From assembly GCA_001791995.1 (NCBI GenBank), contig MGFR01000005.1:26895-90894 (forward strand): DNA of 64,000 nucleotides, in the 5' to 3' direction. The position numbers were made by a program, and so were the translations under genes. Below, one piece after another: positions 1 to 64,000 of this stretch (within the stretch, counting starts at the first letter, position 1; the number at the start of each line of letters is the position of its first letter). The DNA is from Candidatus Woesebacteria bacterium RBG_13_46_13. GTDB lineage: Bacteria > Patescibacteriota > Microgenomatia > UBA8517. Under the pieces are notes generated by a model, which had not been told where the DNA came from, did not search any database, and was given only the letters and a program-made list of their open reading frames with translations.

Positions 1-742
1 ATGAGGCTACAATTTCCGGCTTCGGCCTAAAAAAAACTTCGGGAAAATAAAAGTCTTTCGGAAAGGGCCTACCAAGCTCGTATTTATATTTGATATCTCT
101 CTTGGGAACCTTACGGTCCTCCATAAGTCCGGAAGAGCGAATAAGATGGGTCAGGTGCATATACGACCGGTCGACAAACATCCTTTTTGCCGGGGTTCTC
201 CCCTGTATCAAGATATTGTTCTCGTCATAATACCCGTGCTGTCCGTGGGGTTTTGCAGTATAAAGGCCAGGAATACTCCTGTTAATAAATCTTATTGTCA
301 GATGTCCCACCCTCCCGTCTATTTTGTACATACCGGCTTCTTCTTCCTGATAATGATAAATGTCGCCTATTGGCAAAACCATCCTTACAACCACAGATTC
401 CATCCGATCGCCTTTTTCCTGAATTCTCCTTACAACTTCTTTAATCGATTCTTCCCACCAGACCTCATCCCCGTCCAATATCATAAACCAGTCCGAGGTT
501 GTCTCCTCGAGCATCTTTTGTCTTAAATCCGTATATCCCTGAGGGGTAACCTCACCAAACTCTTTAAAATCAATTTTTCCTGGATAGCGCTTTTGAATTT
601 CTTTGATTATTCTTGGAGTTTTATCCGTACTTCCCGTATCCCAAAGAAGAACTTTATCGACAAAATCGATTACACTTGTTACCGCATACCAGACATATCT
701 TTCTTCGTTTTTAACCAAAACATGGGCCCAGATACTCTTCAT
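1..742 (-). CDS. GT2-like glycosyltransferase, partial (3' end outside window); not in ORF track because no stop lies in the window
   Basis: Manual minus-strand translation from ATG at 742..740 reads MKSIWAHVLVKNEERYVWYAVTSVIDFVDKVLLWDTGSTDKTPRIIKEI...ILDGDEVWW with no stop down to position 1. GT2-like N-terminus (VxNEE, DTGSTD, DGDE/DxD). Start ATG overlaps the TGA stop of the upstream flippase gene (ATGA). Confidence 0.5.
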   Translation of the reverse strand, partial: MKSIWAHVLVKNEERYVWYAVTSVIDFVDKVLLWDTGSTDKTPRIIKEIQKRYPGKIDFKEFGEVTPQGYTDLRQKMLEETTSDWFMILDGDEVWWEESIKEVVRRIQEKGDRMESVVVRMVLPIGDIYHYQEEEAGMYKIDGRVGHLTIRFINRSIPGLYTAKPHGQHGYYDENNILIQGRTPAKRMFVDRSYMHLTHLIRSSGLMEDRKVPKRDIKYKYELGRPFPKDFYFPEVFFRPKPEIVAS

Positions 743-2019
743 TTATCAATCCAGTAGTATTTAACCACAATCGTCCAGGAATAGATCATCAAGATGGTAT
801 GAACCGCCCCGAAAGCAATCGTGGGACCTATCGGGCCATAAATTGGGATGAAGATGTAGTTCAGGGCAAAAATTGCGGCAAGCTGGAAAAAAGAGAAAAG
901 GCCGATGAATACGGTTTTTTTGAGCGCGTATATAATTGCCGTAACCGCAGGAACGGCAAGAAGATAGGGAATCATCGCGGCCGATAGGGCCTGGAAAACG
1001 GGGACGGACTCAATATATTTGACACCGAAAAGTAAAACAATGAACGGTTTCGCGATAATTATCCAAAATACTATCCCCACCGATGTCGCCAGAACCGCCA
1101 AGGTCGCCTTAATAAGGTAGCTTCTTTCCTTCTCCCTATTTTCGAAAGCTGCAAATCTCGGAGCCAGGACCGAAGAAAGACTGGAAGAAAGAACCACTAT
1201 GAAAGAGGATAGTTTTGCCGGTATCGAGTATATTCCTGTCGCAGCCGCTCCGGCTATCGCGGCAAGCATTTGAATATCAAGCTTCCCGGAAATTGAAGAA
1301 ATAATTCTATTTACTCCTAGCCAGCTGGAAAATTTCACCAACTTTAGGTATATGTCCTTCTTTGGTTTAGCTCTTAAAAAGCCAAGTCCTGTGAAGGCAA
1401 ATCCCACAATCCCTGCAATGGCAACGCTAATTGTAAAGGCGGCCAAGGTAGAATTGATTGTCAAAACTCCCGCTATTAAAAGAAAATAGGGGATAACCGC
1501 CTTAGGCAAGCTCAAGGAAACGTCGATAAGAACAGACTGCAGGAATTTCTTCTTCGCATGTAGGATCGAAGGGAGAAATCCCCAAATAACCGCAAGGAAG
1601 GATATGGCTGCCACCCAGTAGGAAATAGTTCTGTCGTTTGTTGCCAACCAACTTCTGGCAACAAAGGCGGCAAATAAAATCAAGAAAAGGACCAAAGGGA
1701 GAGTTGCGAGGACCTTTATCAAAAAGGCTGCTTTCGCATATTCATAGGCTTTGGCGATGTTGTCCCTCGAAAATTCTGCCGCCGCGAAGCTTATCAGCCC
1801 GGAGGAAATCCCCAAATCGGTAAGTGAAGAAACAATTACGATCAAGTTTGTGGCTGCGGAAAGTATTCCAAAATCCTCAACGCTCAAGGCTCTGGCAACG
1901 ATAACTGTAAAAACGAATCCCAAGAAAGCAGCAAATAAGTTGCCGCTGAATAAAATATATGTATCTCTGGCGGTTCCCGATCTAACAAGCCCGAATGCTC
2001 GACCGATATACTTTCTCAC
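739..2019 (-). CDS. Wzx-like oligosaccharide flippase (MOP/polysaccharide biosynthesis protein family)
   Basis: 426 aa, about 12 predicted TM helices. Overall composition and N-terminal region (RDTYILFSGNLFAAFLGFV...ARALSVEDFGI) are typical of the PST/Wzx family. Confidence 0.65.
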   Translation of the reverse strand: MRKYIGRAFGLVRSGTARDTYILFSGNLFAAFLGFVFTVIVARALSVEDFGILSAATNLIVIVSSLTDLGISSGLISFAAAEFSRDNIAKAYEYAKAAFLIKVLATLPLVLFLILFAAFVARSWLATNDRTISYWVAAISFLAVIWGFLPSILHAKKKFLQSVLIDVSLSLPKAVIPYFLLIAGVLTINSTLAAFTISVAIAGIVGFAFTGLGFLRAKPKKDIYLKLVKFSSWLGVNRIISSISGKLDIQMLAAIAGAAATGIYSIPAKLSSFIVVLSSSLSSVLAPRFAAFENREKERSYLIKATLAVLATSVGIVFWIIIAKPFIVLLFGVKYIESVPVFQALSAAMIPYLLAVPAVTAIIYALKKTVFIGLFSFFQLAAIFALNYIFIPIYGPIGPTIAFGAVHTILMIYSWTIVVKYYWIDK

Positions 2020-2762
2020 CTGATAATTTTACTACGAAATCCCCTCCCCCTTCTTAAGAGAAGTTTTGTAAGCTCCCGGAGGTACACAACAAGATTATCT
2101 AGATAGATAAGCACATATCCACGCTTCAATTTGTTTCTATTATTATTTACGAATTTTCTGTACTCCCCAATCAAGGAATGGAAATCCAAATCCTTTATTT
2201 CCTTGTACTTGATGTTGCCTTCCCAATAATGGACAAGCTCGGTCTCCCCCAACCATTTCTTAAAATGAAACTCGCCGCTATAAAGCAGCGGATAGTTCTT
2301 GGGCATAACAACCATCTTGCCGGTTTCCTTAAAGAATAACCACTTGTGATGTCCTAACCCCGGTACTCTTCTCGCCCCAGTTGCCCAGTCGGTAAAGTCC
2401 ACATGAGAAAAGACCATATCCGTCCCCATTGAGGGAGTAATTATCAATCCCCTTTTGGCAACCCGGCTCATTTCCTCTAGCGCTAAAAAGGGGTAAGGTA
2501 AATCCTCAAGTGTGTGACTGCAAATGCAAAAATCGAATTCCTTATCCTTAAAGGGAAATTTATATTTAACGATATCGAGCTTTACAAAATTCTTCGCAAG
2601 GAGCTTTGACCGACCATAGGGTGCATCCTCCGGTCGTATGACGTCAATTAGTGTATGCACCTTGAGGTCTTGATGTTGTTTCATGCTTCCGCCAACATCG
2701 AGAATTTTATCTGTTGGCTTAATCCTAAACTTTTCGATAATCTGTCTATCAGTTAACGGCAT
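2016..2762 (-). CDS. probable class I SAM-dependent methyltransferase
   Basis: Gly-rich motif ILDVGGS near the N-terminus and an acidic residue after beta2 (LIDVIRPED). 4-nt overlap with the downstream gene. Confidence 0.45.
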   Translation of the reverse strand: MPLTDRQIIEKFRIKPTDKILDVGGSMKQHQDLKVHTLIDVIRPEDAPYGRSKLLAKNFVKLDIVKYKFPFKDKEFDFCICSHTLEDLPYPFLALEEMSRVAKRGLIITPSMGTDMVFSHVDFTDWATGARRVPGLGHHKWLFFKETGKMVVMPKNYPLLYSGEFHFKKWLGETELVHYWEGNIKYKEIKDLDFHSLIGEYRKFVNNNRNKLKRGYVLIYLDNLVVYLRELTKLLLRRGRGFRSKIIR

Positions 2763-2764
2763 AT

Positions 2765-4363
2765 TTATTTTCTGACAAGAAGAACCGCTCGGCTACCCTG
2801 CTGTTCATAGGTTTCCGAAGATGACACCGAAAACTCTCCGGCGAGTTTATAATTTTCGGATATATATTTATCCTGGATATGTCTGGGGTTTTCTAATATC
2901 TGTCTCCATTCCTGTCCCATATAATAATTTTCGTCATCGATGAGATAATCCGTGATGTATATTGCGTCGACTCTTTCTCCAACATCCTTAAGCATTTCGG
3001 TCTTCAGAGGATACCAGATGGTTTTTCTTTCTCCATACCAGCTTCCCCACGTATCAAGATTCGTCAGAACAACATCGTCCGGTTTTGTGTTTTCCTTTAA
3101 AACCCGAGAGAGCTGTACATAAACCGGCGTTTTGTCTTTATTTAGGCTTTTCGATATAAATCTCGAGTCAAGAAATAGCACGCCCAACGTTTGCCCTACC
3201 ACAAAAAACAGAATTAAGAATGAGGAGGCGAAAGTTATGATTCCTGATTTGTGTTTGATCAATAGCGCTCTCGCCTTTCCATCCGCAACCGGCAGTGAGC
3301 TATCGATTGCTTTTCCGATAATCCAAACTAAAGTTGCTGTGGCTAAGAGATAGACCAATGGGACAACCGGGTGTATATAGCGATACAACGGAATAGTAAT
3401 AGCGCTGGCGGCAAAGGTTAACGCAACGATAATAATAGTTGTAACCTTAAACGAATTCTCTGCCCGCCCTCTTCCCCAAATCAAAATTCCGATGAAAAAT
3501 AGCGCCCACATATATGGAGAGGCGGTTTGGGGGAGAAGTTTATAAAAGTTGTACAGATTGTAAAGCAGCTTTTTAACAATTGCTAAGAAATTCACATCCT
3601 GCACAACTCCTCTGAGGGATACCGAGGAAGAAATCCCGGGTAGAGTCTGGGTTATTGCAAAAATACCCTGATAGGATTTGGCAAAAAAGACTAGAATTCC
3701 CAAGATAGAAACTACCACGAAATACTTAATCGCACTTTTCAAGGAGTAGTTAAGCAGAAAAAAGAAAAGCAAAAGACCAAATATAAATATTATCGATTGT
3801 GCTTTGGTGAAATACATTAAAACCAACACAAGTATTCCAATTAAATTTGCCCATCTTTTTCTCAATAAAATCAAATAAGCAGCTAGTAAGATCTCAAAAA
3901 TGAAAAGTGACTCCGATGCCCCACTGGTTGCATAACTTAAAAGGCTGACGTTAAAGCACCCCGCCACTGCGGAAAGAATCCCGACCCTCTCTCTAAACAA
4001 CCGTTTCCCGAGCAAATAAATAAGAACAATTGACCCTATGAAAAATATTGTCGAGACTGCAATCACTGACGAATCGGAGACGCCCAAAAAGGAGAACATT
4101 AGGGCAATTGCCAGGGGCATAACGGGAGGAACGTAGAGAGCTGAATATATACCCATTTCGGTAGTTGGAACAGGAGGGCTAAAAAAACGAAATGAAGACC
4201 CGTACCCTTTACCTTGGACAATATTTCTTGCAATATCTGCAAATTTTGCCCCATCGGAAAAAGTAAGATATGGACTCGAAGTGTATTTATGAAATATATA
4301 GGGGACGAAAACCGAGAGTATAATTATAAGAATCAACAGAACGTATTTTTTCCGAACAAACAT
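2765..4363 (-). CDS. polytopic membrane protein, GT-C-fold glycosyltransferase-like (ArnT/PMT-like topology) with C-terminal soluble domain
   Basis: 532 aa with more than 10 hydrophobic helices. First-loop acidic motif (TFSDGAKFADIARN); hydrophilic C-terminal 130 aa. Confidence 0.45.
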   Translation of the reverse strand: MFVRKKYVLLILIIILSVFVPYIFHKYTSSPYLTFSDGAKFADIARNIVQGKGYGSSFRFFSPPVPTTEMGIYSALYVPPVMPLAIALMFSFLGVSDSSVIAVSTIFFIGSIVLIYLLGKRLFRERVGILSAVAGCFNVSLLSYATSGASESLFIFEILLAAYLILLRKRWANLIGILVLVLMYFTKAQSIIFIFGLLLFFFLLNYSLKSAIKYFVVVSILGILVFFAKSYQGIFAITQTLPGISSSVSLRGVVQDVNFLAIVKKLLYNLYNFYKLLPQTASPYMWALFFIGILIWGRGRAENSFKVTTIIIVALTFAASAITIPLYRYIHPVVPLVYLLATATLVWIIGKAIDSSLPVADGKARALLIKHKSGIITFASSFLILFFVVGQTLGVLFLDSRFISKSLNKDKTPVYVQLSRVLKENTKPDDVVLTNLDTWGSWYGERKTIWYPLKTEMLKDVGERVDAIYITDYLIDDENYYMGQEWRQILENPRHIQDKYISENYKLAGEFSVSSSETYEQQGSRAVLLVRK

Positions 4364-4369
4364 GACTGA

Positions 4370-5056
4370 TTATATCATTGGAGTTGCCTGCTTTTCTGCC
4401 TCAAGAATTAAACCGTAATTCTTCTCGACCTTCGATATTCCGTCAATTCTGCTCGATAGACGCTTCTTTTTTAGAATATTCTTAAATCCGGCTTTTAACA
4501 GATGGTGCCGAAGCGAATCCTCGTCATACATCCATTTGTGTGTATGGAAATCCTGCAAACTTAGGAGTATTTGATAAAAAATGTTCCCGCTTCGTCTCGT
4601 CGGGGTCCTTAATCGCATTTTGTTCATCATAGAATCCGCCGCAGGAATTTCCTCTTCTTTCGTTTCGCCTAAATAAGACAAAACCTGTTTCCTTAGGTCA
4701 GGAACCATTAATCTTAATATCCCTCCCTTTATTAGGATTCTATGACAGTCTATTAGTAGTCTATCGGCATCATCGAGGTATAGATGTTCTAGTAGATGCG
4801 ATGAATAGATTGCTACAACTGAATTGTCTCGAAAGGGCAACCTCTTCCTAACATCGTGAATAATTATACTTTTGTTCCATTTAATATTAGCAATTTTTTG
4901 TGGAATAATACCGATAACGCCCAGCAATTTCCGGAGGCGTCTCATTCTCCCAAATCTCGCATTTAAAGAGCCATCAATATTAATCCACCCCGACGGAGTT
5001 ACCGTCCCGCAGCCCAAATGGATACGCAATCGTTTACTCTTGGACATAATGTTCAA
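4370..5056 (-). CDS. class I SAM-dependent methyltransferase (Methyltransf_11-like)
   Basis: Motif I HLGCGTVTPSGWINID; acidic motif SHLLEHL; LIKGGILRL. Confidence 0.6.
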   Translation of the reverse strand: MNIMSKSKRLRIHLGCGTVTPSGWINIDGSLNARFGRMRRLRKLLGVIGIIPQKIANIKWNKSIIIHDVRKRLPFRDNSVVAIYSSHLLEHLYLDDADRLLIDCHRILIKGGILRLMVPDLRKQVLSYLGETKEEEIPAADSMMNKMRLRTPTRRSGNIFYQILLSLQDFHTHKWMYDEDSLRHHLLKAGFKNILKKKRLSSRIDGISKVEKNYGLILEAEKQATPMI

Positions 5057-5127
5057 GCATTTTAGCTCTTGGCTTTAACAGTTCCAACTTTATATTTTAA
5101 GCCCATCGTGTTATTCTGTCGAATAAA
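5057..5127. promoter_or_regulatory. divergent intergenic region between methyltransferase genes (probable promoters)
   Basis: 71-bp AT-rich gap between divergently oriented CDSs; tatatttt/ttaag elements. Confidence 0.2.
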
Positions 5128-5841
5128 ATGAGGGTCAAGAATTTTTTTCGTTCTTCTCTATTTAATGACGTACTGGGCATTACCGGCCTAAGGCCTATTA
5201 TCACTGCTTTCAGGGTGTTGTTCAAACTTGAGCGTGATATGGGGCATTTTAAATCTTCTGCGAGGTGGTCCTCTGTCGACAAGTCAGGTAATCCCATACC
5301 TTGGTATTCTTATCCATCAATCGAGTTTCTAAAAACCCTGGATTTACGAAGAAAAAGTGTTTTCGAGTTCGGTTCCGGAAATTCCACTCTATACTTCTCA
5401 ACAAAGGCAAAGAAGGTTACAAGCGTGGAAAGCTCGGAAAGGTGGTATTTAAATATTAAGGAGAAAACCAGAAGAAGAAAAAATGTTACCCTCATTTACG
5501 CTCCATTAAAAAATGGGTACACAAATGCAATCTCTTCTAACAGAGCACGGTTTGACATTATTATAGTCGATGGAGCATTTCGAAAAAATACCGCAACTAT
5601 CGCTCTTAGGAAACTGAAAAGAGACGGTTTTATAATTCTTGATAACGCTGACTGGTTCCCCAATACTGCCGAATTTTTAAGGAGTAGGGGTCTGACGGAA
5701 GTTGACTTTACAGGATTTGGGCCAATCACCCCCTATCGCACTACAACAAGCATGTTCTTTTCAAGGCATACAATATTTAAGTATTTGGCGAAATCCCATC
5801 CTCCAACTCCTATCGGTGGCATCCACCAAATTACTGATTAG
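5128..5841 (+). CDS. SAM-dependent methyltransferase (TylF/CmcI-like class I fold), likely sugar O-methyltransferase
   Basis: Motif I VFEFGSGNSTLYF, then IIIVDGAF... and ILDNADWF. One of only four plus-strand genes. Confidence 0.5.
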   Translation: MRVKNFFRSSLFNDVLGITGLRPIITAFRVLFKLERDMGHFKSSARWSSVDKSGNPIPWYSYPSIEFLKTLDLRRKSVFEFGSGNSTLYFSTKAKKVTSVESSERWYLNIKEKTRRRKNVTLIYAPLKNGYTNAISSNRARFDIIIVDGAFRKNTATIALRKLKRDGFIILDNADWFPNTAEFLRSRGLTEVDFTGFGPITPYRTTTSMFFSRHTIFKYLAKSHPPTPIGGIHQITD

Positions 5842-5952
5842 CTTGTACCTTGAGTAAAACTTCTCCTGCGTATTTTCTCAATTCAGGAAGTGAACAACAA
5901 TAATCCTTAATCTATCAAGTCTGCCCCCAATAAATAGAACTAGAACATACCT

Positions 5953-7092
5953 TCAATTGGATTTTAATGAATGGACTTCTAAGGATTTGATAGTTTTTGC
6001 AACTCTTATCATTTGATTTTCTGTAATTGCTAATCCGGAAGGCAGGTATAGACCTCTAGTTGCGATGTCTTCGGCTATCGGAAAATTTTCAGTTTTATTC
6101 AAATATTTCTTTAACACTGGTTGATCTTTCGGAGGATAGAAGAAATCCCTCGTATCAATACCCTTTTCCTTAAGTCTATCCCTTAACTCATCCTTTGTAA
6201 TTCCGATCTTTTCCGGATCGACCAATACTGAATACATCCAGTAAACGTTGGTTGCGTACCTTTTGGTAATAGGAGTCCTTACTCCGGGAATATCTTTCAA
6301 TAGTAATCCGTAAAGATTAGCCATGTATTGTTTCTTAAGGAGATATTCTTCTACGTGTTCCAACTGGCCACACCCTAAGGCTGCCTGGAGATTTGTTAAT
6401 CGGTAATTAAAACCAACCCCGTCGTGAATAAAACGTTTTTCTGTCGAATGGTGTAAATCTTTAAATTTTCGAGCCGCCTCAGCTAACTTTTCATCATTGG
6501 TCACTACCATTCCACCCTCTCCCGTTGTCACAATTTTGTTCCCATAGAAACTGAAACAGTTAACTACTCCAAAAGAACCTACTTTCTTACCTCTGTAGGT
6601 GGCACCATGAGCTTCTGCCGCATCCTCGACAACAAAGAGCTTGTGCTTTTTTGCAATCTTCATTATCGGGTCCATATCTGCGGGATGTCCATAAATGTGT
6701 ACCGGCATTATGGCTTTCGTCTTTTTTGTAATTTTTTTTTCAATCAGTTTCGGGTCAATGCAATAAGTTTCGGGCTCACAGTCCACAAAAACAGGTTTGG
6801 CGCCGACAAATATTACTGCCAGCCAAGAGGCGGCCATGGTAAAGGCGGGGATAATTACTTCATCTCCGGGGCCTATTCCCAAAGAAAGAAGGGCTACGTG
6901 TAGTGCTGCAGTACCGTTAGAAACCGCTACCGCGTATTTTGTTCCGATATACTCTGCGAACTTCTCTTCAAAAAGGCCTACATACTTCCCGGCAGAGGAG
7001 ACCCACCCCGTATTGAGAGCGTCATTGACGTAAATCTTTGCTTCCTCGGAAATTACTGGTTCGTTAACTGGAATGAAATCATCCATGTTCAT
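5953..7092 (-). CDS. DegT/DnrJ/EryC1/StrS-family PLP-dependent sugar aminotransferase
   Basis: Strong family signature: DEVIIPAFT, HIYGHPADMD, VVEDAAEAHGATYRGKKVGSFG, and FYGNKIVTTGEGGMV (a K within 'FYGNK' is the likely PLP lysine). Confidence 0.85.
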   Translation of the reverse strand: MNMDDFIPVNEPVISEEAKIYVNDALNTGWVSSAGKYVGLFEEKFAEYIGTKYAVAVSNGTAALHVALLSLGIGPGDEVIIPAFTMAASWLAVIFVGAKPVFVDCEPETYCIDPKLIEKKITKKTKAIMPVHIYGHPADMDPIMKIAKKHKLFVVEDAAEAHGATYRGKKVGSFGVVNCFSFYGNKIVTTGEGGMVVTNDEKLAEAARKFKDLHHSTEKRFIHDGVGFNYRLTNLQAALGCGQLEHVEEYLLKKQYMANLYGLLLKDIPGVRTPITKRYATNVYWMYSVLVDPEKIGITKDELRDRLKEKGIDTRDFFYPPKDQPVLKKYLNKTENFPIAEDIATRGLYLPSGLAITENQMIRVAKTIKSLEVHSLKSN

Positions 7093-7498
7093 GCTTTCTG
7101 TAGATTTTTGCCTTTTTTTCTCCGGGGTAAGGTCCTTGCTTTATTTCGATTAGTCTGCTCTTTTTAAGAATTTTCAAACCATGCCCTCCTGAAATAAAGA
7201 GAATAAAATCACCCGCTGAAAGAATTACCGATTTTACCTTTCTCCACTGCTCCGAATAAAGGTTCACGCGTACTTTGCCTTTTTCCAAATATAGGAATTC
7301 CTGCGTGGTATCCACCTTGTACTTGATATCTTGTCGGTGAATATGGTCTCTAATTATTTTGCCCGCGGGGTGCTCGATAAGCCCCAATTGAAGCGTATAG
7401 TCATCGGGGGTAAGAAAATTGACTCCATCTGCCCCTAGTTCCTTTCGAAAGATGTGGGCAATTACCTTACCTTTATATTCAATTGTTTCTTGTAGCAT
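7079..7498 (-). CDS. small cupin-fold protein (WxcM/WbuC-like, sugar-nucleotide modifying accessory protein?)
   Basis: 139 aa; cupin motif HPAGKIIRDHIH...; sits between the DegT aminotransferase and a GT4. Confidence 0.4.
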   Translation of the reverse strand: MLQETIEYKGKVIAHIFRKELGADGVNFLTPDDYTLQLGLIEHPAGKIIRDHIHRQDIKYKVDTTQEFLYLEKGKVRVNLYSEQWRKVKSVILSAGDFILFISGGHGLKILKKSRLIEIKQGPYPGEKKAKIYRKHEHG

Positions 7499-8735
7499 TT
7501 TCGTCTTTAAAATCTTTTAGCACACCACTTATTGTCCTTTCAAAGTCTTTATTGTCCCAAAGTTTGAGTCTTTCCCTCCCCTTCCTTGCTAAGTCTTTCC
7601 TTAATTTTGGACTAGTATAGACCTTAAGAATTCCATCGGCAATATCTTTTGGATTCTTTGGATTAATTAAAAGGCCTGCATTTCCTAATTGTTCTCTACA
7701 CCCCCTGATATCAGAATAAAGAACCGGTGTTCCCATGGTCCACGCCTCATATACGGGAATATTTGTTGGCCCTAATAAGGTTGGCATAACCATTGCGGTA
7801 GCATTTTTGTATATTACAGATAGCTCTTCATTATCAACATACCCGAGATAAATGATATCTTTCTCAAGTTTATTATTCTTGATAAATTTTATGACCTCTT
7901 CAAAAGTACTATAATCTGCTGCTTTTGAGCCTGTAAGAATTAACTTAATGTCTATGTGTTTTGTCTTTAATTGTTTGACAGCTTTTATCAAATTTATATG
8001 GTTTTTATGCGGCCAGAATTTTGCGGGGTAAAAAATATAAGAATCTGGAAGATTAAGTTTCTTTAATATATTCCTTTCTTGGTTTCTTGTAATTTTGATG
8101 TTTAAATAAGATGGCGGAATATAGGGAAGAACCACAATTTTATCGGTCTTGATTTTATAATATCGTTTCAAATTTTCCTTTAATGTACCTGAGTCTACAA
8201 ATATCTTGTACGCTTTTCGGGAAACATTAGTAAGACCATATTCACGGTATTCCCATCGACCACCTGCGGTTGCTTCTTTAAGCTTAGGTTTGTTTCTGTG
8301 ACCTAAGTCGTAAACGGTAACAACCGAAGGAATATCGACAAGAAAAGATAAATAAGTTAACGAAGGGAAAAATATGATATCCAGTTTGTGCTTTCCCAGA
8401 AGTGCAATCAAGCCTCGCTGGCTTATTTTATAGAGAAACTCTATTAATGGGAAAAGGCCCATTTTGTAAACAAAAGAAAAAAAATTAAAAGGGAGATTCC
8501 CCAAGATATTCGAAATCAATCCTCTTAATAGATATAGATTCCTTGGAGACTTACTATAGAGGTTTATTAATCTGACGTTTTTCCTCTTAAAAATATCTTG
8601 TGGATAATCTGGGGAAACCGAGTAGATGAAGTATTGATTATTTGGAATCTTTACTAAAGCCTCCACCATCGACACGCAATATTGATAGGCGCCACCTTGG
8701 CTTTTTTGGGGAGTAAAGAATATACCAACTCTCAT
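7479..8735 (-). CDS. GT4-family (GT-B) glycosyltransferase
   Basis: C-terminal GT-B half with ...ILTGSK..., YLGYVDNEEL, PTLLGPTNIPVYEAWTMGTPVLYSD (E-x7-E-like). Confidence 0.6.
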   Translation of the reverse strand: MRVGIFFTPQKSQGGAYQYCVSMVEALVKIPNNQYFIYSVSPDYPQDIFKRKNVRLINLYSKSPRNLYLLRGLISNILGNLPFNFFSFVYKMGLFPLIEFLYKISQRGLIALLGKHKLDIIFFPSLTYLSFLVDIPSVVTVYDLGHRNKPKLKEATAGGRWEYREYGLTNVSRKAYKIFVDSGTLKENLKRYYKIKTDKIVVLPYIPPSYLNIKITRNQERNILKKLNLPDSYIFYPAKFWPHKNHINLIKAVKQLKTKHIDIKLILTGSKAADYSTFEEVIKFIKNNKLEKDIIYLGYVDNEELSVIYKNATAMVMPTLLGPTNIPVYEAWTMGTPVLYSDIRGCREQLGNAGLLINPKNPKDIADGILKVYTSPKLRKDLARKGRERLKLWDNKDFERTISGVLKDFKDENATRNN

Positions 8736-9502
8736 TTAGTTTTTCTTGCTACCACGAAGATGTCCCACTTGTCGTCTGCAATTTTGGATTTTACCTCAAG
8801 AAAATTTGATACGTTTACCAATTCAAAACCCGCTTTCTCCAAAAAGTAACCAAGTTCGGGAATTGACCAGAATCTCATCGGGTGAACTTCTGTAACAACA
8901 TCTTTAAGCTCCGAGCCGACGATATCCATTACCTTAAACGAAATTTCAATTAGATTTTTTTCTAAATAGAGCTTGGAAGAAGTTAATCTGACGATATGTC
9001 TATCCCCAATAACTAACTCCTTAATCCGGTCGGTCGGACGATCCTTTAGAACAGCAGGTCCGTGCCAACAATCAAACATTAATAATCCCCCAATGTTCAA
9101 GCTTCTGTTTACGTTTTTAAGCATATTTTCAAACTGTTTATTTTCTGTCTGGTAACCAACTACATTAAACATAGATATTCCGCAGTCGAACTTACGTGAG
9201 GCTTTAAACTTACCAACATCTGCTTTTGTTAGTTGAACCCTTTTCCCCAACCTTTGTACGTCGATCTTCTTTTGAAAGGCCGACAGCATTGTCTCCGACC
9301 TGTCTATTCCTAAAATCTGATACCCTTTTTTTGCTAGTAAGACTTCGTGGTTTCCAGAACCGCATCCCAAACTGATGATGCTTGCTGCTTTTTTCTTGGA
9401 AAATCTTTTTATCATCTTCTGAATAAAATGAACCTCCTCGGGGTAATTCTTGTCCCTATATATCAAATCGTAGTATTGGGAATATTTGCCAAAATTACTC
9501 AT
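8732..9502 (-). CDS. class I SAM-dependent methyltransferase
   Basis: Motif I ISLGCGSGNHEVLLAKKGYQILGIDRSETML; 4-nt overlap with the upstream gene. Confidence 0.75.
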   Translation of the reverse strand: MSNFGKYSQYYDLIYRDKNYPEEVHFIQKMIKRFSKKKAASIISLGCGSGNHEVLLAKKGYQILGIDRSETMLSAFQKKIDVQRLGKRVQLTKADVGKFKASRKFDCGISMFNVVGYQTENKQFENMLKNVNRSLNIGGLLMFDCWHGPAVLKDRPTDRIKELVIGDRHIVRLTSSKLYLEKNLIEISFKVMDIVGSELKDVVTEVHPMRFWSIPELGYFLEKAGFELVNVSNFLEVKSKIADDKWDIFVVARKTK

Positions 9503-9999
9503 TTGCGTACTTTCCTCGATGAAATAAACTCGATATTGTTCCCATCTGGGTCCTTAGCATAGACCATATATCTTCCTTTATTCGGACCTGCTGGAATAAC
9601 AAGCGGATCGGAAATAATTAATCCACCTTGAAGCTTAAAACGGACGATGAAGTTTAAAAAATCATTAACTTCAAAACAGATATGTGCACTTCCTATGTTA
9701 TTTGTGGCGCTGTTTAGTTTTTTACCTTTTGGGTTAACGTATTCCACCAATTCGAGGTAACAATTCTCACCTTTTAAGTAGGCGATTTTCAGATGAGCAT
9801 TGGGTATCCCAGTGGCCTTACCCGCAAAAGAAGATTTTCTGTCAGAAATATCCATCAAGATAAGATTACATGCGGTTTCATAAAATCTAACAGATTTTCG
9901 CACACTACCTACCGTATAGCTTAAGTGATTTATTTTGTTAGGCATCCTGGTAGGTAAGGGTCTCGCTTTTGAGTAAACTAGCACAATTCTTTCGACCAT
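9499..9999 (-). CDS. VOC-family (glyoxalase/bleomycin-resistance fold) protein
   Basis: Beta-alpha-beta-beta-beta modules (INHLSYTVGSVRKSVRFYE..., GSAHICFEVNDF..., DPDGNNIEF). Real start is probably the internal ATG near 9945 (MPNKINHL...), giving a short overlap with the cyclase gene. Confidence 0.6.
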   Translation of the reverse strand: MVERIVLVYSKARPLPTRMPNKINHLSYTVGSVRKSVRFYETACNLILMDISDRKSSFAGKATGIPNAHLKIAYLKGENCYLELVEYVNPKGKKLNSATNNIGSAHICFEVNDFLNFIVRFKLQGGLIISDPLVIPAGPNKGRYMVYAKDPDGNNIEFISSRKVRK

Positions 10000-11080
10000 A
10001 AGGATATTCCTCGATAAAGTTTTTTAAGAAATTCCTAGCTTTTCTCGGTTCCAGCTTATAGAAAAAGGAGTCTTTGCTCCTATACGGCACGCCGATGTCT
10101 CTGAGAAGTACTAAATTTAAATATTTTCCTGTCGATTTCTTGTCACGCATCATAATCTTTAACAAATCGTCTACATCAAGGTTTTTCTCAACATAAATGT
10201 TGAGGCCAAGCTTTTTCATCATGGAAATAATATTTTCCACCGAAGAAGATTTGGTTAATCCCATCATCTTTCCAAGCTCAAGGGCAATTACACTACCGGC
10301 CGAAATGGCGTCGCCGTGAAGAATTCGATAATTACTGAGCTTTTCAATAGCGTGGCCAAAAGTATGCCCGAGATTACTAGCCTGGGGATGCACTTTCCTA
10401 ATCGTTATTCTAACCCTGATTGTTTCTTCTATCATCGAGGTTAAATCGCTTTTCTTTCTTGATTTGATATACCAACCCATCGTCGTAATCAATTTTTTCG
10501 ATCCCAAAAGGCCATATTTAAAGACTTCCGATAAACCCTGGCGGTGAAAGTGGGGCAGATTGGTATCTAAGAAATAGATATTGCAATAAACGAAAAGTGG
10601 ATAATAGAATGTCCCCAATAAATTTTTCGAGTATTCTGTATTTAAGCAGGTTTTACCTGCCGTTGAGGCGTCAACCATTCCGATTAATGTAGTCGCAATT
10701 ACTGCAAACGGTAACCCTCGCATATAGGTTGAGCAGGTAAAACCGACCAAATCGATAACCGTTCCTCCACCAACACAAATTACTAAATCGGCAAGGTTAC
10801 AATTATTTTTTTCTAAAAAGGAGACTAATTTAGGGTAGAAGGACAAAGATTTACTTGCTTCATTGGCGTTTACTTCGAATGTGATAATTTCTTTCTTGTG
10901 TCGCTTGAGCTGTAATCTTATTTTTGTCCCATAAATTCGTTTCACCTTCCTGTCTATTACCAATATCATTCGATTATATTTCTCGGAGTTGAAATTACCA
11001 ATCCAGCCCATTTTGGGCTTATCGTCGATAATAAACTCTATTCTGTTTTTTGTATGATAGGTTGTTTGTAAAGTTTTCAT
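9938..11080 (-). CDS. 3-dehydroquinate synthase-family sugar-phosphate cyclase (DHQS/EEVS/DOIS superfamily)
   Basis: Aligns by eye with AroB: VICVGGGTVIDLVGFTCSTYMRGLPFAVIATTLIGMVDASTAGKTCLN...NLLGTFYYP versus [46 protein letters not shown]...NMIGAFYQP. Later ...LGHTFGHAIE... metal-binding His pair. Confidence 0.8.
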   Translation of the reverse strand: MKTLQTTYHTKNRIEFIIDDKPKMGWIGNFNSEKYNRMILVIDRKVKRIYGTKIRLQLKRHKKEIITFEVNANEASKSLSFYPKLVSFLEKNNCNLADLVICVGGGTVIDLVGFTCSTYMRGLPFAVIATTLIGMVDASTAGKTCLNTEYSKNLLGTFYYPLFVYCNIYFLDTNLPHFHRQGLSEVFKYGLLGSKKLITTMGWYIKSRKKSDLTSMIEETIRVRITIRKVHPQASNLGHTFGHAIEKLSNYRILHGDAISAGSVIALELGKMMGLTKSSSVENIISMMKKLGLNIYVEKNLDVDDLLKIMMRDKKSTGKYLNLVLLRDIGVPYRSKDSFFYKLEPRKARNFLKNFIEEYPYGRKNCASLLKSETLTYQDA

Positions 11081-11083
11081 TTT

Positions 11084-11842
11084 CTATTTTTGGTCAAGGT
11101 TTTGAACAAGTAGTTTACCACCAGATATTTCAACATCGGCACCGGTGATGTATGCGGATGCTTCAGACGCAAGAAATAAAATGCCCTTTGCCACATCTTC
11201 CGGTTTTCCTACTCTTTTCATAGCTATCTGAGAAGTTACCACCTTGCTTTTTTCGCGAGCAAGTTTTTTTGTCATGTCTGTAAGAATAAATCCCGGAGAA
11301 TAGGAATTTACTCTTATTCCATATTTTGCCCATTCGGCAGCCATAATTTTTGTAAGGCCAAGTACGGCAATTTTACTCACCGAATAAACGCTTCTATTAA
11401 GAGACGGTATTTTTGCTGCCAAGGAACCAGCATTAATTATTACACCATGTCTGATTTTTCTCATGTGTTCTGCAATTTTTTTTGAGGCAAAAAAAAGAGA
11501 TTTAAGATTTGTATTCATAATCATATCCCACTCTTCTTCTGTGGTATTCGATAGCAAACCTTCGGGGTATATCCCTGCGTTATTTATCCAAATATCTATA
11601 TCTTTTTTTTGGGTAAACTCTGAGATCCATTTTTCAATTCCTGCGATATCATTGACGTCCAGCGTTACCGATAGAAAATTTTTAGATCGAATATTTACAG
11701 GTTTGGTCCTTGATAAATTTACCACTGACGCCCCTGCGTCAAGAAAGGCACTGGCAACGGCATTACCGATTCCCCTCGAGGCTCCGGTTATTACAACGGT
11801 CTTTCCTCGAAAATTGTATTTTATTTCTGGGCTTTTTTTCAT
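11084..11842 (-). CDS. SDR-family NAD(P)-dependent oxidoreductase
   Basis: TVVITGASRGIGNAVA (TGxxxGxG), NNAG, catalytic YSVSK (YxxxK). Confidence 0.85.
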   Translation of the reverse strand: MKKSPEIKYNFRGKTVVITGASRGIGNAVASAFLDAGASVVNLSRTKPVNIRSKNFLSVTLDVNDIAGIEKWISEFTQKKDIDIWINNAGIYPEGLLSNTTEEEWDMIMNTNLKSLFFASKKIAEHMRKIRHGVIINAGSLAAKIPSLNRSVYSVSKIAVLGLTKIMAAEWAKYGIRVNSYSPGFILTDMTKKLAREKSKVVTSQIAMKRVGKPEDVAKGILFLASEASAYITGADVEISGGKLLVQNLDQK

Positions 11843-13170
11843 TTTTGTAAATACAGATGGACATCCCCAACCCCGGTTCCGGTTGGTTTCATTTTGATTA
11901 ATGAACCCAACTTTGAATGAAAAACATAGCTATCATTGTTTTGCAGATATTTTTCGACTTTCAGCTTCATAAGCGAAATCCTTTCCAAATCTTCGTTGTC
12001 AACCATCGCGCCCCCAATGCCCTTGATGAAATCGATGCCGTCAGTCCCCAAACCAGCCATGACAAATCTTTTCTCCTTAGGCAATTTTTTGGTCAAATTA
12101 GCAACAAGCTCCTGATTCCTTCCTCCCCTTCCTGTCCCTTTTACCTTCACCGAAATCTCACTATTAAATAATATTGCGATAGGCCTAGAGCTATCTTCTG
12201 ACAAGGCCCTTATTATAGAGGCAATTTTTTCGGACGCAAAATCCATTTTCCCCACAACCGGGGGTTTATTAATAATCACAGCATATCCTAACTCTTTGGC
12301 CCTTTTGGCCATGGCTGATAGAGCAGTTGTCGAATCGGCCAAAATATAATTGTGGACATTTTTAAATATTGGGTCCCCTGGTTTAGGAGTCTCATCGACT
12401 TCTCCCCGAACTCCCTTTTTCAGATGACGCTTGATTGATCCAGGAATTTTGCTATAGAGACTATGTTTCCTCAAAATTCTGTCTGCGTCTGAATAGGTAG
12501 AAGTGTCGGGCTCCGTGGGACCGCCGGCAACAACATCCTTGGGGTCAATGAGGTCAGAGATGGTTATGCATATTATTCTCGCCGGCTGAAAACTTTTAGC
12601 TAGCTGTCCTCCCTGAATTCGAGAAAGGTGTTTCCTAACTATCTGAATTTCCCTCGTAGGAACACCTCCTTTGGTCATTAATTCGACAGTTTTCCGCATA
12701 TCCCCAAGCGATATGCCTTCCTGGGGAGAAAACATGGATGCGGATCCACCTCCCGAAAGCAAGCAGATCACCGTGTCTTCCTTGTCAATTCTTGTCGCAG
12801 CCTTCAATATTGTTTCCATTCCTCTTATTGCCCCCGCCGATGGCAGCGGATGGGTTACTTTTTGTATCTTAATCTTGGTCGTTTTAACAACGTTCGGAGA
12901 ATTGACTAACCCGAAGTATATCTTTCCTTTTGGAAATTTCTTTTCCAATTGACTAGCCATATTGGCTGAAGCTTTTCCGCCCCCGATTATAAATAACCTT
13001 CCTTTGGCCAAATCAAACCTATCCCCTTCGATAATGAGCTTATTGTTTTGATAATGTATTTTTCCCGATATCGCCACCGCTGGGGTTACACTTATGAGTC
13101 CTGCCTTAAGGATATCCAAGGCCTCCTTTTTTAAACCTTTGGAATATTTTGAACGAAAGATATCTTTCAC
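11839..13170 (-). CDS. MOFRL/DUF4147-family kinase (glycerate 2-kinase GckA-like)
   Basis: N-terminal IIGGGKASANMA; C-terminal MOFRL signature KGTGRGGRNQELVANL and GTDGIDF. Confidence 0.7.
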   Translation of the reverse strand: MKDIFRSKYSKGLKKEALDILKAGLISVTPAVAISGKIHYQNNKLIIEGDRFDLAKGRLFIIGGGKASANMASQLEKKFPKGKIYFGLVNSPNVVKTTKIKIQKVTHPLPSAGAIRGMETILKAATRIDKEDTVICLLSGGGSASMFSPQEGISLGDMRKTVELMTKGGVPTREIQIVRKHLSRIQGGQLAKSFQPARIICITISDLIDPKDVVAGGPTEPDTSTYSDADRILRKHSLYSKIPGSIKRHLKKGVRGEVDETPKPGDPIFKNVHNYILADSTTALSAMAKRAKELGYAVIINKPPVVGKMDFASEKIASIIRALSEDSSRPIAILFNSEISVKVKGTGRGGRNQELVANLTKKLPKEKRFVMAGLGTDGIDFIKGIGGAMVDNEDLERISLMKLKVEKYLQNNDSYVFHSKLGSLIKMKPTGTGVGDVHLYLQK

Positions 13171-13886
13171 TTGATAATTTTTAACAGTTTGTTTTCGGCG
13201 ATTGTCAAATCATTCTGGTCGTCTATTTCCTGCCACGGGATACCTTTAATGTCCAATACAAAAAGGTGTTCCGTCTTAAGAAATTCTTTAATGGGCTTTT
13301 CAATCTGTACTCCTTCTCCCCTCGCTTTTTTCACTACATCTTCGGCAATCTGGAAATATTTCAGGGCTCCCTCTTTTGAAAACTTATACATCCCCAAAAC
13401 TCGTTTACTCTTCTCTTTTAGTCCCCTCCCCATTTCAAGAACTTGATGCCCTTTTATCCTGACATTCATCGAATTTGTTTCCACGACCCCAGATGAGTCA
13501 ACCACGGTAACGTTTTGACGTGGATCTTTGATTAACTTGGTTAAAATCTTTTTATTAAACAGAACGTCTCCATTAACAAGAATGAATTCGCCATCCAGAT
13601 CCTTCCTCGCTATGAATAAAGAGTTTAAGTTGTCGGTAGAAGAATATTTCTTGTTCAGTCGATAAATTAATCGACATTGATTATATTTTTGTCCGAGTAT
13701 TTTTCTAAACATCGTCCCCCTATAACCCACCACGACAACGACCTCGCTAAACCCCATCTCTGAAAAATTATCTAATAAGTAAGCAATTAGCGGTTTACTT
13801 CGGATACGAACTAAAGATTTGGGGCAATTTTTTGTATAAGGGAGAAGTCGCCTCCCTGTTCCTGCTGCCAAGATTACTGCTTTCAT
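13167..13886 (-). CDS. sugar/polyol-phosphate nucleotidyltransferase (NTP_transferase fold; LicC/IPCT/ValB-like cytidylyl- or guanylyltransferase)
   Basis: MKAVILAAGTGRRLLPYTKNCPKSLV (G-x-G-T-R-L motif), ...LVNGDVLF... Confidence 0.8.
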   Translation of the reverse strand: MKAVILAAGTGRRLLPYTKNCPKSLVRIRSKPLIAYLLDNFSEMGFSEVVVVVGYRGTMFRKILGQKYNQCRLIYRLNKKYSSTDNLNSLFIARKDLDGEFILVNGDVLFNKKILTKLIKDPRQNVTVVDSSGVVETNSMNVRIKGHQVLEMGRGLKEKSKRVLGMYKFSKEGALKYFQIAEDVVKKARGEGVQIEKPIKEFLKTEHLFVLDIKGIPWQEIDDQNDLTIAENKLLKIIK

Positions 13887-13991
13887 CGAATAATATACCT
13901 CTTACAATGCTATAGAATACTAAATTATCCAGGCTATAACAAATAAGGCCCTGCGTAGACAAAATAGGAAGCCAGTGATAACATCTTCGTT
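13887..13991. promoter_or_regulatory. divergent intergenic region (105 bp) between the nucleotidyltransferase operon (-) and the GAPDH-like/CDP-alcohol phosphotransferase pair (+); probable bidirectional promoter
   Basis: One of only three non-coding gaps over 90 bp in the window. AT-rich with -10-like hexamers (tagaat, tacaat). Confidence 0.3.
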
Positions 13992-15038
13992 ATGAACAAG
14001 CTTAGAATAGGCATTAATGGGTTTGGGCGTATCGGTCGGGCAATATATCGGATAAACCACCTCAAACATTTATTCGATATTGTAGCAATCAACGACATTA
14101 ATCCAGATAATCACAACATAGCTTATCTTCTTCAATATGATTCCACCTACGGTAAATTTCCCGAAAAAGTCCGAGACGATAAAAAGCATTTAATGATCGG
14201 GGGTAAAAAGATTTACGTATATCATCAGGATAATATTTCCGACGTGCCCTGGGACAAACACGGTGTGGATATCGTAATAGAAAGTTCAGGGGTAAGGACA
14301 AATTTAGACAATTTGGATAAGCTACGAGACAAAATTAAAAACGTAATAGCAACGTATGATCCCGGCAATATTGCTAAAAGCATTATTCTTGGGGTTAATG
14401 AAAAATCTGTAAACCCTTCTACTAATTTCCTATTCTCTGCTAGCATTTGCGATGCCGTGGCTCTGGCTCCTATTGTAGATATCATCCTCAAATCAAATAA
14501 TATAGTATCGGGTTTTTTAACGACAATTCATCCTTGGTTATCATATCAAAACCTTCTTGATGGTCCATCTAAATCGTGGACGCATCCTGGAGATGTTTTT
14601 TCCCATTATGCTTTAGGAAGATCTTCTGTCTCGAATATTATCCCCAAATCGACTTCTGCTGTCCAAGCAACTGAAAAAGTTATACCTAAATTAAATAATA
14701 AGATAATATCTTTTTCTTTCCGTAGCCCGACAAACATCGTCTCGGGCGCAGTGCTCACCCTATTACTTAAAAAACCAACTACGTATAACAGGTTCGTTTC
14801 GATATTTAAGAGATCTGAAAAAAAGCAAAAATATAACATTTTAAAGAATTCTGTCGAGCCATTAACTTCGATTGATTACATAGGAGAAGAGTATTCTGCA
14901 ATAATTGATCATCGGTGGACGAAGGTCAACAACAAACGGCACGTGGAATTAGTCTATTGGTATGATAATGAATGGGGCTACGGCAATAAAGTGATAGAAT
15001 TAATTTCTTTGATAGGCAAAAGGTACAAATCTAGATAA
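13992..15038 (+). CDS. divergent glyceraldehyde-3-phosphate dehydrogenase-family dehydrogenase (GAPDH/E4PDH-like)
   Basis: INGFGRIGR Rossmann motif, YDSTYGKF, catalytic region SASICDAVALAP (Cys retained with a one-residue insertion relative to ASCTTNCLAP), TTIHPW (His retained), VSNIIPKSTSAVQA, WYDNEWGYGNKVIELI. Confidence 0.8.
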   Translation: MNKLRIGINGFGRIGRAIYRINHLKHLFDIVAINDINPDNHNIAYLLQYDSTYGKFPEKVRDDKKHLMIGGKKIYVYHQDNISDVPWDKHGVDIVIESSGVRTNLDNLDKLRDKIKNVIATYDPGNIAKSIILGVNEKSVNPSTNFLFSASICDAVALAPIVDIILKSNNIVSGFLTTIHPWLSYQNLLDGPSKSWTHPGDVFSHYALGRSSVSNIIPKSTSAVQATEKVIPKLNNKIISFSFRSPTNIVSGAVLTLLLKKPTTYNRFVSIFKRSEKKQKYNILKNSVEPLTSIDYIGEEYSAIIDHRWTKVNNKRHVELVYWYDNEWGYGNKVIELISLIGKRYKSR

Positions 15039-15042
15039 TCAT

Positions 15043-15801
15043 ATGAACAAAGTGCCCTCAGTTAAAGAACTGTATAAAAAAATAAGTAAAAATGTTCTTA
15101 CCCCCAATACCGCATTCACTTACGAATTGTGGTATTCCCGACTTATCGGAAGACGGCTTTCAATATACTTTACGTGGTTATTTCTTCATACAAACCTCAG
15201 CCCAAATAATGTCACATTAATCCACACCATTTTTAGTCTAGGCGGATCTGCCTTGTTAGCCATACCCAATAAGACAGCTCTTCTTGTTGGCGCACTTTTC
15301 TTTAACCTCTATCTTATCTTAGATAGCACCGACGGTGAGATGGCAAGGTATAAGAAACAAACAAGTGCATTGGGTGGCTATCTCGATACTCTCTCGCACA
15401 TCGCAATTTACGGCACATTATATCTTGCACTTGGTGTTAATCTTTACTTAAGAACGGGTAATGTTTGGGCTGTCTCGATGGGAACAGCCACCGCGTTTTT
15501 CTTCGCTTTTGCTTCAGCCGTACATCACCTTGATCCTCTCTTAAACAAGATGTCTTATCTAAAGATGAGGGAACGAGAAAATAAACTCATTTTCATATCT
15601 ACTAATATTTATCAGTTTGTAACCGAAGATTTAACAATTGTGGCGTATATCCTCATCTTTGGATTACTTGGTTATCCTAAAATACTCGGTTACGACCCAT
15701 ACACTCTTTTTCTATACCTGAATTTCTTTGCGATTGTGTTTGGGGGAATTCTATTTAATATTGTGAAGAAAATCATGGATCCGAGATACCATAGATCTTA
15801 A
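15043..15801 (+). CDS. CDP-alcohol phosphotransferase-family integral membrane enzyme
   Basis: DSTDGEMARYKKQTSALGGYLDTLSH matches D-G-x2-A-R-x8-G-x3-D-x3-[D->H]. About 6 TM helices. 4-nt convergent overlap with the minus-strand GT4. Confidence 0.6.
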   Translation: MNKVPSVKELYKKISKNVLTPNTAFTYELWYSRLIGRRLSIYFTWLFLHTNLSPNNVTLIHTIFSLGGSALLAIPNKTALLVGALFFNLYLILDSTDGEMARYKKQTSALGGYLDTLSHIAIYGTLYLALGVNLYLRTGNVWAVSMGTATAFFFAFASAVHHLDPLLNKMSYLKMRERENKLIFISTNIYQFVTEDLTIVAYILIFGLLGYPKILGYDPYTLFLYLNFFAIVFGGILFNIVKKIMDPRYHRS

Positions 15802-16955
15802 TCCTCCTTTTGCCTTACAGAATAAATACTTTTGAGAATGGCTTCGACCAACTGATCGATTCCGAAAGAGTTAATTATTCTACGACTCTCCATGCCAAAT
15901 CTTACTCTTTTCGATCGATCCTTAAGTAATTTTTCTATTGCAGTAACCATTTTATTAATATTTCCCGAAGGGAATATATATCCATTGACCCCGCTCTTTA
16001 TCAAATCCGCTCCAGCTCCAACCTTATCCCCTGTAATTACCGGTAGACCGCTAGCCATTGCTTCATTAATAACCATCCCCCAGGTTTCTTCTCTGGATGG
16101 TAAAACAAAAATATCAGAAATTCCGTAATATTTTGGTAATAATTTATTGTCCACGAAGCCTGTTAGGATTACCTTTTTTGTTAATCTATTATCTCTAATA
16201 TATTTTTCTATTCCTAACATTTCCATACCGTAGCCAACCATTAACAAGGTCGCATTCGGAAATGATAATAGAATCTTCTTGAAAGCTTCAAGCAAGTCGT
16301 AAACACCTTTCCTTATAATTAGTTGGCCATTAAACATCACAACTCTGTCTTTGGGGCCGATGCCCAACTTTTTTCTCAGTGCTACCTTTTCCGCCCAACT
16401 GGCTTTTGAAACTAGAGAGAAAAGCTTAACATCTATTGCCGAATATCCGACAAATATTTTTTCCTTTTTAGCCCCCAATTTAACTAGGTAGTTCTTGGCT
16501 CTTGTCCCCGCAGCAATATAAGCATCGGCACAATTAACCATAAATTTCGTTAGAGGCATAAACACTTTTCTTCTCCAATTATCTTCGTAAACTGTGCTTT
16601 CGGAACGGAGAATCAGTTTTTTACCGAACAGTTTGCAATATATTGCCGATACATATGATGGAAAGTCTGCCCAACCCGGGGCAATAACAACATTCGGCTT
16701 TGAAATTAGCAATTTTTTCAAAAAATTGAAGGAAACAGTAAATGGAATATAGTCATTTTTCCCAAAAGGTATATCGAAGGATTTCAGGATCTGGTATTTA
16801 AATTTGATGGTTTTTCGGTTAACCTGCCACCTTCTATTTTTCGCAGATATGGAATAGAAAAAAACCATAAGATCTATTCCTGGTTCCCTAGAGAGATCCT
16901 TTAAAATGGGGATTGCCCGGGGAGGAATAGTCGGGTTAAGAAGAAGAACTTTCAT
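15798..16955 (-). CDS. GT4-family glycosyltransferase
   Basis: PSREETWGMVINEAMASGLPVITGD (EX7E motif); GT-B layout. Confidence 0.8.
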   Translation of the reverse strand: MKVLLLNPTIPPRAIPILKDLSREPGIDLMVFFYSISAKNRRWQVNRKTIKFKYQILKSFDIPFGKNDYIPFTVSFNFLKKLLISKPNVVIAPGWADFPSYVSAIYCKLFGKKLILRSESTVYEDNWRRKVFMPLTKFMVNCADAYIAAGTRAKNYLVKLGAKKEKIFVGYSAIDVKLFSLVSKASWAEKVALRKKLGIGPKDRVVMFNGQLIIRKGVYDLLEAFKKILLSFPNATLLMVGYGMEMLGIEKYIRDNRLTKKVILTGFVDNKLLPKYYGISDIFVLPSREETWGMVINEAMASGLPVITGDKVGAGADLIKSGVNGYIFPSGNINKMVTAIEKLLKDRSKRVRFGMESRRIINSFGIDQLVEAILKSIYSVRQKED

Positions 16956-18337
16956 CGTTTTCGAAAAAACATCATATTAGCTATCCTGGCAAAAATATCT
17001 GTGGAACCTATATAAAAGATAAATAATGGACTAAAAAACATTGCCATTCTCCGAGCCGAATCAGGAATGTGATCCCAACCAGGATAATTTAGGCTAAATA
17101 GATAAGTACCAACTATCAATATGACAAAGTTTGCAGCAATGATAAGTAAAAGGGTACTTCTCCCCGCTTTAGATTTCTGTACAAAACTCACTACGGCAAT
17201 CGTAATGAAGATGGGAAATAAAATTCCCCAGCTAATTATCACGCTACTATAAACAAACGAAAGGATTTCTTTAATCCTATCTGGGTCAAGTTTCTGAACT
17301 AATTCTACGGCTGCTCCGGACAGCTGGTTGGCTACTCCCCTTGCCTTTCCAAAAAACTTTACCATAAGAAATCTCCACGGAAGCTGAATTGCAAAAAAAG
17401 GGACCGAATAAATAAACGGGTAAAAGTATTTCCGTTTCCATACTGCGTAAACAACAAGAACAATGAGGCCCGCAAGCCAGAAGGGTTCGACGTCTCTCGC
17501 CCAAGTACTTAACCCCACCATAAGTCCGGATAAAATTAAGTAACGTTTTTTCTGCTTTTCCATAGACAAAAAGAGATATATCATCCCTAAAACGAAATAA
17601 ATTGTGTATGGAAGGTTTGTATAAGAAATCGTAGAGTGCTTAAGAAGAATTGGGGTTGAAACGACGAGAAGAGTTGCCAGCAAACTTGCACGCCTGGTTG
17701 TAAATCTTCGCAATGATGCGCCGAAAATCATTACAAAAGAGAGAAATTGCATGCTATAAACAAATTGAGGATTATGACCATTAAAAATATATACGATCGC
17801 ATGAAGGAGAGAAGTTAATAAAGGGTAATGTGCAAAATATGAATAATTACTGGCAACTTGGACGAAGTAACCCGTCCGAGTGATAACTTTAGCGCGAAAA
17901 TCGTATAGAGCTAATGCGTCCCATTCATTAACTGGCCAATAGAGGGTAGAGAGAAGACTCATCAAGATAAATCCAGCAATTACAATTGTTAGAGTTTTTT
18001 CCCCGAAAGGGAAGTTAGAGAAAGATCTTATTAGAGATAAGAACTTATGTCGAAAATTGCCCCTCTTCCTCCGAAGAGTCGCCTTCAAGAAATAAATAAA
18101 ACCAGCGGCCACAACTAAAATAGAAGGGCCGGTAATCTTCATCCCGAAGAGAGACAATACAAAGAGGATAAACGTAAATAAACCAGTCCCAAGTAGATAA
18201 GAAAAACCCAAATGCTCGAGCATTTCCGCGTCGGGATTTATTAACGAACTAGCAAGATGTCCAAACCAGCAAATAAGTAGAATTATTATCAATACCTGCA
18301 TAATATTAGTTATGTTTTGATTTTGATTACTCCCCAA
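16952..18337 (-). CDS. polytopic membrane protein, family 'A' (unknown; candidate GT-C or polymerase/ligase-like)
   Basis: 461 aa, about 12 TM. Shared motifs with 19313..20611: WDALALYDFRAK, SYTNLPYTIYFVLG, STWARDVEPFW. Confidence 0.45.
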   Translation of the reverse strand: MGSNQNQNITNIMQVLIIILLICWFGHLASSLINPDAEMLEHLGFSYLLGTGLFTFILFVLSLFGMKITGPSILVVAAGFIYFLKATLRRKRGNFRHKFLSLIRSFSNFPFGEKTLTIVIAGFILMSLLSTLYWPVNEWDALALYDFRAKVITRTGYFVQVASNYSYFAHYPLLTSLLHAIVYIFNGHNPQFVYSMQFLSFVMIFGASLRRFTTRRASLLATLLVVSTPILLKHSTISYTNLPYTIYFVLGMIYLFLSMEKQKKRYLILSGLMVGLSTWARDVEPFWLAGLIVLVVYAVWKRKYFYPFIYSVPFFAIQLPWRFLMVKFFGKARGVANQLSGAAVELVQKLDPDRIKEILSFVYSSVIISWGILFPIFITIAVVSFVQKSKAGRSTLLLIIAANFVILIVGTYLFSLNYPGWDHIPDSARRMAMFFSPLFIFYIGSTDIFARIANMMFFRKR

Positions 18338-19335
18338 ACTTTTTTATTAACAAAATCCTTGTAGTGATAATCCCCGTCTTTCGTAAATATCCTTCCACTT
18401 TCATCATAAAAGACTACCCATTCAGCCGGCACATCGAATTTTGGCCAACCGTGTGTATAGCCATATTCCGTGCTTTCCGTTTCTCCCCATGATAACAATA
18501 CGTAAGATATCCCCTTACTCTTATAATCAATTCCTGGTTCATATTCTTTACCGCTCGTCCCCTCCCTGGGATAAATAAAATATCTTATATAGCCATAGTT
18601 CCCACTTTGCGGCCAAGGAAACCCCTGTGGGGGAATTAATATTTTTGCATCTTCCGGAACATACTTATTCACGAATACAACATAATCATAAAAAATTGGC
18701 GTAACTTTCTTGCGTAGTCTTTCCTCCATAGATATACTCGGGTTTCTTATCATAAACTTAAAGTCGCTCAAAAAATTCTTTAAATTAGTGGAGGTGTTAA
18801 CAAAAAACATTATTATAAGAGCTATAAATATTACAAATGAAATATAATGCAGCTCTTTAAAATAATCATGAATTTCTTCTATTTTCTTACTCCGCCCCAG
18901 TGGCGCAATCAATCTCTGCTCCCTATAACCAACAATTAAAAGCGCCGTGCTTAATCCGAGAGGCCAAATCAATGCATTCGGATGTAGGTGAAAAGTACTA
19001 AATACATAATTTGGGTAAATCAGCAGCTCCATAATTGAGAAAAATAGGTATCCGATAACGCTCAACAAAGAAAGGAGCTTCCCAAAACTGAAAGCCAGAT
19101 AACTGTTTGTATATCGTTCGTTGAAGTTGAGAACTTTGAATAATACAAGAAGAAAAAACACAACGCCATAGACGGGATAGACTGATACGTTTAAATTGGT
19201 CATAAACACACCTGGGTATATTATCGCTTCGGTGATACTCATTAGAAACGCTATTCCCCACACAAAGTAAAAAAGATATTTAATCAGTATTGTTGCAGGT
19301 TTTATGAACGCTTTATTTCGTCTTATTCGTTTCAT
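18310..19335 (-). CDS. membrane protein, family 'B' (N-terminal TM region plus C-terminal extracytoplasmic domain)
   Basis: 341 aa. C-terminal motif ILIPPQGFPWPQSGNYGYIRYFIYPR is shared with 20601..21569. Confidence 0.4.
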   Translation of the reverse strand: MKRIRRNKAFIKPATILIKYLFYFVWGIAFLMSITEAIIYPGVFMTNLNVSVYPVYGVVFFLLVLFKVLNFNERYTNSYLAFSFGKLLSLLSVIGYLFFSIMELLIYPNYVFSTFHLHPNALIWPLGLSTALLIVGYREQRLIAPLGRSKKIEEIHDYFKELHYISFVIFIALIIMFFVNTSTNLKNFLSDFKFMIRNPSISMEERLRKKVTPIFYDYVVFVNKYVPEDAKILIPPQGFPWPQSGNYGYIRYFIYPREGTSGKEYEPGIDYKSKGISYVLLSWGETESTEYGYTHGWPKFDVPAEWVVFYDESGRIFTKDGDYHYKDFVNKKVWGVIKIKT

Positions 19336-20611
19336 GTCTTGAGTATCTATCTTTAAACAAATAACTAAGAAGTAAATATCCGCTGATGGGAATTAGAAAA
19401 GTTGAACTGCGCACTAGCGAATTTCCCAATTCATCCCACCAGTCGGACTGAAAGGAAACGAAATAAAGACCTGCAAAATATATGAAAATACAACCTGTAA
19501 TAAAAACCTTGAGAAATAGTATCTGGGGAATTCTCATCGATTTCTTTAAATCGACGAGCAGAGACCCGATATATACCAATAATATTATTCCCCATGATTT
19601 CACAAAAAATATAAAGATTTTCAGCATCGTACCCGTAAATGTACCGATTATGGGTTCCGAGACCTTCAAGAAATCTATGGCAATTATTTGGGGACTTTTG
19701 GCCATCTGGTTCACAAAGTAGCTCCAAGATAAAAACTCTATTAACCCGAAAAGCAGGAATCCCCCACTAAAGATAAGGCCTCTCCTTAGTTTTTTGTCGC
19801 TGTAGCAAGCTATGGCATAAGCTACGGCCGCGGAAATCCATAAGGGCTCGAGAAATCTAATCCATTGGGAAGAAATAACGAGACCAACTCCGAATAATAG
19901 TTTCCATGTTTCCTTTGTCTTTAAATAAGACATTAATAGAAAGACCCCCAGTAATATATAAAGAGAATAAGGCAAGTTTGTATATTCTACCAAAGAAGAT
20001 TCAAAAATCGTGTTGTTGGATAAGGTCGCAAATACCAAAACGGTGCTAAGATTTACCCCCAAATCCTCTTTTGTTGCTAAAAATACTACAAGTCCGAAAA
20101 GTAAATAAATTAGCCAGTAAAATAAACCTATGGGCAGAGCCCTAAAAAGTCCTGACCACAAAAAATGAGCTATCGATGTAAAGGGTGGGTACAAACTATA
20201 ATAGTAACCGTTCTGTGTATCATATTTAGATAAAGAATTCATTTCGGAAAACTTAATCCCTTCTTTTAGATACTTCGCCCTGGCATCGTATAAAGCCACG
20301 GCATCCCACCCGAGAGAGGTTTTCTGATAATTTAAATAAAACGACACCGAAACGATAAATAGGGTTATGACAAGAGCTAATATTCCTATTCTTGAGAGCT
20401 TAGTGGTCTCGCTCGGCCTTTTTTGAATTTTTTTCTTAAAGGCAAAGCTTAATATCCCCACCACAAACAGCATTATTAATACTAAAAAGGGGGTTACCGT
20501 AGAGAGATGTTTTAAAATTAACGGCTCAATTTGCAAAAAAATTAGCTTTTCTGCTATCATCACCCCCAGCAAGACTGTTGAGATAATAAATAATCCCATT
20601 TTACGGCTCAA
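19313..20611 (-). CDS. polytopic membrane protein, family 'A' paralog
   Basis: WDAVALYDARAK, EYTNLPYSLYILLG, SQWIRFLEPLW; paralogous to 16952..18337. Confidence 0.45.
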   Translation of the reverse strand: MSRKMGLFIISTVLLGVMIAEKLIFLQIEPLILKHLSTVTPFLVLIMLFVVGILSFAFKKKIQKRPSETTKLSRIGILALVITLFIVSVSFYLNYQKTSLGWDAVALYDARAKYLKEGIKFSEMNSLSKYDTQNGYYYSLYPPFTSIAHFLWSGLFRALPIGLFYWLIYLLFGLVVFLATKEDLGVNLSTVLVFATLSNNTIFESSLVEYTNLPYSLYILLGVFLLMSYLKTKETWKLLFGVGLVISSQWIRFLEPLWISAAVAYAIACYSDKKLRRGLIFSGGFLLFGLIEFLSWSYFVNQMAKSPQIIAIDFLKVSEPIIGTFTGTMLKIFIFFVKSWGIILLVYIGSLLVDLKKSMRIPQILFLKVFITGCIFIYFAGLYFVSFQSDWWDELGNSLVRSSTFLIPISGYLLLSYLFKDRYSRHETNKTK

Positions 20612-21569
20612 TATAAAATATTTTTATACCTTTATCCTCTGAAAACAACTTTATTTTAGAGAAAGTAAGTACTTTATTTTCCCCCATGGTCAAGGTTTTA
20701 TCGTGTAAACTAATCCCTGGCCAATACTTTGACCTTAGCGCTTCGTTTACTTCAACAAAGTACACCCTTCCTATTTCATTGAAAGTTTTTTGATCTAATA
20801 CATTTGCGCTGACTAAAATCCTGGGGTAAAGAAAATATCGTACCACGGGAGGATTACCCAATGCCGGCCAGATACTATTGCTTTGCGGGGGCAATACGAT
20901 ATTGGCGTTTTTAGGTGTTTTTATCCTTAGGGCTTCAATGTATTCAAAAAGTTCAAACCTCTGATCATAGTCCTGCGAGGCATAGTTAGAATATCCTGGC
21001 AAGTTAATAAAGGTAAACGCCGAATGCCATCCCAAAATCGTAAGACCTCCGATAATAATAAGGCTATTAAACCAGCCGAGTTTGCCAAAAAGATTTACGG
21101 GAGAGGTATCTGTAGATTTAATTTTTAGTTTCCTGGAAAAATCCGGTGCACAGAAATATAAAAACGATAGGATTAGACCAGCTTCCAATATATTACTTAG
21201 GAGCGGGATTTTTAATCCATATGTTGAATAGAGAAAATTATGATAGTTCTTCGCCTCGAGGTTCATTAGGTACATAATACCGACAAAGGATACAATTGCC
21301 GTTATCCCAACTGCGTGCAATTCAAGCTTGCGCATTTTCTTTCCTCGTGAATATTTCCAAACCCATGCGAGTATAGAAACGGCCAAAAGCAGAAATAAAA
21401 AGATAGAGCTTTTCTCTCCGAGAGAAAGTGCGAATTTTAAAGGCTCGAAAACTTCTTTGACACTAGTAATATAAAGGTATTTTAACGATCCAAAAATGGG
21501 GGTAACAAGAATACTCGCCCAAATAACAAACAAGACCCCAGCTTTCGAAAATATATTAAGTATTCTCAT
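20601..21569 (-). CDS. membrane protein, family 'B' paralog
   Basis: IVLPPQSNSIWPALGNPPVVRYFLYPR; paralogous to 18310..19335. Confidence 0.4.
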   Translation of the reverse strand: MRILNIFSKAGVLFVIWASILVTPIFGSLKYLYITSVKEVFEPLKFALSLGEKSSIFLFLLLAVSILAWVWKYSRGKKMRKLELHAVGITAIVSFVGIMYLMNLEAKNYHNFLYSTYGLKIPLLSNILEAGLILSFLYFCAPDFSRKLKIKSTDTSPVNLFGKLGWFNSLIIIGGLTILGWHSAFTFINLPGYSNYASQDYDQRFELFEYIEALRIKTPKNANIVLPPQSNSIWPALGNPPVVRYFLYPRILVSANVLDQKTFNEIGRVYFVEVNEALRSKYWPGISLHDKTLTMGENKVLTFSKIKLFSEDKGIKIFYIEP

Positions 21570-23203
21570 TTAAATTTCCTTATTTCCCAATATAGAGATA
21601 TCGAATCACCCAAGTATTCGTTGGTATCTATAATCGTCTTGAGGGGGTGCATAGTAAATGATTCTCTAAAAAAAAGCGGATTAATTTGTGGAATTTTATA
21701 GGAAAAGCTTTCTATCAGTTCCATTTTAGATAACTCGTTTTTAGACAACAAAGGAATAACCGCTGTTCTACTAAATAAATATTTGCATCTGTCTTGGTTG
21801 TTTTCTAATACATAGAAGTTCGGGGTTGTGTTGTATAAATAACGAAGGGCTTTCGGGATGCTAAGATATATTTCGGAATTATCCAACATATAACCGGAGT
21901 TAATACAAACCCCCTTACTATTAAATGATTTGATAGCCTCAACCTGCTCTTTTTCAAAATACAGAAAGGATTCAAAAAATCTACTATAGTTAATAGATCT
22001 CGCTAAGTTCAGAGGAAATCCCCTAAAGAAAAGATTACTTAATATTAGTAGTACCACTGCTTGAATTACATATTTTGAATATGGATTTGTAGTTTTGAGT
22101 TTTAAAATCGCTAAAATATTTTCGTATAGTATTTTAAGGAGATATGTTGATACTATCGCGATTGCCCAGATGGCCATCAATTGATATCTGTCCAGGATGT
22201 ACTTCCAAGGAAAAAGTACTACCGTAAAGAAAAATAGGAATGCAATCCAATACCAGAATCGATTATCAAATGAGGTCTTTCTATGTTTTAATAAAACCCA
22301 GTTTAAAAGAATTAGGGGTATGATTAATTTTAAAAACGGCATTGTCGAGTTAGAAATAATATTCATTATTGCCTTCCCGTTATCTATAAAGATTGGCAAG
22401 GACAAAACATAATAAGATGTGTACCCACTTATTTTATCCTGCGTCAAATTCTTGCCGGTATACGACCAAATCATACTCATGCCCCAAAACATGAAGGGAA
22501 TAATAATTAAACCCCAATCCATCTTCCTTATTCTTAACCTAACTCTAAATGCTTCGTAGATAAAGATTGCTGGAATAACGACAAAGGTGTTTTCTTTTAT
22601 AAAAAGAGTAATTATCAATATAACTAAAAGTCCGGCGTAGTAAATCTTTTTCGGTATCTTATATTTGGATATTATTTTTTCTTTTTCAAGAAACAAAAGA
22701 GAGAAAATCCCCAACAAAAAAACGGAATATGGCTCATTCGGTCCCAACCTAATAATGTTTTCTGTAAATGAAAAATTGGTGAAATAAATTAAACTAGCCA
22801 GAACGAGAAATAATCCCCCCATGCCCATCGATATGCACGTTAAAGCCAGTGTGATTACCGACAGGAAGCCAATGCCATAAGCTCTAAATAAATGTTCGGT
22901 GGTAGGATTCTCCCCCAGCCCGGTATGCGTCAGGGCACCGATAACCCACCAGGCAGGTCTTAACCTCCGGCTCCCTATATCAAATACACGACTAAGGGCA
23001 TCATTGCACTCTTTTTTGTAAATACATTTTTTCAGGTATTCAGAGGTTTCAACCTGGTTTGTTATATCATCGATAAGAGAAATACGGTTAAATACCTGAG
23101 GTCGAAGAATAAAATACGAGTACCCAAAATAGAGCAGAGTAATTATTCCCAGAAGCATTGCCCTCCCGAAGGTTGCTTTAATATTTACGGCTTTTTTAGA
23201 CAT
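21566..23203 (-). CDS. polytopic membrane protein, putative GT-C-fold glycosyltransferase (unassigned family)
   Basis: 545 aa with more than 10 TM; first-loop acidic motif (SLIDDITNQ); hydrophilic C-terminal about 150 aa. Confidence 0.4.
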   Translation of the reverse strand: MSKKAVNIKATFGRAMLLGIITLLYFGYSYFILRPQVFNRISLIDDITNQVETSEYLKKCIYKKECNDALSRVFDIGSRRLRPAWWVIGALTHTGLGENPTTEHLFRAYGIGFLSVITLALTCISMGMGGLFLVLASLIYFTNFSFTENIIRLGPNEPYSVFLLGIFSLLFLEKEKIISKYKIPKKIYYAGLLVILIITLFIKENTFVVIPAIFIYEAFRVRLRIRKMDWGLIIIPFMFWGMSMIWSYTGKNLTQDKISGYTSYYVLSLPIFIDNGKAIMNIISNSTMPFLKLIIPLILLNWVLLKHRKTSFDNRFWYWIAFLFFFTVVLFPWKYILDRYQLMAIWAIAIVSTYLLKILYENILAILKLKTTNPYSKYVIQAVVLLILSNLFFRGFPLNLARSINYSRFFESFLYFEKEQVEAIKSFNSKGVCINSGYMLDNSEIYLSIPKALRYLYNTTPNFYVLENNQDRCKYLFSRTAVIPLLSKNELSKMELIESFSYKIPQINPLFFRESFTMHPLKTIIDTNEYLGDSISLYWEIRKFK

Positions 23204-24642
23204 AGCTGAACGGATCCTCCGATGTATCTAAAGAGAGGCCATCTTGTAAATCTTGCGGTTATTCTATCAAGAAAAACTAATAATTTATCTGGTAATATCT
23301 CTAACGGAAAAAGATATTCTGACTGCGTAATTTTTATAACTTCTAATCCTGGGAAGTATTTATCAGTTTTTAATGGATTAATACCCCATTCTCCAGGAGA
23401 ATCGCCAACCTTTTTCTTTAGAAAAGGTGTGGATTTTATTAGAAATACAATCGGATTGAGTATGTTAGGTTCGTAAAAGAATACTATTCCGCCAGGTTTG
23501 ATTAATCTTTCAACTTCTTCGTTGGTACGTCTGATGTTAAGGTGATGAAGGACGTAAAAGCCGCAAATTACTTCGACTGACTCTTCTCTCAGTGGGACTT
23601 TATAGGCTGAAGCATTCAAGAAATCTATATTTTTCAGTTTTCTACATTTGAGCCTAGCGCGTACAAGAACCTTCGAAGAGATATCGAGTGCAACAATCTT
23701 TGCCTTGGGAAGCATGGCAGCGATGTGGCGCGTATACTCTCCGGTACCACAACCCAGCTCGAGAATTCGCGAATTTTCTAAATTATTTTGTTTGACAAAC
23801 TTTACAAATTCTCGACATTTTTTTGTTATTTTATATTTGGTGAATTTTTGATCATACCCGTAGGTTTTGTCGTATATATCTGCCCCTGAATCAAAATGTT
23901 CCTTTTCTTCAAGCTCCTGTGAAAGAATTGGTGTAGGCTTTGCGAGGCTGCCCCTTTCATCTCTTTTCCGTAGTGCCCGGGAGAGCTCAAATAAGTCAAT
24001 AAATGTTTGGAGAGACCTGCTTCCAAATCTTGGCGGTCTTTTTTCCGAGATATTAACGGGTAGGTCAACCCTTTTAAAATTTTGTCTTTCACTTTTGAGA
24101 ATAAACTCCGTATCGAATATCCCGCTTGTTGTTGAGCATTTGGGTAAAACTTCATCGATGGCTGTTTTTCTGATTAGTTTAATTCCGTGGGTGTCGGTTC
24201 CCTTAAAACCATAGAAAATCTTCAAATAGTAATTGAACATTAAAGAAACAAGGTGCCTTAAAAATGGCCTCTCGTCTTTTGCACCTTTGGCCAGCTTTGA
24301 ACCGATAATGATATCGTTGCCCTTCATGTCCACATCGACGTAGTCGATAAGTCTAAAATCATAAAAATCGACATTGTAAATAATCACATAGTCCCCTTTT
24401 GCTTCTTTAAGGCCCTTCCTGGATGCATATCCGTAACCAGGCTTGGATTTGAGAATTTTGACTTGGGGAATTCTTCGGATAATTCTGAGGAGGATCTCTT
24501 CGGTTGCATCCTCCGAACCATTGACAACTACAAGGATTTCGAACGAATAACCTCTCTTCTTTATGTATCCTGCTATGTCCTTTACGGTTTTTTCAATCAG
24601 CTCCTGCTCGTTTCTTGCCGGTAAAATTACGGATACTTTCAT
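23185..24642 (-). CDS. bifunctional GT2 glycosyltransferase (N-terminal) + class I SAM methyltransferase (C-terminal) fusion
   Basis: N-terminal MKVSVILPARNEQELIEKTV...ILVVVNGSEDAT...IIYNVDFYDF (GT2, DxD-like). C-terminal ILELGCGTGEYTRHIAAML...IVALDIS...IKPGGIVFF (methyltransferase motifs I-III). Confidence 0.75.
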   Translation of the reverse strand: MKVSVILPARNEQELIEKTVKDIAGYIKKRGYSFEILVVVNGSEDATEEILLRIIRRIPQVKILKSKPGYGYASRKGLKEAKGDYVIIYNVDFYDFRLIDYVDVDMKGNDIIIGSKLAKGAKDERPFLRHLVSLMFNYYLKIFYGFKGTDTHGIKLIRKTAIDEVLPKCSTTSGIFDTEFILKSERQNFKRVDLPVNISEKRPPRFGSRSLQTFIDLFELSRALRKRDERGSLAKPTPILSQELEEKEHFDSGADIYDKTYGYDQKFTKYKITKKCREFVKFVKQNNLENSRILELGCGTGEYTRHIAAMLPKAKIVALDISSKVLVRARLKCRKLKNIDFLNASAYKVPLREESVEVICGFYVLHHLNIRRTNEEVERLIKPGGIVFFYEPNILNPIVFLIKSTPFLKKKVGDSPGEWGINPLKTDKYFPGLEVIKITQSEYLFPLEILPDKLLVFLDRITARFTRWPLFRYIGGSVQLCLKKP

Positions 24643-24643
24643 A

Positions 24644-26125
24644 TCAGTAGCCTAAAAATTGCCTCGCCCAAATGTATACTCCTTCCCCTCCCGGATAACT
24701 CTCTTTGCCGTACCACGCCCGGTATTTACCCGAGAAAAAGGCCTGAAAAAAGTTGTTGTCCGAAAGAGAAGTTTTCACAACGGTTGTCGGAAGCCAAGGT
24801 AGGGTGTTATCCTCTGGCATGTCAAAGAAAACGATGTTGCTAAAGACAGAAAAGTTTTTCTCGTTACTCTTTAGGAATTCGTAGACATTCTTAGAAATTT
24901 CCTCTCCTCGGGTTATCCAGCTTGTCTTTGCGGTTAGGTTAAGAGTGAGAATCGAAAGGGTAAACCAAATGGCAAGAAAAGAGTAAGTTGCGAAGCGCTG
25001 GCGATTAGATAAAAGTAGGCAGGCGATAAGGACTACGATACCGAATTGTGGAACCGTTAGGTAAAAGCTAAATTTATGAATCGGCAAAAACAAAACCGGG
25101 ATAAGTGTGCCGACAAACCACAATCCACAAAAAGCCAGGATTTTCCCCTTTTCTGTTTTGAGTTCCCCATTTTTGTTCGTTATAAACCTAAAAAGAGAAT
25201 AAGCCAAAAGAACTATCTGTGCTCCGAACAAGACAAATATGGGAATAATTTCTTTCGAATAGTGCTTAAACAAACTCGGTAGAAACTTTAGTCCCGGACC
25301 CACAAAATCCACAAGCATCTCCGGAATGTTTAAAGACCAAAGAGAATACCAACCCAGGCTGTTGATTATTCTTTTTGGCTCAAATGCCCAAAGGTAGCTA
25401 TCCCCCTTGGCAAAACCGTAGTGGAAGAACCTCATATAGAGGTACCCCGCCAAAACGGCAAAAAATGGAGCAAGGGAATACAAAATCGTTTTTGTAGCCA
25501 CCTTAGTTAGTTTAGTTAATCTGAAATATAGATAGATAAGCGTCAAAACAAAAGGCAGTGTTACGGCAGGCTCTTTACTGGCCAGGCAAAGGACAAAAAA
25601 GAGAAAAGAAAGAATAAGATTTCGTAAGGACCACCTTTTAAGTAGATAAACAAAAGACAAAACACAGGCAAAAAAGAAAAATCCGTAGATTATCTCTTGT
25701 GTTGCCACAAAATAGAGTTGCCCGAAGTGTGTTGCCGAGACGGCATAAAGAAAAGCAGCGGTTAAGACGACTTGGTTCTTAATTTTTGATTTAAGATCGG
25801 GAAATAACTCCTGGGTCAGGCGGTAGACAAAGTAAATGATTCCGAAAAAGAGAATAAAAAGCACAATGTGCATCGGCAAGGGGTTTAGATTGAAAAGCTT
25901 GGCATCGAGAAAGTAAAATACCTGTGTAGCCATTGGCCGATAATTGGGAAATCCTGTAACCGGAGCTGCTAAATTAAAAAAATTAAGGAAATCTTTCAAA
26001 CTGGTAGCTTTTGAAACTACAAAATGAAAAAAATCGTCGTTGGTGAAAAACACAAAAAGGGAACGGAAATAAAGAACAAAAGAAATTAAAAATGTTGCTA
26101 AAAGAAATTTGTGTTTTTTTACCAT
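24644..26125 (-). CDS. polytopic membrane protein, putative GT-C-like (unassigned)
   Basis: 493 aa, 12-13 TM. N-terminal loop motif FTNDDFFHF and YRPMATQVFYF. Confidence 0.4.
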   Translation of the reverse strand: MVKKHKFLLATFLISFVLYFRSLFVFFTNDDFFHFVVSKATSLKDFLNFFNLAAPVTGFPNYRPMATQVFYFLDAKLFNLNPLPMHIVLFILFFGIIYFVYRLTQELFPDLKSKIKNQVVLTAAFLYAVSATHFGQLYFVATQEIIYGFFFFACVLSFVYLLKRWSLRNLILSFLFFVLCLASKEPAVTLPFVLTLIYLYFRLTKLTKVATKTILYSLAPFFAVLAGYLYMRFFHYGFAKGDSYLWAFEPKRIINSLGWYSLWSLNIPEMLVDFVGPGLKFLPSLFKHYSKEIIPIFVLFGAQIVLLAYSLFRFITNKNGELKTEKGKILAFCGLWFVGTLIPVLFLPIHKFSFYLTVPQFGIVVLIACLLLSNRQRFATYSFLAIWFTLSILTLNLTAKTSWITRGEEISKNVYEFLKSNEKNFSVFSNIVFFDMPEDNTLPWLPTTVVKTSLSDNNFFQAFFSGKYRAWYGKESYPGGEGVYIWARQFLGY

Positions 26126-26904
26126 TAATTTGAATAGACCAAAAGCGTCCTCGCTATGTTGTGCAGGTAATGTAGGGCCAAAATCACCGGATTGTCGGTA
26201 TACTTCTCCACAATTTTATCATCAGCCCTTAGCGTTTCCCTAAAGGCAGTCGAGGAAATATTGTCACCCGACATACGAAAGCCAGAAAGACATTTATTTA
26301 CTCGCTTGGGCATCTGGACCCTGCCCAGTTTCAGCCAAAGATCGTATTCCATAACCGAAGTTTTGGTTCCGCTAAAGGGACCGTATTTGTCGTAAGCCCT
26401 ACGGGATAAGAAAACCGACGGTTGCATCAGATAGTTGACCATCAAAAGCACCCAATAACGGTTCTTGCTTAAAAGAAAATTCTTGTATTCGGAAACCCAG
26501 GAGGAGATGGTCTTTCCTTTGCTATCAATAACCTTTCCTCTACCTGCCAGCCAAAGAGTTTGAGGGTGTTTGACAAAATACTCCCCGACCCTTTTTAGGG
26601 CACCTTCGCAGTAAATATCGTCAGCGTTTAGGTATGCGAGTACCTCCCCCGTTGCCTTTTTCAGACCTTTGTTGATTGCATCGGTCTGGCCGTTATCTCT
26701 CTTCGATTCCCACCTAATTATTTTCGGATATCTCTTCGCATATTTTCCAATGGCTGCTACCGTTGCGTCTGTTGAACCTCCGTCCTGGATTATTACTTCA
26801 AGCCTTGGATACTTCTGGGTGATGATCGACTGGAGGGTCTTGCCTATATACTCCGCTTTATTGTATGAAGGAATTACGATTGAAATTTTGGGGAGATGTT
26901 CCAT
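26125..26904 (-). CDS. GT2-family glycosyltransferase
   Basis: ISIVIPSYNKAEYIGKTLQSIITQKYPRLEVIIQDGGSTDAT; YLNADDIY (DxD). Confidence 0.8.
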   Translation of the reverse strand: MEHLPKISIVIPSYNKAEYIGKTLQSIITQKYPRLEVIIQDGGSTDATVAAIGKYAKRYPKIIRWESKRDNGQTDAINKGLKKATGEVLAYLNADDIYCEGALKRVGEYFVKHPQTLWLAGRGKVIDSKGKTISSWVSEYKNFLLSKNRYWVLLMVNYLMQPSVFLSRRAYDKYGPFSGTKTSVMEYDLWLKLGRVQMPKRVNKCLSGFRMSGDNISSTAFRETLRADDKIVEKYTDNPVILALHYLHNIARTLLVYSN

Positions 26905-26907
26905 TCA

Positions 26908-27246
26908 TTATTTTTTCTTCTTGGTATCCCTTAGAGCCAGTTTTCTGACCAGCTCTTCAAGTTTTTTCTCCGTTCTTTTGGATCTAACGTAGGCAGCCGA
27001 AACCAAAGAGATTACAAGAATAAATCCTCCCAGGACCATAAGGTCAAAAACTCTGGTCACAAAAAACGTTCTGGCATAGGTTCTAAGAATTTCAGGGAAA
27101 GCCACCACAAACATTGCCGCTATCCAGATGATTATCCAGGAAAGGATCTCTGTCCCGTTTAGCTGCCCTTTTTTATAGTGAATCAGGGCAAAATAAATCA
27201 TAACCAGAGAAAATATAATGGCGGTAAGCTGTAACCCTAATATCAT
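26908..27246 (-). CDS. small membrane protein (DUF2304-like partner of the polyprenyl-phosphate GT2)
   Basis: 112 aa, 3 TM plus a basic C-terminal tail. Lies immediately downstream of a GtrB/DPM1-like GT2, the usual context for DUF2304. Confidence 0.4.
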   Translation of the reverse strand: MILGLQLTAIIFSLVMIYFALIHYKKGQLNGTEILSWIIIWIAAMFVVAFPEILRTYARTFFVTRVFDLMVLGGFILVISLVSAAYVRSKRTEKKLEELVRKLALRDTKKKK

Positions 27247-27902
27247 CTTTTTAGCCTCCAGCGGAAAACATCCAAGAGAATACCCAAAGCGTCAAGAATG
27301 GAAACTCCCTTGAACTTGTCATAGTATACGGTAGCCACGGGAACCTCGCAATGCGTAAGCCCGAGCCTCCCGCATTTGACCACAGTTTCGGTTTCTACCC
27401 CATAGCCGGTTGATTCCCAGTCAAGCTTTTGAAATGCTCTTTTGGTTAGTCCCCTATAGCCGCAAATCAAGTCGGACACATAAATGTTAAAAAGGAGATT
27501 AACCAAAATTGAGGCCAGTTTATTTCCCACATAGCGCTCAATGGGCACTCCCATGTTCAAATTTCTCGAGCCGAAAACAATATCGTATTTGCCTGTATTT
27601 AGGGCCCGGATAAATTTAGGCAAATCCTCAATCTTGTGTTGCCCATCCGAATCCAAAAAAACCACAGCCTGGGCTCCCATTGAAAAAGCCGCCTCACAAC
27701 CTGTTTTTAGGGCCGAGCCTTTTCCCAAATTTATTCTGTGTCTAAGAAGAGTAACCTTGAATTTCTTTGCCACCTCGCACGTCTTATCCGTCGAACCGTC
27801 GTCGACAACGACGATAGGCAACTTGGTCTTTACGGCATCCGCCAAAACCGCACCGATTCTCTTGGCTTCGTTGTGTGCAGGAATAACAATAAAAATACGC
27901 AT
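27243..27902 (-). CDS. GT2 polyprenyl-phosphate sugar synthase (DPM1/GtrB-like)
   Basis: MRIFIVIPAHNEAKRIGAVL...IVVVDDGSTDKT...VVFLDSDGQH...DIVFGSR. Confidence 0.7.
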   Translation of the reverse strand: MRIFIVIPAHNEAKRIGAVLADAVKTKLPIVVVDDGSTDKTCEVAKKFKVTLLRHRINLGKGSALKTGCEAAFSMGAQAVVFLDSDGQHKIEDLPKFIRALNTGKYDIVFGSRNLNMGVPIERYVGNKLASILVNLLFNIYVSDLICGYRGLTKRAFQKLDWESTGYGVETETVVKCGRLGLTHCEVPVATVYYDKFKGVSILDALGILLDVFRWRLKR

Positions 27903-27905
27903 TAT

Positions 27906-29093
27906 TTAAGCTACCCAATAGCCTCGGGTAAAAAGGCCAATAAGTATAACCCCCAGAAGGATAAAGACAAAGACTAGGGGGACAAGAAGCTTTCTTCTCT
28001 GGACGAGAAGAGGCAGCAAAAGAAATCCCATCAGGGAATATCGGGGCATTGAGGAAAATGTTCCTGTCAGTGTTGGAATCAAAAGGGTACCCAAACTAAA
28101 AATCCAATAACTTAACCTCATCTTTTTCCAGAAAATAACCAGAAGAGCTAAAGGAATAAGGGCGAAAAGAAATTCTATCGAGGCATTAAAAAATTCGATG
28201 GAGAAAACAGGAAGGGAAGCAAATATCTTCAAGTACCTATAAATTACCTGGGGAAAAAGGATGAAGCGTTCCGCGCTCCTTTGGGCCCCGAACGGGGCCT
28301 GGGCGGAGAGAAAATAAAAGTAACTGCCGATTGTTGCCTTTAGATATATCATATACATCAAGGTCCCCATGGAAGCGATTACAATCCCTATTAAGGCGTT
28401 AAGCCTTTCTCTGATTTCAAGTTTTTTGCCCCTTGCCCAAAGATAAATCTCCATGGCCATCAGGGGAACGAGCATTAGACCCAATATCCTTGTGGCGGAA
28501 GCCAGGGCGGCGAATATTCCGGCCAAAAGAAAGTTATTCTTTCGGCTCAGATAGATGGAAAGAACAGCAAGAAGCAAAAACAAAGATTCCGTATAGACAG
28601 CACCGAAATAAAAAGAGGTAGGAAAAACCAAAAGCAAAATTAAAGACCAAAATGAGACTTTCTGGTCAAAATCCAAACGCAAGAGTTTGTAGAAGAAATA
28701 AAGAGCGAGAAGAAAAAACAAACCGGAAAGGATAGTGGCGGTATAGAAATACGACGGATCTACAAATAAAGCCGTGTCTAAGGCAGGGTTCTTGGGAAAA
28801 ACGTTTAATATTCTTACCAGAATCGGATATAGGGGAAAAAAGACCTGGGTATTCGCAGCCGCATATCCGTCCTGGGCAATTCTTAAATAGTGAACCCCAT
28901 CAAAGTTGCCGAAGCCCCAAATCCAAGAAGGCAGACCGGTCGGTACAAGCACTCTCTCCGCATAAGGGAATCTTCCTCCCCATTTGGGAATCAGGTAGAG
29001 TGCAAAAAAAGCAACTACAAAGAGCAAGACTCTCCAGCTTAGAAATAAAGCAACAATCTTCCCGGTTTCACTTGAGAATTTCTTTATAAACAT
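27906..29093 (-). CDS. polytopic membrane protein, GT-C-like (mannosyltransferase-like)
   Basis: 395 aa, about 10 TM. Loop-1 motif GNFDGVHYLRIAQDGY. Confidence 0.4.
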   Translation of the reverse strand: MFIKKFSSETGKIVALFLSWRVLLFVVAFFALYLIPKWGGRFPYAERVLVPTGLPSWIWGFGNFDGVHYLRIAQDGYAAANTQVFFPLYPILVRILNVFPKNPALDTALFVDPSYFYTATILSGLFFLLALYFFYKLLRLDFDQKVSFWSLILLLVFPTSFYFGAVYTESLFLLLAVLSIYLSRKNNFLLAGIFAALASATRILGLMLVPLMAMEIYLWARGKKLEIRERLNALIGIVIASMGTLMYMIYLKATIGSYFYFLSAQAPFGAQRSAERFILFPQVIYRYLKIFASLPVFSIEFFNASIEFLFALIPLALLVIFWKKMRLSYWIFSLGTLLIPTLTGTFSSMPRYSLMGFLLLPLLVQRRKLLVPLVFVFILLGVILIGLFTRGYWVA

Positions 29094-30114
29094 TGTGAGT
29101 CTCGCGGGCTACCTTATCCCAAGAATATTTTCTGACCAAGATCTTGCCTGTTTCTATTAGCTGGCTCCTAAGCGTAACGTCTTTTAAAACCATCGCTATT
29201 TTTTCGGCAATATCTTTGGGGTCCTTGGGGTCGGCAAAAAGCGCAGCCGGTTCGGCTATCTCCACCAGGGCTTGGGTCTTAGCTGCAACTACCGGAGACC
29301 CCGAGGCAAAGGCTTCAAGTACAGGCAAGCCAAAGCCTTCGTAGAAAGAGGGTTGGCAATAGACAGAGGCAAGATTGTAAATCCCCACCAAATCTTCATC
29401 CGGCACAAATCCAAGCCTTATTATGTCCTTATCATCCCCATATACCTTGAGAAGCTTGGCAAGGGGTTTATTTTCCGGATGACCTCTGTCGAAATCTTCG
29501 CTTATTGACTGTTTGCCTGCAATTACCAAAGGGGTTTTGGCCATCTTAGCGGCTTCACAGAGTCCCAAAACATTCTTGTTGTAGTTCACATCCCCCACAT
29601 ACAACACAAATTTGTCGGGCAGTCCGTACTTTATCTTTATGCCTTTTAAAAGCGTCCTGTTTCCTATTGGCTTAAAGATCTCGCGAGGAGCTAGGTAGAC
29701 TACATGAATTTTCTCATGGGGAATCCCCAAAAACCTTACGATGTCTTTTTTGGAGGTTTCCGAAATCGTAATTATCGCATCGGATTTGTTAATAAGTAAT
29801 TTCTGAATCCAGAACCTGAGTCTGCCTTTAATTCCTGCCGGGTATTTCTTCGGATAGATTAGATAGATAAGGTCGTGGATGGTAAGTACCGTCTTGGTTT
29901 TCTTGGAAAAAGGAATGCTGAAAAAATACGGGTGAAATTTCTGGTAGTGAGCAATATCGTAACGGGACAAGTCCGTCTTGGAGAAATCAACCACATCGAC
30001 ATCCAAATCCTTTAGTAAACGCAGATGCTTAACTAAATTTACGGTGTGAACTCCGATTCCCCTTAAGGCATCTCCGCTTTTTGCAGGACCGGAATTAATG
30101 GCTACTTTAATCAT
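29068..30114 (-). CDS. GT4-family glycosyltransferase
   Basis: SFYEGFGLPVLEAFASGSPVVAAK (EX7E). Confidence 0.8.
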   Translation of the reverse strand: MIKVAINSGPAKSGDALRGIGVHTVNLVKHLRLLKDLDVDVVDFSKTDLSRYDIAHYQKFHPYFFSIPFSKKTKTVLTIHDLIYLIYPKKYPAGIKGRLRFWIQKLLINKSDAIITISETSKKDIVRFLGIPHEKIHVVYLAPREIFKPIGNRTLLKGIKIKYGLPDKFVLYVGDVNYNKNVLGLCEAAKMAKTPLVIAGKQSISEDFDRGHPENKPLAKLLKVYGDDKDIIRLGFVPDEDLVGIYNLASVYCQPSFYEGFGLPVLEAFASGSPVVAAKTQALVEIAEPAALFADPKDPKDIAEKIAMVLKDVTLRSQLIETGKILVRKYSWDKVARETHNVYKEILK

Positions 30115-30976
30115 GTCTTAGATACCGCCAATATGCTCTGGGGAATCTCAAAGCGGAAAAGAAAGAAAAAACAATTCCCTGCCAGCCATCGAGAATCCCT
30201 TTGTGCCTTATCTGGGTCAAGAAAAACCACCAAACTGGTTTTACCAGAAAATAGTTTAATCCCTGGATAAAACTCTTTTGGACTTTCTGCTTTCTCAAAT
30301 CCTTGGCCAAGAGGTCGATATAGTAGCTGTTCCTGGCAAGGTATCTAGTAAAGGTCGGGTCGGCCATGTGTACCAAATCGTTTGCCAGCCAGCCTACCCG
30401 ACCGTCAACTTCCAGCTGCTCGTGTACGCTTTTCGCAGGGAACGTCGCTCTACCTTTTTTAACCAGCCGGATCACTCCGTCCGGATATACCCCGCCGTAG
30501 CGAAGGTATCTTCCCAAGAAATAATTAAGTCGGGGAATAAAAAATGCCACATAAGCTCCACCGGTGGTACCTACGGGCTCATCCCTCTCGGCAACAATTC
30601 TCTGATGGCGCAGAAAAAGTTTTCTTTTGGGGAGGGTTTTTTGGTACTGCTCCAACTCAACTGGCGTCAGAGAAAGAACTTTCTTAATTTCTTTGGCCAG
30701 ATACGGGGTAACCCTCTCGTCGGCATCAAGTTGGAGTATCCAATCGCCGGTTGCCAAATCCATGGCTTTTTGCTTGGTCTTGTGGAAAATCGGCTCGTGT
30801 TGGACAATCTTAACCTTGGCTTCGTAATCTCTGGCTATCTCGACGGTTTTATCCTCCGAGGACTCATCGACAACAATAATCTCGTTGGCTAGGTTTCTAA
30901 CTGAAGCCAAACAATCACCAATATTGGCTTCTTCGTTTCGGGTGGCAAGAACTACAGAGAGAGTCGGCATACCCAA
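30107..30976 (-). CDS. GT2-family glycosyltransferase (WaaE/KdtX-like subgroup)
   Basis: LSVVLATRNEEANIGDCLASVRNLANEIIVVDESSEDKTVEIA...LQLDADERV. Paralogous to 59311..60135 and 60988..61902. Confidence 0.75.
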   Translation of the reverse strand: MGMPTLSVVLATRNEEANIGDCLASVRNLANEIIVVDESSEDKTVEIARDYEAKVKIVQHEPIFHKTKQKAMDLATGDWILQLDADERVTPYLAKEIKKVLSLTPVELEQYQKTLPKRKLFLRHQRIVAERDEPVGTTGGAYVAFFIPRLNYFLGRYLRYGGVYPDGVIRLVKKGRATFPAKSVHEQLEVDGRVGWLANDLVHMADPTFTRYLARNSYYIDLLAKDLRKQKVQKSFIQGLNYFLVKPVWWFFLTQIRHKGILDGWQGIVFSFFSALRFPRAYWRYLRHD

Positions 30977-30985
30977 GTATAAGGT

Positions 30986-32260
30986 TTATCCGATAAGCTC
31001 GGCAACTTTTTCCCCCAATTCCACGGCGTAGTTGGTGCCCCTGTCCCAGGGGTAAACCTGCTGGATATTCGCCAGATATAACCCCTTAATCGGAGTTTTT
31101 AAGGCAGGAATTTTCTTCGAATAATTAAGCGTGACAATGGGCTGAGCGAAATTGGTTTTGAACACTTCCGCCTTTTTAATCCAGCTCTTCTTAAAATCCG
31201 GGTTTATCTTGGTCAGGTAGGGCACAAACTCTTCCGTGAGCTCTTTGGCCGACAGTTTAAAGAAGGGGTGGCCTGCCTCCAGGTAGTTACCTATATAGGC
31301 AATCTTGTCTCCTTTATAGTGGGCAGGGCTTATCAGATTCGTATGTTCCACAAACGCCAAAAAAGGAAAATCGTCTAAGCCTACATTTAGCCAGTAAACA
31401 TCCTTCAATACACTCTTTTTAAGGGTTAATACCAAAGTAACCGCCCCTATTCCCTTAAGTCTCCCGAGGCTTTTTACATAATCCGAAGGAAGAGTCGGTG
31501 TAACATTGGCAAATAGTACCGATGGAAGGGTACAAACAACTTTATCGAAAACATATTCTTTTCCTTCATTCGTCCTTAGGTGTATATTACCGTATTTTCT
31601 GCTAATTCGATTGATTGAAGTATTAAAGTGAAATTCCCCTCCGAACCTCTTGATGTGTTTTACCGCCTTATCGGCAAGTCCCGTAAATCCACCAATAGGA
31701 TAACCTAACTTTTTGCTTCTTTTTTTGATCCTGGCCCAAAACCACGAAGCCGGAACTCCCTTATGAAATCTTCCGAATTTCTTTTCGAACAGGCTTTGCC
31801 ACAATACTTTCCATGCCCTGTCACCCATCCAGTCTCTCAGATAACGCTCCGCTTTTACCCGCTCCAGAGGCTTCCAGACGGGGGTTAGCCTCAAATAACC
31901 GATACATATTCCGACTCTGATTTTATCCAGCAGGCTAAGCCCAGGAAAACGCAGGAGAGAGATGGGCGTATCCAAAGGATAAATACCTTCGGAAGTAATA
32001 GATGAGGTTGTTGCAACTATAAACGTGATTTTGTGCTTCAGCTCGGAGGCAAAATTGATAATCGCCCGATCGGATTCGAAGATGTGGTGGTAGTGTTTTT
32101 CCAAGGGCCACTTCCAGCCCTTTTGCCTAAATCCAGCTGCGAGGCCCCCAGGGACAGGTGAAGACTCAAAAACCTCTACTTGATACCCTCTCTTCAGAAG
32201 CTGATTGGCTGCGGCCAGGCCAGTAAAGCCTGCTCCGATTATCCCGATTCTCATGGGCAA
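30986..32260 (-). CDS. FAD/NAD(P)-binding oxidoreductase (amine-oxidase/PPOX/phytoene-desaturase-like fold)
   Basis: N-terminal dinucleotide-binding motif MRIGIIGAGFTGLAAANQLLKRGYQVEVFE...PGGLAAGF. Confidence 0.65.
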   Translation of the reverse strand: MPMRIGIIGAGFTGLAAANQLLKRGYQVEVFESSPVPGGLAAGFRQKGWKWPLEKHYHHIFESDRAIINFASELKHKITFIVATTSSITSEGIYPLDTPISLLRFPGLSLLDKIRVGICIGYLRLTPVWKPLERVKAERYLRDWMGDRAWKVLWQSLFEKKFGRFHKGVPASWFWARIKKRSKKLGYPIGGFTGLADKAVKHIKRFGGEFHFNTSINRISRKYGNIHLRTNEGKEYVFDKVVCTLPSVLFANVTPTLPSDYVKSLGRLKGIGAVTLVLTLKKSVLKDVYWLNVGLDDFPFLAFVEHTNLISPAHYKGDKIAYIGNYLEAGHPFFKLSAKELTEEFVPYLTKINPDFKKSWIKKAEVFKTNFAQPIVTLNYSKKIPALKTPIKGLYLANIQQVYPWDRGTNYAVELGEKVAELIG

Positions 32261-32265
32261 TTGTA

Positions 32266-33876
32266 CTATTTCGCGGTGACTATATAAAATGCATCGCTTC
32301 CGTTGGGGTATAAAACTTTCTTTTTAACCTCAAAATCTTTCTTGTAGAAAAGACCTGTATACTCAGATCCCGTCAAAACATAATAGATTCCGTAAGCAGG
32401 ATACGAATAGGCAAATTCCATATCTCCCAAAAAGTGGTATTTGCCGAAGGACGAAACCGTACTATAGCTTTTACTTTTCGTTTCGTTATACCTTACCGTC
32501 TGCAAATACTGCGGCAGAGGCGTTTTAAGATGGTAAAGCAGAAAAATATACGGCTGTTGGCGAATATCGGTCATGTAGACTGCTCCAACGTTTTTCTGGC
32601 TTTTCAGATAGTAGGCAATATCCTTCATTCCGTATTGCCATTCAATCGCGCTTCTGGCTGCGTAAGATTGGTAATAGTCCTTTAGATACAAAGCCATAAA
32701 GTATCCCAGCCCGCCAAGACCCAACAGAACAATCAGAGTCCGGACGACTCTGTTCCGGAAAACGGTAATCAGAAAGTAAAAACCCAAAGCGGCAATCATG
32801 TGCCAACTTCCGGTCATAAACATGGCCCGGGCCGCATGGGGAGCTTCATTAACCGCTGCGGCAGGGATAGGCCCCAAAAGAGCCCAAGCTGGCAGAACCA
32901 GTAAGTTCCATTTCTTTTTGATAAGTATTTGCCAAAAGAGGAAAGTGGTTCCCACAATCAAAAATACTAAATCAATTTTGTAAAACTCACCAACCGCTTG
33001 TGTTGAATGTCTGGGATTTGAATCCCCCGACACAAATAGATATTTATAGGAAAAATGAGCGAGGTATTGCCTGGTGGCTATCTCCATGGTCCCTAAAAAT
33101 TTGCTGTTGGTTCTTGTGAACATCTGAGTTTTCGTAATTTCTTCTTCGGAGAAAGACGTCTGTTTTATCCTGGCAAAACCCAGCAGGTTTTTATTGGAAA
33201 TCACCAGAATGGCAAAAAGGGCAAGAACGCAAAGTCCAATAGCAAGTTGTTTCTTCACCAAGGATAACTCTTTAAGGCTTGTAAGTATTAACAAAACAAT
33301 TAGGGGTGGTACGACGATTTTTGCACTGTGGTAGGAAATAAAGCTTAGACCGAAAGAAAAGAAAGACAGGGACAATAAGTAATTCTTTTTTTTGACTCCC
33401 CGCAAAAATAGAAACATCCCCAGCATCAGAAAAAATACCGCGAAGTTCAGTTCATGGTTAAACCGGGAAAACTGGAGGTTATATGGAGAGACGGCCAAAA
33501 ATAGTGCTGCGATAAGTCCCAATAATTTGCTTTTGAAAAGCTCCCGAGCTAGAAAAAAGACAACAATCACATTGGCTACGCCGAATAGAGCTGCCGGAAA
33601 CCTGGTCGAAAACTCCGAAAGTCCAAAAAGTTTTACGGAGATTGCCGTCGCATAGATGTGGACAGGGTGTTTATAGTCCTCGAAGGATTTAAACACTACC
33701 GGGAAAGTCTTACCCCATTCATCTTTCCCCCAATTGGCAATCGTATAAGCGTTATAGCCTACTGCGGTTTCGTCCCAAGAAAGAGACGGCGGCACCTGGG
33801 AAAGTTTATAAAACCTCAGAAATGCCGCCAGTAATATTACCGCACCGAGGAAAAAGTAAATTAAGTATTTCTTCAC
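32266..33876 (-). CDS. PMT/ArnT-like GT-C glycosyltransferase (GT39/GT83-like, polyprenyl-phosphate-sugar dependent)
   Basis: LRFYKLSQVPPSLSWDETAVGYNAYTIANWGKDEWG first-loop DE motif; 11-13 TM; C-terminal soluble domain. Confidence 0.7.
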   Translation of the reverse strand: MKKYLIYFFLGAVILLAAFLRFYKLSQVPPSLSWDETAVGYNAYTIANWGKDEWGKTFPVVFKSFEDYKHPVHIYATAISVKLFGLSEFSTRFPAALFGVANVIVVFFLARELFKSKLLGLIAALFLAVSPYNLQFSRFNHELNFAVFFLMLGMFLFLRGVKKKNYLLSLSFFSFGLSFISYHSAKIVVPPLIVLLILTSLKELSLVKKQLAIGLCVLALFAILVISNKNLLGFARIKQTSFSEEEITKTQMFTRTNSKFLGTMEIATRQYLAHFSYKYLFVSGDSNPRHSTQAVGEFYKIDLVFLIVGTTFLFWQILIKKKWNLLVLPAWALLGPIPAAAVNEAPHAARAMFMTGSWHMIAALGFYFLITVFRNRVVRTLIVLLGLGGLGYFMALYLKDYYQSYAARSAIEWQYGMKDIAYYLKSQKNVGAVYMTDIRQQPYIFLLYHLKTPLPQYLQTVRYNETKSKSYSTVSSFGKYHFLGDMEFAYSYPAYGIYYVLTGSEYTGLFYKKDFEVKKKVLYPNGSDAFYIVTAK

Positions 33877-35387
33877 TGTTTATAAACCTTAAGAGCTTCC
33901 GTACCGTTAAGAAACTTTATGCCTGAAGAGGCAGTTCCCTTAATGGCATCCTCATCCGAGGCAAAGACCAGAGTTTTCCCCACATAATCCTGGCTGGTAA
34001 TCTTTTTAAAAACGTATTTGTCGAACTTTTCTACCGAGGAAAAGCCCCATCTGTCCGGCGTAGTTCGCACCGCTTCCTTTTGAAATCGTAACGGGTCGTA
34101 CTTCAAATAAAAGAGGGCGAAAATATAGGGTTGGGCATACTTTTCGGAAACGATTACCTTGTCATAATTTGAAAATTCTTCTTGGTGCTGGGTAAATACT
34201 ATTTTGTAGCCGTATTGCCAATCTGAAGAGGATTGGATGGGATAAAGGTTGAAAAAACCCTGGATATACGTCTCAAAAAACGCAAGGTAGGCAATCACCA
34301 CAGTCCCGACAGCTATATTCTTGTATTTCGGAAGCATAGATGAAATAAAGGCAACCCCGGCTCCGGAAATCATCGCCAGAAAAGGCAGCATGGTAATTGC
34401 CCTTAAGGCATGGGGAGATTCCCGAGTGATTGCGGCAGGGATCGGTGCCAATAAAAGAAGCGCTAGGGGCAAAAAGAACAGTTTTTTCCGGCTCTTGAGT
34501 ATAAATATAGTGCCGGCAAGTAGAAACGGCAGTTCTATAAAGTATAGTTGGCCCACTCCCGGCATTTGGCTTCTAAGATTTGCATCGCCCCGGCTAAATA
34601 GAAATCTGAAAGAATAATGTGACAAGTAATTGGAGATAAACTCCGAGGGGGATCTTACCGAAACGGTATTAAAACGGGCAGCCCCCACATCTTTTGTGTA
34701 AAGCCTGGCTATTGGAAAAGCAGAGACTCCGAGGATAAACAAAGAAACAAGGATAACTTTGATATATTTTCCAACATTTAGCCTAATTTCCCTGAAAAAA
34801 TAAATTATTAACAAGAGAGCCGTTAGCGGAATTACAATCCTGAATGCGTTGTAGCTGTAGATCGAGGCAATCCAGACAAGTGTACCGGCCAGAAAGAAAA
34901 CAGTCTTCTTGCCTTCCAACAAGAAAAGATAAAGCCCGAGAAGGAAGAACGCCAGCCCGGCTGTTGCCTCATAGCCGGTCCTGGAAAAGATAAAAAGCCA
35001 GGGAGACAAGGCCATAGAAAGAGCTGAGATAATTGCCGCCAAATCGTTTTTAAAAATCCTGCGGGCCAAAAGAAAAGTAAGGAAAACTGCCCCCAAAGAA
35101 AACATTACGGCAGGCAGCCTGACTGCAATTTCGGAAAGACCGAAAAAAACTTCCATTAGGGCTACCGAGTAAATATAAACCGGAAGCTTAAACTCTCCGA
35201 AGGCCCTAAAATGTAGAGGCAGAAATTCTCCCCACTCGTCCTTACCTGTCTTTAAAACCGAATAGGCGTTATAACCGATCGAGGCCTCGTCCCAATAAAC
35301 CGACGGTGGAACTGAAGAAATCTTAACCAGGCGGGACAATAAGAAAATTGCCGCAATAGCCGCCAAAGCCAGGTAAATCTTCTTCAT
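33873..35387 (-). CDS. PMT/ArnT-like GT-C glycosyltransferase (paralog)
   Basis: SSVPPSVYWDEASIGYNAYSVLKTGKDEWGEFLPLHF. Confidence 0.7.
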   Translation of the reverse strand: MKKIYLALAAIAAIFLLSRLVKISSVPPSVYWDEASIGYNAYSVLKTGKDEWGEFLPLHFRAFGEFKLPVYIYSVALMEVFFGLSEIAVRLPAVMFSLGAVFLTFLLARRIFKNDLAAIISALSMALSPWLFIFSRTGYEATAGLAFFLLGLYLFLLEGKKTVFFLAGTLVWIASIYSYNAFRIVIPLTALLLIIYFFREIRLNVGKYIKVILVSLFILGVSAFPIARLYTKDVGAARFNTVSVRSPSEFISNYLSHYSFRFLFSRGDANLRSQMPGVGQLYFIELPFLLAGTIFILKSRKKLFFLPLALLLLAPIPAAITRESPHALRAITMLPFLAMISGAGVAFISSMLPKYKNIAVGTVVIAYLAFFETYIQGFFNLYPIQSSSDWQYGYKIVFTQHQEEFSNYDKVIVSEKYAQPYIFALFYLKYDPLRFQKEAVRTTPDRWGFSSVEKFDKYVFKKITSQDYVGKTLVFASDEDAIKGTASSGIKFLNGTEALKVYKQ

Positions 35388-37036
35388 TTGGCCTCTACTA
35401 TCTCGAAGGCGTGAGTTCCGTCCAGAAAATCGATTGTCTTAAGTATGGCCATGTTTTCCGGAAAATCCCCGTGTTTGCCGATGAAAAGAATTTTCTTTCC
35501 GGGATAATCTTTCTTGATATCCTCAAACCTTGTTCCTGCATCCCCCAAATCCGGAAAGTAAAACTTATCAAAGGCCAGGACCCTTATCCAGTCGAAGGTT
35601 TCAAACCTCACCAGATTGGGATCGCTCATAAATTTGGCGGGATCATAGCCAAGGTAAAAAAGCGTGAACATATGCGGCTCTCCGTAGTGGCGGCTAAAAA
35701 CAATTAAATCGTAGTCTGAATAATGGTCCTTGATATAGGCAACTACCTGCTTATTGCCGTACTGCCAATCGCGGGAATAGGCAACAGGATAAATCTTGTA
35801 GTACCTGCCGAGATATGAGGCAAAACTGATAATTAGGATTAATCCCGTCGTCCCCCAAAGGAAATATGATGCGAGCTTACCTTTGGGTTTGACCAAAACA
35901 TAGACCCAATAGACCCCAAGGGCGGTAATAATCTGATATGCAGGGGCGGCAATTAAAGTTCTTAGGGCGTTGGGGATACTGTCGTTCGTGGTGGCAACCG
36001 GGACAAAAGTTATCAAAAGCCAAGATATGATAAGCCAGCGAAACTTGGATTTCTTCTTAAACAGATAGTAAAGTCCCAACAAAACAAACGGCGCCTGTAT
36101 CGCATAAAGTTCTCCCACCCCCTGAACATGGTGCTGTTTATGCGGGGCACCGCCAACAAAGAGAAAATCGGGAGAAAAATGTGCCAGATAATTCTGAGCA
36201 AAGTAAAAGCCCACATAGGTAACCCTGTTATGGATAAGATTGGTAAGAAGCGGCGGCAGCTTTGATAAATTCCTTCTCTCTTCAATCCTGGGGATGAGTC
36301 CAGCATCATCGGTGATGCTTACCAGCTTGTAGCGCGCCTTGGCCTCGCCGGAGACGACAAAGGGGATGAGAGGAAGCATCAAGACAGTAAATACAACTCC
36401 GGAAAGAATTGCCTCTTTTTTGTGCTTCCAGATTTCCTTTCTGAAGATTAATGCTGTTGCCAACAGAAAAAGCGGGGTAAAAACCCTGGCGCTATTGTAG
36501 GTATAAACCGAGACAGCAAAAGTAATCGTGGCCAAAACCCACCAGAGAGGTTTTTTAAATCCCTTAACCAAAAACCAAAGACCCATAACCACCCAAAAGA
36601 CGGAGAAAGACGATTCAAGCGATGCCCTGGTAAGTTGAATATGCCAGGGGGAGATAGCCAAAAGAAAGCTGGAGGTTAGGGCTATAAATTCGTTTGCGAA
36701 AAGCGCCCTGGTAAGGAAATATAAAAGCAGAACCGTCAGGGTTCCGTAGACAACCGGAGTTATCCTTACCCCCAGCTCATTTAGTCCGAATACGGCAATT
36801 CCCGGAACTGACGCATAAATTTGAGCAGGTAGTTTATATTCCCCGTAAGACTTGAAATGAAGCGGCAAGAACTTACCCCATTCGTCTCTTCCTGTTTTGA
36901 GAATCGAGTATGCATTGTAGCCGATAGAGACTTCGTCCCAATTTAAGGAAGGTGGAATTTGGGTAACCTTATAGATACGCAGTAAAAAGGCGAGGATAAT
37001 TATTATGCCTAACAAGAACCATTTCAGCTTCTTCAT
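35384..37036 (-). CDS. PMT/ArnT-like GT-C glycosyltransferase (paralog)
   Basis: TQIPPSLNWDEVSIGYNAYSILKTGRDEWGKFLPLHF. Confidence 0.7.
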   Translation of the reverse strand: MKKLKWFLLGIIIILAFLLRIYKVTQIPPSLNWDEVSIGYNAYSILKTGRDEWGKFLPLHFKSYGEYKLPAQIYASVPGIAVFGLNELGVRITPVVYGTLTVLLLYFLTRALFANEFIALTSSFLLAISPWHIQLTRASLESSFSVFWVVMGLWFLVKGFKKPLWWVLATITFAVSVYTYNSARVFTPLFLLATALIFRKEIWKHKKEAILSGVVFTVLMLPLIPFVVSGEAKARYKLVSITDDAGLIPRIEERRNLSKLPPLLTNLIHNRVTYVGFYFAQNYLAHFSPDFLFVGGAPHKQHHVQGVGELYAIQAPFVLLGLYYLFKKKSKFRWLIISWLLITFVPVATTNDSIPNALRTLIAAPAYQIITALGVYWVYVLVKPKGKLASYFLWGTTGLILIISFASYLGRYYKIYPVAYSRDWQYGNKQVVAYIKDHYSDYDLIVFSRHYGEPHMFTLFYLGYDPAKFMSDPNLVRFETFDWIRVLAFDKFYFPDLGDAGTRFEDIKKDYPGKKILFIGKHGDFPENMAILKTIDFLDGTHAFEIVEAK

Positions 37037-37082
37037 GGGATAATCTTTATCTTAACAAGTAGACCGAATCTAGTCCAATAAT

Positions 37083-38684
37083 CTATTTCCGTGTTTTACA
37101 ATCTGTTGGGGGGTTTGTAGAGTACCCAAAAAGGGCTGGATTATAATCAACATCCTGAACTTCAAATTCCAAACTCAAATTGTGAATTGTCACTTGTTCC
37201 GGAGAAATAGCCAGGCTATCCCCAACCAAGATGGAATTTGGACTACATCCATCTTTCCCCCATATAATCGGCCTTACTTCCACATTACCGATGCGATATT
37301 CTTCGTTCGCATTGACCACTCCACTATAGTAGGAGGTTTGCAGTTGAGACCTCATTTGTTTTTGAATTATGGCGGGGTCTATCTTCCAAAAATAAGCTAT
37401 TCTTAACCCTTCGGCCGTGTCCCTCCCTGTATCGATTACTATCTGTCTGTCGCGATATTTGTCTAAATAATCCAAAAGCTTTATATACTGATAGGTATAA
37501 TACTTTGCGCTTTCGAACTTAAAAAGAACAAAATATGAAGTAAAAAAAGTAAATAGTGAATAGGAGGTAAGGAAAACTAAGATTATAAGAACGGTTTTGT
37601 TGGCTCTGGCAACCAAATAGTAAATGCCGAGGGAGATGACAATGGTGACAATCCATAGAAACTCAAGAGTTCTTAAGGGATAGAAAAGGTCTCCCGTAAG
37701 AGAAGCTGGAATAAGTGAAATTGCTCCTAAAAAAACAAGCTGCACAGACAAACTTTTATCTCTCAATGTACTTAAAAACTTTAGGCCGAGCAAGAAAGGT
37801 ATAAACAGCCAGCTAAAGAAAGGTCCCATTTCTGGTATTAGTCTTCCCAAGCTTTCTCCCGCATCGCTAAATAAATATTTTGGAGAAAGATAAATTAAAA
37901 ATTGATTAAGAAAAGTTTTGATAACATTTCCTCCCTCCTTAATATATCCAACTTGATCTAGTCTCCTTGAAAAAGCTCCACTAAATAAAATTATGAGGTG
38001 CGGAATCTGGATAATGAAAAACAGAACAATACCCAAGAGAACCAGCCTTTTGCTTCTCCATAATATCTTTCTATACCATAGGATGAAAAACAGAAAGAAA
38101 AGCAATCCTATTATTCTTTCGCTGTAATAGGCATGAGTGGAAAACCCCATAACTATAGCTGCAAAAGGAAAAAAACGTATATTGTTCAATGATTTGAGCA
38201 ACAAGAAATATCCAAGAAGAAAAACCGTCAGGGCCAAATTTGCCTCAACGGGCCTGTGACTAAAATATATTGCCCAAGGGGAGATTGCCAACATTAAAGA
38301 AGCCAGCAAGCCAATTCTGTTATCCTTTTTTAAACGGAAAAGGTTCGAGATTATTAAATAAGTTAAGACCACACCCAAAACCCCCGAGAATGCCGAAACA
38401 AAACGGGCGGAAAAAATAGTATTCCCGAACAACATAATCGGAATTACTGTTAAATATGTATATAGAGGAGGTTGGTAAGAACCGAAAGCGCGAAACAAAA
38501 TCGGGAAATTCTCACCGTATAAGTCTTTCCCTGTATGAAGGATAGAAAAAGCATTATAAGCCTGAGAAAAGGCATCTGGAAGCATACCCAGAGGTACTTC
38601 ACTCAGTTTGTAAAACCTAAAGGCAATAGAAATGATAAGAATCAGAAAAAGCAGAATATAGGTTTTTTTATTATTCTTTATCAT
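37083..38684 (-). CDS. PMT/ArnT-like GT-C glycosyltransferase (divergent paralog)
   Basis: FYKLSEVPLGMLPDAFSQAYNAFSILHTGKDLYGENFPILF; same topology. Confidence 0.55.
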   Translation of the reverse strand: MIKNNKKTYILLFLILIISIAFRFYKLSEVPLGMLPDAFSQAYNAFSILHTGKDLYGENFPILFRAFGSYQPPLYTYLTVIPIMLFGNTIFSARFVSAFSGVLGVVLTYLIISNLFRLKKDNRIGLLASLMLAISPWAIYFSHRPVEANLALTVFLLGYFLLLKSLNNIRFFPFAAIVMGFSTHAYYSERIIGLLFFLFFILWYRKILWRSKRLVLLGIVLFFIIQIPHLIILFSGAFSRRLDQVGYIKEGGNVIKTFLNQFLIYLSPKYLFSDAGESLGRLIPEMGPFFSWLFIPFLLGLKFLSTLRDKSLSVQLVFLGAISLIPASLTGDLFYPLRTLEFLWIVTIVISLGIYYLVARANKTVLIILVFLTSYSLFTFFTSYFVLFKFESAKYYTYQYIKLLDYLDKYRDRQIVIDTGRDTAEGLRIAYFWKIDPAIIQKQMRSQLQTSYYSGVVNANEEYRIGNVEVRPIIWGKDGCSPNSILVGDSLAISPEQVTIHNLSLEFEVQDVDYNPALFGYSTNPPTDCKTRK

Positions 38685-39291
38685 TTTTTAGAATCTTATA
38701 GACCCCTAAAGCAATCGCTCCGTTAATAAAAGGGTAATAAAAAATATAACCGGCTTCTTTTAGATGAACAGCGCCCTGAATAAAAAAGGACAAAAGAAGG
38801 ATGGCAAAGATAAATTTATTCGCAGATTTCAACAAATGGATTAAACCTACAACGAAAAATGGGAAAAGAATTAGACGGTAATCTGCAAAATACCAAGTAA
38901 AATCCAGGCCCGAATATAATCTTTGCGTGTATTTGTCGAAAAGAGGTTTTATTTTGTCAAAATATATTTTTCCGTATCTATTCCAGTAGTACCAATTCAG
39001 CTCCGTTTTGTAATAGAGTTGTCTACGTTCGACTTTTAAAGTCTCTGGGGTTGAACTGGGAAACTTAATTATTCCTAAATCGAAATCTTTAATCGAAATG
39101 AGAGTATAGAAAGCAAATACGACAAAGATCAGGGCCACTAGGCTTTTTTTGTTTTTCTTTATCAGAGCAAGGTAGAAAATTACAGTTTGGGCAACCAGAA
39201 GAAATACAAGTAGTCCTGAAGTTTGATAAATCCTGTATGTCCAGGAGTTGATAATCGCAACCAGCAAGGGCAGAACTATTAAGAAAAACAT
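38671..39291 (-). CDS. small membrane protein of unknown function
   Basis: 206 aa with N- and C-terminal TM helices; lies immediately downstream of a DPM1-like GT2. Confidence 0.35.
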   Translation of the reverse strand: MFFLIVLPLLVAIINSWTYRIYQTSGLLVFLLVAQTVIFYLALIKKNKKSLVALIFVVFAFYTLISIKDFDLGIIKFPSSTPETLKVERRQLYYKTELNWYYWNRYGKIYFDKIKPLFDKYTQRLYSGLDFTWYFADYRLILFPFFVVGLIHLLKSANKFIFAILLLSFFIQGAVHLKEAGYIFYYPFINGAIALGVYKILKNDKE

Positions 39292-39294
39292 TCT

Positions 39295-40047
39295 TTATTT
39301 CCTCGGAGCAAAATATTTACTTTTTTTAATTCCCCAAAGGTGAAGTAAGTAAACGGCAATAACCCAGTATGTCTCAAGCAAAAACTTCGCGCCTCTTAAG
39401 AATTTAATAGAGGAGGCTCTATCGTGATAGCGGGTTTCGATAGGGATCTCGCCTATCTTAAAACCATAGCTAATCGCGGCAACTTTCATCTGTTGGTCAA
39501 AAACAAAGTCGTTGGAAAATCTTTGAAAAGGAACGGTGAGCAAGAGCTTCTTCGAAAAAGCCCTGTAGCCGGAAAAATGTTCGCTGAAATTAACCCCCAA
39601 AAGGATATTCTCCAAAATTGTATCCAGTCTATTGAGGAAATATTTCAGCTTTGGCATGCCACCGGCCAATGCCCCACCGCGAGTCAGAATACGACTACCA
39701 AACATATAATCGCGCTTTCCCCTTAAGATCGGTTCTATCAAGTCTCCGATAACGGTTCCGTCATATTGATAATCGGGGTGAAGCATAACAACAACGTCGG
39801 GATTGAATTTTAATGCTTCCCAGTAACAGGTTTTTTGGTTTCCTCCGTAGCCGGTGTTGTTGGGGTGGGCATAAACCGTAATGCCCAACTTTTTTGCAAC
39901 CTCCACCGTATTATCACGGCTCTCATCGTCAACCAAAATCACGTGTTTTCTGTACTTCGGTTCAATTTCCTCCAAAGTATCCTTAACGGTCCGGGCTGCA
40001 TTGTAGGCAGGCATCACTACTACCACTGTGGGGTTTTTCTTGCTCAT
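39295..40047 (-). CDS. GT2 polyprenyl-phosphate sugar synthase (DPM1/Ppm1/GtrB-like)
   Basis: VVVVMPAYNAARTVKDTLEEI...ILVDDESRDNTVEVA...VVVMLHPDYQYDG...YMFGSR. Confidence 0.75.
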   Translation of the reverse strand: MSKKNPTVVVVMPAYNAARTVKDTLEEIEPKYRKHVILVDDESRDNTVEVAKKLGITVYAHPNNTGYGGNQKTCYWEALKFNPDVVVMLHPDYQYDGTVIGDLIEPILRGKRDYMFGSRILTRGGALAGGMPKLKYFLNRLDTILENILLGVNFSEHFSGYRAFSKKLLLTVPFQRFSNDFVFDQQMKVAAISYGFKIGEIPIETRYHDRASSIKFLRGAKFLLETYWVIAVYLLHLWGIKKSKYFAPRK

Positions 40048-41663
40048 GTTTTAATAATATAAAAAGCTGGTGCTGTTGTTCTGAAATAAATAATTTTCAA
40101 TATTTTAGCCTTTTCCTTCTGTTCAAAATCGGCCGGCAGACTCCAATGGCTGGCAATTATCAGCGTATTTTTCAGATATTGATCCTTCGGCCAATAGACG
40201 GCGCGAATATCAAATTTACCGAACGTCGTCTCTCTCTTTGCCTGATCGCCTATCTCAAACTCCTCCTGCATATTCTCTGGGGGGTACTTTCCGTAAAAAC
40301 CCAGATAATAATGCGTACCCGTTGCTATCCAAGGTTTAAACTCACCAAATTTGGGATCGAAAACGATTGTCTCGTATTTATCGTAATTCTCCCAAGCATA
40401 TTGGGCAACCTCACGAAAAGGATACTGCAACATCTCGCTTCTCTCAATAGGATAGTTGAGGGTGTATCTTTTCAGGAAGAAGCCCAGGTTTATCCCAAAA
40501 AGAACAAGCAAAACCAAGATGGCCACCTTGCCAAATTTCTTATAAAACCAGAATATGCCGAAGGCAGAAACGATATTGAGCATCGTAAAGGCCATTATTG
40601 CCCGATGGGGACTGTAATCTTCGAAAGTCAACCCGCTAGGAATAAACCCTACCAGTATCCAGGTTAAGATAAACAACTTTCCCTCAACAAGTTTTTTGTC
40701 CTTGGCCAAAAGATAGATCCCGGCAAGCAAAAACGGAATGGAAACCGCAAAAAGCGGACCGACATCTCTCTTGCCTTCGGTCATATTCAAGCCCTCGAAA
40801 AATAAATATTTGGGAGAAAATTGACGGACATATCTTACCGCACTATAGCCGGCGATGGTAAAAAGCTTTCCGAGTTGGCTTTTTTGGACAACCAGTTTTT
40901 CCGCCAGACGTGCATCCTGGGTTATAAATACTTTCGAAGTGCGGTCGCGCGTGGCGGGATTAACAAAAATCATATAGTAAAGAGGGGCTGCCACCAGAAG
41001 GAATAGAATGATCGGACCTATCTTAAGGGGTTTAAACTTTTTCCAAAAAATAACGATGAATGAGATCAAAAGAATGGGAATAATAACCGCTTGGGCGAAA
41101 TAGACGTAAGAAGCGATTCCCAAAATAACTGCACCCGCGTAGAAATATTTTATCTTCTTCTCCCTTAAGTAGATCGCCAGCAAAGAAAATGCGGTAAGCA
41201 TCAAAAATATTCCCGTCTGGTTTTCAAAACTTTTTCGGGAATAGAAAATTTCAAAAGGAGAAATGGCGGTAAGGCCGGCCGCAATTAGGGCAATACTTTT
41301 TTTGCGGATGAGCTTGTCTACAAAAAGGTAGACTCCGACGATTAGTAGCGTCCCGAAGAAAGCTCCCGTAATCCTAACGGTTACCTCCTGCCAACCGAAT
41401 ATTTTATAGACCATCGCTGTCGCATAGGTGTAAAACGGAGGTTTAAAATCGTTTACGGACGGAAAGATAAAAGGAAGTTTATTCCCGTAAATATCTTTTC
41501 CCGTTCTGACAATCGAAATCGCATCATAAAGCTGTGTCACCTCGTCATGGCTAAGCTGAATAGGAAATAAGGAAAGCTTACAGAAACGCAGGAAAGCTCC
41601 GAGTGAAACTATGAGCAGGAGTATAACTGCCGGTTTGCTAAATATTCTTAAAAGTCTCTTCAT
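40044..41663 (-). CDS. PMT/ArnT-like GT-C glycosyltransferase (paralog)
   Basis: LSHDEVTQLYDAISIVRTGKDIYGNKLPFIF. Confidence 0.65.
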   Translation of the reverse strand: MKRLLRIFSKPAVILLLIVSLGAFLRFCKLSLFPIQLSHDEVTQLYDAISIVRTGKDIYGNKLPFIFPSVNDFKPPFYTYATAMVYKIFGWQEVTVRITGAFFGTLLIVGVYLFVDKLIRKKSIALIAAGLTAISPFEIFYSRKSFENQTGIFLMLTAFSLLAIYLREKKIKYFYAGAVILGIASYVYFAQAVIIPILLISFIVIFWKKFKPLKIGPIILFLLVAAPLYYMIFVNPATRDRTSKVFITQDARLAEKLVVQKSQLGKLFTIAGYSAVRYVRQFSPKYLFFEGLNMTEGKRDVGPLFAVSIPFLLAGIYLLAKDKKLVEGKLFILTWILVGFIPSGLTFEDYSPHRAIMAFTMLNIVSAFGIFWFYKKFGKVAILVLLVLFGINLGFFLKRYTLNYPIERSEMLQYPFREVAQYAWENYDKYETIVFDPKFGEFKPWIATGTHYYLGFYGKYPPENMQEEFEIGDQAKRETTFGKFDIRAVYWPKDQYLKNTLIIASHWSLPADFEQKEKAKILKIIYFRTTAPAFYIIKT

Positions 41664-43129
41664 TCCTTCAGAAAAATGCTTTGAGCAAAAGAATTGGTAT
41701 ATATTTCTTTAAGACCGCTCTTTTCTTTCGGGCTTAACAGGTCAGGATAAGCTAAGAGTGCGCTTTTGGGCAATATTTCCTCCCCCTTCCTCCATTCGCT
41801 AAAGGTAAAAAGGTAGGCGGCCTGAAAAAATTTGATATCTTCTCTTCCTCCCGCCATATCTGTCAGTAGATATATTTTATATCCCTCTTTGTACTTTTCG
41901 CTAAGAACCTTATAAATAGAATGCCAGGGGCTAGAGAATGATTTAATCGCCCTCTCGGGATACGAATACCAATAGTCTTTAGCAAAGCTCACGTAATTAA
42001 AAACAATCAATATTATGACACCCACTATTCCCAATAATTTAAACGCTCTGGACTTTATGGTTGTAAGGTACACAAAACCCAAGGTTGAGATAAGTATATA
42101 AAACGGGATAAGAGCCAAAAGCCTGCTGGCCCGGTAGCTTTCGCCGACGAACACATAAAGGATTGGTGCGAGAAGAAAACAAATCAGCAAAAAGCGGTAA
42201 ATGTTACTCTTTTCTCTTATTCCCTTGACTACCCCCAAGACAAAAAGAGGAAGGCTGGCCAAGAGAAACATTCCCGTTGTTCCGGTTGAATGATAAATGG
42301 TTGCGTCTCCTTTTAAGAATAGGAAAACAGGGTCAAAAATCGAAAGATACGGCAGAATAAATTGTTGATAAGAAGTTATTGGAATAAATGAGTTATTCCC
42401 GAATACCGCTCCCGGATAGTGAAAATAGGCCCAAGCAAGAAGAAGAATAAAGGGAGCGGTGCCGCCTAAAAATGATAAGACTGCCCTAGTCTTTCTGATA
42501 TACACGATGGTCATTGCTGCCAAAACAGGAACAATAAGCCGCATCCCGTAATAGGAAAAAATTCCGGCCCCAAGGGCAATCCCCGCAAAGACCAGATATT
42601 TCGTGTCCGCCTTTTTGGTGTATTTGATAAGCATCCAGAGCCAAATGGTGACAAAAGGAAGCGGGGCGATGTTCTCAAGCGCCAAATGGGACTGAATCAA
42701 TATTATCGGGGTCGAAACAAAAAGAAGTATCGCTACTATCCCGGCACTCACCCCCAGCAATTGTTTTGCCAGGAAGAAAAGTAAGACCGCCCCCGTAAGT
42801 GCAATAAAAACGCTTACTCCCCGAAGCACCTCATATGAGGGACCGAAGATTTTAAAGGCCGCGACAGTCAAATAAAAAGTCGCAGGCTGTTTCCAGTCGG
42901 AGCCCGTAGCAATAAAGAGAGGAAATCTATTACCAGCCTCGACCCTACCGGAGTCGGCAAGCAAAACCGCATTGTAAGCAATCGACGCTTCGTCGCCGTT
43001 TATTCCCGGAGGAACCTGGGTTATTTTGTAAGAGAAAAGAAGAAACGAAGCAGCAAGAATCAATAAAACCAACCAAATGCTTTTCATTAGAAAGTCCCGG
43101 GTGTATATATCAGTGGAAGCTTCCCCCAA
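41660..43129 (-). CDS. PMT/ArnT-like GT-C glycosyltransferase (paralog)
   Basis: TQVPPGINGDEASIAYNAVLLADSGRVEAGNRFPLF. Confidence 0.65.
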   Translation of the reverse strand: MGEASTDIYTRDFLMKSIWLVLLILAASFLLFSYKITQVPPGINGDEASIAYNAVLLADSGRVEAGNRFPLFIATGSDWKQPATFYLTVAAFKIFGPSYEVLRGVSVFIALTGAVLLFFLAKQLLGVSAGIVAILLFVSTPIILIQSHLALENIAPLPFVTIWLWMLIKYTKKADTKYLVFAGIALGAGIFSYYGMRLIVPVLAAMTIVYIRKTRAVLSFLGGTAPFILLLAWAYFHYPGAVFGNNSFIPITSYQQFILPYLSIFDPVFLFLKGDATIYHSTGTTGMFLLASLPLFVLGVVKGIREKSNIYRFLLICFLLAPILYVFVGESYRASRLLALIPFYILISTLGFVYLTTIKSRAFKLLGIVGVIILIVFNYVSFAKDYWYSYPERAIKSFSSPWHSIYKVLSEKYKEGYKIYLLTDMAGGREDIKFFQAAYLFTFSEWRKGEEILPKSALLAYPDLLSPKEKSGLKEIYTNSFAQSIFLKE

Positions 43130-44592
43130 TTGTCCAGAATAAAGAATAAAGATCTGCGGTTAAGAAGGGTCAGGGTCAATAGCAATAGTATTACGCCCCA
43201 AAACCACACCTTCTTAAATCTCTTGCTCTTTTTATAGAATGCCCAAAATGCTCCAGCCCCGACAAAGATTAAAAACAAAAGCCTATATATTCCGAAAGGC
43301 TGGTTCTTCTGAAAAACTCCATATCCCCAATAGAAACTGCTGGAAATAAATACCAAGAACGCCAAAAGAATGGACGAAAATGTCGGAGATGTTGCCAGAT
43401 TATAGAAGAAAAGGGCAATGGCAATAGAGACAAAAGGAATAAGCGGAATAAAATACCAGGGGAAATTTGCCCCCACCAGCCAAAGCGCCGAAAAAAGAGT
43501 CGCAACGATACTAAATAACATTGGCATATACTCACGCTTTTTGGGAATAAGAAGAAGGGCAATAAAGCCACCGAGCCACCAGCCGTCTACGGGGAAATTA
43601 AAAATGCTGACCTTAAAAGCAGTTACCAAAAGATTGATTGAACCGATAAATCCTCTTTCGATACTTTGAAAAAGGAATAAATCCAAAAACAATTTGGGTG
43701 CCAGCCAAAGTCCCCAGACAAAAGAGAGCGATCCGACAACCACAGCCGGAATCAAATAACACAAAATATCTTTGATTTTAAATTTCCAGTAGATCAGAAG
43801 AGCCGCGAAGGCAAGTACAAATACCCAACCCGCAAGTTTTGTCAGGGCCAAAAGCCCCCCAACCACTCCCGCCGCTACCAATAAACCCCTTGAGGGTTTG
43901 GCTTTAGCAAAAACTAATATGATTAAGGCCAAAAGGATAAGCGGAGCCATAACGTTTTCCAACAAGGCATACCTCTCCACTAATAGATATGAAGGAACCG
44001 TTCCGTAGACCGTCGAGGCGATAAGCCCGACGAGAGGTTTCCTGCTCATCTGCAAAGCCAAAACAAATATTAAAAATTGCGTCAGTATCCCCAGATAGAT
44101 TGCAGAGCGTCTCATGTCGTAGCTTGAGACATCTCCGAAAGTTTTGGCGTCTTTATTCACAAACAAGCTAAGAACTAAGGCACCGAACGGAGGATGGTCC
44201 AAATAAGGCTGGACCATCCGTGTATGGGAAAGACCCCGACCGAAATCGTATTCGGCAACGCCGATTGCCGGTTTGGGGTAGCTGGAAAAATTGCCCAAAG
44301 AGGGTTTTATGTCCGCCACAGTCAGGTTAAATCCGTCAATCCTTCCTCCGGCACCGGTTTTTTGGGAGTCGACCATATAGGCATTAAGTATCGACCATGC
44401 TGCAGGAACACCGCTACTCCTGATACTTAATCCGTGCCAAACATTTGTATGTTCATCCAGGATAATAAACGGGTCCGGCTTAACGCTAAAGCCGACCGAG
44501 CGAAGATCAGCTCCCAGCTTAAGGGAAAAAACTAGAAGAATAGCCCAAAAGACAATCGAATATTTACGAGCCAAGGCAATAAGGGCTTTCAC
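43087..44592 (-). CDS. PMT-like GT-C membrane protein with extended N-terminal loop
   Basis: LDHPPFGALVL resembles the conserved HPP(L) loop motif of PMT-family enzymes; about 11 TM. The ORF track uses a GTG start; 43-nt overlap with the downstream gene suggests a shorter true start. Confidence 0.5.
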   Translation of the reverse strand: MKALIALARKYSIVFWAILLVFSLKLGADLRSVGFSVKPDPFIILDEHTNVWHGLSIRSSGVPAAWSILNAYMVDSQKTGAGGRIDGFNLTVADIKPSLGNFSSYPKPAIGVAEYDFGRGLSHTRMVQPYLDHPPFGALVLSLFVNKDAKTFGDVSSYDMRRSAIYLGILTQFLIFVLALQMSRKPLVGLIASTVYGTVPSYLLVERYALLENVMAPLILLALIILVFAKAKPSRGLLVAAGVVGGLLALTKLAGWVFVLAFAALLIYWKFKIKDILCYLIPAVVVGSLSFVWGLWLAPKLFLDLFLFQSIERGFIGSINLLVTAFKVSIFNFPVDGWWLGGFIALLLIPKKREYMPMLFSIVATLFSALWLVGANFPWYFIPLIPFVSIAIALFFYNLATSPTFSSILLAFLVFISSSFYWGYGVFQKNQPFGIYRLLFLIFVGAGAFWAFYKKSKRFKKVWFWGVILLLLTLTLLNRRSLFFILDNWGKLPLIYTPGTF

Positions 44593-44616
44593 TAGTGATT
44601 ATTATATAATCAAAAA
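44593..44616. promoter_or_regulatory. very short divergent gap containing a ttatataat -10-like element
   Basis: 24 bp between a GTG-start minus gene and the plus-strand 662-aa membrane protein. The true start of the minus gene is probably further in. Confidence 0.2.
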
Positions 44617-46605
44617 ATGCAGGGTGCATACTTCATCCTCAATTTGCTGCTCTTTGTGGGAACATCCTTCGTATTTTTCGTCATCCCGGGAGTCTATATT
44701 CTTGCAATAGCCTTTCCTAAACTTTCCCCTTGGGAAAAATTCATTTACGGAACGGTTGTCGGCCTGGTTTTATTTACTCTGGTTTCTTATCTTTTGCTGC
44801 TTATAAATTTCCCCTTGGCTATTTTTGTGGTGTATGCAATTTTTGACCTCGTTGCGGCCAAACAGACTCTGGCTCTATTTAAACAGCTGACACTGCCATC
44901 CAAAAAATGGGGCATGGTCATTGTTTTGGTGTTTGCGTTGGGAATCCTCGGACAACTGTTAGTTATTGCACCCAGCGGGACATTCGTTGAAGGTGCTCTT
45001 GTTTTCTGGGGTTCCCATGCCCACGACGCTTCCTGGCATATTGCTCTGATGAATGAAATGAACAAAGGCTTCCCCCTGCAAAATCCCGTATTCGCCGGAG
45101 AAAGACTTATTAATTATCACTTCTTCTCGGATGTCGCTCCAGCAATCTTTAATAAATTCTTGAAACTTCCCGCCTTAGACTTATATTTTCGTTTTTTCCC
45201 GCTGCTTGAGTCGCTGCTTTTGGGAGCCAGTGCCTACTTTCTAACCAAAAAGCTAGGCAAAAGTACTCTTGCCGGAATATGGGGAGTGATATTTGTCTAC
45301 TTCGGGGGTAGTTTCGGATACATGGTAACGCTTCTGCAAGGAAGGGGAGTTGGGGGAGAAAGCCTTTTTTGGGCTACCCAAATTCAAAGCTCGATCGCAA
45401 ACCCTCCCCAGATAATTTCTGATTTCTTGGTATTAACCGTCCTTTTCCTATTGATATCGTTTCTGGCCAAACCAAAACTGCTACCAGGAATCGTAATCGC
45501 TTTGGCTGTCGGGGTTCTGGCAACTTTTAAGGTCTATGCTGCAATCCCAGTGTTGGGCGCATTGGCAATTGCTTCGGTTTGGAGATTGGCCAGGGAGAAA
45601 AAAATCGATCTTTTTGCCGTAACTCTGACGGCCGGCGCGCTTACTGCAGGTTTGTATCTTCCCAATACCAAAGCCAGTACCGCCTTTCTTATTTTCCAGC
45701 CCTGGTGGTTTGTCAGAACCATGGTCGTCGAGCCTTCCCGGCTTAACTGGATTGATTTGGAACTAAGAAGGCAGTTTTATCTGGACAGAGGAGGAGTCAG
45801 ATCAATCTTAAGAATAATCGAATACGAATCAGTTGCCCTGATTATTTTCTTTTTCGGCAACCTGGGAACGCGGGCCTTGGGTTTTTGGCAAGCGATTGGC
45901 TCCGCCAAGAATTACTTCTCCGACTACTTCAGCCAAATATTTGCATCCATCATGATAATTTCTTTTATCCTTCCTCTCCTTTTCCTGCAAAAGGGAGTGG
46001 CTGGCAATACCGCACAGTTTCTACAATATTTTCTGCTCTTGTTCGGTATCTCGGCTGCCATTGCCATCAGTAAGTTCTTGGGTAAAATCAAAAATCCCAT
46101 TCTGGGTTTGGCTATTTCTTTGGCAATTATCGCCCTTTCGGCCCCAACACAGATGGCACAGATCGTTGATTTTTACAAAAGAGCACCTTTTGCCAAGATT
46201 TCCCCGGAAGAGCTTAGTGCCCTCTCCCTAATCAAAAAAGATTTCAAAAGCGACACTGTGGTCATGACTCCACCTTATAACCAATACGTCGATTTAAAAA
46301 CAGCGATACCCGATATCTGGGACTGGTCCGACTCCGGCTATGTTTCGGCCTTTTCCGGTAAAGAAACTTACATTTCCGATATCGAACAGGTCGATGTCAT
46401 GGGTTACGATTACAAAGAGAGATTATCTTTCCAAGAAAAAATATTTCTAGAGCCCTCCGCCCAGGTACTGGCGGAAAAACTTAAGGAAAAGGGAATAAGC
46501 GTCTTGTATTTTCCCCAACAATTAAAACCTAAGGCGGATTATGACACTAAATTCTTCGATAAAATTGTGGAAAATCGAAAAGTTGAAGTATGGATAGTTA
46601 AATAG
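44617..46605 (+). CDS. large polytopic membrane protein (unknown family; paralog of 48395..50338)
   Basis: 662 aa. Shared motifs HDASWHIALMNEM / HDGVWHQALVNQL and YFGGSFGYM / YFGGSFGYI. Confidence 0.5.
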   Translation: MQGAYFILNLLLFVGTSFVFFVIPGVYILAIAFPKLSPWEKFIYGTVVGLVLFTLVSYLLLLINFPLAIFVVYAIFDLVAAKQTLALFKQLTLPSKKWGMVIVLVFALGILGQLLVIAPSGTFVEGALVFWGSHAHDASWHIALMNEMNKGFPLQNPVFAGERLINYHFFSDVAPAIFNKFLKLPALDLYFRFFPLLESLLLGASAYFLTKKLGKSTLAGIWGVIFVYFGGSFGYMVTLLQGRGVGGESLFWATQIQSSIANPPQIISDFLVLTVLFLLISFLAKPKLLPGIVIALAVGVLATFKVYAAIPVLGALAIASVWRLAREKKIDLFAVTLTAGALTAGLYLPNTKASTAFLIFQPWWFVRTMVVEPSRLNWIDLELRRQFYLDRGGVRSILRIIEYESVALIIFFFGNLGTRALGFWQAIGSAKNYFSDYFSQIFASIMIISFILPLLFLQKGVAGNTAQFLQYFLLLFGISAAIAISKFLGKIKNPILGLAISLAIIALSAPTQMAQIVDFYKRAPFAKISPEELSALSLIKKDFKSDTVVMTPPYNQYVDLKTAIPDIWDWSDSGYVSAFSGKETYISDIEQVDVMGYDYKERLSFQEKIFLEPSAQVLAEKLKEKGISVLYFPQQLKPKADYDTKFFDKIVENRKVEVWIVK

Positions 46606-47206
46606 TTTTGCCTTTTCCAAACACTATATAGCCAAACCCCAGAGAGATTATCCCGAAATAAAACAAGGCAAAAGTTCTGTCTTCCCAGAACCTCATGTTC
46701 AAGTTCGTATAGATATCCCTTATAAGAATGAGTGCCGATAGAGGTTTATAATAGGTTACCGAAGCAGCTGTATCGGAGTCTCTGGATAGATAGACCTCCA
46801 ACGCTTCTTCTTTCCTGCTCGAGGGGGAGGTTAACATTAGATCATATTTTCTCCCTTTCGAGTCTGTGATGGGTTCGAACATAAATCTTACAAACCCCCC
46901 ATCCGGGATGTTCCACCCACTTAGCGTTATCGTTCTTGCCAACTGCCCATTCTCGTTGATAATCTTCAGGATAATTTCCTCTTTGTTTTGAAGATTAGGA
47001 TTCTTAAAACTAAAGCCTATCCCGTTGAAGTTGTTGTAGGGTACCGTTACTTTATCCTCTATGGCTACGTTTTCATAGAATTTTTTGGTAACACCAAGCG
47101 GGGGTTGATCCTCTACCGGCAAATAACGAATCCCGAATGACAACAACGCCGGTAAGGTAAAAAGGGTCAATACAAAAAGGAAAAGGGCAATTTTAGGTTT
47201 GTTCAT
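46598..47206 (-). CDS. small membrane-anchored protein with extracytoplasmic domain
   Basis: 202 aa with N-terminal signal-anchor and C-terminal TM helix. 8-nt convergent overlap with 44617..46605. Confidence 0.35.
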   Translation of the reverse strand: MNKPKIALFLFVLTLFTLPALLSFGIRYLPVEDQPPLGVTKKFYENVAIEDKVTVPYNNFNGIGFSFKNPNLQNKEEIILKIINENGQLARTITLSGWNIPDGGFVRFMFEPITDSKGRKYDLMLTSPSSRKEEALEVYLSRDSDTAASVTYYKPLSALILIRDIYTNLNMRFWEDRTFALFYFGIISLGFGYIVFGKGKTI

Positions 47207-48398
47207 TTTTATATCCTTTTAGCAATTTCCAAATTAGGCCAAGAGAACACCCCACAAAAATACTGTGAATCAAACCTTGAATAAGATAGGGGTCTCCCAA
47301 TCTTTGAACTATCGCAAAAGGAGCGGGAATTAGGCCAAACCATCTACTAATAGGGGTTAAGAGTGACACACTCATGAATTTGTCGTTATAAAGAAAAGGA
47401 ACCGCAAACGCAGAAACGGAGGCTAAAACAAGAAGCCAGGAATATCTGTTTTCCTCTGCCCAAAGAATTACGAAGGACGGCATAATCCAGAGTAGCCATT
47501 GGATATGGAAATGGATAAAGGGAATTACAATGAGCAAAGCCGACAAATAATATTTCCAAAGGGCAGTTTTGGGACGGAACCAGGAAAACAGATACAAACC
47601 CACAAGAGCAACGGGAACGACCAGAATCTTCTCTCCACCGGAGATGCTAATCCCCGCCTCCAATATCCGTGTAGTCAGTCCCGAGGCAAATGAAGACGCC
47701 ACAAATGCCGGAGACCAAAAAGGAAGGATAATCACGGCCAAAGTCGCCAAAAATACCAAAGAGGCGGTTATCCTTTCTGACCATTTTTCCATCTTGGCCA
47801 GGAGAAACGGAAAGAAAAGAACTGGATACGCCTTAAATCCTACGGCCAGCCCCATGAGGACAGAGGCACCCAGCGGCTTGTTCTTTTTCATTGCCAAAAG
47901 AGAGGCAAGAACCAGAAAGACCGGAATGATATCTACGTTGGAAAAGAAATAGAGAAGAATCAGGGTAAAGGGGTTGAAAAGCCAAATGGTAAAAACCTTC
48001 TTTTTGTCTTCCTGTTTTTCGAAAAACCCCATCAATAGGTAGGCTATCGCAATATCCAAAACCAAGTAAGGAAGTTTCAGGACAAAAAGATAGCGGAATA
48101 TCCCGGGGGATTCTACTCCCCGACCGGTCGCATCGGAAAGCCAGGCCGTAAAATTCTCTCCAAGCAGGGGAGAGACTAAGGCCTGATATCCTCCCAGGAA
48201 AAAATAAGTTAAAGGGAAATAGACAAACTCTTCCTTGAGGGGAAGCTTCTCCCTATTGTCTATCAGGTAAGGATAGATATTGACCACTCCCTGCCTTAGA
48301 AACGAGGCCTGGAAATGGTAGGTCTTAATATCCGGATGAAAGAAAAACGGCATGATCAGAAGCCTGAGAAGGATTGCCAGAACCAAGAGTTTTTTCAT
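47193..48398 (-). CDS. polytopic membrane protein, DUF2029/GT87-like (putative mannosyltransferase); paralog of 50335..51594
   Basis: 401 aa, about 11 TM. FVLKLPYLVLDIAIAYLL is shared with LKLPYFAFDIAVAYLL in the paralog. Confidence 0.4.
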   Translation of the reverse strand: MKKLLVLAILLRLLIMPFFFHPDIKTYHFQASFLRQGVVNIYPYLIDNREKLPLKEEFVYFPLTYFFLGGYQALVSPLLGENFTAWLSDATGRGVESPGIFRYLFVLKLPYLVLDIAIAYLLMGFFEKQEDKKKVFTIWLFNPFTLILLYFFSNVDIIPVFLVLASLLAMKKNKPLGASVLMGLAVGFKAYPVLFFPFLLAKMEKWSERITASLVFLATLAVIILPFWSPAFVASSFASGLTTRILEAGISISGGEKILVVPVALVGLYLFSWFRPKTALWKYYLSALLIVIPFIHFHIQWLLWIMPSFVILWAEENRYSWLLVLASVSAFAVPFLYNDKFMSVSLLTPISRWFGLIPAPFAIVQRLGDPYLIQGLIHSIFVGCSLGLIWKLLKGYKNEQT

Positions 48399-50338
48399 TG
48401 TCTGACTTTAAATATCTCCGCTTCAGAATTTGAAAATATTTTTTCTACCCCCAAGAGGCCCTCGTTAAGGTTTAATTTGTAAAGAGTGGGTAAATAAATA
48501 TAGCTAATTTTATTTTCCAAAAGGAAAGCCTTATCCCAACCATAGTCTTTCCCGTAAAAGAATTTATTCGAATCCGCCAGTCTTCCTTTGTAATCGTTCT
48601 GAAATATCTCCTGCTGAAACTCATCCTCGACAAATGTTTCTTTTTTGGAAAACGCCGAAACGTAGGCGCTGGTTTCATAAACCGCCAGTGGGAAAGGTGA
48701 AGAATATTTGCTCCTTAGGTCCTTATTAAACGGATGTGTCAGAACCACTCCGTCCAGCTGGATCCCAAGAAAGCTCAGGGCTGCCGCTTCATCAGGGGTA
48801 ACTCTGGCCGGGGCTCCCTGAAAAGCACTCCTGAAAGTCGAGAGGGAGCTTAAGGGTGTTGCCAAAAACACGAGAGCCACCGCCAAAATGGCCAGATATT
48901 TAGGCAGGCTCTTGGCCAAAACAACAAGACCAAGCCCGGCAAAGACGGCGCAGAAATACAAGAAGTAATAGATAAACTGAATAGTGTTCCAGGGGTTTCC
49001 TTTTTGAATGAATAATAGGGTCGGGATAAAAGAAGAAGCGGATAAAAATGCAATGAAAAGCAAGGTTGGACTTTTCCAAAACTTCTTTTTGAAAAGCCCG
49101 GGAAGCCCCACAAGCGCAACCACTCTCGTTCCCAAATTCCCTACCACAAATATCGCCAATGCCAATATTTCGGCCAATACATACTTTGGCCAGAGGCCCA
49201 CCGAAAGATAACTAGCCCTCGCTTGCGACAGTCTAACCCAGCCGACCCTATCCGCAAAATCGACCATCGAGTCCACTAGCCAAAACGGTGAGAAGACGAT
49301 AAGTCCCGCGGAAGCGGAGTTGTTGGGAAGAAAAACCAACAGAGCCAAGATAAGCGCCGGAACAAAAACTTTTAAGTAAGCAAAATCCTTCTTAACCGCA
49401 CGAACCAAAGCGATGGCTCCCAGGGAAAAAAGGGCAACTGCCCCCGCGTAAACCTTAAATTCGATAAGGGTGCCGGAAACCAGTATCAACGCCAATCCCG
49501 ACGCCAGATTTCTTTTTTCCTCGAAAATCTGAAACAAGATAACCAGTGCCACCAAAAGAACCAAAGAAACCGCAAAAGGGGGGTTGAGGTTCATCGAAAC
49601 CGGTTGGTTTGCCCAAAATGCCGACTCCCCTCCCCAAAACCCACCCTTTATCCATTCGAGAATATAGCCGAAGCTCCCGCCGAAATAGACAAAAAACAAA
49701 GAAGCTGCCCCGACGTACCATTTATTAAACAGGGCCTTACAAAGCAGGTAAGTTCCAAGCCCCAACAGGAATGAAAAGAGTATCGGATAAAACCTGAAGA
49801 TTAAATCCGCCACCGGAACCCCGGACATGTGGGCAGTTGTGGCCACCAGGAGGTCATAAAAGTAGTGGTAGTTGGACAGCGTCGTTCCCGAAAGCCCCGG
49901 GTTTCCCGGTGGAGTTGCCTTAATAAGTTGATTAACCAGAGCCTGGTGCCAAACCCCGTCGTGTCCCAACGGTCCCCAATAGCCGATTCCGAAATCATAA
50001 ACAGTTCCCGACTTAAACGTCAGTGCGTTTTGAAAAATTATCCCGCCTAGAATAATTACGGCGATTATTAGGGTGGCCGGATTAACTTTCTGTCTGAAAT
50101 TCTTTAATTCGTTTAGGTCAAGTCCCCGGATATAAAAATAAGAAGATGCCGCGGCGAGCGCCAGCACCAGATAAATATTTACAAACGCGGCAAGGGTGGT
50201 AATTACTATTCCCAAGGACAGCGCCAAGAAAATAGCCAAGGCCCCGTTTAGTTTTAACCTGTTTACCAAAACGCTGCCCGTAACAAAGATAGCAAAAAAA
50301 AGAAAAATGGAGAATTTAAGTATTTCTAGGATAATCAT
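48395..50338 (-). CDS. large polytopic membrane protein (paralog of 44617..46605)
   Basis: 647 aa; motifs as above. Confidence 0.5.
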   Translation of the reverse strand: MIILEILKFSIFLFFAIFVTGSVLVNRLKLNGALAIFLALSLGIVITTLAAFVNIYLVLALAAASSYFYIRGLDLNELKNFRQKVNPATLIIAVIILGGIIFQNALTFKSGTVYDFGIGYWGPLGHDGVWHQALVNQLIKATPPGNPGLSGTTLSNYHYFYDLLVATTAHMSGVPVADLIFRFYPILFSFLLGLGTYLLCKALFNKWYVGAASLFFVYFGGSFGYILEWIKGGFWGGESAFWANQPVSMNLNPPFAVSLVLLVALVILFQIFEEKRNLASGLALILVSGTLIEFKVYAGAVALFSLGAIALVRAVKKDFAYLKVFVPALILALLVFLPNNSASAGLIVFSPFWLVDSMVDFADRVGWVRLSQARASYLSVGLWPKYVLAEILALAIFVVGNLGTRVVALVGLPGLFKKKFWKSPTLLFIAFLSASSFIPTLLFIQKGNPWNTIQFIYYFLYFCAVFAGLGLVVLAKSLPKYLAILAVALVFLATPLSSLSTFRSAFQGAPARVTPDEAAALSFLGIQLDGVVLTHPFNKDLRSKYSSPFPLAVYETSAYVSAFSKKETFVEDEFQQEIFQNDYKGRLADSNKFFYGKDYGWDKAFLLENKISYIYLPTLYKLNLNEGLLGVEKIFSNSEAEIFKVRQ

Positions 50339-51594
50339 TCCTTAGCCTCTTGGCTTTTGGGGAAAAGAATATATAAATAGTAAAAAGCAACTCCAACAAA
50401 AAGACTCTGGAAGATACTGCGCATCTGGTTTATATCCGGACTAACCCCAACAAGCTGCCAAATTCCGGGAAGTCCATAAAGCTTGGGCCAGATGGGAGCA
50501 AATAACCAAACCGAAAGACCCGGATCAAAAAAGCTCACCAGGAAAACAAAACTCACCAGGGAAAGGGCAACCATTACCCAATGTTTCAGATGTTTTACCA
50601 AATCGATAATCATAAACGGGGTTAGCCAGAGAAACCACTGGGGGTGGTAATGGGTAAAGATAAAGAAAATCAGCATCATGATAAAAAATCTCTTCCACAA
50701 AAGCTCAACCGTTGAGGTCTTGAAAAGAAACACCAGGTAGAAAAAAATGACAAAAACCAGAAATAACATAATCGACTCTCCTCCCGAAAGAGGAATTTGG
50801 GCATAAAGGCTTTTGGTCGTCTGGCCTGCCAAAAGAGCGGTTGTTCTAAATCCTTTTGAGGCAATGAAAGGCAGAATGGTGGCTATATAAGCCAAAACGC
50901 CTACGGTGACAATCTTGATCCTTTCCAACCAACTTTTCTTTAAAGATGCCAAAGGAACAAGAAAAAGCAGAGGAAAGATTTTAAAGGCTCCGCCAAGACC
51001 CAAAAGCAAAGCCTCCAATAGCAAACTCTTTTGGCCTACGTCTTTCTTTTTAACAACCAAGTAAAGACACAAAACCGAGAAGAAAACAGGGATAATATCA
51101 AACTGCCCCACCATGTAGGTAGCGTAGAGATTTACGGGATTAAATATCCAAAACGAGAATCCCAAGAGTTTCTCCCTATCCGTCTTAAATAAGGCCATCA
51201 GAAGATAGGCAACTGCGATATCGAAAGCAAAATAAGGAAGCTTTAATAACAGAAGCAGCAGGTTTAACTGCCAATTGCCCAGGGTCGAGCTGAAATTAAG
51301 AATAAAGTTGGCATGGACCGCCGGATCAACTATCCAGCTAACTACTCTAGTGGCGGGTCCCAGAAAAAAGTAAACGGCCGGGGGGTAGTTAAATAAGTTT
51401 TTGGGGTAAACGGCTAGGATAGGACTATCCTGGGGAAGATTCCACAAGTAATCATAGAAGTTTGCGATATTCCCTTTGGCAATTATTCCACCCGCAAAAT
51501 CAAATGGTGCAACATCCGAATGATAGGTGGCCAAGGATAGGATAATCCGCAGAACTATCCCTATCAGCAGAATCTTGATTATTTTACTTTTCAT
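50335..51594 (-). CDS. polytopic membrane protein, DUF2029/GT87-like paralog
   Basis: 419 aa; motifs shared with 47193..48398. Confidence 0.4.
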   Translation of the reverse strand: MKSKIIKILLIGIVLRIILSLATYHSDVAPFDFAGGIIAKGNIANFYDYLWNLPQDSPILAVYPKNLFNYPPAVYFFLGPATRVVSWIVDPAVHANFILNFSSTLGNWQLNLLLLLLKLPYFAFDIAVAYLLMALFKTDREKLLGFSFWIFNPVNLYATYMVGQFDIIPVFFSVLCLYLVVKKKDVGQKSLLLEALLLGLGGAFKIFPLLFLVPLASLKKSWLERIKIVTVGVLAYIATILPFIASKGFRTTALLAGQTTKSLYAQIPLSGGESIMLFLVFVIFFYLVFLFKTSTVELLWKRFFIMMLIFFIFTHYHPQWFLWLTPFMIIDLVKHLKHWVMVALSLVSFVFLVSFFDPGLSVWLFAPIWPKLYGLPGIWQLVGVSPDINQMRSIFQSLFVGVAFYYLYILFPKSQEAKE

Positions 51595-53257
51595 TTTTTC
51601 TTTTAATTACCAGAAACATTGCAGTTGTAATCGCTCCCAAAGAAACAAAATTAGTTACTTTCCTCAACGGAGCCTCGCGATACTCAACGACCACCTCATG
51701 GGTCCCTCCCGGCACCTTCAGGGATATTTGCCCGTATGGTACGCCGCTTAAGATATCGGTGCCAACTCCATCTATTTTAGCAACCCACCCTGGGAAATTG
51801 TATTTGTTGTAGGAAAGAATAAATTCCTCCGGGTAGTTAGTCACAATTCTCGCATCCAGTGGGTTAATTTCTTCAATTATCAGGTTGGCCCTAACGTTCG
51901 AGTAGGCGCGGGGGTAAACCATGGAAGGCCTGACCAGATTGTCTTTGGGCAAACGCAAATACTCCTCAGATGTCCGGCGATATTCGGCACTTGCCGCGGG
52001 ATATGGAATATACCTGTCGACATAATACTCGTCGGCCCTGCCCAAAAACTTTTCCGGTTTGAAGTAAAGAAAGTTCAGGGCAATTGCGGCTACAATAATT
52101 ACCCCAGCCACAATCCTGGCGTGTTTAAATTTGGAAAATCCAATCAAAAATAAAGGAGAAGAAAACACTATCATTGTCAGAAAGCGCCAGGGAAACTGAA
52201 AATATGGCAAAAGGGGGATAGATTTCCAGAGAATATCCGAGCGGTGGTTCATCATAAAGATGCTTAGTACAAAGATGCCGATAGCCCAAATCAGAACTGT
52301 CTTTTCCTTTACCCCAAAGCCCTTCCAGCTCTTTATAGCCAAGGCTCCTCCCACTACAACTGTCAACAAGCCTATGATGCCGATATAAAAAGACATGCCG
52401 TCATATGGCCCTGGAACGGATGCGCCGTAGCCGAAATAGGGGGTAATAAGCTGCTTAAGTGTGGCGAAGTGGTCAAAATAGTTATAAACGGTCGAATATT
52501 TAACTAACCCGCTCTCATAAATGGCCGGAAACCAAAAATACGCGGATGCCAAAAGTCCCAAAATAATTGCCCAAAAAGACCTGAGCAAATAGGTGATTTT
52601 ATCCTGCTTGGCAGAGATGATAAGCACCACAAGTAGGATAAGGGCAAAGGGAAAAAACATATAAGCCAAAATATTGTGCGACAATACAAGAGCGGCAATT
52701 GAAAGTGCCGAAATTCCTATCCATTTTATCCCCGAATCTTTTTGGGTCAGCCGGATAAAAGAAAGGGCAACCAAAGGAATAAAAACAAAGGCTACTATCT
52801 CCCCTATCGCTCCCCTAACAAAAATTTCGGTTGCCCGGTAAGGAGCGTAAACATAAAGTACGGCTCCAGCCAGACTTAGGGGCTTATCAACCAATTCCCT
52901 GAGGAGTTTGTACATGAAGTACATCGAGAAAGGAATGCTTAAACCAAAAACAAGTTTGGCTGCATCCACCAAAGAAAAACCAAAAAGGTGGAAGATCTCT
53001 CCGATATAAAAGGGCAAGGGATAAACGAAATTAAACAAGGGATAGCCGAATCCGAAACTTAAGTCGGGAACAAACCTGGGAGGAATCTGAAACATTTTCA
53101 CTGCCCTGTCCATCTCATAAAGCCAACCTATCAGGGTGTCATCCGACACGCCGAAAAATCCGGGCACTACAAGCGTCCAAACGGCCGGGAGCGACAGGGC
53201 CAGTACAACAAGAAAGATATGTTTAGCGAAAAATCTTTTTACTTTTTCCATAGACAA
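51584..53257 (-). CDS. GT-C-like polytopic membrane protein with C-terminal 'PGW-x-VDG' beta-domain (YfhO/PTPS-related-like)
   Basis: N-terminal loop VPGFFGVSDDTLIGWLYEMDR...FQIPPRFVPD; C-terminal FPGWVAKIDGVGTD. Paralogous to the next two genes. Confidence 0.45.
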   Translation of the reverse strand: MSMEKVKRFFAKHIFLVVLALSLPAVWTLVVPGFFGVSDDTLIGWLYEMDRAVKMFQIPPRFVPDLSFGFGYPLFNFVYPLPFYIGEIFHLFGFSLVDAAKLVFGLSIPFSMYFMYKLLRELVDKPLSLAGAVLYVYAPYRATEIFVRGAIGEIVAFVFIPLVALSFIRLTQKDSGIKWIGISALSIAALVLSHNILAYMFFPFALILLVVLIISAKQDKITYLLRSFWAIILGLLASAYFWFPAIYESGLVKYSTVYNYFDHFATLKQLITPYFGYGASVPGPYDGMSFYIGIIGLLTVVVGGALAIKSWKGFGVKEKTVLIWAIGIFVLSIFMMNHRSDILWKSIPLLPYFQFPWRFLTMIVFSSPLFLIGFSKFKHARIVAGVIIVAAIALNFLYFKPEKFLGRADEYYVDRYIPYPAASAEYRRTSEEYLRLPKDNLVRPSMVYPRAYSNVRANLIIEEINPLDARIVTNYPEEFILSYNKYNFPGWVAKIDGVGTDILSGVPYGQISLKVPGGTHEVVVEYREAPLRKVTNFVSLGAITTAMFLVIKRKNEK

Positions 53258-54956
53258 GAGCAGTTAGAAACAACAGCGCCGAAACCAAAGATACCGCATT
53301 GGCCACGGCCCTTATCGGAGTATTTGTAAAATTTCCTGCTACTGTGTGGCTACCCCTTTCCAAATTAACCGCTATCCGTCCCAGAAGGTTCTGGTGATAA
53401 ACCGCTTCCTCTTTGCCGTCCACCTGCACCTTCCAGCCGGGAAAGTAAAAAACGGAAAGCTCGATCTGGGAAGTCCTGGCAACCTCGGCTTTAAAGCTAA
53501 ATCCGTTTGATTTATTGATAAAATCCTTAACGCTGGCCATTCCGCTGACAACAAAAGGTGCTACTGGGGCTTTTTCTTTCGGTTCTGAAGCGGTTCTGGG
53601 CAGATAGTCCAAGATTGCCCCCTTCTGCTGTTCTTCCCAAGCCGCCCCGGTTAATTTTTGGTTATCGGAAAGCCCGTAATAAAAATCCCGGGGTGCAAAA
53701 TATTCCCAGTTTAGGACAAACGCCAAAACAATTATTAAAACCGAAGCCGTAAGTTTCCATCTTTCCCCCAGGGCAGATACGGCAAATCCCGCCAGGAGCG
53801 ATGCCGAAAATATGCTCAAGGATAAAAATCTCCAAGGGAACTGAAAGAACTTGAGGATAGAGATCCGTTCCCAGATAAACGCCGACTTATTATGTGTCAT
53901 GAATATCGAAAAAGTAAAAAGGCCTAAAAGTATTAGCGCTAAAAGCTTGTGTTCCCTTTTTACTTTTTTAAGGAAAAGTACAGCGGCTGCCGCAAGCACA
54001 GTCCACCATAAAGGCCAGCCGATTTGGAAGGAGATTGTATCCCCCGTTCCCAAGATCGAAGCCCCGTAGCCCCAGGTTCTATCCAAAAATAATTGCTTTA
54101 TTGAAACAAAGTGTGCCCTGAAGTCCAATTCAAACCTGGTTAAGGCCTCCGTCTGAACCAAGGATTTCTCCAAGAAAGCGGGCAGGATAAAAAATGCAGC
54201 AAGTCCGAAACCCAGTACCGTCGCAACAATGACCCCTTTAAGGTTATTGAATTTTTCCTGCCAAAGCCAAAATATTACGAATATTGCCAATACGGGGGTA
54301 AAGAGAATAGTCATAATATTGTGCGTAATCAAAAATGCGGCCAGGAAAAGTGTGGCCAGGACAAACGAGGATTTGCTGCGCTCTTTGATGAATTTATAGA
54401 AGAACAGCAAGACAAAGGGCACCAAACTCATGGCAAAAAGCTCGGCTACCGCTCCCCTGACATAGGCATCCAAGGCCCTATAAGGGGCCAGTAGATATAA
54501 AGAACCAGCAACTAAAGCAGGATTTACCCCGAATAACTTTTTGACCAGAAAATAGATCCCGAGTCCCCCGCCCAAAAGCGAAACAAGAAATAAGAATTTG
54601 GCGGAAGCGATGTAGCCCGCCACAAAACTAACCAGTGCTCCGAGATAATAAGGCAGAACACCGTAGAAATTAAAAAGCGGAAATCCGTTGCCGTAACCCA
54701 TATCCGGTACCCAACGGCAGGGAATCTGAAAATCGGTAAGGCAGCGCCGCATCTCGAAAATTCTGATTACCTGCAAATCGTCATGGTGGGGAAAATAACC
54801 CCGAACAAAAAGTGGCCAACAGATAGAAATTCCCAAAACCAGCAAAAGCACTATCTGCCAGTTTTTTTTGAGAAGATTAAAGACCTTCATTTTCTTCTGA
54901 GCCAGACCGCAACTACGAATCCGACGGTAACCAGGGAGATGATATCCCCTACCCAT
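53223..54956 (-). CDS. GT-C-like membrane protein, same family (paralog)
   Basis: YFPHHDDLQVIRIFEMRRCLTDFQIPCRWVPDMGYGNGFPLF; C-terminal YFPGWKVQVDGKE. Confidence 0.45.
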   Translation of the reverse strand: MGRGYHLPGYRRIRSCGLAQKKMKVFNLLKKNWQIVLLLVLGISICWPLFVRGYFPHHDDLQVIRIFEMRRCLTDFQIPCRWVPDMGYGNGFPLFNFYGVLPYYLGALVSFVAGYIASAKFLFLVSLLGGGLGIYFLVKKLFGVNPALVAGSLYLLAPYRALDAYVRGAVAELFAMSLVPFVLLFFYKFIKERSKSSFVLATLFLAAFLITHNIMTILFTPVLAIFVIFWLWQEKFNNLKGVIVATVLGFGLAAFFILPAFLEKSLVQTEALTRFELDFRAHFVSIKQLFLDRTWGYGASILGTGDTISFQIGWPLWWTVLAAAAVLFLKKVKREHKLLALILLGLFTFSIFMTHNKSAFIWERISILKFFQFPWRFLSLSIFSASLLAGFAVSALGERWKLTASVLIIVLAFVLNWEYFAPRDFYYGLSDNQKLTGAAWEEQQKGAILDYLPRTASEPKEKAPVAPFVVSGMASVKDFINKSNGFSFKAEVARTSQIELSVFYFPGWKVQVDGKEEAVYHQNLLGRIAVNLERGSHTVAGNFTNTPIRAVANAVSLVSALLFLTALVYGKSKKIFR

Positions 54957-57316
54957 CTCGCCGGAGTTCGTCCTAGCTTAACTTCAATTTTATGCATTCC
55001 CGGGGCAATATTAAAGCTCACGAGCCCCAAACAGTACTCTTGGCCCCTGCAATCGTTATTAACGTGGGCTACGACTTTTCCGTCAACCATGACCTTCATC
55101 CCGGGAAAATCGAAGATGGGGAGCCTAATTAACGCCTCTTTCGTAACCGTAACTTCTCCTGTTTGAAAATTGGATCCCTTTTCGTAACTAATAAAGTTGG
55201 CCTCCCCCTCCAAAACCTCCGGGATATCAGATGCTTTTGACGGTGGAGGAAGTTTGGCATATATCGGCAGATAGTCGAAAATGCTAATCGTCAGCTGTTT
55301 TTCCCAAGAGGCACCCGAGAATTTATCCGTATCGGTTATATTCAACCAAGCTTTGGGAACAAAGAAATTCGCATACAGGATAAAGGCTGCAATAACTGCT
55401 GCGATCCCCAACAGGTAGCGAAACTTCCCCGCGAAATAGACAGCCAATCCGGAAAGAATTGCCAACAAGAATATGCTGATCGACAAAAACCGCCAAGGAA
55501 ACTGCAACCAATGAAGAAAAGGCAGCTTTTCCCAGATAAAACTGGATTTAAGGTGCATCATAAAAAGGACCAGAAGTTCCGAGCCAACAAAGACAAAAGT
55601 CAGAGTGGCCAGTTTTCTCTCCTTCTTAAATCTGAATGCGGCAAGAACTCCCGCCAGGATTCCGATAAGCCATTGGACTATTCCGGTTGAAAGATTTAAT
55701 TTTTCGGCAGGAAAACCCGAAGAGCCGTAGCCCCACTCCATCGAGAGAAAAAGCTTGTAGACATTTACAAAATGGGCCCGGTAATCAAAATACCCGGAAA
55801 GAAGCGATTCCAAGTGTGCATACTTTCGCTCCAAGAGAAGAGGAATCAAGTAAAAAGCCGACAAACCAAGTCCCAAAAGCCCCGCCAGGATAATTTTTCC
55901 AACCACCTTCCACTTTTTCTCGGTATATATCCAATAACCTATCCAGACAAGCAGAAACGGAGCAAAAATCATCGAAATCAAGCTGTGTGTGGTCAAAAGC
56001 AGAAGAATCGAAATTGCGGTCCAGATTATATATCTTGTTTTTGCCTTTGTAGTGAGCCGGTAGGTCGCCCAAAATGCCAAGGGAAGAAACGCCAAAGACC
56101 AAAATTCATTTAAGGCTCCTCTGACAAAAACCTCAACGGCTTTATAAGGAACATAGGAATAGATGAGGGCCGCAACTACCCCCGGCCAATTCCCCAAGAA
56201 GGACTTAACCAGAACAAACATCGCCAGAGCCGAGGCAATATAGCCCAAAACGAAAAGAACCTTGACCGCGTCGATATATTGAAGTCCGATGCGGTGCAGA
56301 AGAGCCCCTACGTAGTAAACGGACGGCGGATAATAAATGAATTGGGGATATCCGTATTGATAGCCGGCATCCGGCACCCAGCGGCAGGGAATTTGGAAAT
56401 CGTCAAAGCATTTGTCCATCTGCTGGACCCTAAAGGCCTGCAAATCATCCTGCATCGGGAAAAAGCCGGGTCGGACAAGTCTAAAAAAGGTCGGGACAAT
56501 AAGGGCGGTGATTAAAAGAGCCAGCAGCAAGTTTCTGTTAAGCTTCTGCCCCAACCACATAATGGCTGTTATAATGAAGTGTTTTAACCTCCCGTGGTAA
56601 ATCTTGCTTGAAGGAATAAGCCGCCTCCACTGATTAGTATTCCCAGCTATCCCCTTTCCGCTTTCCCCGTGGTAATGGATAATTTCTGCCCGGGGCAGAT
56701 AGTAAGTTTTCAATCCGGCCCTTTTTACCTGCCTGCAATAATCCAAATCCTCAAAATACATAAAGTACCGGGAATCCAACTTCCCTACTTTTTTAAGGGC
56801 CTGTGGAGTAATTAAAAATGCAGCGCCGACTATGGCGTCTACTTTAGTGGGGCTTATCCCGACCGGAGCAAATTTATCGTAATGGCCTTCCTCGCCGAAC
56901 CAGTATTGCTTGAGTGCCCCGGCTATCCCCGGAAAATTGAAACACGAGGCCTGGACAGAGCCATCCTTATTTAACAGTTTTGCCCCAACCACTCCCGCAT
57001 CCGGGGTATCTTTGGCAAACTCCACGAGTTTATCGATGGCGCCCTTTCTAACCAGCGTATCCGAATTTAAAAGAAGGATATATGTTCCTTTTGATGCCTC
57101 AATCCCTTGATTGACTGCTTTGGCAAAGCCTAAATTCTCCTTGTTTATTATTAAGCGAAAATCCGCTGCCGGTAAGGTAAATCCGTCTTGGCTGCTATTT
57201 TCGACTACTATAATTTCGAAAGGAATGCTTGTATTTTTCTTAACGGAGGCGATGCAGTCCTCTACCAGTTTTCTGGTATTATAGTTGACTATTATTACCG
57301 AGATTGTGGGCTTCAC
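54887..57316 (-). CDS. fusion protein: N-terminal GT2 glycosyltransferase + C-terminal GT-C-like membrane domain of the 'PGW-x-VDG' family
   Basis: N-terminal MKPTISVIIVNYNTRKLVEDCIASV...IIVVENSSQDG...LLLNSDTLV (GT2). Then FFPMQDDLQAFRVQQMDKCFDDFQIPCRWVPDAGYQYGYPQF... and C-terminal FDFPGMKVMVDGK. 809 aa. Confidence 0.7.
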   Translation of the reverse strand: MKPTISVIIVNYNTRKLVEDCIASVKKNTSIPFEIIVVENSSQDGFTLPAADFRLIINKENLGFAKAVNQGIEASKGTYILLLNSDTLVRKGAIDKLVEFAKDTPDAGVVGAKLLNKDGSVQASCFNFPGIAGALKQYWFGEEGHYDKFAPVGISPTKVDAIVGAAFLITPQALKKVGKLDSRYFMYFEDLDYCRQVKRAGLKTYYLPRAEIIHYHGESGKGIAGNTNQWRRLIPSSKIYHGRLKHFIITAIMWLGQKLNRNLLLALLITALIVPTFFRLVRPGFFPMQDDLQAFRVQQMDKCFDDFQIPCRWVPDAGYQYGYPQFIYYPPSVYYVGALLHRIGLQYIDAVKVLFVLGYIASALAMFVLVKSFLGNWPGVVAALIYSYVPYKAVEVFVRGALNEFWSLAFLPLAFWATYRLTTKAKTRYIIWTAISILLLLTTHSLISMIFAPFLLVWIGYWIYTEKKWKVVGKIILAGLLGLGLSAFYLIPLLLERKYAHLESLLSGYFDYRAHFVNVYKLFLSMEWGYGSSGFPAEKLNLSTGIVQWLIGILAGVLAAFRFKKERKLATLTFVFVGSELLVLFMMHLKSSFIWEKLPFLHWLQFPWRFLSISIFLLAILSGLAVYFAGKFRYLLGIAAVIAAFILYANFFVPKAWLNITDTDKFSGASWEKQLTISIFDYLPIYAKLPPPSKASDIPEVLEGEANFISYEKGSNFQTGEVTVTKEALIRLPIFDFPGMKVMVDGKVVAHVNNDCRGQEYCLGLVSFNIAPGMHKIEVKLGRTPARWVGDIISLVTVGFVVAVWLRRK

Positions 57317-58212
57317 GTCGCGAATCTAGAAAATATTGCTTCGTCGGAAACTTGCGCCTCTTTCCTCTCTTTTCTTCTGGCTTTGACCACGGTGCCTAAT
57401 TTTAAAAGGGCCGAAAGAACAATTCTGGTGTAACCGGGGTGTCTTGCCATTCTCGAAAAAAGTGCGCTGAGGTGTTTCCTGAAAAGATTCTGGCTGGTGA
57501 TATTTTTCCAGATAAATAAAAGTTCGTTACGCTGTCTTATTCTTTGGGTATACGACTTATTCAGTGTCGATATCGTAGATTCATGATGGTGTTCAACCAA
57601 GGCAGCCGGCTCCCAAATCACCTTATAACCCCGTTTATAGGCCCGGTAAGAAAGGTCGATGTCTTCCCAATAAAAAGGCGAGAACAATTTCTCATCCATC
57701 CCGCCGAGAGCCAACCAGGTTTTCCTCCTGAAAACCGCGCTTCCTCCGCTGGCCCATAAAGACAAATGGGAACTGCCGGTCACCGGACCCGGAGAATGAT
57801 GCAAAAATCCTTGCTTGAAATCCCCTTTTGCCCAAGAATAGTCTTTTTCTTTGAAGGATACGGCAAATACACGCTCGTCCTCAAAATGTTTCAGGGCTTC
57901 TTGTAGGAATTCCCTAGAGGGGGCTACGTCGGTATTGATAAGCGCAACCAAGCTACCTTTGGCCATTCTGACCCCGGTATTTACTGCAGCTGAAAATCCC
58001 CTATTAACCTTATGTGTAATTATTTTTAGGGAAGGAAATCTTTCTTTTAAACCCGCAGCCTTCTCAACCGGCGAGCCGTCATCAACAACAATTATTTCGG
58101 AGATTGCGTTGGACTCAACCTCCTTGGCCTCAATTACTTTGGGTAAATTGGCCAACAGCAGTCCCTTGGTATTGTAGTAGGGAATAATTATTGAAACCGA
58201 TAAGTCTTTCAT
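57313..58212 (-). CDS. GT2-family glycosyltransferase
   Basis: VSIIIPYYNTKGLLLANLPKV...IIVVDDGSP...ALINTDV. Confidence 0.8.
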   Translation of the reverse strand: MKDLSVSIIIPYYNTKGLLLANLPKVIEAKEVESNAISEIIVVDDGSPVEKAAGLKERFPSLKIITHKVNRGFSAAVNTGVRMAKGSLVALINTDVAPSREFLQEALKHFEDERVFAVSFKEKDYSWAKGDFKQGFLHHSPGPVTGSSHLSLWASGGSAVFRRKTWLALGGMDEKLFSPFYWEDIDLSYRAYKRGYKVIWEPAALVEHHHESTISTLNKSYTQRIRQRNELLFIWKNITSQNLFRKHLSALFSRMARHPGYTRIVLSALLKLGTVVKARRKERKEAQVSDEAIFSRFAT

Positions 58213-58304
58213 TTTCTTACCCTGACCACATGCAACATTCCCAAATTAAATTTCTTGTCTACCTCCATGCCTATTTTAAACGAATGGGAGCCTGTAAGGA
58301 AGAG

Positions 58305-59330
58305 CTATAACAACGCAGACAGTTTTTCTGCGAAAACGTCGTAGCTATATTTCTTGCTGTCCAGCCTGGCCTCCCTGCCCAATTTTACCAAAAGACCTTT
58401 CGTTTCGATAAGAGTCCTGGTGTTTTTGAGAAGCTCCTGTGTACTTGCCCATAAAAATCCGTTTTCCCCCTCTCTGACAATTTCCTTATAACCTCCCCCC
58501 CTATAAACAAGCGGGGCTGCGCCTGCCGCCATTGCCTCAACTGCGGAGATACCAAAGTGCTCAAACTTTTCAGGTTCTTTTTCCTCCTTTGCCCCAAAGC
58601 CAACCGCCGACCAGAATATCTTTGCCCTCCCGTAGAGAGTGCAAATCTCTTTAAATGTCGGACTTTCAACAATCTCTATGGGGTAGCCGGAAGATATTTT
58701 TTTTATATTCTCCAAATACTCTTTTCCCCCTATCTCAGCGCCCCCGGCCAAAATAAGTTTCCACTCGGAGTATCCCGAGTCGTAAAGTCTTTTGAAGGCT
58801 TTTATTAAAACATCCTGGTTTTTGGCCTGTGTCAGCTGGGAAAATCTGCCCACGAAGGTAATAATATCCTCTTTAATCTTTGGTCTGATTTTCTCTATCG
58901 CTACAGGTGGATAGATGACAGCCGAATCTACCCCGTATTCCGCATCGATGAAACTCTTGGTAAAGCGGGAGTTACAGATAACCTTGGAAATCCTCCAAAG
59001 CTTCATTTTATTAAGCAGGGTTACGCCTTTTACGCCGTGGAAGGGAACCTGAAAGTGGAGAAGGTTTTTCCTGGCCTTCAGAGCCGGAATGGACCCGTCG
59101 GACACCCAAAAACAAAGATCGTACCCGTCTCCCCGGGCGATATCTTTAACAAAATTGATATCCGTCAGTTTAATTCCAAATCTATCCTCCAGCTTATTCT
59201 TGACTGAAGGGCTCCTCCACTGCACATCTACTTTATAGCCCTTATTTTGCAGAACAGTGGCAACGGCTAGGCTGTAGCGCTCTCCGCCTCCTAGGGTATC
59301 AAGATATGGATTATATATTGCGGCTCTCAT
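58305..59330 (-). CDS. GT4-family glycosyltransferase
   Basis: FEHFGISAVEAMAAGAAPLVYRGGG (EX7E). Confidence 0.75.
   Translation of the reverse strand: MRAAIYNPYLDTLGGGERYSLAVATVLQNKGYKVDVQWRSPSVKNKLEDRFGIKLTDINFVKDIARGDGYDLCFWVSDGSIPALKARKNLLHFQVPFHGVKGVTLLNKMKLWRISKVICNSRFTKSFIDAEYGVDSAVIYPPVAIEKIRPKIKEDIITFVGRFSQLTQAKNQDVLIKAFKRLYDSGYSEWKLILAGGAEIGGKEYLENIKKISSGYPIEIVESPTFKEICTLYGRAKIFWSAVGFGAKEEKEPEKFEHFGISAVEAMAAGAAPLVYRGGGYKEIVREGENGFLWASTQELLKNTRTLIETKGLLVKLGREARLDSKKYSYDVFAEKLSALL
58313..58331 (-). terminator. possible weak intrinsic terminator hairpin overlapping the last codons of the GT4 gene
   Basis: Minus-strand CGCAGA-aaaactg-TCTGCG (6-bp stem, 7-nt loop) followed by TTGTTATAG, then a 92-bp non-coding gap. 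Confidence 0.2.
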
Positions 59331-60135
59331 TCTTTTGCATCTCCCAAAGCTTTGCGTATGTTATCATGCGGGAAAACGTCTGGTAAATTATTTCGATCAC
59401 CCCCACCGCTCCGTCCAGAAATCCCAGTTTTAAAATCGCCCGATACCGAAATTCCCTGGCCGCAACGGAAATAAACCTCCACCAGACCATCTTGGGATGC
59501 CCTGATTCAAAAAGCAGTTTGGCTTCAATAGCCGACCATTCATTCGTTTTGGCAACCATCTCGGATAAACTCCTGTGGGAGATATGCGTAAGCGGATTTT
59601 TAAGCTTGCCCACTTCTCCTTTAATTGCCGGTTGTTCATGAAGCTCGCCTTTCCAACCCAAAAGGGCATCTTTTTTTATCAGTCTTAAAACATAGTCGGG
59701 CCACCAGCCCCCCCAACGCATGGGGTGACCCAAAAGAATATTCTTTCTGGGAATTGCGTAAGCATTATATTTCAGTTGATGATTGGTGATTAGGGATTGA
59801 ATTTCTTTTCGCAGTGCGGGGGTAACTCTCTCGTCGACATCGACATAGAGAAGCCAATCTCCACCGGCAACCTTTGCACCCAGATTTCTCCTGTCGGCAA
59901 AACTACCCTTAAGAGACTTAACGATTTTGGCACCTTTGCCTTTCGCAATTTCAACGGTTTTATCCGTACAGCCGTTATCGACAACAATTATCTCATCGAC
60001 CCAGGTAAGGGAAGCCAGGCAATCTCCAATCAGGGCTTCTTCGTTTTTAACCAAAATTACTGCCGAGGTTTTCATTTCCAGCTTCCTTTTTCCAGGCGGC
60101 CGAGGTAATAATCCCTGATGCCAGCCCTCTGCCAC
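59311..60135 (-). CDS. GT2-family glycosyltransferase (WaaE/KdtX-like subgroup paralog)
   Basis: TSAVILVKNEEALIGDCLASLTWVDEIIVVDNGCTDKTVEIA...LYVDVDERV. Confidence 0.75.
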   Translation of the reverse strand: MAEGWHQGLLPRPPGKRKLEMKTSAVILVKNEEALIGDCLASLTWVDEIIVVDNGCTDKTVEIAKGKGAKIVKSLKGSFADRRNLGAKVAGGDWLLYVDVDERVTPALRKEIQSLITNHQLKYNAYAIPRKNILLGHPMRWGGWWPDYVLRLIKKDALLGWKGELHEQPAIKGEVGKLKNPLTHISHRSLSEMVAKTNEWSAIEAKLLFESGHPKMVWWRFISVAAREFRYRAILKLGFLDGAVGVIEIIYQTFSRMITYAKLWEMQKNESRNI

Positions 60136-60995
60136 TTCCTGCCGCTGATAATGAGCCGCAGGCTTTCTCTAATTAAGGCCAGCTTGGTTCTTAGGGGAGC
60201 AAACTTAAATCCGAAGAGTAGTCTGTTGCGGGTGATAAAGTAGTCGTTGAGGTCCCCGCCAACCTTCGAGCTTTGGGAAACTTTGTGCCAGATCTGGGTT
60301 CTAGGGGTATAAACAATTTTAATTCCGGCCCTCTTTGCCCTTTCTGAGAGTTCGACATCCTCCAAATAGGCAAAATATTTGGGATTGAAAAGCCCCACTT
60401 TTTCAAAAACCCTCTTTTTGACAAACATACAGGCGCCGGTAGCAAAATCCGTCTCTTTTTCTTCATCGTATTGGCCACGATCAACATCATCAACCCCGTT
60501 ATTGGTTGCATATAGATTGCCCCAGTCGATATTCCCCCCTGCGGACCAGATAACCTTCCCGAGGACATACTTGGGGTATCTGTCTTTATGAAATTCAAAT
60601 CCCGGAGCAAAATAGATCTTCGGCACAAAGATCCCCGCATCCTTGTTTGCCCGCGCGGATTTTATAAGCTCGACAACCAAACTCCTGTCAACCAGAGTAT
60701 CGTTATTCAGAATCAGGACATAGTTGGCCCCTGTCGCCAGGGCCTCCTTTATCCCGACGTTGTTCCCTTCGGCAAAACCCAAATTTTCGGAATTCTTGAC
60801 AACCATGAAGGGAATATTCGTAATTTTGTTTAAGGCTTCGATGGAGCCGTCGCTTGAGGCATTATCGACCACAATTATACTTAGCTCATAACCCACTGTG
60901 GCTATCCGGCTTAAAGACTTGAGGCACTCAATCATGTCATCTTTTCTGTTCCAGTTAAGAACCACTATCGTTACTTTGGGAATTGTTTTACTCAT
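60072..60995 (-). CDS. GT2-family glycosyltransferase (WbbL/rhamnosyltransferase-like architecture)
   Basis: VTIVVLNWNRKDDMIECLKSL...IIVVDNASSDGS...LILNNDTLV. Confidence 0.75.
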   Translation of the reverse strand: MSKTIPKVTIVVLNWNRKDDMIECLKSLSRIATVGYELSIIVVDNASSDGSIEALNKITNIPFMVVKNSENLGFAEGNNVGIKEALATGANYVLILNNDTLVDRSLVVELIKSARANKDAGIFVPKIYFAPGFEFHKDRYPKYVLGKVIWSAGGNIDWGNLYATNNGVDDVDRGQYDEEKETDFATGACMFVKKRVFEKVGLFNPKYFAYLEDVELSERAKRAGIKIVYTPRTQIWHKVSQSSKVGGDLNDYFITRNRLLFGFKFAPLRTKLALIRESLRLIISGRKWQRAGIRDYYLGRLEKGSWK

Positions 60996-61902
60996 TGCCT
61001 AAAAAGATACGCCGATAAACCCGCTTGGGAAGCGAAGCAATAAAACTTCCCGACTTAATTAAGACCTCGATAATCCACCAGTTAATCTCCTTATTGGCTC
61101 TTTTTACCTCGGCTGCGAACTGCTGGGTAGAAACGGCCTGTGGGGTAAATTGTTCCGCCTGCCAAAGCTTAAGATAAAGGGCCAGTTCGGAAAAGGCCTG
61201 TAGGCAGGCCAAGGCCAATCCGTGCAGGCCGTCCTTATAGCCTTCTCCGGCAAAATAACGGCTCAAAAATTCCGCCAAAGGGCGCCTTATTACATCGTGC
61301 CAAACAAATTTGTATTCCTTCTGGACTAGCGCCCGCGCCTGAACATCGGTGTAGCGGTTCATCCTTTCGATAAATTTCGCAATCGAGGTGTAATTGTAAT
61401 GGGTAATTGCGTATTTCTCCTCAGCTGGAAGGTCAAGTCCTTTACCGATGGTCATCGGCACCGAATGGATAATCTCGTTCCAGGTAACGCTGCCTTTTTT
61501 GAAAAACCTGATATTGTAATCCGGCCACCAACGGGAGTTTTTAATCCAACGTTTGAAATTAATGTTTCTTCTCGGTAAGCGGTAATAGTCGGCCTGGGGA
61601 CTTTTGACAATCTGCTTAAGCTTTACCGCCAGGCTTTGGGGTATCTCCTCATCAGCATCCAAGACAAGCACCCAGTCTTTGGAGGCCTTATCGATGGCAA
61701 AATTTCTGGCCGGCTCAACGTATCCGACCTTTTCGTGATGAAAAACCTGGGCGCCGTAATCTTTGGCAATTGCCACGGTTTTATCCGTGGACTCCATATC
61801 CACAACCACTATCTCATCGGCAATATCCTTGACGGACTCCAAGGCCCGGGCGATATTTTCCTCCTCGTTGAGCGTATTGACAACAACCGAGATTGATCCC
61901 AC
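60988..61902 (-). CDS. GT2-family glycosyltransferase (WaaE/KdtX-like subgroup paralog)
   Basis: ISVVVNTLNEEENIARALESVKDIADEIVVVDMESTDKTVAIA...VLDADEEI. Confidence 0.75.
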   Translation of the reverse strand: MGSISVVVNTLNEEENIARALESVKDIADEIVVVDMESTDKTVAIAKDYGAQVFHHEKVGYVEPARNFAIDKASKDWVLVLDADEEIPQSLAVKLKQIVKSPQADYYRLPRRNINFKRWIKNSRWWPDYNIRFFKKGSVTWNEIIHSVPMTIGKGLDLPAEEKYAITHYNYTSIAKFIERMNRYTDVQARALVQKEYKFVWHDVIRRPLAEFLSRYFAGEGYKDGLHGLALACLQAFSELALYLKLWQAEQFTPQAVSTQQFAAEVKRANKEINWWIIEVLIKSGSFIASLPKRVYRRIFLGNE

Positions 61903-61921
61903 CAGCTTATTTTAACAGATG

Positions 61922-63409
61922 TTACTTGCCAAGAAGAGTTTTGAAGCCCTTTTGCACGTCCTCTTTAATCGAAATCCCGACCAATATATATATTGCAACC
62001 ATATAAACTGCGACTCCGGTGGCAACCATGATAAATACACTACTTGTGCTAACCGGGAGAATCCGCCTTAGAAATAGAAGCGTTCCTCCCATAACAGCAC
62101 TCGCCAGGAGGGGCTTAAGCGCGGACTGGGACAGCGAAAAATTCACAAACCTCTTGGCTACAAAAATCGCGATCAGAGAACTTGTCCCCACCAGAGCATA
62201 GCCCGCGGCGGCCCCGTTTACGCCGTATTTGATGGAAAGAATCGGTACAAATAACCAGGTAAGGACCGTCCACATAATCATCAGCTTAAAAGTAATTTTA
62301 ATTCTGCCCACGGCATTTAAGAGATTGGTCAGCTGTGTCGTCACGGCGGCAAAAAGCGTGTTGATCGCAATTAATCCCAAGGGCAAAAGGGCCGGCTCCC
62401 ACTTTCCGTAACGGGGAATTATCGCAACCAAGGTGGGGGCCAAAACCAGAAGCCCCGCTAGGCTGGGGAAAACCAGAAAACAGATGAAAAAGATGGAACG
62501 GGTAACCGATCTTTCCAGGTGCTCTTTGGCGTCCTGCATCCTTGAAAATGCCGGGAAGGTAACCTTAATCACATGGTCCATAAAAAACCTCAAAGGTGCC
62601 TGGCCCCATTTTTGGGCCCAACCCAAAAATCCTACCCCGGCCGGCCCCAAAATCCCTCCCAAAACCGCCGTCATCCCGTCGTCCTTGATTGTCGCCAAAA
62701 GGGTATTTGCCTGATAAGGGACACCGAATTTCAAAAGGCCACCCAAGGACTTCCTGGAAAAGGCAAATCCCGGCACCCACGGCTGTAGGATATAAATTGC
62801 GATAAGTCCCACCACTCCTCTGGCCAAGACGGCAACCGTAAAGCTGGTTATGCCAAAACCCTTCCAAGCCAAGATAACCGCCAAAAGACTATAAACCAGA
62901 TTTTCCAATACCTGGGGAATAACCAATTTGCCAAACTCAAGTTTGCGCTCAAGAAGCGCCGACGGAATTGTTTTTAGAGAGGAAAAAAAGAGCGAAAGAC
63001 CCAAGGCATAAAGCAGCATTCTTGCCTCAGACGTAAATCCATATATCCTGGAGAGGGTTGGGCTAACCAGAAAGATAATTACTAAAAGGGTAAGAACAAG
63101 AACCTGCTGAACGGTAAAGGTGGTTCTTAAATCGGCTTTGTCGGGGTTTTCCTTTTTTTGGATAAGGGCGGCGGCTAAGCCGACATCGCTAAAATAGGCA
63201 AGAAAATTAACGATTGCCGAAACAATCCAGAAGATACCAAATTCGGAAGGACTCAAAAAAACCGTCAAAAATCCCGTCGCCACCAGCGAAAGAACGCTTA
63301 GAAGAAAGGTCCTTCCGGTTAAAACCACTACCCCTTTAACGGCTCTAGATTTGACCGTATCGATGGTTATTTCGGCATTCGGATCCAGATGTTCCTGAGT
63401 TTCCTGCAT
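61922..63409 (-). CDS. Wzx-like oligosaccharide flippase (MOP/polysaccharide biosynthesis protein family)
   Basis: 495 aa, 12-14 TM, PST-family architecture: N-terminal cytoplasmic segment then SVLSLVATGFLTVFLSPSEFGIFWIVSAIVNF. Confidence 0.7.
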   Translation of the reverse strand: MQETQEHLDPNAEITIDTVKSRAVKGVVVLTGRTFLLSVLSLVATGFLTVFLSPSEFGIFWIVSAIVNFLAYFSDVGLAAALIQKKENPDKADLRTTFTVQQVLVLTLLVIIFLVSPTLSRIYGFTSEARMLLYALGLSLFFSSLKTIPSALLERKLEFGKLVIPQVLENLVYSLLAVILAWKGFGITSFTVAVLARGVVGLIAIYILQPWVPGFAFSRKSLGGLLKFGVPYQANTLLATIKDDGMTAVLGGILGPAGVGFLGWAQKWGQAPLRFFMDHVIKVTFPAFSRMQDAKEHLERSVTRSIFFICFLVFPSLAGLLVLAPTLVAIIPRYGKWEPALLPLGLIAINTLFAAVTTQLTNLLNAVGRIKITFKLMIMWTVLTWLFVPILSIKYGVNGAAAGYALVGTSSLIAIFVAKRFVNFSLSQSALKPLLASAVMGGTLLFLRRILPVSTSSVFIMVATGVAVYMVAIYILVGISIKEDVQKGFKTLLGK

Positions 63410-64000
63410 TTATTTTGTTACTTCAAAGAAAAGTAAATCCTCCCTTCTCCCCTCCGGCTTAGTAGCCTTGGGATAGGAGTTAATCAGTCTTAATCCCAGC
63501 TTGTCCGCATCTTCCAAAAGTCGCGTGCTATTGACCACCAAATAGGTTTTATTTCCATAAGCGCGGGATTCGGCAAGAGGAGTGGGAATCTTGTCTATCC
63601 CCAACCCAACCCCCACAACAATTATCTGGGGCATATCGTTAAGATACATTTGCAGCCCATCCGGTAGAGTTCCGAAGTATCCTTCCGTTCCGATGACTAT
63701 TTTCTTGCCCGGTTCGCGAGCAAACTCGGCCCTGACCAACTCGGAGACCTCTTTGATGCCAAAGCCTGCCGTCCAATCTTCCAAATAGCCAGACCTCTCG
63801 CTTCGGGGCAGTTGTGCTTTTTGAATATCAAAGAGTAGCCGTCTATTAACCATCAGGCTTTGCGAAAGAAAGAGAGCCAAGAGAATCATCCCGGCCCAAT
63901 ATAGGGATTTTTTGCCGGTAGGCAGTATGTTTCCGGCAAAAATCGCCAAATACGGCAGGGTAAAGAGAATATATCTTGCAGTATAGACCTTCGCATATTC
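63410..64000 (-). CDS. membrane-anchored protein, partial (5' end outside window)
   Basis: The reading frame stays open upstream of the TTG at 63949 to the window edge (...EYAKVYTARYILFTLPYLAIFAGN...). One TM segment then a soluble domain. Confidence 0.35.
   Translation of the reverse strand, partial: EYAKVYTARYILFTLPYLAIFAGNILPTGKKSLYWAGMILLALFLSQSLMVNRRLLFDIQKAQLPRSERSGYLEDWTAGFGIKEVSELVRAEFAREPGKKIVIGTEGYFGTLPDGLQMYLNDMPQIIVVGVGLGIDKIPTPLAESRAYGNKTYLVVNSTRLLEDADKLGLRLINSYPKATKPEGRREDLLFFEVTK

Follow-up and report, generated by a model that had tools for sequence, protein, structure and literature searches.

The stretch of DNA analysed here (64 kb, referred to as the window) is the centre of a super-locus for cell-envelope glycosylation that exceeds 81 kb, and both flanks (~8 kb on the left and 9.4 kb on the right, ~17 kb in total) continue the locus with further GT2, GT4 and GT-C genes. 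Table 1 shows a single, uninterrupted glycan locus; of the 55 real genes in the window, 52 lie on the minus strand. In longest-ORF gene models the coding fraction is 99.2% and 37 of 55 junctions overlap, which confirms the near-absent intergenic space reported in an earlier note on this DNA. The same note described the genes as short, yet the encoded proteins have a mean length of 386 aa. Non-ATG starts were assigned to 14 of 54 genes under the longest-ORF rule, these start calls being rule-based only. The ORF at 146-526 (+) was rejected as spurious; it overlaps the minus-strand GT2 gene at the left edge.

Using Pfam and NCBIfam profile matches (precomputed Pfam matches for the flanks), paralogy and structure prediction, we assigned a glycan-related family or fold to ~47 window genes, fewer than the "at least 55" claimed previously; the others encode small membrane proteins without assigned function or enzymes of a seven-gene module. 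Likewise, we counted 10 complete GT2 domains plus one truncated by the left edge instead of 12 or more, and four GT4 genes instead of five. On the other hand, the expected DegT aminotransferase, multiple methyltransferase domains (four stand-alone, one fused to GT2) and two MOP (Wzx-type) flippases near opposite ends were all present. Two GT-C genes (16952-18337, 19313-20611) are each paired with a ~5-TM protein in a tandem two-gene module; family searches gave no assignment for the first of these partners (18310-19335).

Table 1. Features of the window (L013 to L021, related loci; TM, transmembrane helices).
Position	Strand	Feature	Evidence or remark
1-742	-	GT2, N-terminal part of 280-aa gene running off window start (-100 to 742)	PF00535
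739-2019	-	MOP (Wzx-type) flippase, 426 aa	Polysacc_synt 89.9 bits; weak MOP flippase family match
2016-2762	-	SAM methyltransferase	Methyltransf_11
2765-4363	-	GT-C, PMT_2 type; NCBI model shorter, 440 aa	PF13231 39.1 bits; paralogue in left flank
4370-5056	-	SAM methyltransferase; NCBI model only 112 aa	Pfam
5128-5841	+	Probable methyltransferase	Methyltransf_24, below cut-off
5953-7092	-	DegT/DnrJ/EryC1 sugar aminotransferase	418 bits; 68% identical L017 orthologue
7079-7498	-	WbuC-like cupin, weak match	TIGR04366 25 bits, below cut-off; 61% identical L017 orthologue
7479-8735	-	GT4 glycosyltransferase	Pfam
8732-9502	-	SAM methyltransferase	Pfam
9499-9999	-	VOC/glyoxalase-fold protein	Homologues fused to DHQS-like protein; conserved context
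9938-11080	-	DHQS-like, sugar-phosphate-cyclase-type enzyme	aroB 251.6 bits, below 305 cut-off
11084-11842	-	Short-chain dehydrogenase/reductase (SDR)	Pfam/NCBIfam
11839-13170	-	Glycerate-2-kinase-like, DUF4147+MOFRL	Pfam/NCBIfam
13167-13886	-	Sugar/alcohol-phosphate nucleotidylyltransferase (NTP-transferase)	Resembles IPCT domain, 81 bits
13992-15038	+	GAPDH-like dehydrogenase, catalytic Cys and His kept	250 bits, below 367 cut-off
15043-15801	+	CDP-alcohol phosphatidyltransferase-family membrane protein	Motif D..DG..AR..G...D...H
15798-16955	-	GT4 glycosyltransferase	49% identical L017 orthologue beside CDP-OH transferase
16952-18337	-	GT-C, PMT_2 type	27.0 bits, cut-off 26.1
18310-19335	-	Membrane protein without family, ~5 TM and C-terminal soluble domain	Paralogue of 20601-21569
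19313-20611	-	GT-C-like	Paralogue of 16952-18337
20601-21569	-	Paralogue of 18310-19335	Second copy of tandem two-gene module
21566-23203	-	GT-C fold without Pfam family; D46, D45 in first loop	pLDDT 93; Foldseek ALG9, STT3, ArnT, DPY19, PglB, Pmt4
23185-24642	-	GT2 (DPM/PgfS-like) + SAM methyltransferase fusion	Pfam
24644-26125	-	GT-C, GT39/PMT_2-like; DD motif after TM1	Homologues with PF13231 or named GT39
26125-26904	-	Soluble GT2	Pfam
26908-27246	-	DUF2304 small membrane protein, partner of GT2 27243-27902	Same pair in L021
27243-27902	-	PpgS/AglJ-like GT2, candidate polyprenyl-phosphate glycosyltransferase	PpgS 117.9 bits, full length, below cut-off
27906-29093	-	GT-C, PIG-V (Mannosyl_trans2) type	42.8 bits; two paralogues in flanks
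29068-30114	-	GT4	Pfam
30107-30976	-	GT2	Pfam
30986-32260	-	FAD-dependent oxidoreductase, PRK07233 family	436 bits
32266-38684	-	Four tandem PMT/PMT_2 GT-C: 32266-33876, 33873-35387, 35384-37036 (DE motif in loop 1 of these three), 37083-38684	Pfam and paralogy
38671-39291	-	Multi-TM protein, 206 aa, downstream of AglJ-like GT2	Same position in L016
39295-40047	-	AglJ/PpgS/Dol-P-hexose-transferase-like GT2	Below cut-offs; 64-68% identical orthologues
40044-44592	-	Three PMT/PMT_2 GT-C: 40044-41663, 41660-43129, 43087-44592	Pfam
44617-46605	+	GT-C, Pfam-less family	Paralogue of 48395-50338; counterpart likewise on opposite strand in L013, L016, L020
46598-47206	-	Conserved 202-aa protein, TM helices at both ends	34-37% identical syntenic orthologues
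47193-48398	-	GT-C, GT87/PIG-M type	Pfam
48395-50338	-	GT-C fold, Pfam-less, widespread in Microgenomates	pLDDT 90; Foldseek DPY19, AglB, AftA, PglB, ArnT
50335-51594	-	GT-C	Paralogue of 47193-48398
51584-54956	-	Two YfhO/PTPS_related GT-C: 51584-53257, 53223-54956	Pfam
54887-57316	-	N-terminal GT2 + C-terminal PTPS_related/PMT_2 GT-C fusion, 809 aa	814-aa orthologue in L014
57313-61902	-	Soluble transferase block: GT2 57313-58212; GT4 58305-59330; GT2 59311-60135, 60072-60995, 60988-61902	50-60% identical syntenic orthologues
61922-63409	-	MOP (Wzx-type) flippase, 495 aa	Polysacc_synt_3 191 bits; identical to OGM09420.1
63410-64000	-	PMT/PMT_2 GT-C, C-terminal part of 509 aa; start beyond window end	Precomputed Pfam match

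The seven-gene module (9499-15801, VOC protein to CDP-alcohol phosphotransferase) is conserved and common to Microgenomates relatives and DPANN archaea; at two other loci a PF02595 Gly_kinase gene stands in place of the glycerate-2-kinase-like gene. It had escaped the earlier note, as had the CDP-alcohol phosphatidyltransferase gene within it. Unlike DHQS, the DHQS-like protein does not carry the conserved Arg segment. The CDP-alcohol phosphotransferase gave its best NCBIfam matches to PIP synthase, archaetidylinositol-phosphate synthase and DIPPS, and its gene is flanked by GT4, GT-C and 5-TM protein genes, an arrangement kept in L017. These features could point to a lipoglycan resembling LM/LAM. 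The module would make a CDP-activated phospho-alcohol head group (cyclitol-like or glycerate-derived), which the phosphotransferase would join to a lipid obtained by scavenging; in the cytoplasm this anchor would receive sugars from the neighbouring GT4 enzymes, and after export by a MOP flippase the GT-C array would extend it outside, in parallel to the mycobacterial route from PI through PIM to LM/LAM. Such a pathway would account for a missing initiating phosphoglycosyltransferase (PGT), and it agrees with the GT87, PIG-V and PIG-M-type GT-C proteins of the window and an MptA_B_family gene in L014. We nevertheless consider it unlikely, as no myo-inositol-1-phosphate synthase was found, His replaces the fourth Asp of the phosphotransferase's catalytic motif, DIPPS-type enzymes make soluble solutes too, and one Nanoarchaeia-named contig has the module without the GT-C array. 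We retain the module as a candidate for another way to supply a primer or anchor.

The locus is rich in GT-C-fold proteins, membrane glycosyltransferases of a type that draws on lipid-linked sugars. About 20 had been anticipated, and by Pfam, paralogy, homologues and structure prediction we counted 21 in the window, belonging to at least seven sequence families (28 across the 81.4 kb of window and flanks). A Pfam GT-C match above the gathering score was obtained for 14 of the 21, including the truncated PMT gene at the right edge. The product of 33873-35387 scored 24.6 bits against a cut-off of 26.1 and clusters with PMT_2 paralogues; two proteins were assigned as paralogues of Pfam-positive genes and one (24644-26125) through its homologues. 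For 48395-50338 and 21566-23203 we relied on AlphaFold2 models, whose best Foldseek matches were exclusively GT-C enzymes; one more (44617-46605) follows by paralogy. Most PMT_2-type and YfhO-type members have an acidic DE or DD motif after TM1, while the 48395 family (523 homologues) has D127 and H131 as invariant residues and the 21566 family has an invariant D46 next to a nearly invariant D45.

Such paralogues might alternatively be PMT/OST-like and attach O- or N-linked glycans to various secreted proteins (S-layer, pilins, lipoproteins) instead of building one polymer. PMT and PMT_2 matches are consistent with this, as are the protein-modifying enzymes DPY19, AglB, PglB, STT3 and Pmt4 among the structural neighbours of the two modelled proteins, the C-terminal domain of the 48395-50338 model, which in Foldseek resembles the AglB globular domain, and the match of flippase 61922-63409 to an 'O-glycosylation flippase' model (126 bits). 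However, the WWDYG motif was found in none of the window GT-C proteins, nor do these carry MIR domains; PMT_2 also spans enzymes that modify lipids and glycans (ArnT, for example), the locus encodes no obvious target protein, and the strictly conserved order of seven distinct GT-C families is easier to reconcile with successive steps of a pathway than with protein-specific enzymes working in parallel. We regard protein glycosylation of this kind as possible but less likely than not. Oligosaccharyltransferases use diphosphate-linked donors, and with PglB, AglB and STT3 among the predicted structural neighbours some GT-C proteins could do the same, although WWDYG is absent.

No window protein matched PF02397, PF00953, Wzy_C, EpsG, Wzz, ABC or LCP profiles in Pfam at E<=0.01, and the Pfam-less membrane proteins of the window gave no such match, Wzy, EpsG and O-antigen ligase included, even at E<=5. 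Nor were any PGT, Wzy, Wzz, ABC or LCP genes listed among the precomputed Pfam matches for the ~17 kb of flanks or seen in a 66-kb collinear locus in a second Microgenomates genome (GCA_040961665.1). The absence of a recognisable PGT, Wzy, Wzz and ABC exporter, first proposed for the window, thus extends across 81 kb; a PGT and Wzy pair just outside the window, which would have marked a conventional locus, was looked for in the flanks and not found. All 23 window proteins with >=8 predicted TM helices are GT-C proteins (21) or MOP flippases (2), which leaves no Wzy candidate in the window. A PGT could still be encoded elsewhere in the genome, as is often so for tagO in Gram-positives. The usual cargo of MOP flippases is a diphosphate-linked oligosaccharide, and making one would call for a PGT. 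With a distant PGT and a polymerase too divergent for recognition, the locus might then direct conventional Wzx/Wzy-dependent heteropolysaccharide synthesis, for which the two flippases and about 15 cytoplasmic GT2/GT4 enzymes would be suited. Wzy sequences are notoriously divergent (PMC10920833). In the light of the searches above we find this reading very improbable, and conservation also speaks against it.

Gene order is kept at 45-60% identity in 4 to 5 other Microgenomates genomes (Woesebacteria CP066686.1, CAZIMC01, a Daviesbacteria-like contig and two further genomes), in one of them over the 66 kb mentioned above. Order and sequence are strongly conserved from family to family, in contrast to O-antigen or capsule loci; judged by these comparisons, the locus is a lineage-wide core system and not a hypervariable O-antigen locus. 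The guess of a CPR/Patescibacteria origin proved right, since three window proteins, looked up by exact sequence, have identical counterparts in Candidatus Woesebacteria bacterium RBG_13_46_13 (Microgenomates, CPR). The host is a tiny-genome CPR bacterium and its cell probably has a single membrane, so that "periplasmic" is a doubtful term here.

Taken together, we favour, with moderate confidence, a mainly extracytoplasmic, polyprenyl-monophosphate-based glycan assembly, in which donors, step order, flipped species and acceptor are inferred; the probable product is a conserved surface glycan, built for the most part at the outer face of the membrane. Small DPM1/AglJ/PpgS-type GT2 enzymes would attach single sugars to polyprenyl monophosphate on the cytoplasmic side of the membrane. 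Candidates are 27243-27902, which has a DUF2304 partner, 39295-40047 and the GT2 part of the 23185-24642 fusion; the flanks hold others. The first two correspond to the Dol-P-Man-synthase-like pair noticed earlier; in NCBIfam they come closest to PpgS, AglJ and Dol-P hexose transferase, every one below its curated cut-off. These GT2 genes adjoin GT-C genes, one of them being paired with DUF2304 (the trio of GT2, DUF2304 and GT-C recurs in L021), which fits polyprenyl-monophosphate sugar donors. Soluble GT2/GT4 enzymes, methyltransferases and the DegT/cupin pair would assemble and modify a primer or oligosaccharide on a lipid carrier; the primer may alternatively come from the CDP-alcohol phosphotransferase module. 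The two MOP flippases, possibly with small membrane proteins, would move lipid-linked intermediates outward, where the 21 GT-C enzymes would use polyprenyl-P-sugars to extend a conserved envelope glycoconjugate, whose acceptor could be a lipoglycan, a wall polymer or surface proteins. The earlier proposal of predominantly extracytoplasmic assembly thus agrees with the gene content as to donors, while "predominantly" is a matter of degree: two flippases and about 11 soluble GT2/GT4 enzymes imply a substantial cytoplasmic, lipid-linked stage, and the cytoplasmic share of assembly may be large.

The favoured reading has parallels in known systems. The pairing of 27243-27902 with DUF2304 protein 26908-27246 is like that of GT2 and DUF2304 in the mycobacterial Rv3631/Rv3632 system. 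If a GT2 enzyme puts the first sugar on polyprenyl-P, as Haloferax AglJ does, a PGT is not needed; the Haloferax AglJ/AglR/AglB/AglS pathway starts on a lipid monophosphate without a PGT and combines this with a flippase and GT-C transfer (PMC3871713).

Exact-sequence comparison matched three window proteins to identical entries from Candidatus Woesebacteria bacterium RBG_13_46_13 (locus tags A2Y68_00145 to A2Y68_00405), which originates from Rifle aquifer sediment, and homologues of several window genes carry the names Woesebacteria, Daviesbacteria, Gottesmanbacteria or Microgenomates. On both counts the guess of the earlier note, that the DNA comes from a CPR/Patescibacteria genome, proved right. 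A TPA re-assembly that goes under the name Patescibacteria group bacterium contains the same protein sequences. The window matches contig DATEXV010000001.1 (268,555 bp; GCA_035256625.1) at 52,377-116,376 in the same orientation, with three single-base differences near the right end (63608, 63611, and 63961), and may stem from a sister assembly of the same population.

Gene models were defined as the longest ORFs, which gave 56 ORFs and 55 real genes, 52 of them on the minus strand. ORF 146-526 on the plus strand was discarded as spurious because a minus-strand GT2 gene covers window positions -100 to 742. With these models the coding density is 99%, overlaps occur at 37 of 55 junctions and products average 386 aa, contrary to the short genes supposed in the earlier note. 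Start sites in 2765-5056 are uncertain; the NCBI calls are far shorter there than the longest ORFs (440 vs. 532 aa and 112 vs. 228 aa) and omit the part in which the methyltransferase Pfam match falls. Scanning of all window proteins with Pfam and NCBIfam revealed ten complete and one truncated GT2-domain proteins, four GT4 proteins, and four stand-alone methyltransferases plus one fused to a GT2 (for other features see the table). The FAD oxidoreductase was tried as a synteny probe and retrieved eight genome loci at ~40% identity, none of which were syntenic glycan loci; it was useful for taxonomy. The G+C content is 36–40% in the left third (about 6–24 kb; 6000-24000) vs. 43–48% in the rest (24000-64000), and the low-G+C third may have been acquired or be more variable than the remainder of the locus.

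Table. Coordinates of selected features and basis of their assignment
Feature	Window position	Basis	Remark
MOP/Wzx flippases	739-2019, 61922-63409	Pfam/NCBIfam	Both assigned as Wzx-type flippases
DegT	5953-7092		Accompanied by a weakly matching WbuC-like cupin
DUF2304 protein (Rv3632 family)	26908-27246	Pfam	
FAD oxidoreductase, PRK07233 family	30986-32260	436 bits	Between GT2 and GT-C
PMT/PMT_2 gene, C-terminal part (509 aa in full)	63410-64000	Precomputed hit	Last ORF of the window; start outside the window
GT-C, 14 proteins	Including 54887-57316 (fusion) and 63410-64000 (truncated)	Pfam family above gathering score	
GT-C	33873-35387	PMT_2, 24.6 vs. cut-off 26.1 bits	Groups with PMT_2 paralogues
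GT-C	19313-20611, 50335-51594	Paralogues of Pfam-positive genes	
GT-C	24644-26125	Homologues at 45–60% identity	These carry PF13231 or a GT39 name
GT-C	48395-50338	AlphaFold2, pLDDT 90, pTM 0.92	Nearest PDB structures all GT-C
GT-C	44617-46605	Paralogue of 48395-50338	
GT-C	21566-23203	AlphaFold2, pLDDT 93; Foldseek, PDB	Nearest: ALG9, STT3, ArnT, DPY19, PglB, Pmt4

In total, 21 GT-C proteins were counted in the window and seven more in its flanks, which amounts to 28 in 81.4 kb; the Pfam families counted as GT-C were PMT, PMT_2, Mannosyl_trans2/PIG-V, GT87/PIG-M, and PTPS_related/YfhO. With shallow paralogue alignments, hhalign tied PMT_2 weakly to the YfhO, PIG-V, and 48395 families and gave no placement for 21566-23203, 24644-26125, 18310-19335, and 38671-39291; thus, structure prediction and homologue annotation were required for assignment. 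PDB sequence searches with 24644-26125, 21566-23203, and 18310-19335 returned nothing useful, and NCBIfam gave no match for the Pfam-less membrane proteins nor for the GT87, PIG-V, and YfhO-type proteins. A Foldseek search of the PDB with the predicted structure of 48395-50338 returned DPY19, AglB, AftA, PglB, ALG12, ArnT, AftD, and Emb as neighbours. The predicted structures place 48395-50338 and 21566-23203 in the GT-C superfamily, and 44617-46605 joins them by paralogy.

The GT-C fold consists of an N-terminal multi-helix membrane module and a variable extracytoplasmic domain, and enzymes of this superfamily take their sugar from a polyprenyl-phosphate- or diphosphate-linked donor. Residue D127 is conserved without exception in 39 sequences of the 48395 family, as is D46 in 45 sequences of the 21566 family, where D45 is almost invariant too; most members of the PMT_2 and YfhO types have a DE or DD motif after TM1. 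These conserved acidic residues occupy the GT-C catalytic Asp/Glu positions in the first extracytoplasmic loop. A WWDYG-type motif (W[WYF]D[YWFN]G), which oligosaccharyltransferases carry in their C-terminal domain, is absent from all window proteins, a bare WWD occurring only in 19313-20611, and membership of the oligosaccharyltransferases (STT3/AglB/PglB) was rejected because of this absence.

Some members of the 48395 family (P0018, P0019, P0068, P0085, and others) are ~1,130 aa long, with ~480 extra residues and, in some, a PF12979 match. The product of 54887-57316 is an 809-aa fusion of a cytoplasmic GT2 and a YfhO/PTPS_related GT-C, which is also fused in the related locus L014 (814 aa); other relatives have it in split form. 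Gene 23185-24642 joins a DPM/PgfS-like GT2 and a SAM methyltransferase in one protein; at the matching position of GCA_040961665.1, methyltransferase and GT2 are separate genes. Region 16952-21569 is a tandem duplicated two-gene module (pairs 20601/19313 and 18310/16952), each pair comprising a ~330-aa membrane protein and a PMT_2-type GT-C. The ~330-aa proteins (18310 and 20601) have five TM helices and a C-terminal soluble domain with the motif PPQ..WP...RYF.YPR, and matched no family.

Gene 48395-50338 has more than 500 homologues at 41–67% identity; those with a name are annotated as hypothetical proteins, and the organisms stated for them are Woesebacteria or Daviesbacteria. Around these homologues the gene order of window 37–62 kb is repeated in other genomes. 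From the high-coordinate end it runs: a GT2/GT4 block, the GT2-GT-C fusion or its split form, two YfhO/PTPS_related genes, a GT87-like gene, the 48395 family, a second GT87-like gene, a gene for a ~200-aa protein, the 44617 paralogue, PMT_2 genes, the AglJ-like GT2, and a small membrane protein. Orthologues share 45–60% identity across these loci, and the 44617 paralogue lies on the opposite strand in the window and in three related loci (L013, L016, and L020) alike. The order of almost the entire window is reproduced in GCA_040961665.1 (349.6–415.8 kb, three contiguous stretches), including a PIG-V/GT2/DUF2304/GT2/GT39-like run and the seven-gene module described below with its GT4, GT-C, and DegT neighbours. 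The locus is a conserved, lineage-wide system, in contrast to hypervariable O-antigen loci.

No initiating phosphoglycosyltransferase (PGT; PF02397 or PF00953) was detected in the 55 window proteins, the flanks, or the collinear locus of the second genome. Pfam searches gave no window match at E ≤ 0.01 to Wzy_C, EpsG, O-antigen polymerase/ligase, Wzz, ABC/ABC-2, or LCP, and the 66-kb collinear stretch of GCA_040961665.1 likewise had no PGT, Wzy, Wzz, ABC, or LCP match. For the ten family-less membrane proteins, Pfam gave no match to any of these families or to a PGT even at E ≤ 5, and no weak Wzy, EpsG, or ligase signal. All proteins with at least eight predicted TM helices are GT-C or MOP flippases, and 18310-19335, 20601-21569, 38671-39291, and 46598-47206 have too few helices to be suited as Wzy. 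With regard to a Wzm/Wzt-type exporter, no ABC or ABC-2 domain occurs in the window or flanks. The earlier note had allowed that a PGT and Wzy just outside the window would overturn its reading, but neither occurs in the 8 kb of left flank or the 9.4 kb of right flank. Instead, the flanks carry further GT2, GT4, PMT_2, and PIG-V-like genes, a methyltransferase, a DHH phosphoesterase and, on the right, a GT2-GtrA_DPMS_TM fusion. As glycan genes continue on both sides, the locus exceeds 81 kb and neither end has been reached. The phosphoesterase (DHH/DHHA1) lies between PMT_2 genes at 5024-6025 of the right flank (L001; window ~67385-68386), and a zf-ChsH2/OB-fold protein is found at L001 1077-1505 (window ~71905-72333), past the last PIG-V-like gene.

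Like Wzx/Wzy O-antigen, capsule, or EPS loci, the window holds MOP flippases, GT2 and GT4 clusters, a DegT-type aminotransferase, and methyltransferases, and has lower G+C, here in its left third. Unlike them, it shows no PGT, Wzy, or Wzz/PCP, is dominated by GT-C genes, and has an order that is conserved across families rather than hypervariable. A classical Wzx/Wzy pathway, with a PGT encoded elsewhere and a cryptic polymerase, is very unlikely given that no polymerase candidate is left in the locus and that the locus is strongly conserved.

The PpgS- and AglJ-like GT2 enzymes, together with the very many and diverse GT-C, suggest instead that polyprenyl-monophosphate sugars would be the main donors and that most of the assembly would take place at the outer membrane surface of the cell. 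Along their full length, the PpgS-like 27243-27902 and the AglJ-like 39295-40047 both match PpgS (the mycobacterial polyprenyl-phospho-GalNAc synthase), AglJ, and Dol-P hexose transferases; similar GT2 genes occur in the flanks, and all of these matches lie below the curated NCBIfam cut-offs. The PpgS-like gene adjoins the DUF2304 gene and GT-C 27906-29093, a trio that we take to mirror Rv3631/Rv3632/Rv3779, and GT-C 40044-41663 directly adjoins the AglJ-like GT2. The putative small partner 38671-39291 matched no family, the GtrA_DPMS_TM domain being confined to the right flank. The soluble GT2/GT4 block beside flippase 61922-63409 may represent a cytoplasmic assembly stage. We infer this mechanism as a whole from family membership and gene order. 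Two other readings are variants of it that differ in the acceptor: glycosylation of multiple target proteins, which we consider somewhat unlikely, and an LM/LAM-like lipoglycan anchored via the product of the CDP-alcohol phosphotransferase, which is rather doubtful. The latter draws on a likeness to LM-LAM systems, namely CDP-alcohol phosphotransferase and GT4 genes, here in the same locus; unlike in mycobacteria, the locus is without inositol-phosphate synthase and DprE1/E2.

A run of seven genes at 9499-15801 had passed unmentioned in the earlier note. According to Pfam and NCBIfam it encodes a VOC/glyoxalase protein, a DHQS-like protein, an SDR, a glycerate-2-kinase-like protein (DUF4147+MOFRL), an NTP-transferase, a GAPDH-like protein, and a CDP-alcohol phosphatidyltransferase. 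The NTP-transferase resembles the cytidylyltransferase half of IPCT/DIPPS, the GAPDH-like protein retains the catalytic Cys and His, and the best matches of the CDP-alcohol phosphatidyltransferase are DIPPS, archaetidylinositol-phosphate synthase, and PIP synthase. Among homologues of the DHQS-like protein (50–59% identity) are fusions to a VOC domain, and some bear the name Pacearchaeota, Nanoarchaeia, or Woesebacteria. Most of this gene set recurs in three further loci, one in a second Microgenomates genome, one on a contig from Hainich groundwater, and one on a Nanoarchaeia-named contig; two of the three have an unrelated PF02595 glycerate kinase in place of the MOFRL-type kinase. Such non-orthologous displacement argues that the kinase activity is required.

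The DHQS-like protein (9938-11080) scored 251.6 bits against the aroB model (cut-off 305). In alignment with the DHQS structures 3okf and 3clh, a segment of ~6 residues with a conserved Arg, located before the N-x-G-H motif, is deleted. In DHQS this Arg acts in carboxylate binding. A genuine AroB scores above the equivalog cut-off and has an intact R-x-x-L-N-x-G-H segment; 9938-11080 shows neither, was rejected as AroB on these grounds, and is probably not a dehydroquinate synthase. The CDP-alcohol phosphatidyltransferase (15043-15801) matches PF01066 above the cut-off (34.9 bits), with the final Asp of the signature D-x2-D-G-x2-A-R-x7-12-G-x3-D-x3-D replaced by His. The same replacement of the fourth Asp (D..DG..AR..G...D...H) is present in the orthologue of locus L017 (4422-5189), while the L018 homologue has Asp. 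The DHQS-VOC fusions, the recurrence of the gene set, the kinase displacement, and these sequence features of the DHQS-like protein and the CDP-alcohol transferase led us to mark 9499-15801 as a putative functional unit. We read it as a Kennedy-type route in which an alcohol would be formed, phosphorylated, and nucleotide-activated before transfer of the phospho-alcohol. The pairing of cyclase and VOC resembles the combination of EEVS with a VOC epimerase in C7-cyclitol pathways. The searchable literature yielded no account of the module; glyoxalase genes are among reported Patescibacteria-to-DPANN transfers (PMC12455944).

The components of the locus (GT-C enzymes, polyprenyl-P glycosyltransferases, and MOP flippases) are of known kinds. 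What seems to be new is their scale and density, with 28 GT-C in 81 kb of a genome of probably ~1 Mb (a size assumed from the related Woesebacteria chromosome CP066686.1, 1.08 Mb), and the arrangement of at least seven GT-C families, whose order Microgenomates conserve. The same goes for at least two GT-C families that no Pfam model covers, the lack of a visible backbone pathway, and the embedded, undescribed putative phospho-alcohol module. Our literature search on GT-C or mannosyltransferase expansions in CPR, Microgenomates, and Woesebacteria found nothing beyond brief mentions that Peregrinibacteria and Saccharibacteria have multiple Dol-P-mannosyltransferase annotations. Taken jointly, the data could describe a lineage-specific Microgenomates envelope coat of lipoglycan or glycoprotein, built by the densest known single-locus GT-C array (28 in 81 kb, at least two families being Pfam-less). 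The seven-gene module would be a Kennedy-type pathway not described before, which primes or decorates this coat by making and attaching a new phospho-alcohol (possibly a carbocyclic sugar acid), and CPR bacteria and DPANN archaea would have exchanged it. As a whole, this combined picture is speculative and unlikely to hold in every part.

CPR bacteria are thought to be host-attached, with the cell surface as the interface for that life style, and to our knowledge almost nothing is known about the composition of this surface. A conserved GT-C-dominated locus that takes up perhaps 8% of an assumed ~1-Mb genome points to a major envelope glycoconjugate, whose predicted route bypasses the textbook PGT/Wzy/ABC schemes. 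The locus supplies concrete candidates, i.e., polyprenyl-P-sugar synthases, two Pfam-less GT-C families, and the conserved GT2-GT-C fusion, and offers targets for studies of phage receptors and host recognition. The seven-gene module, which DPANN archaea also have, may specify a novel activated head group or solute that ultra-small symbionts have in common.

Three known systems invite comparison. The three-component systems (GtrA/B/C; ArnC/E/F/T; CsbB/GtcA/YfhO; pentofuranose systems) add one decorating sugar to a polymer from another pathway (PMC11127046; review PMC8035078). The window resembles them in the presence of YfhO/PTPS_related proteins and may resemble them in the succession of a candidate GT2 polyprenyl-P glycosyltransferase, a putative small membrane partner or flippase, and a GT-C. 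It differs in that GT-C outnumber all else, that no separate backbone pathway (PGT, Wzy, ABC) is visible, and that no GtrA-family protein occurs in the window, the one GT2-GtrA_DPMS_TM fusion being in the right flank.

The absence of a PGT has a documented precedent in Haloferax volcanii (AglJ, AglG/I/E, AglP, AglR, AglB, AglD, AglS), where the GT2 AglJ starts the N-glycan on dolichol monophosphate, soluble GTs extend it, and the GT-C AglB transfers it (PMC3871713). The final mannose comes from Dol-P-Man, with the proposed flippase AglR and the GT-C AglS involved (PMC3871713). The locus would share with it a PGT-free start by a GT2 on a lipid monophosphate, along with soluble GTs, a methyltransferase, a Dol-P-sugar-associated flippase, and GT-C enzymes that act outside; candidate GT2 proteins of the window match the AglJ model below the cut-off. 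Unlike the Agl set, the locus belongs to a bacterial host, encodes no AglB/STT3-type OST with WWDYG, and contains far more GT-C.

Mycobacterial and corynebacterial LM-LAM and arabinogalactan assembly (Ppm1, PpgS-Rv3632-Rv3779, PimE, MptA/B/C, Emb, Aft) also employs many different GT-C; in mycobacteria polyprenyl-monophosphate sugars are used outside the membrane, as is predicted here. Both have a PpgS-like GT2 paired with DUF2304 and followed by a GT-C, as well as GT87-type members. Unlike in mycobacteria, the GT-C belong to other families, two of them without a Pfam model, and the CPR host is without mycolic acids. Moreover, while mycobacterial GT-C are scattered over a 4.4-Mb genome, here 21–28 of them are gathered in one contiguous locus of a genome of probably ~1 Mb.

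Follow-up and report, generated by a model that had tools for sequence, protein, structure and literature searches.

The closest described system to the locus studied here comes from Caulobacter. CDP-glycerate, formed by the COG1213-type cytidylyltransferase CpgD, is an established donor of phosphoglycerate, and the sphingolipid of Caulobacter carries a phosphodiester-linked glycerate (PMC12275187). The Caulobacter enzyme, reported in 2025, acts on plain 2-phosphoglycerate. Glyceroyl-type groups are also found as N-acyl substituents of nonulosonic acids, for which the genes were unidentified as of 2017 (PMC5378307). For glycerate, then, there are known examples of either type of linkage. We regard CDP-glycerate as the closest precedent for the cassette analyzed below.

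We have studied a window of 64,000 nucleotides (the whole stretch of DNA analyzed) from Candidatus Woesebacteria RBG_13_46_13, an uncultured CPR bacterium from groundwater. It contains a cassette of seven genes inside a very large surface-glycan locus. A preliminary description had suggested that these genes make a nucleotide-activated cyclitol or polyol phosphate and transfer it as a phospho-headgroup. The genes, their families and their divergent arrangement were as described (Table 1); coordinates and strands agreed for all seven open reading frames, and each protein matched its Pfam family above the gathering score. None of the cassette proteins reached an NCBIfam equivalog cutoff.

Table 1. 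Features of the cassette and its flanks (positions in the window)
Feature	Position	Strand	Basis or remark
DegT/DnrJ/EryC1-type sugar aminotransferase	5953..7092	-	Pfam PF01041, 418 bits; last gene of minus-strand operon
139-aa ORF	7079..7498	-	Context gene
GT4 glycosyltransferase	7479..8735	-	Pfam Glycos_transf_1, 105.8 bits; translationally coupled to cassette
SAM-dependent methyltransferase	8732..9502	-	Pfam Methyltransf_25/31/23/11
VOC/glyoxalase-fold metalloenzyme	9499..9999	-	Pfam Glyoxalase, 45.8 bits
DHQS-like cyclase	9938..11080	-	Pfam DHQ_synthase N-terminal + DHQS_C
Classical SDR oxidoreductase	11084..11842	-	Pfam adh_short_C2, 173.7 bits
Glycerate-2-kinase-type kinase, class II	11839..13170	-	Pfam DUF4147 + MOFRL, 188 + 88.6 bits
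LicC/IPCT/CpgD-type (COG1213-like) cytidylyltransferase	13167..13886	-	Pfam NTP_transferase
Divergent intergenic region	13887..13991	.	Between cytidylyltransferase operon and GAPDH-like/phosphotransferase pair
GAPDH-family thiol aldehyde dehydrogenase paralogue	13992..15038	+	Pfam Gp_dh_N + Gp_dh_C
Integral-membrane CDP-alcohol phosphotransferase	15043..15801	+	Pfam CDP-OH_P_transf, 34.9 bits (cutoff 22)
Second GT4 glycosyltransferase	15798..16955	-	Pfam Glycos_transf_1, 134.8 bits; context gene

The unit exceeds seven genes. From the cytidylyltransferase to the DegT gene, the minus-strand genes overlap by 4-20 nt, except that the SDR and cyclase genes stand 3 nt apart, and this series looks like a single operon. 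The methyltransferase gene shares 4 nt with each of its neighbors, the VOC and GT4 genes. The start codon of the VOC gene is probably the ATG at 9945, which encodes Met19 in the ORF as listed, because homologues begin just before an NH-x-S motif. Promoters in both directions are presumed in the 105-bp region between the divergent halves; sigma-70-like matches there were no commoner than in shuffled sequence. On the other flank the second GT4 gene is convergent with that of the phosphotransferase, overlapping by 4 nt. Window ORFs and Pfam searches revealed no shikimate genes near the cassette.

Many genomes from CPR, DPANN, Asgard and further uncultured organisms carry the cassette, on dozens of unrelated metagenomic contigs. 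It is a real, conserved unit that lies within a surface-glycan locus. Co-occurrence was counted in 16 well-flanked loci. Cyclase, SDR and GAPDH-like dehydrogenase were found together in all of them and the VOC protein in 12, far beyond chance. Unbiased ORF clustering of the loci gave no further universal partner of this core. Overlapping genes occur in the order GAPDH-like, cyclase, SDR in L008, L111 and L112; in L212 and L214 the order is SDR, kinase, cytidylyltransferase, cyclase. The VOC domain is fused to the cyclase in four proteins (P0008, P0011, P0016 and P0029), and its slot is occupied in L215 by a xylose-isomerase-like TIM barrel.

Several flanking genes recur with the core. A DegT gene, whose enzyme is predicted to produce an amino sugar for the acceptor glycan, is near the module in 12 of the 16 loci. 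Methyltransferase homologues adjoin it in eight loci, paired with the GT4 gene in L005, L089, L102, L212 and L213 as in the window; the target of O-methylation may possibly be the acid or the acceptor. The 139-aa ORF matched no family in a Pfam search and, judged by eye, may be a cupin or a sugar ketoisomerase; a cluster of ORFs of about 142 aa recurs in the window, L005, L089, L102 and L212. The second GT4 enzyme has homologues close to the module in L008, L112 and L212.

In the loci examined, the four-enzyme module (GAPDH-like, DHQS-like, VOC and SDR) never occurs without one of two activation routes, and the two were found together in none. The route present in the window comprises a kinase and a LicC/CpgD-type cytidylyltransferase, with a CDP-alcohol or TagF-type phosphotransferase. 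The other uses an AMP-binding/PP-binding (acyl-adenylate) ligase with a carrier domain, usually together with a hexapeptide acyltransferase; an AMP-binding enzyme could in principle have some other acid as its substrate. This ligase replaces kinase and cytidylyltransferase in about one-third of the related loci. Adenylation activates carboxylates only, so that the second route indicates a carboxylate in the product of the module. Asn-synthase-like amidotransferases that adjoin the module in five loci, and ATP-grasp ligases at L214 and L215, point to the same group.

The kinase slot is filled by unrelated families, the MOFRL type in four loci with full flanks and in L090 (a short contig), and class I glycerate kinase (PF02595) in nine loci, accompanied in L003 by a phosphoglycerate-mutase-like His_Phos_1 protein. 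The MOFRL kinase of the window matches PH0495 (232 bits) and TM1585 (175 bits) in the PDB, and scores about 178 bits, below cutoff, with NCBIfam glycerate 2-kinase models. The alternation of two glycerate-kinase families and the existence of the adenylating route make a hydroxy-carboxylic acid resembling glycerate, rather than any neutral cyclitol or polyol, the most likely transferred group. The argument for a glycerate-like substrate is weakened by a third kinase candidate, an ORF with a weak match to DUF6206 that occupies the slot in a subgroup lacking the VOC protein.

The best solved relative of the cytidylyltransferase is LicC (1jyk, 70.6 bits; RmlA about 34 bits). In a comparison made by eye, its residues R13, K23, T84, N86, S89, N105, G106 and D107 have the order and spacing of R16, K26, T88, N90, T93, N110, G111 and D112, the residue pattern of CpgD (PMC13228409). 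The phosphotransferase groups nearest AF2299, DIPPS, AIP synthase and PIP synthase, with AF2299 (47.5 bits) and DIPPS (30.6 bits) its nearest solved relatives; on these grounds we rejected assignment to PgsA/PssA. Its motif D94xxD97G98xxA101R102...G111xxxD115 is conserved, but in the window His119 stands in place of the fourth motif Asp, and a TagF-type enzyme takes its place in L005, L089 and L102. The types of the two enzymes, together with the TagF swap, provide good support for the transfer of X-phosphate from a CDP-X donor. In this respect the nucleotide-activated headgroup of the preliminary description is supported. The cytidylyltransferase is of a type that acts on small phosphoesters and is not of the RmlA/GalU kind.

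The DHQS-like protein scores 251.6 bits with the NCBIfam aroB model, under the cutoff of 305. Its fold is that of a complete, confidently modelled sugar-phosphate cyclase, with TM values of 0.76-0.82 to DHQS, EEVS, DDGS and DOIS (0.82 to DHQS by Foldseek). The metal, phosphate and catalytic residues of DHQS are retained in the family, including those for NAD and phosphate elimination, and the enzyme is predicted to be NAD+- and metal-dependent and to eliminate phosphate. The loop carrying Glu260 and Arg264 of DHQS is deleted in every member; Lys250 is replaced by Arg224, Arg180-Gln181 have become invariant, and the C terminus carries an additional ordered tail. The deletion co-varies exactly with cluster context, and cassette neighbors are never seen beside DHQS-like genes in which the AroB loop is retained. 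Family-wide deletion and context together rule out that the cyclase is AroB.

The GAPDH-like protein scores 250 bits with TIGR01534, under the cutoff of 367. Among 24 homologues Cys149, His176, Arg195, Thr208 and Arg231 are retained, the changes Ser148 to Ile, Thr150 to Asp and Thr179 to Leu are fixed, and the family has an insertion of about 9 aa. Thus the inorganic-phosphate site is remodelled in 24 of 24 members with both anion-site arginines intact, which fits a phosphorylated aldehyde as substrate and an acid as product. The four metal ligands of the VOC protein are all kept across 18 homologues.

From the observed gene content, families, residue conservation and modular swaps we infer every substrate and product of the following scheme, in which the module would convert a sugar phosphate into a glycerate-like 2,3-dihydroxy acid. 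We prefer an acyclic 4-deoxytetronate. The GAPDH paralogue would oxidize a phosphorylated aldehyde, for which we favor erythrose-4-phosphate, to the acid (4-phosphoerythronate) without inorganic phosphate, the same oxidation as that of Epd. Using bound NAD+ and metal, the DHQS-like enzyme would transiently oxidize C2, eliminate the C4 phosphate and re-reduce, without cyclization, giving 2-hydroxy-3-oxobutanoate. The VOC protein is proposed to isomerize or epimerize this α-hydroxy-ketone, and the SDR to act as the ketoreductase that yields 2,3-dihydroxybutanoate (4-deoxytetronate, "methyl-glycerate"). We know of no precedent for the use of an acyclic four-carbon acid as substrate by a DHQS-like enzyme. 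In the literature we found neither a description of this enzyme combination nor any glycan reported to carry 2,3-dihydroxybutanoyl or a phosphate of it. The whole chain, including an acyclic acid from erythrose-4-phosphate, is put forward tentatively.

The same architecture could instead make a carbocyclic acid. The cyclase would truly cyclize a C6-C7 sugar phosphate (such as sedoheptulose-7-phosphate) or a DAHP-like acid, the VOC protein epimerize the ketocyclitol, and SDR and GAPDH-like enzyme adjust the oxidation level (for example, exocyclic CH2OH to CHO to COOH), a quinate-like α-hydroxy acid then being phosphorylated, CMP-activated and transferred. Such a pathway accounts for the evidence of an acid product, and for the full cyclase fold with intact catalytic residues. 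The cyclase-VOC fusions parallel the logic of EEVS and VOC epimerase, and also fit cyclitol pathways of the Val/Cet type; the TIM barrel of L215 fits those of the ebo type, and belongs to the family that the ebo operon pairs with a cyclase. However, the anion-site arginines suggest that the GAPDH-like enzyme takes a phosphorylated substrate, which would place its step ahead of phosphate removal by the cyclase, and an aldonate phosphate cannot cyclize. A bulky, tertiary α-hydroxy acid would have to serve as substrate for each of two unrelated glycerate-kinase families, a single SDR would serve both alcohol oxidation and ketone reduction, ORF clustering gave no DAHP synthase or other universal partner, and in sequence the cyclase is closer to DHQS than to the SH7P cyclases that are known. 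We consider this reading doubtful.

A neutral C7 cyclitol or polyol of valienol or valiolone type, which would be phosphorylated, nucleotide-activated and attached in the form of a cyclitol-phosphate headgroup on the pattern of IPCT/DIPPS, is improbable. The resemblance of the gene set (DHQS-like, VOC, dehydrogenase, kinase and nucleotidyltransferase) to ValA/ValD/ValC/ValB that had been pointed out is real, but the kinase and nucleotidyltransferase families of the Val/Acb pathways are different. Cytidylyltransferase and phosphotransferase both match the bifunctional NCBIfam IPCT/DIPPS model, and the nearest solved phosphotransferases are as noted, yet their scores (81 and 45 bits) fall far under its cutoff of 580. 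The identification of X as a neutral compound is further opposed by the swapping of two glycerate-kinase types, by the adenylating loci that dispense with kinase and cytidylyltransferase, and by the ever-present, intact aldehyde dehydrogenase, which would have no role. The amidotransferase and ATP-grasp neighbors indicate a carboxylate, and neither inositol-phosphate synthase nor another conserved partner emerged from ORF clustering.

It is still less probable that two functions are merely co-located, with kinase, cytidylyltransferase and phosphotransferase installing D-glycerate-2-phosphate via CDP-glycerate while the other four enzymes supply the same glycan with an unrelated component, a sugar or a cyclitol. 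The substrate of CpgD and the similarity of the kinase to true glycerate 2-kinases agree with this, but the four-enzyme module is equally tied to the adenylation route, and the genes show translational coupling and are interleaved in an order that varies among loci (L212, L214). Moreover, glycolysis already provides 2-phosphoglycerate as an intermediate, which would make a dedicated kinase needless. Chance clustering of housekeeping AroB, GAPDH, FabG, glycerate kinase and a PgsA-type phospholipid synthase, as the names in public records ("3-dehydroquinate synthase family protein", "Glycerate kinase", GAPDH NAD-binding-domain protein, "CDP-alcohol phosphatidyltransferase") might imply, is effectively refuted by the sub-cutoff scores, the loop deletion and its covariation with context, the remodelled GAPDH-like site, the recurrence within glycan loci across phyla, and the lack of shikimate genes nearby.

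Returning to the glycerate-like acid, we consider it probable that a CDP-activated hydroxy-carboxylic-acid phosphate is moved onto a glycan. The MOFRL kinase would phosphorylate a hydroxyl of the acid, and the cytidylyltransferase would then convert CTP and the phospho-acid into CDP-acid and PPi. We propose that the phosphotransferase passes the phospho-acid from this donor to a hydroxyl of a lipid-linked glycan or glycolipid made by the surrounding locus. The coupled methyltransferase might methylate the acid. The outcome would be a surface glycan decorated with an anionic, phosphodiester-linked acid.

The seven open reading frames (ORFs) of the cassette lie at the positions and on the strands proposed in the preliminary description. 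Its domain families are likewise upheld, each ORF giving Pfam matches above the gathering score (Glyoxalase/VOC; DHQ_synthase N-terminal and DHQS_C; the SDR family adh_short; DUF4147 and MOFRL; NTP_transferase; Gp_dh_N and Gp_dh_C; CDP-OH_P_transf). None of the seven proteins reaches an NCBIfam equivalog cutoff. The scores are 251.6 bits for aroB (TIGR01357, cutoff 305), 250 bits for type I GAPDH (TIGR01534, cutoff 367), 178.2 and 177.3 bits for the glycerate 2-kinase models (cutoffs 550 and 670), and 81.1 and 44.7 bits for the nucleotidyltransferase and phosphotransferase against IPCT/DIPPS (NF041135, cutoff 580). Each protein is thus a member of its family whose specific function is uncertain. 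The public record for Candidatus Woesebacteria RBG_13_46_13 (CPR/Patescibacteria) gives these genes generic names only.

The five minus-strand genes of the cassette run on into those of a methyltransferase, a GT4 glycosyltransferase, a 139-aa ORF and a DegT aminotransferase. Adjacent genes overlap by 4-20 nt throughout, except for a gap of 3 nt between the SDR and cyclase genes; the VOC gene most likely starts at 9945. Since the minus-strand genes form an unbroken overlapping series, the functional unit is probably a nine-gene operon together with the divergent GAPDH-like and phosphotransferase pair. A promoter scan of the divergent intergenic region gave matches no more frequent than in shuffled sequence. 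The 139-aa ORF has no Pfam match; by eye it has the look of a cupin or sugar ketoisomerase, and similar ORFs of ~142 aa were found again in the related loci L005, L089, L102 and L212.

Coordinates of the cassette, its surroundings and selected features of related loci (L numbers)
Feature	Location	Strand	Remark
VOC protein	window 9499-9999	-	
DHQS-like cyclase	window 9938-11080	-	
SDR	window 11084-11842	-	
MOFRL kinase	window 11839-13170	-	
Nucleotidyltransferase	window 13167-13886	-	
GAPDH-like protein	window 13992-15038	+	
CDP-alcohol phosphotransferase	window 15043-15801	+	
Methyltransferase	window 8732-9502	-	
GT4 glycosyltransferase	window 7479-8735	-	
139-aa ORF	window 7079-7498	-	between DegT and GT4
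DegT protein	window 5953-7092	-	
PMT_2/GT-C-like membrane proteins	window 2765-4363, 16952-18337		
Long series of large membrane-protein genes	window 16952-23203, 32266-57316		
Large ORFs without Pfam family	window 18310-19335, 19313-20611, 20601-21569, 21566-23203, 44617-46605		
GT2 domain and SAM-methyltransferase domain fused in a single ORF	window 23185-24642	-	
GT2 fused to PTPS_related membrane domain	window 54887-57316		
Phosphoglycerate-mutase-like His_Phos_1	L003:12664-13338	+	between GAPDH-like gene and kinase
Third kinase-slot ORF, 222 aa	L112:11579-12247	-	adjoins cyclase or nucleotidyltransferase; L-D-P-H-I-K-N-F...V-D-T-F motif
ATP-grasp (CPSase_L_D2) ligases	L214:5024-6343, L215:1008-2156		beside module, type P loci
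Xylose-isomerase-like TIM barrel (AP_endonuc_2)	L215:7272-8159	-	in VOC slot
Viral DHQS-like clade, example locus	L181:5372-15085		

A glycan locus of very large size makes up the remainder of the window, and Wzx-type flippases are encoded at both ends. Several methyltransferases and glycosyltransferases of the GT2 and GT4 families are found there, together with membrane glycosyltransferases of PIG-V-like and PMT_2 type; several of its large ORFs belong to no family. Two stretches are long series of large membrane-protein genes, and for a small CPR genome the set of glycan-assembly genes is unusually large. One window ORF that seemed TagF-like was rejected, its link being solely through a methyltransferase domain fused to the TagF-like ORF of locus L102. 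No tRNA or Rfam features were found in the window. The GC content is ~0.36-0.41 over roughly 4-24 kb, the cassette included, compared with 0.41-0.48 elsewhere in the window; the composition profile reveals no sharp island at the cassette, and the shift has no sharp edge there.

What kind of enzyme is the cyclase-like protein? It has thousands of homologs, the closest being metagenomic proteins of 44-60% identity. The few named close homologs are from Woesebacteria, Pacearchaeota and Nanoarchaeia, and several homologs carry a C-terminal VOC domain. Compared with solved structures, the protein scores 149 bits against true 3-dehydroquinate synthase (DHQS), 90 against DDGS, 85 against the EEVS ValA and 66 against DOIS; sequence identity is 26-29% to DHQS versus 19-21% to EEVS, DDGS and DOIS. 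For the sedoheptulose-7-phosphate cyclases (EEVS, DDGS and EVS) a 14-residue active-site fingerprint was reportedly defined by Kean and colleagues in 2014. In alignments with Vibrio DHQS and E. coli AroB, the window protein retains the GGG NAD motif (G104-106), the metal ligands E185, H239 and H255, the phosphate-binding residues R121, K143, N153, N236, H243 and K314, and the catalytic D137 and K188. An AlphaFold model (pLDDT 94.4, pTM 0.92), in which the C-terminal tail is ordered, gave Foldseek TM scores of 0.82 with DHQS, 0.79 with EEVS, 0.78 with DDGS and 0.76 with DOIS. Judged by its predicted fold, NAD motif, and metal and phosphate residues, the protein belongs to the superfamily of sugar-phosphate cyclases (DHQS, EEVS, DDGS, EVS, DOIS, EboD). 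The TM scores are similar, and so the fold does not settle the substrate.

The window protein and every aligned family member have a six-residue deletion just before the sequence N-L-G-H-T. This removes the DHQS loop bearing Glu260 and Arg264 (A. nidulans numbering), which we take to be the proton-relay and DAHP-carboxylate residues. The family also has Arg224 in place of Lys250, has gained an invariant Arg180-Gln181 pair, and is extended at the C terminus by a tail of ~50 residues. The expectation that this is not an AroB is therefore confirmed, by the score below the aroB cutoff, by the deleted loop, and by the absence of shikimate-pathway context around the gene in the window, where its neighbors are glycan genes.

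The deletion also separates the family in its surroundings. Among ~55 loop-retaining DHQS-like loci taken as a control, none had the cluster neighbors; the only loop-deleted genes in that set, L147 and L150, both had them. A genome-contig scan with the full cyclase alignment returned mostly ordinary AroB, because the NLGHTFGH motif is shared, and its sole family member was L008, from a Heimdallarchaeota metagenome-assembled genome (MAG). The plasmid collection yielded ordinary AroB only, at ≤34% identity. Nearly all matches to the acyl-type cyclase P0085 were metagenomic, with one additional named source, a Lachnospiraceae MAG (P0152). No cultured carrier of the cyclase family or the cassette was found in the homology searches or the plasmid collection. 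DHQS-like matches on viral contigs were rejected as family members, since they form a separate, loop-retaining clade. This clade is present on 42 IMG/VR viral contigs (L170-L211) and has the AroB loop in the form D-K-x-E-R-K-[FY]-L. An SDR always adjoins, with a DegT aminotransferase in about half of the loci, and the further neighbors in L181 are an HpcH/HpaI aldolase, a ThDP-dependent enzyme and NDP-sugar epimerases or dehydratases. The clade could belong to a pathway, borne on virus or prophage DNA, for an aminocyclitol or an unusual sugar.

The GAPDH-like protein likewise has residue changes of its own. When 24 copies from the clusters are aligned with GapA and Epd of E. coli, the catalytic Cys149 and His176 are invariant in all 24 copies, as are Arg195, Thr208 and Arg231. 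All members have Ser148 replaced by Ile, Thr150 by Asp and Thr179 by Leu, and contain an insertion of ~9 residues. The three replaced residues belong to the inorganic-phosphate/substrate-phosphate site of type I GAPDH. We read the paralog, from these residues, as a working thiol aldehyde dehydrogenase with an anionic and probably phosphorylated substrate, and the remodeled inorganic-phosphate site suggests that its product is the free acid. There is a precedent in pyridoxal phosphate biosynthesis, where the GAPDH-family enzyme Epd converts a phosphorylated aldose into a phospho-aldonic acid without inorganic phosphate, and PdxB then oxidizes C2 of 4-phosphoerythronate with NAD+. However, the window protein is no nearer to Epd (186-190 bits with the Epd models) than to GAPDH, and has motif changes of its own.

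The neighborhood was surveyed by contig look-ups, a metagenome scan with a family-specific sub-alignment, and phmmer maps of loci. The association described for the window proves to be general at its core: cyclase-like, SDR and GAPDH-like genes occur together in all 16 loci that have at least 4 kb on both sides, and a VOC gene in 12 of them. Unbiased clustering of all nearby ORFs in 21 loci gave no other universal partner. Some loci are not independent, since they are near-duplicates (L092 and L213). The core of GAPDH-like protein, cyclase-like protein, VOC and SDR is joined to either of two activation modules, and no locus has both. Type P, comprising the window and at least 12 other loci, has a kinase, a LicC-type nucleotidyltransferase and a phosphotransferase. 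The last is a CDP-alcohol phosphotransferase in the window, L001, L003, L212 and L215, and TagF-type in L005, L089 and L102. Type A (L213, L092, L099, L114, L118 and the P0119 locus, with the shorter contigs L097, L100, L109, L117, L147 and L150) lacks the kinase and LicC-type nucleotidyltransferase, and has an AMP-binding ligase, whose PP-binding carrier is either fused or separate, and usually a hexapeptide acyltransferase. In the P0119 locus the type A genes lie within a nonulosonic-acid cluster (NeuB, CMP-NulO synthetase). Adenylation and carrier loading are restricted to carboxylic acids. The product of the core is thus most simply a carboxylic acid, which could be attached as an acyl group or, after phosphorylation of a hydroxyl and CMP transfer, as a phosphodiester. 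A carboxylate is further supported by neighbors of the module: Asn-synthase-like amidotransferases in five loci and ATP-grasp ligases in two, L214 and L215.

Carriers of the module range over CPR bacteria, the DPANN and Asgard archaea, and the Lachnospiraceae MAG; complete CPR genomes such as GCA_040961665.1 are among them. In the Asgard locus L008 (PBWW01000056.1) the cassette lacks the VOC gene, and consists of Asn-synthase-like, GAPDH-like, cyclase, SDR, DUF6206-like and nucleotidyltransferase genes. In L215 the VOC slot is occupied by a TIM barrel that looks like a non-orthologous replacement of the isomerase/epimerase step.

The occupant of the kinase slot varies. The window kinase has class II glycerate 2-kinase architecture, its DUF4147 and MOFRL domains scoring 188 and 88.6 bits in Pfam. 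Its matches to solved structures are Pyrococcus PH0495 (232 bits) and Thermotoga TM1585, annotated as 'glycerate kinase, putative' (175 bits). On these scores, and with the NCBIfam scores below their cutoffs, it is a MOFRL family member whose substrate may differ from that of the archaeal glycerate 2-kinases. In nine loci the slot is filled by the structurally unrelated class I glycerate kinase PF02595. One of these, the Nanoarchaeia-type locus L003, is alone in having a His_Phos_1 gene in the module, whose product may shift a phosphate between the acid's 3- and 2-hydroxyls. That two different families of glycerate kinase have been recruited independently argues for a 2,3-dihydroxy acid resembling glycerate. 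This argument is qualified by the L215 TIM barrel and by a third candidate for the slot in the VOC-less subgroup (L008, L098, L105-108, L110 and L112), a 222-aa ORF with a weak DUF6206 match and, by eye, a kinase-like motif, which could represent a third, unrecognized family of small-molecule kinases.

The best solved relative of the nucleotidyltransferase is LicC, the CTP:phosphocholine cytidylyltransferase (70.6 bits), followed by PntC-type, MurU-type, IPCT and IMPCT (4jd0) enzymes. RmlA and GalU give weak scores of about 30-35 bits, bearing out the view that it is not an ordinary enzyme of that type. The phosphotransferase (34.9 bits in Pfam against a cutoff of 22) contains D94, D97, G98, A101, R102, G111 and D115. 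In its signature, D1xxD2GxxAR...GxxxD3xxxD4, the fourth aspartate is His119 in the window, His in L212, Asp in L001 and L215, and Ser in L003; the other signature residues are invariant across these loci. Its nearest solved relatives are AF2299 and DIPPS. Among NCBIfam models those for DIPPS, AIP synthase and PIP synthase score 42-45 bits, compared with 18.6 and 19.9 bits for the PgsA/PssA models, so that, as had been anticipated, it is not of the housekeeping phospholipid type.

How might these enzymes act together? We infer a pathway of seven steps, in which the VOC protein is observed to have its four metal ligands intact. The GAPDH paralog would convert erythrose-4-phosphate into 4-phosphoerythronate, with Epd as precedent. 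The DHQS-like enzyme, using bound NAD+, would oxidize C2 as PdxB does, eliminate the C4 phosphate in the manner of DHQS, and re-reduce the product to 2-hydroxy-3-oxobutanoate. This α-hydroxy-ketone would be isomerized or epimerized by the VOC and reduced by the SDR to 2,3-dihydroxybutanoate. A glycerate-kinase-type enzyme would then phosphorylate the acid, the cytidylyltransferase would make the CDP-acid, and the membrane phosphotransferase would place the phospho-acid on a lipid-linked glycan, possibly with modification by a methyltransferase. Compared with Epd and PdxB, the phosphate elimination and reduction that follow, and the biological purpose, would be different.

The generic part of this model, transfer of a CDP-activated hydroxy-acid phosphate to a glycan, we regard as probable; the full chain including an acyclic acid is a serious possibility that falls short of an even chance. 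We propose tentatively that the 'cyclase' is a non-cyclizing, NAD+-dependent, phosphate-eliminating lyase acting on 4-phosphoerythronate, and that with the Epd-like GAPDH paralog, VOC isomerase and SDR it forms a new route from erythrose-4-phosphate to 4-deoxytetronate (2,3-dihydroxybutanoate). On this proposal the acid would be linked to the surface glycans of CPR, DPANN, Asgard and further uncultured microbes in either of two ways, as a phosphodiester from a CDP-acid donor that is itself new, or by the adenylate/carrier route as an N-acyl group.

The main alternative retains the same architecture but makes the acid carbocyclic and quinate-like. This is rather unlikely. If the substrate of the GAPDH-like protein is phosphorylated, its oxidation should come before the cyclase-like enzyme takes the phosphate away; in L008, L111 and L112 the overlapping genes stand in a matching order, GAPDH-like, cyclase, SDR. 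The cyclase would then receive an aldonate phosphate, which has no carbonyl available for cyclizing. Plain D-glycerate is also judged unlikely as the product, because 2-phosphoglycerate is glycolytic and because the four-enzyme module always comes with one for activation.

The preliminary description had envisaged a neutral cyclitol or polyol, transferred as a phospho-headgroup from a nucleotide-activated donor. The donor and headgroup are supported, but the neutral identity is not, and we consider it improbable: the adenylating type A route, the glycerate-kinase families in the kinase slot, the amidotransferases and the ATP-grasp ligases all favor a carboxylate. The cyclitol idea drew on the C7-cyclitol pathways (validamycin ValA/ValD/ValC/ValB, acarbose Acb, cetoniacytone CetA/CetB), in which a cyclase-superfamily enzyme is paired, sometimes fused, with a VOC-fold enzyme, and a dehydrogenase, kinase and nucleotidyltransferase complete the set. 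However, the cassette cyclase is nearer to DHQS than to EEVS/DDGS and falls in a loop-deleted clade of its own; the kinase slot holds MOFRL or PF02595, and the nucleotidyltransferase is LicC-type; and there is an obligatory GAPDH paralog and an alternative adenylation route. The Val and Acb families presumably use a ValC/AcbM-type cyclitol kinase, a GlgC-like ValB/AcbR nucleotidyltransferase and a pseudoglycosyltransferase, and no pseudoglycosyltransferase is found among the conserved neighbors of the cassette. The resemblance of the front half to these pathways is confined to the cyclase-fold/VOC pairing.

Two unrelated pathways that happen to be co-located are less credible still, since the four-enzyme core never occurs apart from an activation module. 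Housekeeping genes can be dismissed almost entirely, given the scores below equivalog cutoffs, the loop deletion in the cyclase and the remodeled GAPDH phosphate site.

By analogy, the back half resembles decoration by CDP-glycerate, CDP-inositol, CDP-glycerol, CDP-ribitol or CDP-choline. In 2025, CpgD (COG1213) of Caulobacter crescentus was shown to combine CTP with 2-phosphoglycerate into CDP-glycerate, which is proposed to serve as donor in the formation of ceramide diphosphoglycerate (PMC12275187); CpgA is the presumed transferase (PMC12275187, PMC13228409). Both systems would use a COG1213/LicC-type cytidylyltransferase to activate a phosphorylated hydroxy acid with CTP, the CDP-acid being the proposed donor of a phospho-acid headgroup. 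The residues reported from the CpgD crystal structures are R16, K26, T88, N90, T93, N110, G111 and D112 (PMC13228409), a set that includes catalytic Arg, Lys and Asp as well as Thr and Asn residues in contact with cytosine and glycerate; the window enzyme has R13, K23, T84, N86, S89, N105, G106 and D107, in the same order and at nearly the same spacing when compared by eye with the reported positions. CpgD differs in using glycolytic 2- or 3-phosphoglycerate, without a dedicated kinase or acid-building module, and the Caulobacter acceptor is a sphingolipid, not a glycan. The four extra enzymes of the cassette imply that its acid is non-standard.

In IPCT/DIPPS (CTP:inositol-1-phosphate cytidylyltransferase and CDP-inositol:inositol-phosphate transferase) and the archaetidyl- and phosphatidyl-inositol-phosphate synthases, which give the best NCBIfam and PDB matches of the window phosphotransferase, a LicC/IPCT-type enzyme is likewise followed by a CDP-alcohol phosphotransferase. 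IPCT/DIPPS is fused, whereas the two window proteins are separate and divergently transcribed. The cassette has no inositol-phosphate synthase, and the 21 loci contain no additional conserved partner such as myo-inositol-1-phosphate synthase. Its kinase and context point to an acid, the fourth motif aspartate is His, and the acceptor is probably a glycan. With TagD/TagF (CDP-glycerol), TarI/TarJ/TarL (CDP-ribitol) and LicC/LicD (CDP-choline) there is a common logic, a small phosphorylated molecule being converted to a CDP donor and then to a phosphodiester on a lipid-linked glycan; TagF-type transferases even take the place of the CDP-alcohol phosphotransferase in some loci. But the group would be other than glycerol, ribitol or choline, its precursors come from an unrelated pathway, and the window uses an integral-membrane CDP-alcohol phosphotransferase instead of TagF or LicD.

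Decoration with a nucleotide-activated phospho-headgroup is thus of a known kind, and the precursor pathway is undescribed. Literature searches, which extended to CPR or DPANN genes of the DHQS-like type, brought up no account of the gene combination; the set of GAPDH paralog, DHQS-like enzyme, VOC and SDR has no described counterpart that we could find. Nor did we find a report of 2,3-dihydroxybutanoyl groups on glycans. If the proposal is correct, 4-deoxytetronate would represent a class of glycan substituent that is both new and widespread. Nonulosonic acids are known to carry N-glyceroyl and di-O-methylglyceroyl groups, for which a 2017 paper reported that the genes had yet to be identified (PMC5378307). 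For hydroxy-acyl substituents of this glyceroyl type, on amino sugars as well as nonulosonic acids, the type A module offers candidate genes.

The conclusion that emerges is that the cassette is real, modular and widespread in poorly known lineages. CPR and DPANN organisms are not expected to make aromatic amino acids. The cassette accounts for '3-dehydroquinate synthase' genes in such organisms, and so corrects a widespread misannotation. One acid module plugs into two activation routes, and the pathway is therefore open to straightforward reconstitution in vitro. The cell surfaces of these lineages mediate host attachment, and to our knowledge almost nothing is known of their chemistry. The cassette, common in CPR/DPANN-type lineages, predicts a specific, testable anionic decoration of those surfaces, and would widen CDP-glycerate chemistry from one sphingolipid to glycans in several phyla.

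Follow-up and report, generated by a model that had tools for sequence, protein, structure and literature searches.

The GAPDH-like dehydrogenase P0001, encoded at 13992..15038 (+) of the window (the 64,000-nucleotide stretch of the Candidatus Woesebacteria bacterium RBG_13_46_13 genome analyzed here), is very probably a non-glycolytic enzyme that belongs to a six-gene cassette. We favor, with a probability of roughly 0.6, a role as a non-phosphorylating, NAD+-dependent aldehyde dehydrogenase. The cassette would make a glycerate-like, nucleotide-activated phospho-acid, and its product is probably an acidic phosphate group, in activated form, destined to decorate the cell surface. GAPDH is among the best-studied of enzymes, yet P0001 falls, judging by its sequence, within a large unnamed clade of class I GAPDHs, distinct from Epd and here called the Cys-Asp clade, in which the anion site has been rebuilt. 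The cassette spans ultra-small bacteria and archaea as well as gut Firmicutes, and the association of the Cys-Asp branch with a mobile cassette in such hosts points to a surface decoration that is widespread and chemically undescribed. The cassette offers a means to correct the many "glyceraldehyde-3-phosphate dehydrogenase" annotations in metagenomes, and it suggests a handful of enzyme activities open to assay.

P0001 has a GAPDH fold with a rebuilt inorganic-phosphate site

An ORF check identified 13992..15038 (+) as a single open frame encoding 348 residues, with an opposite strand full of stops. Pfam assigns Gp_dh_N (E 1.7e-32) and Gp_dh_C (E 1.7e-28) to the protein, the AF2 model is a confident GAPDH fold (pLDDT 94.5), and Foldseek superposes it on GAPDHs with TM scores of 0.91-0.95 at no more than 37% identity. 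The GAPDH hallmarks listed in an earlier note on this DNA are all found in the translation, namely INGFGRIGR, YDSTYG, the catalytic pair Cys153/His180 (Cys149/His176 in the GAPDH numbering used below), SNIIP, and WYDNEWGY. P0001 nonetheless scores under every NCBIfam cut-off for GAPDH, Epd, and ArsJ-GAPDH, reaching 250 bits against 367.2 for TIGR01534 (class I phosphorylating GAPDH), 186 and 190 bits against 530 and 539 for the Epd models TIGR01532 and NF010058, and 212 bits against 450 for the ArsJ-associated GAPDH model NF033735. Assignment to the last of these families was rejected on that score and on gene context, as glycan genes surround P0001 and none of the neighbors encodes an ArsJ-type transporter.

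A residue map shows that P0001 keeps Cys149, His176, Arg231, Asn313, Glu314, Tyr317, and the NAD-site Asp, and that its NAD site comprises INGFGRIGR plus N-D. At the Pi site, Ser148, Thr150, Arg195, and Thr208-Gly209 are replaced by Ile, Asp, Leu, and Thr-Ser, so that four of five residues are changed, and these changes (S148I, T150D, R195L, and G209S) are invariant or nearly so across the Cys-Asp clade. The Ps site retains Arg231 but carries T179L and D181Y. The earlier note had held that a sole GAPDH homolog with canonical Ps and Pi residues would simply be the glycolytic enzyme; on inspection, the Pi site is not canonical and the Ps site is only partly so. Tyr311, which is Cys in Epd, is retained, and a D-x-R-W motif is new.

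The catalytic loop reads SASICDAVALAP and, as first reported, has lost the second Cys. The one-residue insertion also proposed for this loop does not stand, as it depends on the alignment used; MAFFT pairs SNSSCTTNCVAP with SASICDAVALAP gap-free, and the Ser four residues ahead of the catalytic Cys is conserved in canonical GAPDH and P0001 families alike. The difference would be better read as a set of substitutions, S148I, T150D, T151A, N152V, and C153A. An enlarged S-loop, in contrast, is real. The His-to-Arg spacing across it is 30 in P0001 versus 20-21 in canonical enzymes, and the 9-10 residue insert corresponds to about KSWTHPGDVF, whereas SHYALGRSS, originally taken for the extra segment, aligns to canonical HKDLRRARAA.

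The Cys-Asp clade and its distribution

Members of the Cys-Asp clade retain Arg231 and share an S-x-S-[IT]-C-D catalytic loop, with H-P-W/Y-L following the catalytic His. Their S-loop, ahead of L-G-R, is enlarged, and they have the motifs I-P-K-x-T and D-x-R-W. P0001 carries every one of these marks, with S-x-S-I-C-D as its form of the loop and HPWL after the His, and they recur in nearly all of its top 120 homologs and in about 100 cluster representatives. In a phylogeny that includes Epd, a comparison proposed in the earlier note, the C-D signature is present in about 100 of 140 tree rows, which form one clade (SH-aLRT 93) with E. coli Epd outside it. P0261, a sister-type member, is fused to a HAD phosphatase, implying a phosphorylated substrate. 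Homologs number about 11,850 in all, and their partner genes include AroB-like/VOC, PdxB-like/HAD, and transporter genes.

The gene is sporadic. A close homolog occurs in one of 301 sampled Patescibacteria genomes; four further matches in this phylum, 36-41% identical, turned out to be canonical GAPDHs with the SCTTN loop. Among 351 Lachnospiraceae genomes, the GAPDH-like and AroB-like genes are found together only in one already known genome, a single case (N = 1) that is consistent with joint inheritance. Proteobacterial members of the same subclade lie beside DASS transporters and a solute-binding protein, a context which indicates that the GAPDH-like enzyme is not bound to the one cassette. 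Literature searches on the Cys-Asp clade and on this combination of genes gave no relevant hits, and a review from 2025 on aldehyde dehydrogenase superfamilies recognizes as GAPDH-like families only GapDH I and II, E4PDH, Asd, ArgC, LysY, and malonyl-CoA reductase.

Genes surrounding P0001 in the window

As described earlier, P0001 lies back-to-back with an operon headed by a divergent nucleotidyltransferase gene. The two are separated by a 105-bp intergenic region (13887..13991) holding a promoter-like site at 13956-13984 (+), which is a consensus match only. Four nucleotides downstream of P0001 is a CDP-alcohol phosphotransferase gene (15043..15801, +; Pfam CDP-OH_P_transf), and the two are probably co-transcribed, given how closely they are spaced and that no terminator-like site was found. 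The phosphotransferase has the motif DGx2ARx8Gx3Dx3H, in which the last Asp of the CDP-alcohol motif has become His, and its nearest NCBIfam models, DIPPS, AIP synthase, and PIP synthase, are matched far below cut-off. It is the probable transferase for the cassette product, and a homolog with 48% identity follows the GAPDH-like gene of locus L003.

On the opposite strand, the sugar/alcohol-phosphate nucleotidyltransferase (13167..13886, -; Pfam NTP_transferase) is nearest to the archaeal GlmU N-domain and IPCT models, the IPCT match again falling far below cut-off. It is followed by a MOFRL/DUF4147 kinase of the class II glycerate 2-kinase family (11839..13170, -; Pfam DUF4147 and MOFRL), which scores 177-178 bits, below cut-off, against NCBIfam glycerate 2-kinase models, and by a short-chain dehydrogenase/reductase (SDR; 11084..11842, -; Pfam adh_short_C2). 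Next is an AroB-like enzyme of the 3-dehydroquinate synthase (DHQS) family (9938..11080, -), which matches TIGR01357 at 251 bits against a cut-off of 305, has a 6-residue deletion that removes the Arg before NLGHTFGH, and bears a C-terminal extension. Its scores place it nearer true DHQS (120-149 bits) than DDGS, EEVS, or DOIS (66-90 bits). The VOC/glyoxalase-fold gene (9499..9999, -; Pfam Glyoxalase) completes the set, and beyond it Pfam identifies a SAM methyltransferase (8732..9502, -), a GT4 glycosyltransferase (7479..8735, -), and a DegT/LegC-family sugar aminotransferase (5953..7092, -; NCBIfam TIGR04181, 357 bits). By tblastn, the methyltransferase shares 31% identity with L006 14035-14787 and the glycosyltransferase 35% identity with its L006 homolog, and homologs of the aminotransferase lie near the cassette in L006, L007, L010, and L011.

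A six-gene cassette recurs in seven phyla

Metagenomic gene contexts were compared for 16 related loci from seven phyla, nine of which carry a cassette of kinase, nucleotidyltransferase, SDR, AroB-like, VOC, and GAPDH-like genes. All six are adjacent in the window (9499..15038), and the same set is found in L005-L008 and L010-L012. In L004 cassette genes lie beside the GAPDH-like gene and the set is cut at the contig end; the contig of L003 breaks off just upstream, leaving only a kinase fragment and the phosphotransferase in view. Gene order is cyclically conserved among the loci, the VOC gene always follows the AroB-like gene, and the SDRs are 40-46% identical between loci. The cassette is, on these comparisons, a conserved part of glycan loci in different phyla and horizontally mobile between them. 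Its hosts include Lachnospiraceae, with an ortholog of P0001 at L010 8001-9044, and Campylobacterota. A search of metagenome contigs with the AroB-like protein returned two short loci only.

In the two Woesebacteria loci the kinase is of the MOFRL type, and in L005-L008 and L010-L012 its place is taken by the unrelated Gly_kinase PF02595. To our knowledge, characterized members of both glycerate-kinase families all act on glycerate. ATP-grasp genes adjoin the GAPDH-like gene in L007, L008, L010, and L011 and do not occur in the window or in L004-L006; as ATP-grasp enzymes activate carboxylates, those that abut the gene point to a carboxylate. Phosphatases accompany the cassette in L005 (His_Phos_1) and L010 (PHP), and transferases take the form of a CDP-alcohol phosphotransferase in the window, L003, and L007 and of a TagF-like enzyme in L006.

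Proposed chemistry

P0001 probably catalyzes a non-phosphorylating aldehyde oxidation in which the free carboxylate is released by hydrolysis. With the Pi site lost, hydrolysis to a free carboxylate, as in Epd, would be the most likely outcome; the loss argues against phosphorolysis, and an acyl acceptor other than water is possible. The invariant Asp that adjoins the catalytic Cys, Asp154 in P0001, may serve as a water-activating base. Erythrose-4-P is a tentative choice of substrate. An erythrose-4-P-like compound is our best guess because residue 179 is hydrophobic as in Epd, where the change at this position has been linked to the larger substrate of that enzyme (PMC12041015). The earlier note had named both an erythrose-4-P-like compound and a cyclitol precursor as possible substrates, and the latter is the less favored.

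In the route that we propose, the GAPDH-like enzyme would convert a phosphorylated open-chain aldose, with erythrose-4-P the leading candidate, to an aldonate phosphate via a Cys-thioester, and the AroB-like enzyme would then remove the phosphate through transient oxidation and beta-elimination. The resulting keto-acid would be isomerized by the VOC protein and reduced by the SDR to a glycerate-like dihydroxy-acid, which the glycerate-kinase homolog would phosphorylate. The nucleotidyltransferase would then make an NDP derivative, probably that of CDP, from which the CDP-alcohol phosphotransferase would transfer the phospho-acid to a glycan or lipid of the cell surface. The paralogy, the residue changes, the clade, the conservation of the cassette, and the displacement of one kinase family by another are shown by the analysis; reaction direction, the choice of hydrolysis over phosphorolysis, substrate, step order, and product are all inferred in this scheme. 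The steps could also come in another order; a de-phosphorylated keto-aldehyde made by the AroB-like enzyme could, for example, be the substrate of the GAPDH-like enzyme. A phosphodiester-linked 2-hydroxy-acid occurs on a glycan in the Providencia alcalifaciens O22 O-antigen, as D-glyceramide 2-phosphate (PMC6222762).

Joining these elements gives a more specific and correspondingly doubtful reading, in which erythrose-4-P would be oxidized to 4-phosphoerythronate, the AroB-like enzyme would act as a non-cyclizing phospho-lyase, and a C4 dihydroxy-acid of the 2,3-dihydroxybutanoate type would be 2-phosphorylated by recruited glycerate kinases, CDP-activated, and phosphodiester-linked as a new acidic decoration on the envelopes of CPR bacteria, DPANN archaea, and some gut Lachnospiraceae. 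If true, the cassette would constitute a new pathway and the phospho-lyase would represent a new reaction for the DHQS family.

Alternative explanations

Were P0001 a standard or reserve phosphorylating GAPDH of glycolysis that happens to neighbor a glycan locus, its fold, catalytic Cys and His, and NAD site would be as expected, and these features, together with WYDNEWGY, are indeed shared with GapA (TIGR01534) at 30-37% identity. Unlike GapA, however, P0001 has lost the Pi site, has an altered Ps site and an enlarged S-loop, and falls well short of the family cut-off (250 versus 367 bits). The 711-kb Woesebacteria genome carries a second, canonical gap gene at another site (G000:C1:86655-87668; 374 bits, above the TIGR01534 cut-off), where it adjoins a transketolase gene. 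Considering also the sporadic occurrence of P0001 within its phylum and the conserved cassette linkage in seven phyla, the earlier view of a paralog rather than the housekeeping Gap is borne out, and a glycolytic role is very improbable. E. coli Epd (GapB, b2927) offers a closer analogy, as it too is a class I GAPDH paralog with Cys149, His176, and Arg231, is hydrophobic at residue 179 (Met in Epd, Leu in P0001, Thr in canonical enzymes), and converts an aldose phosphate from outside glycolysis into the acid with no acyl phosphate formed, the chemistry we infer for P0001. That P0001 is an Epd ortholog for pyridoxal-phosphate biosynthesis is nevertheless scarcely credible. Epd retains Ser148, Thr150, Arg194/Arg195, and the SCTTNC loop, has Cys311, and lacks an S-loop insert, whereas P0001 has Ile148, Asp150, Leu195, Tyr311, and the 9-10 residue insert; the two occupy separate clades, the Epd models are missed by a wide margin (186-190 bits against 530-539), and the context of P0001 is a glycan locus. 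PdxJ was sought in the 98%-complete genome and not found, and a search for shikimate pathway genes likewise found none (neither DAHP synthase I nor chorismate synthase turned up), so that neither AroB's usual role nor the service of Epd in PLP synthesis applies here. The AroB-like enzyme, below the TIGR01357 cut-off, was for its part rejected as a housekeeping AroB for aromatic amino acids.

The pairing of AroB-like and VOC proteins is typical of C7-cyclitol pathways, as in EEVS with its VOC epimerase, and the cassette might accordingly make a nucleotide-activated cyclitol of the acarbose/validamycin type from sedoheptulose-7-P or another keto-sugar phosphate, leaving the GAPDH-like enzyme a side role such as forming a quinate-like carboxy-cyclitol by oxidation of an exocyclic aldehyde. 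Adjacent DHQS-family (AcbC/ValA), VOC epimerase (AcbO/ValD/CetB), SDR, kinase, and NTP-transferase genes characterize these pathways, and the cassette enzymes match AcbC/AcbO/AcbN/AcbM/AcbR by type. The NTP-transferase and phosphotransferase are nearest to IPCT/DIPPS and PIP/AIP synthases, and the transketolase of the genome makes C7 sugar phosphates plausible. We consider this route unlikely, as the AroB-like enzyme is nearer DHQS than DDGS, EEVS, or DOIS, two unrelated glycerate-kinase families hold the kinase slot, and ATP-grasp genes in several loci indicate a carboxylate. The setting differs as well, being a glycan locus rather than an antibiotic cluster. A plain cyclitol route, moreover, offers a thiol-dependent dehydrogenase no aldehyde, and the step of the obligate GAPDH-like partner is left unexplained. 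GAPDH chemistry is also reversible, and P0001 could run in the reductive direction, making an aldehyde for the AroB-like enzyme from an acyl phosphate or another activated acid, or could pass its thioester to an amine in an oxidative amidation. ATP-grasp enzymes generate acyl phosphates and are encoded next to the GAPDH-like gene in four loci, and amide-linked hydroxy-acids are known on glycans (PMC6222762). Such a role seems improbable given that the anion site for a leaving or attacking phosphate is dismantled and holds an Asp, that the cassette has no PGK-like acyl-phosphate-forming kinase, and that ATP-grasp genes are missing from the window and L004-L006.

Parallels in known systems

F420 synthesis (CofA/CofB/CofC) runs, for 2-phospho-lactate, through an aldehyde dehydrogenase, a hydroxy-acid, a 2-kinase, nucleotidyl activation, and phospho-transfer. 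The proposed order of cassette steps resembles this logic, although the dehydrogenase and kinase families differ, and the AroB-like and VOC steps are without counterpart both here and in the CDP-alditol systems TarI/TarJ and Bcs1. The split pair of NTP-transferase and CDP-alcohol phosphotransferase is like that of IPCT/DIPPS and the PIP/AIP synthases, but with scores far below cut-off and with no inositol-phosphate synthase gene in the cassette. In TarI/TarJ and Bcs1, a reductase works alongside a nucleotidyltransferase, and in L006 the NTP-transferase is fused to the SDR, as in Bcs1.

A GAPDH-like dehydrogenase distinct from the housekeeping enzyme

P0001, a GAPDH-like dehydrogenase of 348 aa, is encoded by one open frame (13992..15038, +) opposite which the other strand is closed. 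Pfam recognizes both GAPDH domains, the only PDB matches found with phmmer are GAPDHs (30-37% identity), and the AF2 model, with 65 homologues as input, is confident (mean pLDDT 94.5, falling to 73-76 over residues 181-210 only) and aligns structurally with solved GAPDHs (TM 0.91-0.95). All GAPDH hallmarks quoted in the earlier note are present in the translation; the divergent GAPDH-family gene it described is real, although two details are corrected below, and its interpretation as a non-housekeeping paralogue is supported.

In the source genome (711 kb, 5 contigs, 98% complete), a profile search with TIGR01534 matches two loci. One is a canonical gap gene (G000:C1:86655-87668, on contig C1 of this genome), which scores 374 bits against a cut-off of 367 and carries the motifs SNSSCTTNCVAP, TTIHGYTDDQ, and LRRARAA, so P0001 is not the sole GAPDH homologue, a point the earlier note had proposed checking. 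P0001 scores 250 bits against the same cut-off and falls under the cut-off for all GAPDH, Epd (erythrose-4-phosphate dehydrogenase), and ArsJ-GAPDH models. The possibility that P0001 is itself the housekeeping GAPDH is contradicted by the canonical gap elsewhere in the genome and by its sub-cut-off score in every GAPDH model. A transketolase gene lies near the canonical gap in this reduced genome (region G000:C1:84058-87668).

Active site of P0001

Aligned with the genome's own Gap and with GapA and Epd of E. coli, P0001 retains Cys149, His176, Arg231, Thr208, Asn313, Glu314, Tyr317, Tyr311 (GAPDH numbering), as well as the N-D at the NAD site, making NAD+ the likely cofactor. Its substitutions are S148I, T150D, T151A, N152V, C153A, T179L, D181Y, and G209S. 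In GAPDH, the Ps site is formed by Thr179, Thr181, and Arg231, the Pi site includes Ser148, and T179M seems to matter for the larger substrate of E4PDH (PMC12041015). A hydrophobic residue at 179 is common to Epd and P0001, whereas Epd's Y311C is absent from P0001. The one-residue insertion previously proposed in the catalytic loop is better read as S148I, because the loop aligns without gaps and both families keep a Ser four positions ahead of the Cys. The S-loop does contain 9-10 extra residues, with a His-to-Arg spacing of 30 versus 20-21, but SHYALGRSS, previously taken as the extra segment, is not the insert and aligns with HKDLRRARAA. Within this loop the invariant Arg, R210, aligns with Arg197 (B. 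stearothermophilus numbering), while positions 194-196 read A-L-G and Arg195 is therefore lost. A new motif, D-x-R-W, replaces the canonical D-A/L-x-x segment.

The C-D clade within class I GAPDH

The clade of P0001 is a large unnamed branch of GAPDH. A word-index search scored 8000 relatives, the best 120 of which share 50-70% identity with P0001, several being annotated as 'glyceraldehyde 3-phosphate dehydrogenase' or 'aldehyde dehydrogenase'; an exhaustive search relates 11,852 proteins at E <= 1e-3. The combination of S-x-S-[IT]-C-D, HPWL, enlarged S-loop, IPKxT, and DxRW occurs in ~90 of 121 full-length cluster representatives, and C153, D154, H180, L183, Q186, G209, R210, K219, T221, R244, D306, and the YDNE block are invariant in a 65-sequence alignment. 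In a 140-row maximum-likelihood tree, proteins with Asp directly after the catalytic Cys (C-D type) form one clade (SH-aLRT 93; support 97 with three transitional C-T-G-N/HPVL sequences) that is nested in class I GAPDH and leaves E. coli Epd outside. P0001 is sister (support 97) to the protein of its closest relative locus, L003, from a Woesebacteria MAG. A 2025 review of aldehyde dehydrogenase superfamilies does not list the C-D-type family.

A transitional-type relative, P0261 (593 aa), is fused to a HAD phosphatase, which argues that enzymes of this lineage use phosphorylated substrates and that the phosphate is taken off afterwards. P0149 (623 aa), of C-D type, bears a C-terminal extension of ~280 aa without a Pfam match.

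A conserved cassette in glycan loci

Relatives of P0001 (34-62% identity) were collected from 16 genome loci in Woesebacteria, Nitrospinia, Nanoarchaeia, Epsilonproteobacteria, Peregrinibacteria, Lachnospiraceae, Gammaproteobacteria, Desulfobacteraceae, and Burkholderiales; a Margulisiibacteriota locus among them is a canonical GAPDH outlier. By tblastn and all-against-all clustering, the window, L004-L008, and L010-L012 share AroB-like, VOC, SDR, and NTP-transferase neighbours (identities of 42-54% for AroB-like and 34-46% for VOC), and the order kinase, NTP-transferase, SDR, AroB-like, VOC, GAPDH-like (9499..15038 in the window) is cyclically conserved. L003, ending at a contig edge, shows only a kinase fragment and the phosphotransferase. 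This cassette is uncharacterised and widespread. In L006 (4873-6387) the NTP-transferase and SDR form one 504-aa protein, an architecture matching Bcs1-type CDP-ribitol synthase. The kinase slot holds a MOFRL/DUF4147 protein (class II glycerate 2-kinase family) in the window and L003, and the unrelated Gly_kinase PF02595/TIGR00045 in L005-L008 and L010-L012; this non-orthologous displacement is our strongest clue to a glycerate-like head on the phosphorylated intermediate. L011 (Firmicutes bacterium CAG:95) has its glycerate-kinase and AroB-like genes each split into two ORFs (~9000-12850), and L007 has one in-frame TAA within the AroB-like match (6380-7513), which may reflect cassette decay or assembly errors.

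The AroB-like family retains motifs for NAD, Zn, and phosphate. Each of the eight compared members (window 9938-11080 and homologues) lacks six residues, including the Arg before NLGHTFGH of AroB, which in AroB binds the DAHP carboxylate, and carries a conserved ~40-residue C-terminal extension missing in E. coli AroB. Genomes with a shikimate pathway encode a separate AroB (29-32% identity). In the 98%-complete source genome, DAHP synthase I, chorismate synthase, and PdxJ were not found, and the AroB-like neighbour of P0001, also sub-cut-off, is the sole AroB homologue.

P0001 is separated by 105 bp from the divergent NTP-transferase gene and by 4 nt from a CDP-alcohol phosphotransferase gene (15043..15801; motif D-G-x2-A-R-x8-G-x3-D-x3-H, the last conserved Asp of the signature being His), with no terminator-like site found in 13700-16100. 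The 3' end of the phosphotransferase gene overlaps a convergent GT4 gene (15798..16955) by 4 nt. CDP-alcohol phosphotransferases also occur in L003 and L007, a TagF-like glycerophosphotransferase in L006, LPG-synthase-TM proteins in L004 and L007, an ATP-grasp ligase adjoining the GAPDH-like gene in L007, L008, L010, and L011, phosphatases in L005 (His_Phos_1) and L010 (PHP), and a LegC-type aminotransferase in the window, L006, L007, L010, and L011; these are glycan loci. The L010 cassette (Lachnospiraceae) lies, alongside its ATP-grasp and PHP phosphatase genes, inside a complete nonulosonic-acid set of NeuB-type synthase, NeuC-type epimerase, PseF-like cytidylyltransferase, and LegC-type aminotransferase (5675-6691, 14069-15960).

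Proposed chemistry

As the Cys/His and NAD thioester chemistry is intact and the site of the attacking phosphate is now Ile/Asp/Leu, we infer that P0001, like Epd, would oxidise its substrate irreversibly to a carboxylate in a non-phosphorylating reaction, and that Asp150 may be the base that activates water. The probable substrate is a phosphorylated aldose with a longer chain than glyceraldehyde-3-P, as suggested by the conservation of Arg231, the hydrophobic side chain at 179, and the relative fused to a HAD phosphatase. The leading candidate is erythrose-4-P (E4P): because its 4-OH is phosphorylated it cannot cyclise to a furanose or pyranose, a property that, to our knowledge, no other common aldose phosphate shares; transketolase, part of the E4P supply route, is present in the genome.

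The GAPDH-like enzyme would convert E4P to 4-phosphoerythronate, on which the AroB-like enzyme would perform C2 oxidation, phosphate elimination, and re-reduction. Ketol isomerisation or epimerisation by the VOC protein and keto reduction by the SDR would give a 3-substituted glycerate, to be phosphorylated by the glycerate-kinase homologue, NDP-activated by the NTP-transferase, and transferred by either a CDP-alcohol phosphotransferase or a TagF-like enzyme; ATP-grasp enzymes may optionally amidate it. This seven-step route is coherent, and we infer all of it beyond the residue map. Phospho-hydroxy-acid decorations do exist, as D-glyceramide 2-phosphate in the P. alcalifaciens O22 O-antigen (PMC6222762).

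Distribution and a second genomic context

A close P0001 homologue was found in one of 301 genomes sampled from the phylum and in none of three from the source genome's family, and among 351 Lachnospiraceae genomes the AroB-like and GAPDH-like genes are both found in the known carrier only. Four weaker phylum matches were rejected as canonical GAPDHs. Given this sporadic occurrence, the cassette appears to be an accessory module that moves horizontally.

Gammaproteobacterial and Burkholderiales copies in the same 21-row GAPDH-like subclade (L009, 2383-10125, and L014-L017) have a second context, in which the same chemistry may be put to use in uptake or catabolism. There, two DASS/CitMHS transporters, each with an N-terminal cNMP-binding domain, precede the GAPDH-like gene, two family-less proteins (~348 and ~238 aa) lie in between, and an NMT1_3 solute-binding protein follows.
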